Shown here: positions 1-32,347 of the stretch, one piece after another | How the letters are laid out: each line of letters begins with the position of its first letter | How positions within the stretch are numbered: position 1 is the first letter of the stretch | Source of the DNA: Saprospiraceae bacterium | GTDB lineage: Bacteria > Bacteroidota > Bacteroidia > Chitinophagales > Saprospiraceae | Reading direction: 5' to 3' | NCBI GenBank assembly: GCA_043786955.1 | Contig: JAYVVO010000256.1 | Location: 1-32,347 of the forward strand | DNA: 32,347 bases | The notes under the pieces: generated by a model | Databases searched by the model: none | What the model saw: only the letters and a program-made list of their open reading frames with translations | Told to the model about the DNA's origin: nothing | Position numbers and translations under genes: made by a program

Positions 1-87
1 TAAACGAAAATGAGATTTCGAATGTGTCCGAAACCCTAAATTTAAAGCTTGGTTTTCTTCTTCAGAAAGTCTTTTTACTTTTACCAT
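1..87 (-). CDS. Partial ORF running off the left edge (29 codons, ATG at 85..87 on minus strand): MVKVKRLSEEENQALNLGFRTHSKSHFRL... Resembles the N-terminal helix-turn-helix segment of IS630-family transposases.
   Basis: Hand translation of the reverse complement of 1..87 is open and starts with ATG. The pattern L-S-EEE..L......S.HFR.R recalls IS630-type N-termini. Too short to be sure. Confidence 0.3.
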   Translation of the reverse strand, partial: MVKVKRLSEEENQALNLGFRTHSKSHFRL

Positions 88-167
88 CGTCAAAGATAAC
101 AAAAATAAAAAAAGTCTATTATTTATTGCCGATTACTTAAGTGATACGTGTGTTTTTTACTTTTCAC

Positions 168-575
168 TTATCTGAAAATATTTCTGAACATCGCACCGCT
201 CGCAGTTGCAAAACCGCCGACTAATCCACCAATCAAACCAGAAACGCAACTCAAGTATGTTGCACTCACTGCACCGCCGAGCAAATTAGAAATATTACCC
301 GCCATTAAATTATTATTACTAGCAGACTGAACAGCTGCATAAATCGCCCATAAAATTGAAAAAGCTATAAAACCCAAAGCAAAACCACCGACCCATGTTT
401 TAGAGAAAATAACACCCCCGATAAATCCGATGATTGCAAGAGACCACCAAGGAAAAAATGATTGAGCAGCATAGCCTGCAATGAGAAGGAACAAACAACC
501 AACGCCTAAGTTTTTTATGTTATCCATCGTGGAAGGCTTTAGTGTGACTTCTGTTTTTATAGTTGTATCTAACAT
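168..575 (-). CDS. Small integral membrane protein, unknown function
   Basis: ORF track. Several G/A/I/L/F-rich hydrophobic segments (GVGCLFLLIAGYAAQSFFPWWSLAIIGFIGGVIF..., GGFALGFIAFSILWAIYAAV...). An alternative start exists at the second Met (nt 527). Confidence 0.6.
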   Translation of the reverse strand: MLDTTIKTEVTLKPSTMDNIKNLGVGCLFLLIAGYAAQSFFPWWSLAIIGFIGGVIFSKTWVGGFALGFIAFSILWAIYAAVQSASNNNLMAGNISNLLGGAVSATYLSCVSGLIGGLVGGFATASGAMFRNIFR

Positions 576-620
576 TGAATCGAATTTAATAAAATTAAAC
601 GTTTAATTCTCGCGAAAAGA

Positions 621-645
621 AGCTCAAAGCTCAAAGCTCATAGCT
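621..645. repeat. Heptamer-phased array AGCTCAA AGCTCAA AGCTCAT AGCT (GCTCAAAGCT family) overlapping the acylase stop codon (638..640)
   Basis: Read directly. A perfect 16-bp palindrome AATTAAACGTTTAATT lies next to it at 593..608. Confidence 0.85.
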
Positions 646-3220
646 TACTTATAGTTTGCGTTGAAATAATACGCTTGTTTGCTTCAGTAGGATTCCGTAA
701 ATAAATAGCTTCATAATATTGTCCTTTCGTCCAAGTATCAACGAAAGCATCAAAGTTTTTACTGCCCGGATTTCCCGATTGTCCACCGGGATAAACGACC
801 CAAGCGTGTGGAACACTATCCAGTTCAACAATCATTCGCCAAGAAGGTCCATGATTTTTTTTAATGGCATTTACACTTTTTGCTTGTCCACCGACATCAA
901 TATGTTTTCTGCCGAATCCTGGAATGTTGGCAATGTGTGGAATCTCTGTATCTTTTACTTTCGACCAATTAACAGCAGGTGCATTCGGATAAGCAGTTGC
1001 AACATCCGAAGTTTTTTTTGCCATATCAGTCATCATATCGTGGAAAGCAGACGTAACAATATCGCGCGCATTTTCAATTTTGTTGGTTGTAGCCACAATA
1101 TCGAAATATTTATTGTTGGGCTCTTCGCGCAACATATTGGCAGTGCGCCATTGTGTTGGATTTAAAGTGTAATCGGCATTTTTACTTTTTAAAATTTCAT
1201 CCCACGTAGCAGTGTGAACGGCTTCGAACCAACTCATAAAATATGCTGGTTCAATTTTATCGCCATCGAAATAATAATTCCAATTTTTGAGTTGCGCAAG
1301 AATACCTTTTTCTGTGGCATTTAATTGGGTTTCATCTAAATTTTTAAACATGGCAGGCAGTGATTCCTTAGCGAGCAAACTAAAATTATCGTTTTGTAGA
1401 CCTTTCATATCATCAATCGTGATGTCTTTCATTTTAGAAAGCGTATCGTTAATAATTCTTCCTCTGAAGGGTTCAAAACCTTCTGAATTATAATAATACG
1501 GATAAGAAGGATCGGTGCTGTGCTGATTAGCGGACGAAACAAACCCGCGCGCAGGATTTTTGTACTGCGGTATTTGATCGCGTGGGACAAAACCTTGCCA
1601 ATTGTTTGAACTTAACGAACCGTCTTGTACAAAACGACCTTGCTCTTTTCTTTTTATCGGCATCGAGCCGTTCGCAATGAGTGCGATATCGCCGTTGTTG
1701 CAAGCGAACGCAATATTTTGCGCAGGCACGTTCATGTTAGCGAGTGCTTTTCTGTAATCGTCGTAATTTTTTGATTTATTTAAGCCAGCTAAGAAAGTTA
1801 AATCAATTTCAGGTTTTTCATTGGCGAGCCATTTGTAAGCTAAATCATTATTGTTCGTCGTGTCGCCAAAATAAACAACGGGTCCCCAAAACGTATAACG
1901 CACCGTATCAATCAACGGCTGTGCTTGCCCTTTAATGTAAATTTTTTCTTGAACCAATTGTGCCGTTTTGGTCGCGCCATCTAAAGTGTATTGCGTTTTC
2001 TGCGCGTCTGTCCAAGCAATTTTATACCAGTCCGCAACATCGTGACCAACGTTTGTCATCGTCCATGCGCAATTGTTATTAAAACCAATGAGTACCATAG
2101 GAATACCCGGAAGTGTTACGCCATACGTATTCATATCAGGTGTAATAATTTGTTGTTCAAACCAAACCGAAGGCAAGCGAAGCGATAAATGCGGATCGCC
2201 ACAAAGTATAGGTTTTTTATTTTTTGTCTTCGAAGCAGCTACTGCCCAATTGTTACTGCCATTGTTTTCATCGGGCGAAAACTGGTCGTAAGCGTTTAAT
2301 TCTTTCGGCGTGATGTATTGTTGTAGAGACGTTGCATGCAACGTCTCATTCGTTTTGTTATTAGACGTTTTGTTATTAGACGTTGTGTTATTAGTCGTTG
2401 TGTTAGACGTTGTGTTGTTAGACATTGTGTTAGACGTTGCATGCAACGTCTCTACTGTTTTAAAATTAAAGGGCGTTCCACTCGGTACGACGGGTGATTG
2501 CTCTTTAAAATATTCAGGAAAAATAGCATCGAAATCGCTACCCAGCAAAGTTTTAGCATTTGTAGCAGCAAAGTCGTTGTCGGTGCGCGCTAAATCGAGC
2601 GATAAATATTTTGAAACTAACGCAATTTTTAACGAGGAAAATAACTCAGGCTTCACGCCCAAAATTTTATATTCGACAGGATAATCTTTAGTTTGAAGCG
2701 AACCGATGTAAGCGTTTGCGCCATTACAATAAGCATTGAGTAGTTCGAAATTGGCTTTATCTTTTTGCCAATATTCTACCAAACGTTCTGCTGCGTGCGA
2801 AACGCCCATTCTGCGCATTCTCTTATCCACTTCAATGGTACTTGATTTGCCAATTTTTTGATCTCCTAAAATTTCCGAAAGTCTGCCTGCTGAAACGTGC
2901 GACAAAAAATCCATTTCCCACAATCTATTTTGTGCATGAATGTAACCTTGTGCAAACAGAGCATCGGTCATATTTTCTGCAAAAATGTGTGGAATATCTC
3001 TATCATCGTAAACTACTTTCACTGGTTTTGAAACGCCTGAAAGCTGTAAATCGCTTTTAATTGTTTTTACAGATTCGGCATTGTGCCAAAAACCATCGAA
3101 TGGACTGAAAAATATGCCGAGCGCGGGTAAAGTTTGTCCTTTGACTGACAGTGGATTATCTAATGTGCGCACCAATAAAAAAGTTACTAAAGCACTTAGG
3201 GCAAAGTAAATATAACGCAT
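638..3220 (-). CDS. Penicillin acylase family protein (Ntn hydrolase, peptidase S45; penicillin amidase / acyl-homoserine-lactone acylase-like)
   Basis: 860 aa with an N-terminal hydrophobic signal/anchor. Nucleophile junction motif ENNGSNNWAV is followed by CGDPHLSL. Family-typical size and alpha-spacer-beta layout. Confidence 0.9.
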   Translation of the reverse strand: MRYIYFALSALVTFLLVRTLDNPLSVKGQTLPALGIFFSPFDGFWHNAESVKTIKSDLQLSGVSKPVKVVYDDRDIPHIFAENMTDALFAQGYIHAQNRLWEMDFLSHVSAGRLSEILGDQKIGKSSTIEVDKRMRRMGVSHAAERLVEYWQKDKANFELLNAYCNGANAYIGSLQTKDYPVEYKILGVKPELFSSLKIALVSKYLSLDLARTDNDFAATNAKTLLGSDFDAIFPEYFKEQSPVVPSGTPFNFKTVETLHATSNTMSNNTTSNTTTNNTTSNNKTSNNKTNETLHATSLQQYITPKELNAYDQFSPDENNGSNNWAVAASKTKNKKPILCGDPHLSLRLPSVWFEQQIITPDMNTYGVTLPGIPMVLIGFNNNCAWTMTNVGHDVADWYKIAWTDAQKTQYTLDGATKTAQLVQEKIYIKGQAQPLIDTVRYTFWGPVVYFGDTTNNNDLAYKWLANEKPEIDLTFLAGLNKSKNYDDYRKALANMNVPAQNIAFACNNGDIALIANGSMPIKRKEQGRFVQDGSLSSNNWQGFVPRDQIPQYKNPARGFVSSANQHSTDPSYPYYYNSEGFEPFRGRIINDTLSKMKDITIDDMKGLQNDNFSLLAKESLPAMFKNLDETQLNATEKGILAQLKNWNYYFDGDKIEPAYFMSWFEAVHTATWDEILKSKNADYTLNPTQWRTANMLREEPNNKYFDIVATTNKIENARDIVTSAFHDMMTDMAKKTSDVATAYPNAPAVNWSKVKDTEIPHIANIPGFGRKHIDVGGQAKSVNAIKKNHGPSWRMIVELDSVPHAWVVYPGGQSGNPGSKNFDAFVDTWTKGQYYEAIYLRNPTEANKRIISTQTISKL
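2326..2452. repeat. In-frame insert inside the acylase gene: a palindrome-containing 21-bp direct repeat flanking degenerate 12/15-bp tandem units
   Basis: GAGACGTTGCATGCAACGTCTC at 2326..2347 is a perfect 22-bp palindrome. AGACGTTGCATGCAACGTCTC recurs at 2432..2452. Both copies encode ETLHATS. Between them lie repeats of the type TTGTTATTAGACGTT / GTGTTAGACGTT, encoding N/T/S/K-rich low-complexity sequence. Confidence 0.85.
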
Positions 3221-3347
3221 AGCTTGTTTTTCTTAGAAAAATTTGATCAATATTGACGCGAAAGTAAATAATTATCTGAAAAGAACTGTGTTTGAACAAA
3301 ATATTTTTTTTAAATAGTTATTAGCATTTTAAATTCGGATATCACAG

Positions 3348-3505
3348 AACTTGTTTTAATTTATTTCTTTTCGCTACAAACGGCTATTTTTAAATCATAC
3401 TTCTTTGGTTCATTTCGTCCGTAGCGGTGCTACGAATTTATAAACCAAATCGTTTGATTCAAAAATAACTCGGTTTCGCATGAAAACAAAAAGTTAAAAC
3501 AAGTT
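3348..3505. repeat. About 158-bp imperfect palindromic intergenic element (MITE-like or structured RNA)
   Basis: Perfect 12-bp terminal inverted repeat AACTTGTTTTAA (3348..3359) / TTAAAACAAGTT (3494..3505). Central hairpin CGTAGC-GGT-GCTACG at 3420..3434. Several internal complementary blocks, e.g. TTTGGTT (3404..3410) with AACCAAA (3443..3449). Confidence 0.5.
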
Positions 3506-3780
3506 TACAAAGTAAATAAAAGCTCGAATAGTTTTATTTTAATTTTAACACAGTTAGGGTTAAAAATTTTGTTTCTGTTAAATTTTGAGCGTGAATAGGT
3601 CATTTAACAAATATTTTAAAAAATATTTAACTATTTATTATTTCAAAAAAACCAATCATCATACCACTTTCGTAAATCTATTTTAGAAATGAAAGGAGGT
3701 ATCAAACAACAAACGCCACGACATTTCTGAAAAACTTAATATCCAGTTCACCCTTATTATTAATTTTATAATTTAACACA

Positions 3781-5919
3781 ATGACAAAGTTCACTCAGAC
3801 TTTTCTGAAAGTAGGTTTTGTTGCGCTCATTATGAGTACGATTGCCTATTTTGGTATCGAAACTCGTTATCTCGAGGCATCAAGTCACCGCGAAGCACCG
3901 ATGATTGCCAATGACCCACTCGCCGACAACACCGACGTGTATGCTTTCAGAAGCCCCGACGCACCGAACACAGTAACAATTATTGCCGATTACATTGGTT
4001 TGGAATTACCCCAAGGTGGACCCAACTATGCGACTTTTGGTGAAGACATCCGCTATGAAATTCACGTTAAAACAAATCCGCTTTCTTTTGGTGACGATGT
4101 ATTGTATCGTTTCACTTTTAAAAGAACTAACGAAGATCCGTCAACGTTTTTCAATATTCGTTTGGGAAAACAGAATTTGAAAGCGACTTACAAATGCGAA
4201 CGTCGTTTTGGTAACGATGGACAGTTTGTCACTATTTACGACAATGGTCCAGTGACTCCGCCAAATATCGGGCCGCGCTCAATTGACAATGCGACAGTAG
4301 GTTTGGGTAAACCTTATTCACAAATTATGCAAGAAGCCGTCGTGACTTCTAACACAGGAACTAATGAAAAAATATTCTGTGGACAAGTTGATGATCCATT
4401 TTTTGTTGACTTAGGCGGTATTTTCGATCTCGGTAATATTCGTCCAGGCAGCGCACGCGATGGTGTAGGTTGTTTAAACGTTCACGCTATTGCACTTCAA
4501 ATACCTATTAATTTGCTTCAAAAAGATTTACGCAGCATCAGCACTGCTAAAAACATTCTTGATGGCGATTTTATTATTGGTGTTTGGGCGTCAGCAAGTC
4601 GTCCACGCATTACAACTTTATCTGACAATGGTGCAAAATCTGTTGTTTCTGGCGATTGGGTACAAGTTTCGCGCCTCGGTATGCCGTTAACAAACGAAGC
4701 TGTTATTCCAATTGGTGCTAAAGATATGTGGAACTCGAGCACTCCGTATGCTGGTGAAGCAAAATTCGAAAAATACCTGGAAAATCCAGAACTTGCACTT
4801 TACATGGATGACCGTTTATTCGGAACAGCTGTACCAGGTTTTGCAAAATTGCGCATTCAAACCAAATCGCAAACCGTTTTGGGTAATGTTGACTTTGGAA
4901 ATACGCGCGATGGTCTTTATGTCATTAAAGGAAACCCTGCATTAGCAGGTACAGCTTTAGATGATGCTGTTTTTGGAAATTATTTGCTTAGAAAAGGCGC
5001 GCCGCGTTCCGTGGATTTAGTGCCGATTTTCCACGCAGGTGTTCCGAATATTGCGCCGTATCAATTAGCAACAGGAAAAACAGATGGTAATCCGTTAACA
5101 GCTGGTAAACCGTTTATCAATAACTTTTTGCCGTCTTGGTCGCTCATTCCAAACGATATTCGTTTCGGTGACATGTTGCGTTTAAATATGGCTGTGCCAC
5201 CAACGTCGCGCACAAGTGCTGCATTTAGTAGTGAAGGTTTATTGGCTGCAGCCGTTGCTGGTTTAACCGACACAAACTATAACAAATCGAAGGCGCTACA
5301 GCTTATTCCGAACATGGATGGTTTTCCGAATGGTCGCCGTCTTGAAGATGACGTTACACGTATTGAGTTACAAGCTGTTGGTGGAGTAGTTTTAGCAGCT
5401 GTTGGTTTATGGTACGATGATCGTCCGTTGGGTAAATCGCCACTTACGCCGCAACTCATCAATAATTTGACATTCACAACGGGTGTTGAAAAAAATGATA
5501 AGGCGTTTGCATCAACATTTCCGTATTTAGCAATACCACATTCTGGTTTCGGACCTTGTGGTGGAGTTCCTGCTGGGACAATTTATGCTGGAAATGATTT
5601 CGGTATGACAGACCCTACGGTTTTGAAACAACGTAGCAAATTAGGCATTGGTACAAATGCTGCTGTTTTATCCGCAGGATTAAATCCTTTTAAAGATGAA
5701 ACAATTTTGAATTACCACATTGCTGAAGATGCGCACGTTTCTGTTTTAATTTCTGACATCACGGGTAAGTTGGTAAAAGTTTTAGAAGACTCAGACCGCC
5801 AAGCTGGTAACTACGAACTTAAATGGAATGCTGCGAATACGTCGCAAGGTTTATACATTGCACGCATTTTAATTAATGGCGAAACGATTCAATCGGTTAA
5901 GTTGAATCACGTGAATTAA
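3781..5919 (+). CDS. DUF4331 domain protein with a C-terminal T9SS type-A sorting domain (secreted or cell-surface)
   Basis: N-terminal anchor then the DUF4331-typical SSHREAPMIANDPLADNTDVYAF motif. The last ~78 aa (NPFKDETILNYHI...GLYIARILINGETIQSVKL) match the Por secretion tail pattern. Confidence 0.85.
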   Translation: MTKFTQTFLKVGFVALIMSTIAYFGIETRYLEASSHREAPMIANDPLADNTDVYAFRSPDAPNTVTIIADYIGLELPQGGPNYATFGEDIRYEIHVKTNPLSFGDDVLYRFTFKRTNEDPSTFFNIRLGKQNLKATYKCERRFGNDGQFVTIYDNGPVTPPNIGPRSIDNATVGLGKPYSQIMQEAVVTSNTGTNEKIFCGQVDDPFFVDLGGIFDLGNIRPGSARDGVGCLNVHAIALQIPINLLQKDLRSISTAKNILDGDFIIGVWASASRPRITTLSDNGAKSVVSGDWVQVSRLGMPLTNEAVIPIGAKDMWNSSTPYAGEAKFEKYLENPELALYMDDRLFGTAVPGFAKLRIQTKSQTVLGNVDFGNTRDGLYVIKGNPALAGTALDDAVFGNYLLRKGAPRSVDLVPIFHAGVPNIAPYQLATGKTDGNPLTAGKPFINNFLPSWSLIPNDIRFGDMLRLNMAVPPTSRTSAAFSSEGLLAAAVAGLTDTNYNKSKALQLIPNMDGFPNGRRLEDDVTRIELQAVGGVVLAAVGLWYDDRPLGKSPLTPQLINNLTFTTGVEKNDKAFASTFPYLAIPHSGFGPCGGVPAGTIYAGNDFGMTDPTVLKQRSKLGIGTNAAVLSAGLNPFKDETILNYHIAEDAHVSVLISDITGKLVKVLEDSDRQAGNYELKWNAANTSQGLYIARILINGETIQSVKLNHVN

Positions 5920-5988
5920 GAACAAATAACTAACAGTATTTTTCATGCTTAATTAAACATCTCAAATTTTCTGTCATGGAATTTTTGG

Positions 5989-6030
5989 GATGTTTTTTTT
6001 ATGATGTTTTTTTTATGATGTTTTTTTTAT
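5989..6030. repeat. Three perfect tandem copies of the 14-bp unit GATGTTTTTTTTAT between convergent genes
   Basis: Copies at 5989..6002, 6003..6016 and 6017..6030. The last copy contains the stop codon (6027..6029) of the minus-strand PLD gene. Confidence 0.9.
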
Positions 6031-8261
6031 TTGGCAACAACAAACGCTTTCGTCAAAACACTTTTACCCGATGTGATGCGTACATAATATTGACCGTTAT
6101 TGAAATTAGAAACATTCAAATCGCGTGTAGTATTACCGAATGCTTTATTCAAAATAAAACTCGAAATATTTTGTCCTATGCCGTTGTAAACAGAAATCAC
6201 CAATTCATCGGCAACGTTATTCTCGACACTCAATTTTATAAAATTATCGGTTGGATTCGGTGTTATATCAAATTTTAATCCTTCAGAGATTTGGTTACTG
6301 GTATTTAGAATAAAACCTGTCGCTTCTTTCCAACGTTGTTCAAATTCTTGAAGATAAATATTGGCGATGGTTAAATCGTGTACAATCACAACGTTTTCAT
6401 CGTTAAAGTTTTCGCCATTTCCCGACCAATTATACGAGCCTGTAATTAATTTGGGATCTAAATTCACATCGTTGTTGATGGCATCAATGATACAAGTTTT
6501 ATGGTGAAACTGAACGCCTTTCACCCAGATTTTCACTTGTACGCCATTATTTGACATGAGCAGCGTTTTTGAAGATGAAGAAGACGTGTCTAACCCATCA
6601 ACAATGCCGCGCATTTTTAATTTGCGTTTCGACGCGTTAATCATAGCAGTGCTTAAATCGACAGAAGTGAAAACCAAGTTTTCAAACTGAATATCTTTTG
6701 TAGCACTGTCAATATTTTTAATTAAAGCAGAAGCAGCATTATCGGAAGGTGAGAAATAAACTTCAACTAATTTGCCGTTTATGCTAACGGCATGCGGCGT
6801 ATTGTTGGCTTTGTCCGTAGAAAATTTACTCGCTGTGCGATTGTAGTTTGCAGTGTTTCCACCCCACATTTCTTCAAATTCAACGGTATAAACTTTTCCA
6901 AGCGATTGATCTTGAATCAATAAAGCGTTGTTGTAATCCGTATTAATTTGCTGAATCGACCAATTCATCGCACCCGTATATACCCAACATTTATCTGTAA
7001 CATCCGCATCAATCACAAAAAACTTATTGTGCATTAAATTTGTGCTGTAACTGCGTTGGAATTTAAAACCTAATTGCGAAGTATCGCCGAAAGCAGAAAT
7101 TGAAGTCGCATTATCCGTTACATAACGCACACGCACACCGCGTTTGGCAGCATTTTTTAAGGCGTTAATAATCACAGTGTCGCCGTTGGAATAAAAAGCT
7201 AAATCAATTGTTTTTGTTGCAGCGTTAATTAAACCCACATAAGCTGTTTCGCACGCATTTCCGTCGGTTGCTAAAGGTTTATTGCCATTTTTTGCAACCG
7301 TCGCATCAACCGAATGATTAAAATAAACGCGCATTTCGCCACTCGAAAGCGATGAGGTGATGACAGAGAAAATATTGGAAGTCGAAGTGATGCCGTTAGC
7401 TGCCGAACTGACTTGTACGTAATAAATAGTTGCAGGCGTTAAACTTGTCAACGAAATTGAATGATTTAATCCTAAAGTTGTGCTGTCAACACTGCTTGTT
7501 AAATTTGTCGGCGATGCGCCATAAATAAGTGAAGTTGTGCCAGAAGCCGTTGTCAACCAATTTATGGATAGTGATGTTGATTTGATATTACTAACAGTCG
7601 GCTGCTGCGTTATAATTGTCGGATAGTTGAGCAAATCGGCACTATCACGCGGCAATATTTGATACGTTGTGTTGAAAATAGAATTAATGCCTACTAAATC
7701 GAGCGAACCCGTCGGAATATTTTTCGCGATTAACGCGCTGCCATTATTAACGCGTGCTTGTACTTTCAATGCGCCAAAACTTAAATTATAATTTGTGCCG
7801 CCGCCAAAATTAAGTTTTCCATCCGTGAACTTGCCGTTATTAATGCGCACGAGTTGAGAGCTAAAATTGGGTAATTGGTCAGGCGTTATTGTAACGGGTT
7901 TTACTGCATTATCCGATGAAATGAGTTTGAAACTTTGCAGAGGATCAATTTCTAAAAGCGCGTTATAACTTTTTAATTTGCCTGTTGCTTCAACGGAATC
8001 GCCGCGCTTTATTTTTGCAAAATCTGGATTAGCCGCTATTGTGTAAAACACCGCCAAACCACCTGTTCCATCTTGCATGTATCTGATAGTAGTACCAAGT
8101 TCAGAACCATTAATTGCTACGCCGCGCACTGTCACTACTGTTGACGTATCCTTGAGTTTTAAGTCGCCAATTTTTACAATTGTTTGCGCATTTAATGCGT
8201 TTAAAACAAAAAATAATGCAAAGGCTAAAAAATAATTTAAATTACAATAATTTAATTTCAT
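6027..8261 (-). CDS. Secreted phospholipase D superfamily enzyme (two HKD motifs; nuclease or phospholipase) with N-terminal OB-like and fibronectin-III-like modules and a T9SS type-A sorting domain
   Basis: Signal peptide. HKD motifs are HNKFFVIDADV...GAMNWS and HHKTCIIDAINND...GSYNWS. FN3-like segment PTVSNIKSTSLSINW...ATIYYVQVSS. C-terminal ITPNPTDNFIKLSV...GQYYVRITSGKSVLTKAFVV. Confidence 0.85.
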   Translation of the reverse strand: MKLNYCNLNYFLAFALFFVLNALNAQTIVKIGDLKLKDTSTVVTVRGVAINGSELGTTIRYMQDGTGGLAVFYTIAANPDFAKIKRGDSVEATGKLKSYNALLEIDPLQSFKLISSDNAVKPVTITPDQLPNFSSQLVRINNGKFTDGKLNFGGGTNYNLSFGALKVQARVNNGSALIAKNIPTGSLDLVGINSIFNTTYQILPRDSADLLNYPTIITQQPTVSNIKSTSLSINWLTTASGTTSLIYGASPTNLTSSVDSTTLGLNHSISLTSLTPATIYYVQVSSAANGITSTSNIFSVITSSLSSGEMRVYFNHSVDATVAKNGNKPLATDGNACETAYVGLINAATKTIDLAFYSNGDTVIINALKNAAKRGVRVRYVTDNATSISAFGDTSQLGFKFQRSYSTNLMHNKFFVIDADVTDKCWVYTGAMNWSIQQINTDYNNALLIQDQSLGKVYTVEFEEMWGGNTANYNRTASKFSTDKANNTPHAVSINGKLVEVYFSPSDNAASALIKNIDSATKDIQFENLVFTSVDLSTAMINASKRKLKMRGIVDGLDTSSSSSKTLLMSNNGVQVKIWVKGVQFHHKTCIIDAINNDVNLDPKLITGSYNWSGNGENFNDENVVIVHDLTIANIYLQEFEQRWKEATGFILNTSNQISEGLKFDITPNPTDNFIKLSVENNVADELVISVYNGIGQNISSFILNKAFGNTTRDLNVSNFNNGQYYVRITSGKSVLTKAFVVAK

Positions 8262-8344
8262 CTGTACAGTTTTTTTTATTTTTAATTGAACACAAAGAAA
8301 CTCATTGGAAGTTAAAACCTAAGGTTTTTTCTATTAAATTAACA

Positions 8345-8612
8345 TGAACTCGGACTTGTAAGTAATCGCTATTAAATAAACGACTGTTTAAAATTTATGA
8401 AAAACGTTTTTTATGTCACGGATTTTCGGAAATTATAGTTTTAGGGAAGCGAAGCCGACCTAAAACTATAATTTCCGACAGTTCTGCGAGGCTCAATACC
8501 GAGTAAAACTGAATGATAAAAGTGATCATTAAATAATGCTGTTTAGTTATTTATAACAATCAATGCTTTAAAGAAATTTTTTACAGTTTTTATTTTTTTA
8601 AGTCCGAGTTCA
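8345..8612. repeat. 268-bp MITE-like palindromic element with 13-bp terminal inverted repeats and a perfect 20-bp central stem
   Basis: TIRs TGAACTCGGACTT (8345..8357) / AAGTCCGAGTTCA (8600..8612). Central hairpin arms 8426..8445 and 8459..8478 (TCGGAAATTATAGTTTTAGG / CCTAAAACTATAATTTCCGA) with a 13-nt loop. Confidence 0.5.
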
Positions 8613-8701
8613 CTTTAGTTTAGTAAATTTTGATGAAAAAACTGTAACAATCGTTTTAATAAAAAGAATAAAACCAGTAAGCCCAAACTTTTACTGCCGT
8701 T

Positions 8702-9034
8702 TTATTGATCGCTACCGATGCGGCGATTAATTCCTTTCTTTTCCATTTCATCAACTTTGTCTGGGTCGCCTAATCTAATTTTTATAGGAACTTTAGTTGT
8801 GATGCCCATTTTATATTCTATTTTGCAAAAAAAGGGTAACGTGTTTGGATCAAAACCAATTAACATATGCGTAGGCTTGAGTTCTTGTTGCATTGTATTT
8901 TGGTTAATAGGATTCATTATTGCACCGAATACACTTTTTTTGAGCGTAATTTTTTTACAATAAGATGTATCAACACCTTGTGCTTGTGTGCAAAAGCTGA
9001 TAATTATCAACGAAAAAGAAAAAATGTATTTCAT
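8702..9034 (-). CDS. Small hypothetical secreted protein (110 aa)
   Basis: ORF track. N-terminal signal-like MKYIFSFSLIIISFCTQAQG. No recognisable family motif. Confidence 0.5.
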   Translation of the reverse strand: MKYIFSFSLIIISFCTQAQGVDTSYCKKITLKKSVFGAIMNPINQNTMQQELKPTHMLIGFDPNTLPFFCKIEYKMGITTKVPIKIRLGDPDKVDEMEKKGINRRIGSDQ

Positions 9035-9037
9035 AAA

Positions 9038-9118
9038 TTAGCTATTAGCTTTGAGGAATAAGCTATAAGCTGCTAAAATAGAGCAGTGCTGTTGCTCATG
9101 GCTCAAAGCTCAAAGCTA
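9038..9118. repeat. GCTCAAAGCT-family heptamer-phased palindromic spacer filling the 86-bp gap between two minus-strand genes
   Basis: TTAGCTA TTAGCTT TGAGG, then AGCTATAAGCT, then GCTCATG GCTCAAA GCTCAAA GCTAT. The outer 10-bp stem is TAGCTTTGAG (9046..9055) / CTCAAAGCTA (9109..9118). Confidence 0.8.
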
Positions 9119-9120
9119 TT

Positions 9121-10239
9121 TTAGAACAAATCGAATTTGAATAATCTACTCTCAATAGGTCCGTTAAACAACGGAATGCGGCGCGAAGTTTTTAAACCTA
9201 TAAATTTTGCAGCTTCTAAATTTCCTGTAAAAATCCAGGCTTGCCAACCCTTCCAATTGTGTTTGAGTGCATCGCCGATGCCTTTATAGAATGCAATTGC
9301 ATCTTCAAGTTTTATTCTGTCATCATACGGCGGATTAATAATTAAAACACCTGGTTCGGTTTCAGGATGCAGCGTAAAAAAATCTTGCTTTTTTAAAGTT
9401 ATGTTTCTAAATCCTGCGTATTGGATATTTTTTTTGCACGCATTAATCGCTTTCATTTCTATATCCGATCCATAGATACTGTAAGGAGTTTTAATCTCAC
9501 CACTATCAAATGTATTTCGTACGCGCTGCCAAGTGTTGGTTTCAAAATTATTCCAATGGAAAAAACAAAACTGCTCGCGGTATTTCTGAATCGGTGTATT
9601 GGTAGCGATGAATGCTGCTTCAGTTAAAAAAGTTCCTGAACCACACATAGCATCATACATAATTTTATCCGATGTCCAACCACTCAATCGCAAAATACCA
9701 GCTGCTAAAGTTTCGTTGATCGGTGCGTCTGAATTGCTTTGTTTGTATCCGCGTTTGTGCAACGAATCACCTGAAGCATCTAAAGCTACTTCTACTTCCG
9801 TGTCGTGAATTTTTATATGAATGCGAATATTCGGTGAGTCGTTCTCAACATTCGGTCGGCGATTAAATTTTTCTCTAAAAGCATCGGCGATGGCATCTTT
9901 TGCTTTCAAACTTACAAAATGCGAATGATTAAAATGTTTTGAACTGACGATGGAATCAATTGCAAAAGATTTATTCACGCTGAATAAATCTACCCAAGTT
10001 ATTTCGCGTATTCCGTTGTAAAGTTCGTCTTGGTTTTCTGCTTTGAATGTATGAACTGGCATTAAAATCCGCACAGCAGTTCGCGCTGTGTAATTCGCAG
10101 CGTACATTAAATACGTGTCGCCTTCAAAACTTACGCCGCGTTTAGTGGGTATAATATTTTCTGCACCAAGATCTTTTAATTCTTCGCATAAGGTTTCTTC
10201 CAAACCCGAAAAAGTTTTCGCAAATAATTTCATCTGCAA
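9121..10239 (-). CDS. THUMP domain-containing class I SAM-dependent RNA methyltransferase (RlmL/UPF0020-like)
   Basis: Family-typical N-terminus MKLFAKTFSGLEETLCEELKDLGA, SAM-binding DAMCGSGTF and catalytic NPPYD motif. The track start at 10239 is a TTG, so the ATG at 10233 is the more likely start. Confidence 0.85.
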   Translation of the reverse strand: MQMKLFAKTFSGLEETLCEELKDLGAENIIPTKRGVSFEGDTYLMYAANYTARTAVRILMPVHTFKAENQDELYNGIREITWVDLFSVNKSFAIDSIVSSKHFNHSHFVSLKAKDAIADAFREKFNRRPNVENDSPNIRIHIKIHDTEVEVALDASGDSLHKRGYKQSNSDAPINETLAAGILRLSGWTSDKIMYDAMCGSGTFLTEAAFIATNTPIQKYREQFCFFHWNNFETNTWQRVRNTFDSGEIKTPYSIYGSDIEMKAINACKKNIQYAGFRNITLKKQDFFTLHPETEPGVLIINPPYDDRIKLEDAIAFYKGIGDALKHNWKGWQAWIFTGNLEAAKFIGLKTSRRIPLFNGPIESRLFKFDLF

Positions 10240-10483
10240 AAGTAAGAAAATAATGGTGAATTGTTAATGATTGACGGCACACTTTTTTGAAATATGCCAT
10301 TGTATTCTACAACAGTTTGTACAGTCTGATTGAACACTGAAACTACTTTGGCTGAGAACAGTCGTTATTTCTGAGCAAAAAGCAACGTAATTTTTAGAAT
10401 TTTTATACAACAAATTGAAAAAAAACGAGTAACTCACTTGAAAGAGTATGAAAGCTGGATGCATTAGACATGTATCTCTATAA

Positions 10484-13400
10484 CTAAATCCAATACCTCA
10501 GTGACTCCCAAAATGAAAAACGGCTACGATAAAAGGGAATAATGGTTTTGGTCTTTTGTTCTATAGGCGAAAGGGGCATGGGCACGGTGGTGAAAACAAT
10601 AGTAGCAGCACCGGTGGCGGTACAACCGTTGGCATCCGTGACGGTCACGTTATAACCGCCTGCACTGAGATTGTAAACGGAGGCAGAAGTGGCACCGTTG
10701 CTCCAAGAGTAGGTGTAGGGTTTGGTGCCACCGGTGGCAGTGACAGTTGCGACACCCGTGCCGTTATTGCAATTGGTGGTTACAACAGCGGTAGTGGCAG
10801 ACAAAGTAGGAGGTGCAGAGATGACAACCGAGGCAATCTTTTGACAAAGATTATCAGTAACGGTTACAGTATAGGTACCTACAGCTATGTTAGAGAGCGA
10901 TGCAGTGGTGGCACCTGTATTCCAGGCATAGGTGACAGTTCCACTGTTGCCAGAAACCGTCACGGAAGCTGCGCCAGTGCTGCCGCCATTACATTTGACG
11001 TTGGTGCCGCTGGCAGTCGCTGTCAATGTGCACACTGGATCATTTAAAGTGACGCTGCAACTGACGGTACAACTGTAGGCATCTGTGACGGTAACAGTAT
11101 AGGTGCCAAAGCTAAGACCAGAAATACTTGAAGTTGAAGCTCCACTACTCCAGAGATAACTGAAAGGTGCCGTGCCACCGCTTGTTGTTACGGATGCTGT
11201 GCCATGTGTACCTTTGATGGTAGTTGGATCGGTTTTGGCACACGCCACCCCTAAGATCGTGGATGATCCTGTCAGTGTATAACTATTCGATTTAGTGCAA
11301 CCATTGGCATCTGTGACGATGATGGTATATGTGCCCGCCCCAATGTTGGTTCTGTTGGCGGAATTGTTTGTGCCTGCCACATCTGCCCAGTCATAGTTAT
11401 AAGGCGAAACACCAGTAGAAGCACTGAGCGTAATGGAGCCAGTGGTGGTGGTACAGGTAATGGGCGTCAAAGTGGTAGTCAAAGTGATGGATCCTGGTTG
11501 TGATATAATGAATTGATTGGTATTGGTGCACCCAAGACCGTCCGTAACGGTCACGTCATAAGTGCTATCCGCAAGGTTCGTCCTGTTCTGAGTTGTCGTA
11601 CTATTTTCCCAAATGTAAGTATAGCCGCTTCCGGAACCGCCTGAAACAGTAAGGGTAATTGATCCGTTGGTGCCACCGTAACAAGTAGGATCGGTCGTGC
11701 TGCCAATAATCTTGACTACTGTAGGCTCTGTCAGCGTAGTGTATTTTGTGGTTGTGCAACCGTTATTGCCTGTAACGGTAACACTCCACCCATTGGCGTA
11801 CAAACCCGTTCTGTTTTGATTGGTGTTGCCGTCCTGCCAGTAATACGTGTAAGGTGAAACGCCGCCTGAAACCGTGAGTGTGATTGTGCCATTTGTTAAT
11901 CCGTTACAACTTGGATTGGTGAAGGAAGAATTCACCGTTGGTGCCGAAAGCGAAGAAATTACAACAGATGCCGTACCTGTACAGCCACCGGAGGTTGTAA
12001 CGGTGATGCTGTACGTTGCCGCAGATAAGCCTGAAATCGTGGTTCCGAAGCCGGAGCCGGATGTCGTGCCGTTTGACCAACTGTAAGTGTAAGGTCCGTT
12101 ACCGCCGCTGACCGTGTAATCTATAACCCCACTGTTGGGCAGATAACAGGTGGGTGATGTAGTTACAGAAGCGGAAACTGTGGGCGAACATACGAACAGC
12201 GTCGCTGTCTCATAGTCCGTAACAACGCCTTCAGTTCCTTCAGCGGCTGTGGCGGCAAATATATAATCTCCTGCAACCGGCGAGGTTAGAGCATATTCAT
12301 AGATTTTTGTGCATCCGATGGAGCCAACTGAAGAAGGAGTAACAGTACTCTTTGATCCGCTGGGCGTCGTAATAATTAAATTTAAGCCTGTTATATCGCT
12401 CGTTCCAAACGGATCACTCACATAAGCGCGGAGGTAACGTGTCGTACCTGCTGTACCTAAACTGATTATGGTGCCACTCGGATATGCCGCCGTGTATGCC
12501 GACAGTGTATCGATTAAGATATAGGTATAAGTAGGCATATCAATCTTCGAAGGGCTTGTTTTGGCACTAAAATATACTTTAAAAGCTACACCCGATTGTG
12601 AAGTGGTGATGTTCAAGACTACGGCTTGGCTCGCTGGAACAGTTACACCGCCGTTGGCTACGGTTCCTGTCCAAATCAAAGTGCCAGCGCCACTGTTGTA
12701 AGTCGGTGTTCCCAAAGTTACAATTGTGGTTGAACCGTATTTTAACGTAGCCGTAATATTAGGATTCGTAGGCATCGAACCCCCTGTTACACCAACGTAA
12801 GTCGTGACAGTAACAGTTTGGTTACCCGCCAAGGTAAATCCGCTACACATAGTCGGGCTTTGGGTGAACGAGACATTACTGACACCATTCAAACCATCGC
12901 CATAAGTAACTAAGGCGCCACCATCCGAGACGTTAGAAGTGGTGGAAGTCACACTTGTCCAAACATTACTGCTGATGTTATATCTGTAAAAAGGGGTTTG
13001 AATGTTGCCTTGCAATGCGTAAATATACGTGCCGTCAAAAGCCAAAGCCCCACCTTTGCTTACATTCGAAGGTACATTCGACAGCGTTGCCCAGATGTTT
13101 GTTGATTTATTGTATTGCCAAAAAGCATTCGTTGTGGCGCCTCTTAAACCATAAATATAGGTCCCATCATACGTTAAAGCACCACCTTGATTTACTGCGG
13201 ATGGCGTTGAGGCTAGGGTCGTCCAAGTATTCGATCCAATATTATAGCGCCAAAAATCAGTTAAGCTATTGCCTCTAAAAGCATAAATATTAGTACCATC
13301 ATATACCAAAGAGCCACCGTAAGCTACATTTGCTGGAGCAGAAGTCATAGCCGTCCAGGCATCAGTGCTGATGTTGTAACGCCAGAAATCAGTTAAGTTG

Positions 13401-16400
13401 TTTCCGCGAAATGCATAAATGTACCCACCGGCATACACTAAAGCACCACCTTGATTTACTGCGGATGGCGTTGAAGCTAGGGTCGTCCAAGTATTAGAGC
13501 CGATATTATAACGCCTGAAAGCAGTGGTAGTGTTTCCCTCGAGCGCGTAAATGTTCGTACCGTCATAGGTAAGGGAACCTCCTTGGTTCACAGTAGCCGT
13601 AGTGGCGGCTTTAGATGACCATGAATTGCCGGATATGCTGTATTGATAAAAAGATGTGCTGCTGCCGTAAAGCGCATATAAAGATTTCTGCGTACCCACT
13701 CCTAAAACAGAAGAGCTGTCTAAGGTTACATCGTTAGTAGAAACTGGATCCGTGCGGTTTAAAATTAAGGAAGAATTTAAGTAAAGTTGTTTACTTTGCA
13801 GCACAGGTGTAAGATTAGCTACAACAATCAATGTTGTTGAAGCACTCGAAGTGATACCCTCCGTACCTTCATTGGCAACGGCTTGAATGTTCCATGTACC
13901 CAAGATGACGTGGTTCGCAATTTTGTATTGATAAATGCTGCCGCAAGTGGTAGTTGCTACAATTTGCGGGCTGGTGAGCGTTGATGTCGTCACACCGCTG
14001 CTCGGATCGGTGATTGTCATGTTCACGCTGCTGATATCGGTAGCGCCGAAAGGATCGGTTACAGTTACGCGTACAAAAGAATTGCCACCTTGTGCATTGC
14101 TCGTGATAGCGGAACCGCCTGGATAAGTTGAATTATACACGGCAATGCTGCTGATATTTATGAAAGTGCTCGTTGGGATTGTTATTTTCGAGGGTTTGGA
14201 TATGCTGTTGTAATCAATTTTAAAAGTTGCACCCGCTTCCGCAGTGGTTATGTCTAACCCGATAGCTTGTCCTGCCGGTACAGTAACTGCGCCACCAGTT
14301 GTAGTCGCCCAGGTTAAAATACCAGTTGAACTGTTGAAGGATGGGTTTGTAAGCGTCGCAATGGTCGTCGCTCCGTATTTAAGCGTCGCTGTGATATTGG
14401 GTGAAGAAGGCATCGAGCCTGTTACAATGTTCGGATAAACCGTAACTTTTAAGTTTGTGATTGCAGGAATAGTTAAATTGCTGCACAATGCCGGATTTTC
14501 TGTAAAACTGACTGTAGAGTTAACCACAGCAGGTTTAATAGGGACTGCTAATAATGCCCATTCATGCGACGCACCTAAAGTCCATGACATCGTTGTGGAG
14601 GAAGCACCCGCTTTTGTGCTCGACAAACCATCTACCTCACTCAATACAATGTCACCATAAACTTTTGTCTGCCCAGAGGATGGTGTAACAGTGGTGTTTT
14701 GACGCGCATCCAATACATCAATCACCAATTGAGTCGAGGCTGAACTTACGGTGACTGAAGCTGATGTGGAATTGCCGGAGTTGGTCGCGTATGTTCCCAA
14801 TGGTGTCGTTTGATCAACACCTGAATACGTTACTACGCCTATAACACAACCCTTGCTACTGACCGCCTGAGTAAAATTGACGGAGACAATGTCTGTTCCA
14901 GATGTCGGATTGAGTAAGTAATACAAATACACAGCCGCATTGGTACCGTTTTTAATAGAGCCAACTTGTGTGAGCGTAGATGAACCATACGTCACAGAAG
15001 TAGGCAGACCCTTATCCGCTTTAAGCGAAATGCCGACAAGCATTAAGCGGTTCGCGCCCGAGCCAGTTGTATGATTCAGCGTTATCAGATTTACACTCGC
15101 TGCACTGGTTGTAGTTTTATTGTCGAAAGTGATGCCTCCTGCAACATTTGACAGCGTCGAAGTACTGTACGTTATCGTCGAATTCGTCGCAACCGGATCT
15201 GTTCGCGTAAGCGTTTGGGATGCCGACAATAAATATAAATATTTGTTCACATTACAGGTTGCAGTCACCGGCACACTGTAAGTTGTCGAGGCATTACATG
15301 CGCCATTATTTCCAGTCACGGATAGACTCAAAGTAAAAGATCCAATGGCAGTGGCAGTGACAGTTACACTTTGTCCGTTGGTCGCACTGGTGATGGTACC
15401 GTTACCTGTAATCGACCAAGCATAAGAACTTAAACCTGCTGAACCAGTGAATACCAAACCTATTGTACCAACACAAGTTGAGCTTATTCCGGTGATGGCA
15501 ACACTTAAACCCACCGTGATGTTTTGGCTGGAAGATGAGGAACACGTACTTTTTGTAGTCGTTAAAGTCAGCGTGTACGTTCCACTCGCGCCGGCAGTCA
15601 CACTCGCAGTTTGGCTCGTTGAAGACCCGACAATTGTTCCATTACCCGTTATTGACCAAGTGTAACTGTCTTGATTAGATGGTCCGTTGTAACTGTTGCC
15701 CGTTGAGGAGATACAAACCGCCACTGGTCCTGTGAAAGTACAACTGGGTGTTACGGGTGCGATATTGGTATTGGTGTCCACCTGATTACCGTACCAAAAC
15801 GTATTGATCGTATTGTTATTACCAAAATTGTAATTGGTCCAAGTATGCGCAGGCGTCGTTGAACGGTTGAATACATTAATTACCGGCTCACCAGAGCCAG
15901 AAGCCGCTCCAATGTTGGAATCATCCCACCCGATTTTAAGCGTAAAACTTGCTGTAGGCGTTGGTCGCACTGAAGTAGTGACATAACCATTGGTGTTATA
16001 TTCCACATCATAGACCGGAAAATTGAGCAAGCCTTGCAGATAACTTAGATATATCGGAATTGCCGCGCTCGTAGACACGGTTGCTCCCAAACCGTTTTTA
16101 CCATCCCAACTCAAGCAGCGTTTGTAGGGTGCTGTTTCTCCGTTTGCAGGCGTTATGGTTTGGTAAAGCAACACATCGGCTGTTCCTGGGTCGTATTTAC
16201 CAGCGCCCGAAGTTTGATTAAAATCCAAAAGAATTTGTGCTGTACCCGATAACGACGTAGCGTATGCAATACAAAGTGAACTGCTGCCCGAACAATTCAA
16301 AATGTAGGGTGCTGTGGTTATTGTTCCTAAGGTTCCAGATGGATAAACCAGTGAGTCAGGATTATTGAAAAATATCTTATATTGCGTCAGAGTCTGATTA

Positions 16401-17326
16401 CCTGTTACAGATTGTTTATCTACTGCGATGTTACCTGTATTGGCAGTACCAGTCGAATTAAAAGACAGCGTGAAAGCCAGACCTCTAAAACCTGAGTTTA
16501 AATAATTAAGTTTATTGACAAATCCGTCGCTGCTGTAAGTGTAAACAGTACCATTAAAAGGGCGATCGTAATAATTGTATGTCGGGTCACTACCCTGGCT
16601 TATTGAAGGCGTTCTGAATGACCAGTTTTTAGACCAAAGTCGTCCGTCTAAAGCTTTTGGAGACGTTCGGGTTGCTACAGTTATGTCCCAATATTTAATA
16701 GTGAGTAAGCTGGAAGTTGCACCGCTAGTGTTATCGCTGAATTCGATATAATAATCTCCAGAGGCAGCGCCATTTGCGGGTGTAAAAGTAAAAGGCGTGT
16801 ATCCGCTTGCTCCAACAATAGGAGAAGGTCCTGTTGTGGCTAAAGCCCAGGTATTCGCATTCGCATTAGCACTACTAATCTGTTGAGGTCCAAAAACGAC
16901 ATTGCCGTTAGGGTCCATAATACGGAAGTAATAAGGTATCGTGATAAAATTACCATCATTGCCCGATGATTGACTCGTGGCTTGAGAAAGTCCGATATAA
17001 ACTTGCTCCGTGCTTGCACTGGTAATATGGATGTATAACCGATTATCGACAAGTGCGTTAAAATTTGCAAAGTTTGAAAAATTAGAATCCCCTATGAGCA
17101 ATTGCGCAATATCGCTTGATGATGGGGCGGCTTGTTTTGTCCCTTCTGCATGAGCCTGGGTTAACGCTGAAAGCACCAGTGCTAACCATAAAAACAAAAA
17201 GCCAAGAATTCCTGATGGAAACTTACGGAAAACGTATACCAATAAATTCCTATTATAGCCGCCCTGCAGGGCGACTATAATAACGAGCAACAAATTACAA
17301 ACTACAAATAACGAATATTTAACCAT
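10484..17326 (-). CDS. Giant (2280 aa) multidomain cell-surface adhesin-like protein. Order: N-terminal ~500-aa domain, 2 Cys-containing Ig-like repeats, a jelly-roll-like module, module A, a 6-blade Kelch propeller, module A', and 7 SprB-type repeats. No recognisable C-terminal T9SS sorting domain.
   Basis: ORF track. Kelch-type blades of 44 aa (YIYAFRGNNLTDFWRYNI..W..). SprB-type repeats (C.GG.TG...V.VSGG..PYTY.W......YTVTVTD..GC). Signal-like segment GILGFLFLWLALVLSALTQAHA. The true start may be the TTG at 17242. Confidence 0.9.
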   Translation of the reverse strand: MVKYSLFVVCNLLLVIIVALQGGYNRNLLVYVFRKFPSGILGFLFLWLALVLSALTQAHAEGTKQAAPSSSDIAQLLIGDSNFSNFANFNALVDNRLYIHITSASTEQVYIGLSQATSQSSGNDGNFITIPYYFRIMDPNGNVVFGPQQISSANANANTWALATTGPSPIVGASGYTPFTFTPANGAASGDYYIEFSDNTSGATSSLLTIKYWDITVATRTSPKALDGRLWSKNWSFRTPSISQGSDPTYNYYDRPFNGTVYTYSSDGFVNKLNYLNSGFRGLAFTLSFNSTGTANTGNIAVDKQSVTGNQTLTQYKIFFNNPDSLVYPSGTLGTITTAPYILNCSGSSSLCIAYATSLSGTAQILLDFNQTSGAGKYDPGTADVLLYQTITPANGETAPYKRCLSWDGKNGLGATVSTSAAIPIYLSYLQGLLNFPVYDVEYNTNGYVTTSVRPTPTASFTLKIGWDDSNIGAASGSGEPVINVFNRSTTPAHTWTNYNFGNNNTINTFWYGNQVDTNTNIAPVTPSCTFTGPVAVCISSTGNSYNGPSNQDSYTWSITGNGTIVGSSTSQTASVTAGASGTYTLTLTTTKSTCSSSSSQNITVGLSVAITGISSTCVGTIGLVFTGSAGLSSYAWSITGNGTITSATNGQSVTVTATAIGSFTLSLSVTGNNGACNASTTYSVPVTATCNVNKYLYLLSASQTLTRTDPVATNSTITYSTSTLSNVAGGITFDNKTTTSAASVNLITLNHTTGSGANRLMLVGISLKADKGLPTSVTYGSSTLTQVGSIKNGTNAAVYLYYLLNPTSGTDIVSVNFTQAVSSKGCVIGVVTYSGVDQTTPLGTYATNSGNSTSASVTVSSASTQLVIDVLDARQNTTVTPSSGQTKVYGDIVLSEVDGLSSTKAGASSTTMSWTLGASHEWALLAVPIKPAVVNSTVSFTENPALCSNLTIPAITNLKVTVYPNIVTGSMPSSPNITATLKYGATTIATLTNPSFNSSTGILTWATTTGGAVTVPAGQAIGLDITTAEAGATFKIDYNSISKPSKITIPTSTFINISSIAVYNSTYPGGSAITSNAQGGNSFVRVTVTDPFGATDISSVNMTITDPSSGVTTSTLTSPQIVATTTCGSIYQYKIANHVILGTWNIQAVANEGTEGITSSASTTLIVVANLTPVLQSKQLYLNSSLILNRTDPVSTNDVTLDSSSVLGVGTQKSLYALYGSSTSFYQYSISGNSWSSKAATTATVNQGGSLTYDGTNIYALEGNTTTAFRRYNIGSNTWTTLASTPSAVNQGGALVYAGGYIYAFRGNNLTDFWRYNISTDAWTAMTSAPANVAYGGSLVYDGTNIYAFRGNSLTDFWRYNIGSNTWTTLASTPSAVNQGGALTYDGTYIYGLRGATTNAFWQYNKSTNIWATLSNVPSNVSKGGALAFDGTYIYALQGNIQTPFYRYNISSNVWTSVTSTTSNVSDGGALVTYGDGLNGVSNVSFTQSPTMCSGFTLAGNQTVTVTTYVGVTGGSMPTNPNITATLKYGSTTIVTLGTPTYNSGAGTLIWTGTVANGGVTVPASQAVVLNITTSQSGVAFKVYFSAKTSPSKIDMPTYTYILIDTLSAYTAAYPSGTIISLGTAGTTRYLRAYVSDPFGTSDITGLNLIITTPSGSKSTVTPSSVGSIGCTKIYEYALTSPVAGDYIFAATAAEGTEGVVTDYETATLFVCSPTVSASVTTSPTCYLPNSGVIDYTVSGGNGPYTYSWSNGTTSGSGFGTTISGLSAATYSITVTTSGGCTGTASVVISSLSAPTVNSSFTNPSCNGLTNGTITLTVSGGVSPYTYYWQDGNTNQNRTGLYANGWSVTVTGNNGCTTTKYTTLTEPTVVKIIGSTTDPTCYGGTNGSITLTVSGGSGSGYTYIWENSTTTQNRTNLADSTYDVTVTDGLGCTNTNQFIISQPGSITLTTTLTPITCTTTTGSITLSASTGVSPYNYDWADVAGTNNSANRTNIGAGTYTIIVTDANGCTKSNSYTLTGSSTILGVACAKTDPTTIKGTHGTASVTTSGGTAPFSYLWSSGASTSSISGLSFGTYTVTVTDAYSCTVSCSVTLNDPVCTLTATASGTNVKCNGGSTGAASVTVSGNSGTVTYAWNTGATTASLSNIAVGTYTVTVTDNLCQKIASVVISAPPTLSATTAVVTTNCNNGTGVATVTATGGTKPYTYSWSNGATSASVYNLSAGGYNVTVTDANGCTATGAATIVFTTVPMPLSPIEQKTKTIIPFYRSRFSFWESLRYWI
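10600..12190 (-). other. Seven SprB-type repeats (approximate bounds)
   Basis: Repeats end in YSITVTTSGGC, WSVTVTGNNGC, YDVTVTDGLGC, YTIIVTDANGC, YTVTVTDAYSC, YTVTVTDNLC and YNVTVTDANGC. Confidence 0.75.
12895..13700 (-). other. Six-blade Kelch-type beta-propeller (approximate bounds) inside the giant protein
   Basis: Six 44-aa units with GG.L.YDG..IYA..G.....F..YN...N.W. Blades 2 and 4 share a ~77-nt nearly identical DNA stretch (13439..13515 vs 13175..13251). Confidence 0.75.
17254..17279 (-). promoter_or_regulatory. GC-rich stem-loop (11-bp stem, UGCA loop) in the sense RNA between the fibre gene stop and the probable adhesin start
   Basis: Plus strand reads TATAGCCGCCCTGCAGGGCGACTATA. 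The minus-strand RNA UAUAGUCGCCCUGCAGGGCGGCUAUA pairs fully with one G-U wobble. The plus-sense RNA would have a C-A mismatch at that position. Confidence 0.5.
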
Positions 17327-17335
17327 TAATAATTT

Positions 17336-19927
17336 TTAATTTTTTGCGTCCCGCATTTCCGGCTGTTTAACCTTCTCTATTTTAAGGGAGAGCTGACTGA
17401 ATAAAAGTTCAAACCGAGTCGACATTTCCGTCATTTTATTATTCAATTTTTCAATCTCTTCTTTTTGTGCTTCCAACTTTTTTGCCATGTGGGCATTATC
17501 ATTTTCGAGCGTTTCCATTTTGGTATTCTGTTCTTTTACCGCATTTATCAAAATGTATACCAACGCCGAAGGATCGTATAAACGTTGGTCTGGAAAAGCG
17601 GATGTTTTTACTTTCTCGACCATATACGGCGCAATTTTTTCAATTTCTTGGGCGATAACCCCTATATATTGCTTGGATGTATCGTTGTAACCGCTCAGCC
17701 CATTATACTGAAATTGGACAGGATGAATCTGCTTTAAAAGCGATAAACCATCACTGTATGGCGCAATATTTTTTTTGATTCTATAATCCGAAAAGGTGGA
17801 CCAAGCACCACCCCCGCTTTTTGAAGCCCCACCATTAACCGACAGCAATTGATCCGGCACGGTCGTTCCGATGCCCAATTTTCCATTAGATGTCAAGCGC
17901 ATATATTCAGTATTGGTGGTTCTAAAAACCAAATCGACAGCATCGGTTGTGCCTAAGAAGTTGGTCGTGGCTGAAGTGCCGCTGTTGCCTGTTTTTGTCC
18001 AAGCGAGCGCATTAGTAGAAGACCACGATAAATTGCCGGTGGCATCACTCGTTAAAATGGTATTTGTAGATGTTGGCGCCGTGAGTGGTAAGATGTAGTT
18101 GATATTGGCGCTTTGTACGCCGGCTTTGAAAGAGGTATAGAACGCCCCAGAGTAGGTAAGAGAGGAATTAGGGCTATAAAAACTCAAGGCTTTGGCGGCA
18201 TTATTTACATTACCCAGCCATACATCAACATCACCAAAATATGCGATATTGGTATTGGCAGACACGTTAGGTTTATTGGCATTGGATGTATAACCATTAA
18301 AGCCTACTGAGTTATCGCCCAGCGTTAAACCATAACCGCCCAGAATGCCCGCGTTTGATCCAGAAGCTGTATTCGATTGCCCGCCCAGGATACCAGCATA
18401 ATTGTTCGAAACGGTGTTAAGATAACCCGTCAGAATGCCATTACTCGAGCCTGTGGTGATTTTGTTGGACTGTCCGCCGCCGATAATACCACTAATGCCG
18501 CCACTGTTATTGTTAATGCCTGCCACCACTGCTGCATAGTTAGCGCTGGTAGTATCGGTAGCGCCCCCCCCTATGAACGAGTAAGAATTGATGGCATTGT
18601 TGAAATAGCCACCGCTCACGGTGGCGTAAGATGCCTGCACCTTGTTCGATATGCCACCCCCGATAACAGTGTTGTTGGAACCCGTAGAAATCGTATTGCT
18701 CGAACCACCGCCAATGAAGGAATAATCACCAGCAGTCGAATTATTATTACCACCCACCAATGTCGCAATACTGCCTGACGCCGTATTCGAACTTCCACCT
18801 CCTAAAAAAACACTCGCGTTACTGGCAGTGTTGGAGAGTCCACCTAAGACGCTCGAAAAGTCTCCCGATGCGGTATTTCCGCTGCCACCGACCAGTGTTG
18901 AATACGATCCGCCTGATACATTGGTAGTGCCAGCACCGACGAAAGACAGTAACCCGGAAGCCGTGTTGCTTTGTCCACCCACTAATGTCGCCAGATTACC
19001 CGAGGAAATATTGGTGCAACCGCCGCCTAAGAATACGTTTATATTATTGGCGAGGTTCGATTTGCCACCACCGACAACTGCTAAACTGCCAGAAGCAGTA
19101 TTATTTTGTCCACCACCAATAAAAGAATAGGTACCGCTTGCCACTTGAGCGGACGTCGTCCTAAAATTCTGCAAATCCACTGCATAGGCGCCGCGTGTAA
19201 CACCACCCGCATCGCGCAACAAACTATAATTGGTGTCCAATTTAAAAGCCTGAATGTTATTTACCCTAAATGCAAGCGGCACATTATCGGTTGTACCCAG
19301 AAAATTTGTTCCGTTGACTGTGCCTGAGTTGCCAAGAATATTCCAAGCATTAGATACAACTTGTGGTATGGATAACCTGCGAACTATTCCGGAACTTGAT
19401 GTTAAAATAGAGTCAGTGGTTGCACCTGCGCTTAGTCCCAACAATCTTAGCGGGTTGCCCAAACTAGCAGTTTGAGCGTCAATATCCAGTTTGTAAGAAG
19501 GAGCGGCTGTATTAATACCTACATTTCCACCTGATAAAATTCTTAGTTTTTCAGTATTGTTGGTTTTAATTACTAAATCTTGAGCATTAGTTGTTCCTAA
19601 AAAATTTGTCGATGGTGTCGTATTAGAATTACCCAATATTGTCCATGCGCCTAAATTAGCAGCACTACATTGGCTTTTCCAACTCGATGAATAAAAGCAC
19701 ACACAGTTAGAATCCAGATTAAACACCATTAAACCCAAAGTAGGCGAAGTTATGGCATTCATCTGAACTGTTGTCATGCGTGGAATAAGTAAGCCTTTAG
19801 TTATACTCGCTACATCTAAGGCGGCAGAAGCAGATTTAGCCCCTGGTAAATCACCAATTTTCAAATCGGTCTGCGCCCAACTCTTGGCTGATAAAAACAA
19901 AAAAAATATGTAGAGAAATTTTCTCAT
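17336..19927 (-). CDS. Tail-fibre-like surface protein. Order: signal peptide, conserved N-terminal domain, W.ILGN...NFLGTTD motifs, Hep_Hag-like Gly/Ser/Asn repeats, S74-type intramolecular chaperone (endosialidase chaperone) domain, C-terminal coiled coil.
   Basis: Signal MRKFLYIFFLFLSAKSWAQ. Repeats of GG.SNTASG..A.LVGG across roughly aa 265-540. SDYRIKKNIAPYSDGLSLLKQIHPVQFQYN...YIGVIAQEIEKIAPYMVEKV matches the Peptidase_S74 pattern. Heptad-rich tail KMETLENDNAHMAKKLEAQKEEIEKLNNKM. Confidence 0.9.
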   Translation of the reverse strand: MRKFLYIFFLFLSAKSWAQTDLKIGDLPGAKSASAALDVASITKGLLIPRMTTVQMNAITSPTLGLMVFNLDSNCVCFYSSSWKSQCSAANLGAWTILGNSNTTPSTNFLGTTNAQDLVIKTNNTEKLRILSGGNVGINTAAPSYKLDIDAQTASLGNPLRLLGLSAGATTDSILTSSSGIVRRLSIPQVVSNAWNILGNSGTVNGTNFLGTTDNVPLAFRVNNIQAFKLDTNYSLLRDAGGVTRGAYAVDLQNFRTTSAQVASGTYSFIGGGQNNTASGSLAVVGGGKSNLANNINVFLGGGCTNISSGNLATLVGGQSNTASGLLSFVGAGTTNVSGGSYSTLVGGSGNTASGDFSSVLGGLSNTASNASVFLGGGSSNTASGSIATLVGGNNNSTAGDYSFIGGGSSNTISTGSNNTVIGGGISNKVQASYATVSGGYFNNAINSYSFIGGGATDTTSANYAAVVAGINNNSGGISGIIGGGQSNKITTGSSNGILTGYLNTVSNNYAGILGGQSNTASGSNAGILGGYGLTLGDNSVGFNGYTSNANKPNVSANTNIAYFGDVDVWLGNVNNAAKALSFYSPNSSLTYSGAFYTSFKAGVQSANINYILPLTAPTSTNTILTSDATGNLSWSSTNALAWTKTGNSGTSATTNFLGTTDAVDLVFRTTNTEYMRLTSNGKLGIGTTVPDQLLSVNGGASKSGGGAWSTFSDYRIKKNIAPYSDGLSLLKQIHPVQFQYNGLSGYNDTSKQYIGVIAQEIEKIAPYMVEKVKTSAFPDQRLYDPSALVYILINAVKEQNTKMETLENDNAHMAKKLEAQKEEIEKLNNKMTEMSTRFELLFSQLSLKIEKVKQPEMRDAKN
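17530..17791 (-). other. Peptidase S74 / intramolecular chaperone auto-processing domain (approximate bounds)
   Basis: Begins at Ser713 of SDYRIKKNI (codon at 17789..17791) and runs through GVIAQEIEKIAPYMV and LVYILINAVKEQ. Confidence 0.75.
18564..18571 (-). repeat. G8 homopolymer (sense strand) inside the fibre CDS, encoding the GGG of FIGGGAT
   Basis: Plus strand reads gcgCCCCCCCCtatg. Codons are ATA GGG GGG GGC on the minus strand. Confidence 0.9.
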
Positions 19928-19952
19928 GTTCAGTTATCATTTTATCAATGGT

Positions 19953-20059
19953 TAATGGTTAATGTTTAATGGTTAATTCCATGCATAATTAACCATTAAC
20001 CATTAAACATTATTTATTGCCTTGAGTGAGTTTGTCGGTCTTAATTAGACCTTGAGTGA
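19953..20059. promoter_or_regulatory. Leader/spacer element: 26-nt-arm GGTTAAT-array hairpin plus two CCTTGAGTGA boxes, directly upstream of the S74 fibre gene
   Basis: Arms 19953..19978 and 19987..20012 pair at 24 of 26 positions around loop CCATGCAT. CCTTGAGTGA at 20020..20029 and 20050..20059 flanks a GGTCT/AGACC mini-hairpin. Confidence 0.6.
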
Positions 20060-20114
20060 AGTAAAGATTCTTAAAAAATAAAAAGATGGGGGGAAATAAA
20101 GTTAAGTAAGATGT

Positions 20115-20190
20115 GTTATGAGTGATGAAAAGCAACTCATAACCAACAACTCATAACTTATTTATGCAATAACTTATTTATGCAATAACT
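20115..20190. repeat. Short repeats just downstream of the 768-aa gene stop: a GTTATGAGT/ACTCATAAC hairpin, duplicated AACTCATAAC (14-bp phase), and a 16-bp tandem AACTTATTTATGCAAT x2
   Basis: Stem 20115..20123 / 20135..20143. AACTCATAAC at 20134..20143 and 20148..20157. Tandem copies at 20155..20170 and 20171..20186. Confidence 0.8.
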
Positions 20191-20200
20191 AAACCAAAAA

Positions 20201-22507
20201 TTATTCACTGTAAATCCACCAATTCGTGCCATCGCAAACTACGCGGTATTTTCTAGCAAAATTTATACTCGAAATGGTCGTTGTTTCAGTTAAGCTCAAT
20301 GCAGGAGAGAAAGTTACAGAATTAGTAGTCTCATCAGATTTCCCAATCGAATAAGTTCTTCCTTTAAGGGTTGCACTTGCGGTAGGGAGAGTTAACGTAA
20401 GCGCGCCTGAAGTAGCATTTGCTAAAACAATTAAATCCAAAGCAGTAATTGTGTAGTTGGAAGTTACTTTTTGATATGATACACCCATTGAACCTGTCAA
20501 CTGCAAAGTTGAATTAGGTGATGTTGTTTGACCAATCGCTACATTACCACCAGAATAGTTAATATCAAATCCCGCCTGAGTGATGGCAGTCGCTTGAACT
20601 AATGCACCGCCCAACTGAACATTTGAACCTGTTTTAGTCAAACCGTTATTGGCAGTAAAACTGTTTGAGACAACGTTTGCAACACTTAATCGATTTATTT
20701 TACCCGTTGTAGGATTTACTGAAACCAATGAATCAGTTAAAGCACCACTTGCCAACGAAGTCACGTTTAATGTTGTACCATTGATATTTGTTGTTGAAGC
20801 AGCATTACCAATATTTGTTGCAGTTGCAGAAGTTCCTGTATTAACGTTTGTAGCACCCAAAACAGTTGTTGTTGATGCTGCGTTACCAATATTAGTTGCT
20901 GTTGCAGAAGCACCCGTGTTGATTGATGTTACACCTGTCACACCCGTTGTTCCATTAATTGTTACGGCACTACTTGCATTACCTATTGTTGTCGCCGCCG
21001 TACCTGTGGAATTAACATTAGTTGCACCAAGAACAGTTGTTGTACTTGTAGCATTACCAACATTAGTTGCACCTGTACCTGTTGCATTGATGTTAGTTGT
21101 TCCGTTTGCAAGCGTTAAAGCAAAAGTAGCTTGGTCAATACTCGTATTTGCAACCAACGGTCCACCCAAAGCAACATTACTACCCGTTTTAGTCAAACCG
21201 TTATTAGCAGTAAAACTATTTGAAACAATGCTCGCAATGTTTAAAGTATCGGCTTTGCCTGTTGATCTATTCACTGAAACAAGTGCATCAGTAGTTAAAC
21301 CACCTGCTGGTAATGATGGAACGATTAAACTCGTACCATTAATTGTTGTTGTTGAAGCAGTATTACCAATATTAGTTGCTGTTGCAGAAGTTCCTGTATT
21401 AACGTTTGTAGCACCCAAAACAGTTGTTGTTGACGCTGCATTACCAATATTTGTTGCTGTTGCAGAAGCACCCGTGTTGATTGATGTTACACCTGTTACA
21501 CCCGTTGTTCCATTAATTGTTACGGCACTACTCGCGTTGCCAATGGTTGTCGCCGCCGTGCCTGTGGAATTAACATTAGTTGCACCAAGAACAGTTGTTG
21601 TACTTGTAGCATTACCAACATTAGTAGCACCTGTACCTGTTGCATTGATGTTAGTTGTTCCGTTTGCAAGCGTTAAACTAAAAGTAGCTTGGTCAATACT
21701 CGTATTTGCAACCAACGGTCCACCCAAAGCAACATTTGAACCCGTTTTAGTCAAACCGTTATTGGCTGTAAAACTATTTGAAACAATGCTCGCAATGTTT
21801 AAAGTATCGGCTTTGCCTGTTGCTCTATTCACACCAATAATCGCATCAGTAGTTAAAGAACCTGTTGTCAAAGCTGGAAAATATAAATTGTTACCATTAA
21901 TATTGGTCGTTGAAATGGCTGTACCAATATTTGTGGTATTTGCACCAACAGTATTAATGTTTACGAAACCAGCACCAGCAACTGGACCTGTAATAGTTGC
22001 ACCAGCATTAGCTGTAACAAAACCCGTTAAATTAACGGCGCCTAACCCCGTTTGATTAATATTACCTGCGGCATCTATTCTCAATCTTTCCGTCGCGTTC
22101 GTTTTTAAAACCAAAGGCTGACCATCAGTAGTTCCTAAAAAGTTTGTAGTTGGATTTATGCCTGTGTTACCAAATAAACTCCAAGCATTAAATCCGCCAC
22201 ACGTACTATACCAACCTGAAATACCGCGATACACGTAAATACATGAGTCGGTAGTATTGTAAATTTGTAAACCCACTGCTGGATTTGAAATAGATGCCAT
22301 TTGAGCTGGAGACATTCGCGGCATTAAAAAACCTTTCGTCGTGCTTTCTAATTCGAGTACAGCAGACGCTTGTTTGTTACCTGGATTTGTACCAATTTTT
22401 ACATCTGTTTGAGCGAACGAAATATTTAAACCCAAAAAGATAATTAAGGCAGTACCAAAAATTCTGAAAGAAAACTTTTTAAAAGCTTGTAAAATAAATA
22501 AATTCAT
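20201..22507 (-). CDS. Fibre-like surface protein paralogous at its N-terminus to 17336..19927. Thr/Asn/Gly/Ala-rich repeat shaft with a large internal tandem duplication and a distinct ~100-aa C-terminal globular domain.
   Basis: Signal/anchor then QTDVKIGTNPGNKQASAVLELESTTKGFLMPRM, which aligns to QTDLKIGDLPGAKSASAALDVASITKGLLIPRM in the other fibre. WSLFGNTGINPTTNFLGTTD motif. 186-aa unit repeated. C-terminus ...LTLPTASATLKGRTYSIGKSDETTNSVTF...VVCDGTNWWIYSE. Confidence 0.9.
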   Translation of the reverse strand: MNLFILQAFKKFSFRIFGTALIIFLGLNISFAQTDVKIGTNPGNKQASAVLELESTTKGFLMPRMSPAQMASISNPAVGLQIYNTTDSCIYVYRGISGWYSTCGGFNAWSLFGNTGINPTTNFLGTTDGQPLVLKTNATERLRIDAAGNINQTGLGAVNLTGFVTANAGATITGPVAGAGFVNINTVGANTTNIGTAISTTNINGNNLYFPALTTGSLTTDAIIGVNRATGKADTLNIASIVSNSFTANNGLTKTGSNVALGGPLVANTSIDQATFSLTLANGTTNINATGTGATNVGNATSTTTVLGATNVNSTGTAATTIGNASSAVTINGTTGVTGVTSINTGASATATNIGNAASTTTVLGATNVNTGTSATATNIGNTASTTTINGTSLIVPSLPAGGLTTDALVSVNRSTGKADTLNIASIVSNSFTANNGLTKTGSNVALGGPLVANTSIDQATFALTLANGTTNINATGTGATNVGNATSTTTVLGATNVNSTGTAATTIGNASSAVTINGTTGVTGVTSINTGASATATNIGNAASTTTVLGATNVNTGTSATATNIGNAASTTNINGTTLNVTSLASGALTDSLVSVNPTTGKINRLSVANVVSNSFTANNGLTKTGSNVQLGGALVQATAITQAGFDINYSGGNVAIGQTTSPNSTLQLTGSMGVSYQKVTSNYTITALDLIVLANATSGALTLTLPTASATLKGRTYSIGKSDETTNSVTFSPALSLTETTTISSINFARKYRVVCDGTNWWIYSE
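20627..21850. repeat. About 2.3 tandem copies of a 555-558-bp (185-186 aa) unit inside the 768-aa fibre gene
   Basis: The same ACC CGT TTT (GLTKTG) landmark occurs at 21740, 21182 and 20627. Copies 1 and 2 encode an essentially identical ~150-aa core. Confidence 0.85.
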
Positions 22508-22524
22508 AAAAATAAAAATTTAAA

Positions 22525-22775
22525 TGGTTAAAGAAAAGATTTTTTAATAATGGTTAATTATTAATGGTTAATGGTTAATGCCGCTCAAGGCAACGGATTT
22601 AACCTTGAGTGAGCCGCTCGATATTAACCATTAATTATTAATGGTTAATATCACTCAAGGCAACGGATTTAACCTTGAGTGAGCCGCTCGATATTAACCA
22701 TTAACCATTAACCATTAATAATTAACCATTAATAATTAACCATTAATAATTAACCATTAACCATTAACCATTAAC
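22525..22775. promoter_or_regulatory. Repeat-built spacer upstream of the 768-aa fibre gene: four alternating GGTTAAT/ATTAACC arms around two identical 51-bp cores, plus an ATTAACC/ATTAATA tail array
   Basis: Identical 51-mers at 22584..22634 and 22654..22704 (70-bp period), each holding a CTCAAGG..CCTTGAG stem. Perfect 19-bp inverted repeat 22561..22579 / 22693..22711. 16+1+16 palindrome at 22620..22652. Confidence 0.7.
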
Positions 22776-22786
22776 AACTAAATCAG

Positions 22787-24676
22787 CTAGCGCACTAAAA
22801 CTAAATCGCGTGCATATTTTTTTCTTGTTCCATCAATAAATTGTGCTTCAACTATCACCGCAAATGTTCCAAGACTTAATTGTTTTCCTCTAAAAGTACC
22901 ATCCCATGTTACAGAACCGTCAGGTGCAAAATCACTTGCTTCAAAAATTAATGCACCCCAACGATCAAAAATTTGCATTTTCAATACGTGTACTTTACTC
23001 GGATTTCCGAGAACAGTGTATTCCTCTTTTTCTGGTTTAAATATATTCGGTACATAAAGCGCGTATCTATCGTCCTTATTGACTTTAATAGTTATCTCAT
23101 CCGAAGCGGAACAACCTAATGAATCGAGAACCAAAACTTTAAAAATTGTTTCGCGTTCAATTTTAGCCGTAGTCGTTGGGCAATTTATACAACTCACAAT
23201 ATCAGGTGGTAGCCATTGCCAATATTTAGGATTGTATAAAATGTCGGTACTTTTTGTGCTGAGTTTGACAGTCGAACCTTCAAAAACTATCAGAGAATCA
23301 GATATTATTTTGATGGGTTTTAGTGCAGGCTCTTTAATAATTATAACTGTGTCTAAAGGACAAAATTTCGGACTTTCAATGTGAACACTATAACTCGTTG
23401 CCGAAAGATTTTTAAGTTTATCTGGCGTGACAGTTACATTATTTACCGTAATCGTCATACCTGTTACATCTGATAAAAAATTGATAGCGCCGTCGCTTCT
23501 GCCGTAGCACGTTGTGTTTCGCGTGGTAATTTTAACAGATGGCAGCGTTTTGACTAAAATAGTATCACTGTGCGCCACATCGCAAGAATCCCAAGCAAAG
23601 ACATAATATTTTCCAGCGGTGTTGACATTAATAATTTTTGTTTCTTCGCCCGTTGACCATTTATACCGTTTAAATCCAGTTCCAGCATCAAGCGGGATAG
23701 ATTTACCATTGCACACAATATTATTGCCCTTAATTTTTACAGCGTTAACCGATGTGAAGCAACGTACATCTTTTTGCGCCAAAGCAAAAGTAAAAACAAA
23801 AAAACTATCAGGCACCACTGCACGAGAAGTTATTCTGCCATTTTTTAAATCACCTTGTTCGTTTATAACACCTAAATTAATCCACCGCGCGCCATTCCAA
23901 GACACAATAGTCAATCTGTTTAAATCAGAATTGGTAAGCGTTGCGATTTGGCTCTTCTGATTCCAAGTCAATGTAACTGTTACCGGTGCATCGCCTTTTA
24001 TGTGCCAATATTCAATCGTACTTACTTGCTGAATAATATCTTCTTTTTGGGTTGTATTAAAAGGTGCGCCTGTTGGTAGCGTTGCAGTGTTAGGGCTTCC
24101 ACGAAAATAACAAGCAATACTACTGATTAATCGCGTATCTAAATTTGTAATAATTGCGGGACGAAACTCTGCCTCATCACCGATCGGAAAAGCGAAAGTA
24201 TCTCTAACCGTTTTGGCAACGTAACCATCTATGTGTCTATCGTCAGCGACATTTTTGTAAGTTGCATTATTCAAAAAATCAACTAAAAAGTTTGGGTTAA
24301 TTCTCGAGGTGTGTATGATGCCCTTGTTAAAATTAAGGAGTCGCGTTATTCCAATATACAAATTAGTGTAGAGACCCTTAGAGTTGTTTAGCTCCAAAAA
24401 TTCAAAATCAACGGGCATTGGTCCGTCAAAATTTTGCTTTTTGTTATAGATGCCATTAAAATAAACTGAACCTCTGTTGTTTCTGAATACACCGTTTTCA
24501 GTCCATGAGCCATAAATGCCCACGCTTGCATCCGGGTGCATTTTAATATTCGTCGAATTGTAAGCGTCATTTTGAGCCAACAGTGGGAAGGAAGCGAATA
24601 ATAAAAAAATAATAAAAATGTTCAAGTAAATTTTAAAATGACACTCTAAACTTCTGTTCAGGTTGTTCGAGTACAT
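22787..24676 (-). CDS. T9SS type-B sorting-domain protein (gliding-motility-associated C-terminal domain, CHU_C type) with an N-terminal domain of unknown function and one SprB-like repeat
   Basis: Signal IFIIFLLFASFPLLAQ. C-terminus YVPNIFKPEKEE...MQIFDRWGALIFEASDF...WDGTFRGKQLSLGTFAVIV...DLVLVR fits the type-B CTD pattern. CYGRSDGAINF resembles a SprB repeat start. Confidence 0.85.
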   Translation of the reverse strand: MYSNNLNRSLECHFKIYLNIFIIFLLFASFPLLAQNDAYNSTNIKMHPDASVGIYGSWTENGVFRNNRGSVYFNGIYNKKQNFDGPMPVDFEFLELNNSKGLYTNLYIGITRLLNFNKGIIHTSRINPNFLVDFLNNATYKNVADDRHIDGYVAKTVRDTFAFPIGDEAEFRPAIITNLDTRLISSIACYFRGSPNTATLPTGAPFNTTQKEDIIQQVSTIEYWHIKGDAPVTVTLTWNQKSQIATLTNSDLNRLTIVSWNGARWINLGVINEQGDLKNGRITSRAVVPDSFFVFTFALAQKDVRCFTSVNAVKIKGNNIVCNGKSIPLDAGTGFKRYKWSTGEETKIINVNTAGKYYVFAWDSCDVAHSDTILVKTLPSVKITTRNTTCYGRSDGAINFLSDVTGMTITVNNVTVTPDKLKNLSATSYSVHIESPKFCPLDTVIIIKEPALKPIKIISDSLIVFEGSTVKLSTKSTDILYNPKYWQWLPPDIVSCINCPTTTAKIERETIFKVLVLDSLGCSASDEITIKVNKDDRYALYVPNIFKPEKEEYTVLGNPSKVHVLKMQIFDRWGALIFEASDFAPDGSVTWDGTFRGKQLSLGTFAVIVEAQFIDGTRKKYARDLVLVR

Positions 24677-24691
24677 TTAAAAATTATTAAC

Positions 24692-24699
24692 GGGGGGGG
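24692..24699. repeat. G8 (C8 on the sense strand) homopolymer 15 nt upstream of the ATG of the 629-aa gene
   Basis: Sequence ttaaCGGGGGGGGaatt read directly. Confidence 0.9.
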
Positions 24700-24902
24700 A
24701 ATTACTTAATTATGATAATGAAAATGTGATGGTTAAAAAAAATTGAGAAAGTCTGCCTATAAGCATAAATAAGGTATACTCTAACCCCCTTCAATTACAA
24801 TGCCAAACCTATTCTTTTTTTAAAAAATCTAAAATTTTAGGAAAAATAAAAATAAAAAGTTCTAATGTTGTTAACATCTTTCTAAAATCTTATCTACAGA
24901 CT

Positions 24903-24910
24903 TACTTTTG
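24903..24910 (+). promoter_or_regulatory. Bacteroidota -7 promoter box TACTTTTG (TAnnTTTG consensus) upstream of pyc
   Basis: Exact match to TAnnTTTG, 19 nt before the ATG at 24930. No clear -33 TTG at canonical spacing. Confidence 0.4.
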
Positions 24911-24929
24911 CAAGAAATAATAAAAACGT

Positions 24930-27900
24930 ATGGAGGAGCAATATAAACGGTTCAAAAAAATTTTAGTAGCTAACAGAAGCGAGATTGCTATTCGTATTTT
25001 ACGTGCCGCTTCTGAATTGCATATCGGGACGATTGCAGTATTTACTTATGAAGACAGATATTCTTTGCACCGTTACAAAGCCGATGAAGCGTATCAAATT
25101 GGTGCGAACGATCAACCATTAAAACCTTATTTAGATATTGAGGAAATATTGCGCGTCGCAAAACTCAACCGTGCTGAGGCTATTCACCCAGGTTATGGTT
25201 TTTTAAGCGAGAATGTTCAGTTTGCGCGCAGATGTCGAGAGGAAGGTATTGTATTTATCGGTCCTTCCCCAGAAGTGATGATGCAATTAGGAGATAAAAT
25301 TGCTGCGAAAAATGTGGCGCGCGCGTTGGATATTCCAATGATTCCAGATTCAAAAATTTCTTTAACGACGGAAGAAATCGCACTTTCTGAAGCACACCGT
25401 GTTGGTTTTCCAATCATGTTGAAAGCGGCATCGGGTGGTGGCGGACGTGGAATGCGCGTCGTCAGAAATGACGAAGAATTAAAACGCGGCTATTACGATG
25501 CTGCAAGTGAAGCACTCAAAGCGTTCGGCGATGGCACATTGTTTATTGAAAAATTTATAGAAAATCCAAAACACATCGAAGTTCAACTCCTCGGTGACAT
25601 GCACGGGAATTTAGTGCATCTGTTCGAGCGCGATTGCTCGGTGCAAAGGCGTTTTCAAAAAGTAGTAGAAATCGCACCTTCCATAACATTAAAACAAGAA
25701 ACGAAAGAAAAGCTTTATGCCTACGCTTTACAAATTGGTAAACACGTCGGTTATCAGAATGCAGGAACGGTAGAGTTTTTAGTGGATAGCGACGAAAGCG
25801 TTTATTTTATAGAAGTTAATCCGCGCATTCAAGTTGAACACACCATTACAGAAGAAATTACAGGCATTGATATTGTGCGCTCACAAATTCTGATTGCAGA
25901 AGGTTATGAACTGAGTCATAAAAAACTTTTACTCACGCAAGAAGAAATTACGTGTTCGGGTTTTGCCATTCAATGTCGCATCACGACAGAAAACCCAGAA
26001 GAAAATTTTAAACCCGATTATGGAACTTTAATCGCCTATCGCTCGGCAGGTGGTTTCGGTATTCGTTTAGATGCTGGCAGTGCGTATGCTGGTGCACAAA
26101 TTTCGCCGTTTTTCGATTCACTTTTAGTAAAAGTAACTGGATGGGGAAGAACTTATACGGGTGCTGCCGATAGGCTTTTGCGTGCATTGAGTGAATTTAG
26201 AATTCGCGGAGTACAAACAAATATCGGCTTTTTGGAAAATATGCTGCGTGATGCAACGTTCCGAAAGGGAGAATGCACCGTTAATTTTATCGCAACGCAT
26301 CCCAATCTTTTAGAAATGCCGCGCCGACAAGATCGCGGTACAAAAATTCTTAAATTTTTAGCTGAGACAATCGTGAATGGCAATAAAGATGTGCCGTTTA
26401 TTGATCCGAAAAAAAATAATTTATTTAGAGTGCCTGTAGTTCCAAAAAACCTCGCAGGTTTTGAAAACCTACGAGGTTTAGGTACACGAGACGCATTAAT
26501 TAAAAAAGGCCGCTCTCAATTTTTGATAGATTTAAAAAATGAAAAACAAATTCAATATACCGATACGACTTGGCGTGACGCGCACCAATCGTTAATAGCA
26601 ACGCGACTGCGAACACTCGACATGACGAACGTGGCAGAGAGTTATGCACAGTTGCTCGGTGATAAAGTTTTTTCAATAGAAATGTGGGGCGGAGCGACTT
26701 TCGATGTCGCGCTACGTTTTTTAAAAGAGTGTCCTTGGAAACGTCTTCAACTATTGCGCGCCGCTGTACCAAATGTTTTATTTCAAATGTTATTGCGCGG
26801 ATCAAACGCGGTGGGATATAAAGCCTACCCCGATAATATTGTCGTGAAGTTTATTGAAACAGCTGCCGAGCGTGGCATAGATATTTTCCGCATTTTCGAT
26901 TCGTTCAATAACATAGATTCTATGCGAACTTCCATTCGCACTGTAGTTTCCATTCCAAATGCAATTGCTGAAGCGTGTATTTGTTATTCAGGCGAAATTT
27001 TAGATCCCCATAGGCAGAAATTTAATTTGCACTACTACATGGATATGGCGCAACGACTCGAAGATGAAGGCGCGCATATTTTAGCGATTAAAGATATGGC
27101 TGGTTTGTTGAAACCTTTGTCAGCGCGTATTTTAATTGAAAAATTGAAAGAAAAAATTTCGATTCCGATCCATCTTCATACGCATGATACAGGTGGCATT
27201 CAATCTGCAACGTATTTAGAAGCCGTAAATGCTGGCGTGAATATTATTGATGTAGCCATGTCGTCCTTTTCAGGATTAACATCTCAGCCCAGTTTTAATT
27301 CTATCGTCGCCATGTTGCAACCCCATGAACGTGCGAAAGATATTGATTTAAAAACACTCAATGCTTTTTCAAATTATTGGGAGGCTGTGCGCGATTATTA
27401 TTATCCGTTTGAATCCGATTTACGCGCTTCGACTGCAGAAGTTTTTGATAATGAAATTCCAGGCGGACAATATTCTAATTTGCGATCGCAAGCGAGAAGC
27501 CTCGGATTGGAAAATCAGTTTGAAACTATTAAACAAAATTATGAAGCTGCCAACCAAATGTTTGGCGATATCATTAAAGTAACGCCTTCCTCCAAAGTTG
27601 TTGGCGATATGGCAATGTTTATGACTGCAAATGATTTAACCACCGCAGATATTTTTTCTAAAAGCGATACACTAAATTTTCCAGAATCGGTGAAAGAAAT
27701 GATGCGCGGCGATTTAGGTTTAAATCCAGGGGGATTTCCGAGTGAAATTCAGAAAATTATTTTAAAAAATGAAAAGCCGAACGATAAAAATCCGAATGAA
27801 TATCTGCCACCCATTGATATTGATGCAGAAAAAATTTTATTCAAACAAAAATTCGGACCATACGTGCACGATCTCGACTTTCTGAGTTGGCAAATGTATC

Positions 27901-28391
27901 CGAAAGTTTTTGAGGAATTTAATACACATTTTGAAGAATTTGGCGATGTTCGCAATATTCCAACACCTGCGTTTTTATACGGGTTGAAATTTAATGAGGA
28001 AATTATTGTTGAAATTGCTAAAGGTAAATCTATTTTACTCAAGTTTTTAAACATGACTGAGCCGAATGAAGCTGGAGAGCGAGCCATTTTTTTTCTATTA
28101 AATGGTCAAACGCGCTCAATTAGTGTGCGCGATAAAAAAGCAAAAACAATTCTTATTACAAATCAGAAAGTAACGAGTGCTTCTCAAATCGGCTCACCGC
28201 TCAAAGGAAGTATCAGTAAAATTTTTGTAAAAGAAGGCGAAGAGGTAGAACGGGATGCACCACTTTTCGTCATTGAAGCAATGAAAATGGAAACAACTAT
28301 CACTGCGCCTAAAAGCGCTAAAATAAGTAAGATTTTTTTAAAAGAACGCTCACTCGTTGATGTAGATGATTTGGTAATTGGGTTTCTATAA
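24930..28391 (+). CDS. pyc: Pyruvate carboxylase (single-chain: biotin carboxylase + carboxyltransferase + biotinyl domain)
   Basis: 1153 aa. ATP-grasp biotin carboxylase N-terminus (KILVANRSEIAIRILRA, GGGGRGMRVV). Carboxyltransferase HLHTHDTGG. Biotinylation motif IEAMKMETTI near the C-terminus. Confidence 0.95.
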   Translation: MEEQYKRFKKILVANRSEIAIRILRAASELHIGTIAVFTYEDRYSLHRYKADEAYQIGANDQPLKPYLDIEEILRVAKLNRAEAIHPGYGFLSENVQFARRCREEGIVFIGPSPEVMMQLGDKIAAKNVARALDIPMIPDSKISLTTEEIALSEAHRVGFPIMLKAASGGGGRGMRVVRNDEELKRGYYDAASEALKAFGDGTLFIEKFIENPKHIEVQLLGDMHGNLVHLFERDCSVQRRFQKVVEIAPSITLKQETKEKLYAYALQIGKHVGYQNAGTVEFLVDSDESVYFIEVNPRIQVEHTITEEITGIDIVRSQILIAEGYELSHKKLLLTQEEITCSGFAIQCRITTENPEENFKPDYGTLIAYRSAGGFGIRLDAGSAYAGAQISPFFDSLLVKVTGWGRTYTGAADRLLRALSEFRIRGVQTNIGFLENMLRDATFRKGECTVNFIATHPNLLEMPRRQDRGTKILKFLAETIVNGNKDVPFIDPKKNNLFRVPVVPKNLAGFENLRGLGTRDALIKKGRSQFLIDLKNEKQIQYTDTTWRDAHQSLIATRLRTLDMTNVAESYAQLLGDKVFSIEMWGGATFDVALRFLKECPWKRLQLLRAAVPNVLFQMLLRGSNAVGYKAYPDNIVVKFIETAAERGIDIFRIFDSFNNIDSMRTSIRTVVSIPNAIAEACICYSGEILDPHRQKFNLHYYMDMAQRLEDEGAHILAIKDMAGLLKPLSARILIEKLKEKISIPIHLHTHDTGGIQSATYLEAVNAGVNIIDVAMSSFSGLTSQPSFNSIVAMLQPHERAKDIDLKTLNAFSNYWEAVRDYYYPFESDLRASTAEVFDNEIPGGQYSNLRSQARSLGLENQFETIKQNYEAANQMFGDIIKVTPSSKVVGDMAMFMTANDLTTADIFSKSDTLNFPESVKEMMRGDLGLNPGGFPSEIQKIILKNEKPNDKNPNEYLPPIDIDAEKILFKQKFGPYVHDLDFLSWQMYPKVFEEFNTHFEEFGDVRNIPTPAFLYGLKFNEEIIVEIAKGKSILLKFLNMTEPNEAGERAIFFLLNGQTRSISVRDKKAKTILITNQKVTSASQIGSPLKGSISKIFVKEGEEVERDAPLFVIEAMKMETTITAPKSAKISKIFLKERSLVDVDDLVIGFL

Positions 28392-28393
28392 TT

Positions 28394-28432
28394 CGAAGCG
28401 AATAGTTAATAAAACTATTCGCTTTGCTTTTT
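28394..28432 (+). terminator. Intrinsic terminator after pyc
   Basis: Perfect 12-bp stem AAGCGAATAGTT (28396..28407) / AACTATTCGCTT (28413..28424), loop AATAA, followed by TGCTTTTTGTG. Confidence 0.7.
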
Positions 28433-28505
28433 GTGATTGATATTGCAAAACTACGTTTACAGAAGCATAAAAAGTAAAAAAGAAATTTTACAAAAAATAT
28501 AAATT

Positions 28506-29267
28506 CTATTTTGGAAAAGATTGAGCTATCGTTAAAAAGTCTGTAGATTTTAAAGATGCGCCACCGATCAAACCACCGTCAACGTCTGGTTGAGAAAAAA
28601 TTGAGGCAGCGTTAGCTGCATTGCAACTACCACCATATAAAATGCTAATGCTATCAGCTACATCTTTGCCATATTTTTTAGAAATATGATTTCTCAAAGC
28701 GGCGTGCATTTCTTGCGCCTCGTCAACTGTCGCTGTTTTACCCGTGCCGATTGCCCAAATCGGTTCGTAAGCAATCACCAATTTGCTAAAATCAGTTTCA
28801 GAAAGATGGAAAAGTTCGCGTGTAATTTGTGATTTCACGTAACTAAAATGTAATCCTGTTTCACGAATTTCTAACGGCTCGCCGCAGCAATAAATGGGTG
28901 TTAAACCATATACTAAAGCTATATCAACTTTTTTAGAAAGCAGTTTTGATTTTTCGGAAAAAATTTGACGGCGTTCGCTGTGTCCAATTATAACGTGTGA
29001 GACTCCAACGCTACTTAACATGGCAGCAGAAATTTCTCCCGTAAATGCACCCGCTATTTCGCAATAACAATTTTGCGCACCAATAGAAATTGTTTCGTGT
29101 GCGTTTTTGCGTGCACTTTCTAAATAAATCGCTGGTGTGCATAAAACCAACTGCACATTTTGCAATCCGCTCGCCCCCTGATTGATTTCGTTGATAAGTG
29201 CTGCGGCTTCGACAGCGGTTTTATTCATTTTCCAGTTGCCGGCTACAATGTTTTTTCGTAATTGCAT
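28506..29267 (-). CDS. tpiA: Triose-phosphate isomerase
   Basis: 253 aa. Motifs VAGNWKMN, IGHSERR, AYEPIWAIGTG, YGGS. Confidence 0.95.
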   Translation of the reverse strand: MQLRKNIVAGNWKMNKTAVEAAALINEINQGASGLQNVQLVLCTPAIYLESARKNAHETISIGAQNCYCEIAGAFTGEISAAMLSSVGVSHVIIGHSERRQIFSEKSKLLSKKVDIALVYGLTPIYCCGEPLEIRETGLHFSYVKSQITRELFHLSETDFSKLVIAYEPIWAIGTGKTATVDEAQEMHAALRNHISKKYGKDVADSISILYGGSCNAANAASIFSQPDVDGGLIGGASLKSTDFLTIAQSFPK

Positions 29268-29273
29268 AATTTC

Positions 29274-29373
29274 GTTGTTAGTTGTTAGTTGTTAGTTGTT
29301 AGTTGTTAGTTGTTAGTTGTTAGTTGTTCGTCATAGAGTACTCTTAACCGAGCAACTAACAACGAACAACTAA
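29274..29373. repeat. Heptamer array (GTTGTTA x7 + GTTGTTC) followed by an inverted copy (CAACTAACAACGAACAACTAA), filling the PPK2-tpiA spacer
   Basis: Array at 29274..29329. 11-bp stem TTAGTTGTTCG (29320..29330) / CGAACAACTAA (29363..29373). Internal 10-bp palindrome AGAGTACTCT at 29335..29344. Confidence 0.85.
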
Positions 29374-29377
29374 TTTT

Positions 29378-30118
29378 TTATTTTTTAAAAATTTTTGAGA
29401 CAAGCTCAGGATATTTCGGATTTAAATCCGTCAAAGTTTTATGTAGTTCTTTAGCCACCACATAATTTCTATACCAATCATTATCACACGGAACGGTCGT
29501 CCATTTTATTTTAGAATTATCCAAAATGTATTGGTACGCAGTCTGATATTTATCCCAAAGTTTACGCTCTTCCCAATCTCCATCACTGTGTTTCCACTGC
29601 TTTTTACGCACGTTAACACGCTCTGTTAATTTCTCTTCTTGCTTTTCATATCCAATATTCAGAAAAAACTTTAAGACGGTTGTGTTATTATCGGCATCTA
29701 ATAATTTTTCAAAAGCATTTATAGCCTCCATGCGCACATCGCGACGTTTATCGTCAATCCAACCATGCACGTATTGTATCAAAATATCTTCGTAATAGGA
29801 GCGATTAAAAATAGTTATTTCGCCTTTTTGTGGCACAAAATTGTGAGCACGCCACAAAAAGTCGTGCGCCATTTCCTCATCGGAAGGTTTTTTAAAAGCA
29901 TGATACCTCAGAAACGAAGCTGAAATTGCTCCGAACACATCTTTGGTTATACCATCTTTTCCAGAACCATCAATCCCTTGCAGCAAAATCAAAACCGAAT
30001 GTTTGCGCTCAGCATATAGCGTTGTGGATAAATCCGCAATGTCGCTCAATAGCGCAATCGTCTCGATCTTTATGTCGTTCTTGTCTAAATTATCCGGCGC
30101 ACCTGTTTTGTTTTTCAT
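29378..30118 (-). CDS. Polyphosphate kinase 2 family protein (polyphosphate:nucleotide phosphotransferase)
   Basis: Walker-A-like LLQGIDGSGKDG, FNRSYYEDIL, and PPK2-typical length. The track start at 30166 is a TTG inside a repeat element, so the ATG at 30118 (MKNKTGAPDNL) is preferred. Confidence 0.85.
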   Translation of the reverse strand: MKNKTGAPDNLDKNDIKIETIALLSDIADLSTTLYAERKHSVLILLQGIDGSGKDGITKDVFGAISASFLRYHAFKKPSDEEMAHDFLWRAHNFVPQKGEITIFNRSYYEDILIQYVHGWIDDKRRDVRMEAINAFEKLLDADNNTTVLKFFLNIGYEKQEEKLTERVNVRKKQWKHSDGDWEERKLWDKYQTAYQYILDNSKIKWTTVPCDNDWYRNYVVAKELHKTLTDLNPKYPELVSKIFKK

Positions 30119-30142
30119 AACATTGATTGAACTGTGACCTTT

Positions 30143-30195
30143 AAGCTTTGAGCAATGAGCTGCCAATCTTGAGCGGGGCTTATAGCTATAAGCTA
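30143..30195. repeat. GCTCAAAGCT-family element (reverse orientation AAGCTTTGAGC, GAGC phased at 7 nt) ending in the 16-bp palindrome GCTTATAGCTATAAGC, which overlaps the panB stop
   Basis: GAGC at 30150, 30157 and 30171. Palindrome at 30178..30193. AGCTATAAGCT (30184..30194) is shared with 9061..9071. Confidence 0.8.
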
Positions 30196-31008
30196 ATACT
30201 GTTCCGAATCACTCGGAAAATTATTTGATTTAACATCCTCCACGTAATGCGTTACAGCATTTTTAATTACGTTGTATAAGTCAGCATATTGACGCAAAAA
30301 GCGTGGTTTGAATTCATTATTAATGCCGAGCATATCATGCAAGACTAAAATTTGACCGTCGCAATTTTTTCCTGCGCCAATTCCAATGGTTGGAATTTGT
30401 AAACTTTCTGAAACTTCTTTCGCTAAAGTAGCTGGAATTTTTTCTAAAACTATGCCGAAACAACCTAATTCTTGCAACAGTAAAGCATCTGATTTGAGTT
30501 TTTCTGCTTCGGCATCTTCTTTAGCGCGCACGGCATACGTGCCGAATTTATAAATACTTTGAGGTACTAAACCTAAATGACCCATCACCGGAATACCTGC
30601 AGAAAGTATTTTTTTTACACTTGACTCGACTTCTAAACCTCCTTCTAATTTCACTGCATGGGCTCCCGATTCCTTCATAATTCTAATTGCAGATTCTAAA
30701 GCTACGCGAGAACTGCCTTGATAAGAACCAAAAGGCAAATCTACAATAACCAAAGCGCGTTTAACGCCTCGCACTACCGATTGGGCGTGATAAATCATTT
30801 GGTCTAAAGTAATTGGTAGCGTAGTCTCATGTCCTGCAATAACGTTGCTCGCGCTATCGCCTACTAATATAGCATCAACACCGCCTTCGTCAACAATTCG
30901 CGCCAAAGAATAATCGTAAGAAGTTAGCATAGAAATAAATTGTTTCTTCTGCTTCATGTTCAAAAGCGTGTTAACCGTTACGCGTTTAATTTCAGTATGT
31001 ACCGACAT
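30193..31008 (-). CDS. panB: 3-methyl-2-oxobutanoate hydroxymethyltransferase (ketopantoate hydroxymethyltransferase)
   Basis: 271 aa. Motifs [41 protein letters not shown]. Confidence 0.95.
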
Positions 31009-31035
31009 ATTAATAGTGATAAGTTTTAATTAGCT

Positions 31036-31085
31036 ATGAGCTTTGATATATGAGCCTCGCTTAACAATAGTAGTTCAAAGCTCAT
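31036..31085. repeat. GCTCAAAGCT-family hairpin in the panB/MarR divergent region
   Basis: Perfect 11-bp stem ATGAGCTTTGA (31036..31046) / TCAAAGCTCAT (31075..31085) with a 28-nt loop. ATGAGC repeats at 14-nt phase (31036, 31050). Confidence 0.75.
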
Positions 31086-31196
31086 TATCTCGGGCTAAAA
31101 TTAATCAACATGAACGCACTTATTGTAATTTATTATAAAATTTGGAATAAAATTAAGAGGAAGTCTAATTTTATAGATGTTTATAACAAAGAATCT

Positions 31197-31216
31197 TAAT
31201 TTTGTACGTAAATTTG
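31197..31216 (+). promoter_or_regulatory. Two overlapping-phase TAnnTTTG boxes (TAATTTTG at 31197, TAAATTTG at 31209) upstream of the MarR gene
   Basis: Exact consensus matches 17-29 nt upstream of the ATG at 31233. Confidence 0.4.
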
Positions 31217-31232
31217 ATTTTATAAAATTTGT

Positions 31233-31754
31233 ATGGAAGGTACTTTTAAAAATGAATACCACAAGCTACGTTTAAATTTACTCTGGTGCTCAAACTGGTT
31301 ACGTACAGAAATTATAACTATTTTAGAGCCTTTTGAACTCACGCAACAACAACTTAATGCACTTAGGATTTTGCGAAGTCGCATGACAATTGAAAGTGAA
31401 AAAACTTTTTCTACGCAAGACCTTCGAGAATTGATGCTCGATAAAATGAGCGATACTTCACGTTTGGTGGATAGGCTAGTTGAAAAAAAATGGGTGGTAA
31501 AGAAAACCGATACCGCCGATAAACGGCGCGTGAGTATTGCCATTACTCAAAGTGGGTTAATGCTTTTAGAAAAAGTAGATATAAAACTTTCTGATTTTGA
31601 AGATATTTTAAAAGAATATACGCAGGATGAAGTTAAACTTTTGAATAAACTTTTAGAAAAATTGACTAACAAAAACAAGGAAGACTTTAAACGGTATTTA
31701 CTTGATACACCTTCGGATGCTTTAGAGTATGCTATTTTTGGCGCGAATATTTAA
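31233..31754 (+). CDS. MarR family transcriptional regulator
   Basis: Winged-helix pattern LTQQQLNALRILRS...DTSRLVDRLVEKKWVVKKTDTADKRRVSIAITQSG. Confidence 0.8.
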   Translation: MEGTFKNEYHKLRLNLLWCSNWLRTEIITILEPFELTQQQLNALRILRSRMTIESEKTFSTQDLRELMLDKMSDTSRLVDRLVEKKWVVKKTDTADKRRVSIAITQSGLMLLEKVDIKLSDFEDILKEYTQDEVKLLNKLLEKLTNKNKEDFKRYLLDTPSDALEYAIFGANI

Positions 31755-31775
31755 TTAATCATTAACCATCATAAC

Positions 31776-32347
31776 GTGTTTCACCAGATTAAAAAACTAT
31801 CTTTAGTTATTATTGCTTTGTTTTCAATTCACCAAATTGGATGCAGTCAAAACTCGCACGTCTATAACCATAACGATACTTTACGCGGTTCGATTACAAA
31901 AGAACGCGCATGGTGGGATGTAACTCATTACACGCTAAAAATCAAACCAGATATTGATAATCAAACGATTCAAGGCGTAAATTTTATTCGATTTAAAGCA
32001 CTTAAAAGCGATTCCGTTTTACAAATTGATTTACAACCCGATTTAAAGATTGATTCTATAATTTATTTATCGCAAAAATGCAAAATTTTCGATGAGGGCA
32101 TCAATGCACATTTAGTAACATTACCAAATGTTTGCAAAGTAAATTCAATTTATGAAATCGGTGTTTATTATCATGGTAAACCGCACATTGCAACAAATCC
32201 GCCTTGGGAAGGTGGATTTCAGTGGGGAAAAAATGATTACTTGCCGTATATTTCAACGTCTTGTCAAGGTTTAGGCGCCAGTTCTTGGTGGCCCTGCAAA
32301 GATCATCAGAGTGATGAACCCGATTCGATGCTGATTGAAATAACAGT
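31776..32347 (+). CDS. M1 family metallopeptidase (aminopeptidase N-like), N-terminal part; lipoprotein-type signal; runs off the window
   Basis: Hand translation from the GTG at 31776 is open to the window end: VFHQIKKLSLVIIALFSIHQIGCSQ...DTLRGSITKERAWWDVTHYTLKI...GLGASSWWPCKDHQSDEPDS. Absent from the ORF track because it has no stop. Confidence 0.75.
   Translation, partial: MFHQIKKLSLVIIALFSIHQIGCSQNSHVYNHNDTLRGSITKERAWWDVTHYTLKIKPDIDNQTIQGVNFIRFKALKSDSVLQIDLQPDLKIDSIIYLSQKCKIFDEGINAHLVTLPNVCKVNSIYEIGVYYHGKPHIATNPPWEGGFQWGKNDYLPYISTSCQGLGASSWWPCKDHQSDEPDSMLIEIT

Follow-up and report, generated by a model that had tools for sequence, protein, structure and literature searches.

Four large genes, all on the minus strand, are situated between two housekeeping genes of a Saprospiraceae bacterium, and the question arises whether they encode parts of one surface apparatus or are unrelated adhesin genes that happen to be neighbours. 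The window analysed here, i.e. the whole stretch of 32,347 nucleotides, had been interpreted in a preliminary description as carrying a co-evolving, possibly phase-variable, T9SS-linked system of fibres and adhesins. ORF calling bore out its layout: genes for proteins of 629, 768, 863 and 2280 aa (Table 1) are located between a THUMP/RlmL methyltransferase gene (9121-10239) and the pyruvate carboxylase gene pyc (24930-28391), and no further independent ORF of at least 100 aa was found in the island. It should be added that both our ORF calling and our in-house HMMs are crude tools, and that two additional T9SS type-A cargo genes are present nearby in the window.

Profile searches confirmed the CHU_C, SprB, Kelch and Peptidase_S74 domain assignments made earlier and added PKD, whereas TIGR04131 stayed below its cutoff and Hep_Hag was unmatched. 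The locus is a Saprospiraceae cell-surface locus, and its full order is pyc, the 629-aa T9SS type-B cargo, a PorP/SprF carrier, fibre 1 (581 aa), fibre 2 (582-768 aa), fibre 3 (863 aa, S74) and a giant SprB-repeat protein.

Table 1. Positions of genes, domains and sequence elements in the window
Feature	Position	Strand	Description
2280-aa giant protein	10484..17326	-	Family-specific N-domain, PKD, Kelch propeller, SprB repeats; start 9 bp past fibre-3 stop
863-aa S74 fibre (fibre 3)	17336..19927	-	Signal peptide, N-domain, UspA1-head-like beta-roll repeats, second NFLGTTD module, S74 chaperone, coiled coil
Peptidase_S74 intramolecular chaperone	17618..17791	-	Pfam; SDYRIK (SDxxxK) at residues 713-718
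G8 tract in 863-aa CDS	18564..18571	-	Gly codons; constant length
N-domain of 863-aa fibre	19478..19873	-	Residues 19-150; AF2 pLDDT 72.8
AATGGTT/AACCATT heptamer hairpin	19946..20019	.	Spacer before 863-aa gene; fold z=-6.2
768-aa non-S74 fibre (fibre 2)	20201..22507	-	Signal peptide, N-domain, three ~186-aa shaft modules, ~105-aa C-terminal tip domain
N-domain of 768-aa fibre	22013..22414	-	Approximately PF26696 PTL_trimer; HMM/sequence comparison
GGTTAAT heptamer-array hairpin element	22535..22781	.	Inverted repeats; holds window breakpoint ~22706
629-aa T9SS type-B cargo gene	22787..24676	-	Signal peptide, p629N domain, SprB-like Ig repeats, CHU_C CTD; ORF call and Pfam
CHU_C / type-B T9SS sorting domain	22790..23062	-	Residues 539-629; Pfam CHU_C and own HMM
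p629N domain	23780..24538	-	Residues 47-299; unannotated, all-beta, recurrent beside fibre genes
Poly-C tract (gene strand)	24692..24699	+	15 nt upstream of 629-aa gene ATG; length-polymorphic between assemblies

A segment missing from the window and the repeats around it

That nothing else lies between the housekeeping genes holds for the window but not for the organism. In every other assembly long enough, independent assemblies of the same population among them, the 629-aa gene is separated from the next fibre by a 372-aa PorP_SprF gene (88.9 bits in a sibling assembly) and a 581-aa fibre gene. The exact 629-aa protein is encoded on nine other contigs; the PorP_SprF gene follows its gene in the sibling contigs L003, L004 and L005 (96-99% identical) and in L013-L016, which encode the identical 629-aa protein, and the 581-aa fibre was also seen in L003-L005 and L013, the contigs of sufficient length. 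Positions 4329-7497 of L003 have no counterpart in the window by sequence comparison, so that ~3.2 kb is skipped within the GGTTAAT heptamer arrays; in the full locus such arrays border each of the three spacers. From 26375 to 22706 the window and contig L016 are 100.000% identical; identity ends there, inside the repeat array, and L016 then runs on into the PorP gene. The lack of a PorP/SprF partner, taken earlier as a real feature, is therefore true of the window only. The PorP/SprF gene and fibre 1 are gone from the window, most likely through assembly collapse; a rare repeat-mediated deletion could also have produced the junction, and if it were such a genuine variant, the strain would be without the carrier.

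A different Saprospiraceae species (L024) has the same arrangement at its orthologous locus, where pyc (91% amino acid identity) is followed by homologues of the 629-aa protein (80%), PorP (82%), fibre 1 (79%) and fibre 2 (63%), while L020 and L027 have the matching gene order at 35-54% identity.

The spacer element at the breakpoint folds at -110 kcal/mol (z=-13.8), and at the position of the hairpin before the 863-aa gene the sequence of the sibling strain L003 differs. In the window, GGTTAAT arrays and CTCACTCAAGG/CCTTGAGTGA stems were found only in the two inter-fibre spacers; the GGTTAAT elements are nevertheless of a wider type, heptamer-repeat hairpins, members of which are also situated between unrelated window genes. 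These "leaders" are generic intergenic hairpins and not the fibre-specific co-evolving elements for which they had been taken. As to phase variation, which had been suggested as possible in view of two G8 tracts (18564-18571 and 24692-24699, vs 0.12 expected), the upstream tract is indeed length-polymorphic, C8 in the window and C7, C8, C9 or C10 in near-identical sibling contigs. The tract in the coding sequence is not supported as a phase-variation site; it is G8 in L001 and L002 but GGGGGTGG (G5TG2) in L003-L008, with unchanged length.

Fibre proteins in a cellular setting

The N-terminal regions of the 768- and 863-aa proteins are 47% identical over 139 aa (E=3e-35), as expected from the shared domain proposed before; PF26696 calls coincide with our in-house N-domain HMM, and PF26696 and PF13884 are precomputed for a protein identical to the 863-aa fibre. 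The latter protein carries Peptidase_S74 at residues 713-770 (48.3 bits) with a match to MYRF (PDB 7dc3) and with an intact SDxxxK motif, as this is defined in PMC10769870, which is in agreement with the self-cleaving chaperone assigned previously and predicts autocleavage before Ser713. Its shaft repeats match both the UspA1 head (PDB 3pr7, E=6.6e-13) and an ice-binding protein with a left-handed beta-roll; the likeness to Hep_Hag repeats thus stands at the level of the UspA1 head, but no Pfam Hep_Hag match was obtained even at E<=10.

The 768-aa protein had zero Pfam matches in the local library. Its shaft modules measure 558 nt each at the DNA level, its counterparts in sibling assemblies have 582 and 742 aa, and its tip domain is C-terminal in 21 of 22 homologues. 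A small C-terminal domain of this kind forms the tip of the 581- and 768-aa fibres, and the tip of the 863-aa fibre folds with the S74 chaperone. No hidden T9SS CTD was found in the fibre tip domain by hhalign, which gave less than 1% probability against either CTD type (positive control, 88%).

Could these genes be remnants of a prophage, a tailocin or another phage-derived element, the S74 fibre and its paralogues being tail leftovers? PHROG tail-fibre families match the 863-aa protein in its C-terminal part, and the N-domain modules are also found in fibre ORFs of IMG/VR contigs, some with typical phage-fibre N-termini. However, all fibres have Sec signal peptides; capsid, terminase, baseplate, tape-measure and integrase genes were absent among the ORFs and annotations of the locus and its flanks, with housekeeping genes on both sides; and the locus is syntenic beside pyc in another species. 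Furthermore, the fibre family comprises at least 3999 protein matches and at least 563 genome loci of the Bacteroidota-Chlorobiota-Ignavibacteriota group, all of them cellular and usually with fibre genes in tandem with other exported proteins. We consider a phage remnant highly improbable, and the tail-fibre module sits in a cellular context, as originally proposed.

The p629N domain as a neighbour of fibre genes

The type-B sorting domain attributed to the 629-aa protein was recovered by Pfam CHU_C (38.1 bits, cutoff 27, residues 543-611) but not by TIGR04131, whose 29.5 bits fall under the cutoff of 35. The N-terminal p629N domain (~250 aa) had no sequence match in Pfam, NCBIfam or PDB; its AF2 model is all-beta (pLDDT 77.6) and returned no PDB match with E<0.01 by Foldseek. 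Proteins with this domain have signal peptides, and most of the complete homologues have a detectable T9SS CTD of type A or type B; they are therefore expected to end up extracellular and not at a periplasmic folding site. Where a homologue has CHU_C and enough downstream sequence, a PorP_SprF gene comes next, followed in two such loci by a PD40/OmpA PorE-like gene.

Among 80 genome loci with fibres, in which fibre genes are tandem in 37 and the S74 domain is present in 40, p629N adjoins the fibres in 10 and is absent within 10 kb in 70. In the reverse direction, a fibre gene is beside p629N in 9 of 24 metagenomic p629N loci and in all five homologue look-ups, including Tenacibaculum and a Paludibacteraceae MAG. 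The adjacency extends over Saprospiraceae, Chitinophagales, Flavobacteriales (Tenacibaculum), Cytophagales (Dyadobacter), Bacteroidales, Ignavibacteriota and Kapaibacteria, and occurs with either CTD type and either gene order, the p629N gene being directly downstream of the fibre gene in most loci. Moreover, T9SS CTDs were found in 19 of 93 same-strand neighbours of fibre genes vs 25 of 583 other ORFs (20.4% vs 4.3%; Fisher p=6e-7, an optimistic value, as the loci come from different species and yet are phylogenetically non-independent). This co-occurrence in distant taxa, tested in both directions, supports the view that the type-B-CTD protein family is functionally linked to the fibres. Fibres in general do not need a p629N partner, because 70 of the 80 loci are without it and Bdellovibrio fibres are displayed without T9SS.

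The giant protein stands apart. Its SprB (142 bits, seven stretches), Kelch_1/3/4/6 and PKD_6 matches and its position 9 bp (17327-17335) behind the 863-aa gene agree with what was described; no T9SS CTD was found in it, and its C-terminus is identical in four independent assemblies. Its N-domain family has 822 clusters, mostly with terminal T9SS CTDs, but none of the 80 genome loci and 24 metagenome loci from other taxa contains the domain. The giant is not part of the conserved fibre unit. Its membership of a co-occurring four-family apparatus is not supported.

These absences, of the giant's N-domain from fibre loci elsewhere and of p629N from most fibre loci, together with the strong spacer hairpins, which could be terminators, and the nearby type-A cargo genes, would suit four or six genes for independent adhesins gathered at a repeat-rich, recombination-prone site, their adjacency to T9SS cargo reflecting shared regulation or general abundance of such cargo. 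We regard this as unlikely, though a reading to be reckoned with: p629N-fibre adjacency recurs across many taxa irrespective of CTD type and gene order, the internal control within the same loci points the other way, and gene order is kept among orthologous loci at 35-80% identity.

Comparison with known systems and proposed mechanism

In their predicted architecture the Saprospiraceae fibres match the mosaic adhesive trimer (MAT) fibres of Bdellovibrio bacteriovorus, with S74 and non-S74 subfamilies, as described by Caulton et al. 2024 (PMC10769870). Both have a signal peptide directly followed by a conserved beta-rich N-domain of ~130 aa, a long repetitive shaft, and a tip that is S74-chaperoned (SDxxxK) in some proteins and a different small C-terminal domain in others; both occur as numerous paralogues whose tips are swapped, in a cellular, not phage, context. 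The only link by sequence is one Bdellovibrionaceae-labelled MAG protein (P0057) sharing the N-domain and PF26696, homology to the N-domains of the strain HD100 MAT proteins being putative, and the Saprospiraceae fibres are known here from genes, their trimeric state and surface exposure being predicted. They differ in that their host phylum has T9SS and in that they are arranged in tandem beside the p629N cargo and, in type B, its PorP/SprF carrier, a pairing for which no counterpart was found in the passages of PMC10769870 reached by a term search.

Since MAT fibres are, according to the same source, surface-displayed without T9SS, the Saprospiraceae fibres might likewise be anchored and exported independently of it. 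On this reading p629N would be a co-regulated accessory: for instance an enzyme or a lectin directed at the same target, or else a factor for assembly or quality control, like the phage tail-fibre assembly proteins whose genes adjoin those of the fibres. The p629N gene is indeed mostly directly downstream of the fibre gene, like phage fibre chaperone genes, and its fold has no recognisable relatives. Against this, type-B p629N versions come with a dedicated surface carrier, and the proteins have signal peptides and mostly a detectable T9SS CTD; we consider such an accessory role quite improbable.

In Flavobacterium johnsoniae, the type-B cargo SprB stays bound at the surface to its PorP/SprF-like carrier, and a Cys-X-Cys motif links SprF to the gliding track (PMC12635249). 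All sibling and orthologous loci similarly encode the 629-aa protein with terminal CHU_C and then PorP_SprF, although this cargo is small and has a novel N-domain, and the window itself is without the carrier gene. Because its C-tail (…VVTPRFF) lacks Cys-X-Cys, the carrier is probably a static anchor and not a gliding adhesin. In another member of the family, Aureispira, the grappling hook GhpA-GhpB(PorP)-GhpC(PorE) is an extracellular multimeric appendage made from a T9SS substrate and anchored by downstream-encoded PorP- and PorE-like proteins (bioRxiv 10.1101/2024.01.29.577165). The p629N loci L208 and L210 show the corresponding order of CTD cargo, PorP and PD40/OmpA gene; the likeness drawn here is one of gene order. 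GhpA itself, a protein of 5,898 aa made of Ig-like domains, forms a heptamer and carries its own CTD, whereas the fibres are CTD-less and phage-fibre-like.

Those phage tail fibres and tailspikes whose C-terminus is an intramolecular chaperone, such as K1F endosialidase and the T5 L-shaped fibre, share with our proteins the S74 domain with intact Ser-Lys motif, the PHROG matches and the N-domain modules common to IMG/VR fibre ORFs; the Saprospiraceae fibres differ by their Sec signal peptides, the lack of virion-attachment context and phage genes, and a chromosomal locus syntenic between species. Trimeric autotransporter heads (UspA1/YadA, Hep_Hag) resemble the 863-aa shaft through 3pr7, but this fibre has the S74 chaperone at its C-terminus instead of a YadA membrane-anchor domain, and no Hep_Hag match.

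Taken overall, a full locus of MAT-like fibres with a p629N T9SS cargo partner, of which the window lost a segment, appears to us the best explanation, held with moderate confidence. The fibres would be homotrimers exported by Sec; how a CTD-less trimer crosses the outer membrane is not accounted for by this mechanism. The 629-aa protein would be exported by T9SS and retained at the surface on the PorP/SprF carrier, where p629N, judging by gene neighbourhood, may serve as a dock, or as an export or assembly partner, for the fibre N-domains. The giant would be a lineage-specific addition co-transcribed with fibre 3. Variable fibre tips would point outward as adhesins, and variation may come from changes in the number of shaft modules, from the exchange of tips with phage fibres and from the hypermutable poly-C before the first gene. 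The previously unannotated p629N domain is a recurrent neighbour of phage-like fibres across Bacteroidota, and this is the new point of the analysis.

Gene layout of the island and its carrier segment

The four large minus-strand ORFs of the preliminary description (629, 768, 863 and 2280 aa) were borne out, coordinates included, and the island that they form is bordered by a THUMP/RlmL-type methyltransferase gene on one side and by the pyruvate carboxylase gene (pyc) on the other. G+C content was 0.40-0.48 over the genes of the 2280-aa protein, hereafter the giant, and of the 863-aa fibre, and ~0.32-0.41 in the rest of the window. Profile searches backed the domain calls: CHU_C was found at the C-terminus of the 629-aa T9SS type-B cargo (Pfam, 38.1 bits, cutoff 27), Peptidase_S74 at residues 713-770 of the 863-aa protein (Pfam, 48.3 bits), and SprB repeats (PF13573, 142 bits, 7 stretches), Kelch motifs and PKD_6 in the giant (Pfam). 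The NCBIfam type-B model TIGR04131 scored 29.5 bits on the 629-aa protein, under its cutoff of 35, and the 768-aa protein had no match in the Pfam copy used. The cellular context described for the fibres was confirmed by housekeeping genes on both sides, by the lack of further ORFs within the island and by fibre signal peptides; with no virion or tailocin structural genes in the island either, a phage tail fibre or tailspike setting was ruled out.

The type-B cargo gene had been described as lacking a PorP/SprF partner, which most likely is no real feature of the locus, since the carrier is present in sibling assemblies and in another species. The 863-aa protein was found, identical or 99% identical, on contigs of several other metagenome assemblies. 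Contigs L003, L004 and L005 of the same population, 96-99% identical to the window, carry pyc, the 629-aa cargo, a 372-aa PorP_SprF gene (Pfam, 88.9 bits), a 581-aa fibre (fibre 1), a 582/742-aa fibre (fibre 2), the 863-aa fibre (fibre 3) and the giant; a split of the fibre-1 gene in L004 is due to a run of N marking a scaffold gap, and a frameshift was ruled out. Contigs with exactly the 629-aa protein of the window (L013-L016) run on into PorP wherever they are long enough. One of them, L016, is 100.000% identical to the window over 26375..22706, departs from it within the GGTTAAT array and goes on into PorP. In the full locus the same GGTTAAT arrays occur 3' of the 629-aa gene, of PorP and of fibre 1, and the window spacer 22543-22787 combines the first element's left arm with the third element's interior and right arm, the interior being inverted relative to L013. 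The junction seen in the window was backed by no other contig. Furthermore, the orthologous locus L024 from another Saprospiraceae species (91% amino acid identity in pyc) has both PorP and fibre 1, and the PorP_SprF carrier, absent from the window, lies directly downstream of 629-aa-type cargo genes in L003-L005, L013-L016, L020, L024 and L027. Judged from these alignments, collapse of the assembly across repeats is the most likely origin of the “orphan” type-B gene, the alternative being a rare repeat-mediated deletion at the same junction. For annotation, the lesson is that the apparent orphan cargo most likely arose from repeat-rich intergenic elements, by collapse or by rare deletion.

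The region around the island is generally rich in genes for secreted proteins. Two more T9SS type-A cargo genes, both with Por_Secre_tail, are located just outside it at 3781-5919 (DUF4331) and 6027-8261 (PLD-like). The latter is unbroken in the window, at 744 aa, but split into 510 + 205 aa in L009 (2995-5232), a same-population contig with which ~180 bp of the gene (window ~6690-6873) are unaligned, a further structural difference between such assemblies. At 5989-6030 three perfect tandem copies of GATGTTTTTTTTAT extend from the PLD-like gene, at its 3' end, into the intergenic region. Inside the penicillin amidase ORF (638-3220, minus strand), 15-nt tandem repeats are flanked by a perfect inverted repeat of 24 nt that is palindromic in its own right (AGACGTTGCATGCAACGTCT; window 2323-2455). 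The repeat is in frame and its product is an Asn/Thr/Ser-rich insert of ~45 aa (…VETLHATSNTMSNNTTSNTTTNN…NETLHATS…), positioned, as we presume, about where penicillin acylases have an excised spacer peptide.

Intergenic hairpins and homopolymer tracts

The G8 tracts, GGTTAAT arrays and CTCACTCAAGG stems were all located where the preliminary description had placed them. Its interpretation of the repeats as leaders belonging to the fibres had to be abandoned, because hairpins of the same class occur elsewhere in the window and their arms differ in L003 and L024. The heptamer of the arms varies by site and, within a site, by strain (GGTTAAT, GAGCTAT/AGCTCAA, GTTGTTA, GATAAGT); the fibre spacers have arms of GAGCTAT/AGCTCAA type in the sibling strain L003 and of GATAAGT type in L024. 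As the hairpins are also found between unrelated genes, they form a genome-wide intergenic class rather than fibre-specific leaders, and they resemble REP-like elements or the STRR heptamer repeats of cyanobacteria. They are very stable, with fold z of about -4 to -14 (-4.7 to -13.8 in the fibre spacers), and they appear to break or collapse short-read assemblies. The spacer hairpins stop 24-45 nt 5' of the fibre start codons and would therefore be situated between cistrons or in a 5' leader, not upstream of a promoter. Rfam gave no match anywhere in the window, hairpins included; a promoter and terminator scan with a sigma-70 model, which is not applicable to Bacteroidota, performed no better than on shuffles, and TAnnTTTG boxes were not enriched.

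Phase variation, raised earlier as a possibility for the apparatus, was retained as an option for one of the two G8 tracts. This one, a poly-C run located 15 nt upstream of the 629-aa gene's ATG, varies in length among contigs that are 99.9-100% identical around it, which fits a hypermutable tract; in the closest other species the position reads only C4TC, and a Bacteroidota -7 box could not be positioned confidently with respect to the tract. The G8 tract within the fibre-3 coding sequence, on the other hand, is a run of Gly codons, reads GGGGGTGG in other strains and has constant length among the strains compared; it was rejected as a phase-variation site.

Positions of heptamer hairpins and lengths of the poly-C tract in the window and in comparison contigs
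Feature	Sequence	Coordinates	Heptamer or length	Setting
Heptamer hairpin	window	620-645	(AAGCTCA)n	between unrelated genes
Heptamer hairpin	window	9034-9123		between unrelated genes
Heptamer hairpin	window	29274-29373	(GTTGTTA)n	between unrelated genes
Heptamer hairpin	window	19946-20019		fibre spacer
Heptamer hairpin	window	22535-22781		fibre spacer
Heptamer hairpin	L003	5540-5640		other strain
Heptamer hairpin	L003	7410-7500		other strain
Heptamer hairpin	L024	6050-6200		other species
Poly-C tract	L003-L005		C7	
Poly-C tract	window, L015, L016		C8	
Poly-C tract	L017, L018		C9	
Poly-C tract	L013, L014		C10	

Fibres, the p629N domain and the giant protein

Fibre signal peptides of Sec type could be read from the sequence (…SWA/QTD and …SFA/QTD) and are directly followed by a conserved N-domain. 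The 768-aa and 863-aa fibres are 47% identical over their first ~140 residues (E=3e-35), and the N-domain recurs in fibre 1 (581 aa) and 79/80 genome loci. Precomputed Pfam annotation assigns the fibres to PF26696 “PTL_trimer”, which was placed by coincidence of its calls with our own N-domain HMM. The AF2 monomer model of the N-domain was mediocre (pLDDT 72.8, pTM 0.44), and Foldseek returned for it weak matches only, albeit on theme: CBA120 tailspike N-domains, the collagen XVIII trimerisation domain and Bdellovibrio fibres.

At the other end the fibres carry either S74 and a coiled coil (863 aa) or a tip domain of ~105 aa (581 and 768 aa). The tip domain was C-terminal in 21/22 homologues according to a strict tip HMM, the “f581C” and “f768C” HMMs being excluded after drifting onto the NFLGTTD module. 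That of the 768-aa fibre had no PDB sequence match, and a cryptic T9SS CTD in it was rejected (hhalign probability <1% vs 88% for the control). In the 863-aa fibre the SDxxxK motif is intact (SDYRIK, residues 713-718), the C-terminus matches the MYRF chaperone domain, and its central repeats are similar in sequence to the UspA1 head (3pr7, E=6.6e-13) and also to an ice-binding protein with a left-handed beta-roll. The earlier term “Hep_Hag-like” needs qualifying: neither Hep_Hag nor YadA_anchor of Pfam matched the fibres even at E<=10. Fibre 2 is built of 558-nt (186-aa) modules and is 582, 742 or 768 aa long depending on the assembly, which may be real variation or an effect of repeat assembly.

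The fibre family comprises at least 3999 proteins, with at least 563 confirmed genome loci, and its loci were found in Saprospiraceae, Chitinophagales, Flavobacteriales, Cytophagales, Bacteroidales, Ignavibacteriota, Kapaibacteria and Chlorobiota. Of the 80 retained loci, 37 contain tandems of two to seven fibre genes, and an S74 domain is present in 40. IMG/VR contigs, too, contained both halves of the N-domain, in many cases within ORFs with ordinary phage-fibre starts or right at the end of such ORFs, and PHROG tail-fibre families match the S74 end of the 863-aa fibre; these modules are therefore shared with phages, though the genes studied here are cellular. It should also be added that the first half (…SA.L.L.ST.KG.L.PRMT…) forms the very C-terminus of fibre ORFs of phage type that lack a signal peptide (IMG/VR loci L157, L173, L181, L189 and others), so that cellular and phage fibres use the same module at opposite ends.

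The N-terminal domain of the 629-aa cargo (p629N, residues 47-299) had no match in Pfam, NCBIfam, PHROG or PDB; a PDB sequence-profile search gave matches to NELL2 alone, at chance level, and these were dismissed. Its AF2 model is all-beta (pLDDT 77.6, pTM 0.78), and Foldseek against PDB found nothing below E=0.03. A profile search identified 19 homologues.

Adjacency of p629N and fibre genes was recovered in both directions. Starting from the fibres, a p629N protein was found beside them in 10/80 loci of other species. Those of L020, L024 and L027 carry CHU_C and are followed by a PorP gene; those of L023, L038 and L052 have a type-A CTD by our own HMM, and Pfam assigns one to that of L033 (Por_Secre_tail, 39 bits); that of L062 had no detected CTD, and contig ends truncate those of L076 and L098. 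Starting from p629N, in a metagenome scan by p629N alignment, a fibre gene was directly adjacent in 9/24 non-self loci. When p629N homologues were looked up with the help of independent precomputed annotation, fibre genes adjoined them in 5/5 cases, the ~980-aa neighbours in Paludibacteraceae being fibres according to our HMMs. Type-B p629N cargo genes with enough downstream sequence have PorP_SprF next, followed in two loci by a PD40/OmpA (PorE-like) gene. Moreover, a T9SS CTD was present on 19/93 same-strand neighbours of fibre genes vs 25/583 other ORFs of the same loci (odds ratio 5.7, p=6e-7, an optimistic value as the loci are not phylogenetically independent). The proposal of a T9SS-linked fibre apparatus was therefore right as far as the 629-aa protein and the fibres are concerned. 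The accessible literature contained no mention of PF26696 or PTL_trimer and no link between S74 fibres and T9SS; nor did it contain the pairing of fibres with a T9SS cargo or the novel domain of the latter.

In Dyadobacter and related loci (L033 6659-14787, L062, L104 4900-11122, L107, L119) an S74 fibre gene is paired with a p629N gene encoding a type-A CTD, and the pair is divergent from an adjoining gene for a ~1015-1030-aa Reg_prop/Y_Y_Y histidine kinase. This arrangement suggests sensor-controlled expression of the module in loci of this type. In L033, a pAdhesive_15 + Por_Secre_tail protein is encoded next after the pair.

The giant does not share this association. Its N-domain (residues 61-520, ~460 residues, window 15767-17146) defines a family of 822 clusters at 50% identity, without match in the Pfam and NCBIfam copies used, and without exception heads large proteins, which reach 4285 aa (comparison proteins P0140-P0289). 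A type-A or type-B CTD terminates 58/104 members of at least 900 aa; the remaining ones may be truncated or genuinely CTD-less. No CTD was detected by Pfam or NCBIfam in the giant itself, which ends in …FWESLRYWI, 34 residues past the last SprB repeat; since this C-terminus is identical in 4 independent assemblies, it is not an assembly artefact of the window. The closest relatives, P0142 and P0144, have a common CTD-less C-terminus (…ERCCPP.ICLP…), and because this end is conserved a CTD-less subfamily may exist. The 9-bp gap, kept in sibling contigs, argues for probable co-transcription of the giant with fibre 3. Nevertheless, none of the 104 fibre or p629N loci from other taxa contained its N-domain, L027 having unrelated genes after the fibres, and the giant gene is accordingly a lineage-specific neighbour, not a member of the co-occurring apparatus as had been put forward. 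Overall, then, the apparatus proposed earlier was upheld for the 629-aa protein and the fibres and not for the giant, the missing carrier and the repeat leaders.

Known systems and the proposed surface display

To our knowledge, phage-tail-fibre-like cellular fibres have so far been studied in one predator, Bdellovibrio. [quoted passage not shown] The fibres of the present locus are alike in having a signal peptide and then a beta-rich ~130-aa N-domain common to the paralogues, and a tip that is either S74 with SDxxxK or a non-S74 domain. The N-domain may be homologous to that of the B. bacteriovorus HD100 MAT proteins; the only sequence match on that side was a MAG protein labelled as Bdellovibrionaceae, P0057 (phmmer E=3.6e-4; PF26696 in precomputed annotation), and Foldseek gave only weak local matches (E>0.4) between the N-domain model and Bdellovibrio Bd3182, Bd1334 and Bd2439. 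The resemblance to trimeric autotransporter adhesins is limited to the UspA1-head similarity in sequence, the fibres having neither Hep_Hag nor a YadA anchor.

On the cargo side, type-B substrates remain surface-bound to a PorP/SprF carrier, and the periplasmic Cys-X-Cys tail of SprF is its link to the gliding track (PMC12635249). The PorP homologue of the locus ends in …GEVYDRPHVVTPRFF, a tail without cysteines, which points to a static anchor, not to a gliding adhesin. The giant resembles the SprB gliding adhesin in its SprB repeats and differs in lacking a type-B CTD and an adjacent SprF, no PorP/SprF gene adjoining its own. The two p629N loci with a PD40/OmpA gene have the same anchor order as Aureispira ghpA-ghpB-ghpC, namely cargo, PorP_SprF and a PorE-like gene.

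Direct observations are the architecture of the domains, an S74 motif that is intact, the pairing of cargo and carrier genes, the CTD-less fibres and the gene-neighbourhood association. We tentatively propose, as an option that we consider possible rather than probable, a two-part, hitherto undescribed surface appendage of Bacteroidota, Ignavibacteriota and Kapaibacteria in which trimeric, CTD-less, phage-like fibres are docked by their conserved N-domain onto, or exported with, a p629N cargo. In it, PorP/SprF (type B) or the attachment route of type A would retain the p629N cargo on the cell surface. Somewhat more likely than this appendage as a whole, we infer that the fibres trimerise, that fibre 3 sheds its last 151 residues and that p629N, displayed by T9SS, is a dock or an export or assembly partner for the fibre N-domains; S74 domains drive trimer folding and then self-cleave off (PMC10769870). 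Against docking count the majority of fibre loci, which have no p629N gene nearby, and Bdellovibrio, which manages without T9SS. Practical importance is moderate, as the parts are all of known kinds (MAT-like fibres, type-B cargo with carrier, SprB-repeat giant) and the functional link between fibres and T9SS is drawn from gene neighbourhood.

These data nevertheless define p629N as a new, previously unannotated domain family, and they place a MAT-type architecture as very common in Bacteroidota, with a T9SS substrate as its recurrent specific genetic partner. How MAT fibres are attached to the cell is presented as an open question in the Bdellovibrio study (PMC10769870), and the p629N cargo is a concrete candidate for the missing fibre anchor. 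If so, the range of known T9SS surface display would be extended, with T9SS indirectly putting an entire set of interchangeable adhesive tips of phage-like kind on show.
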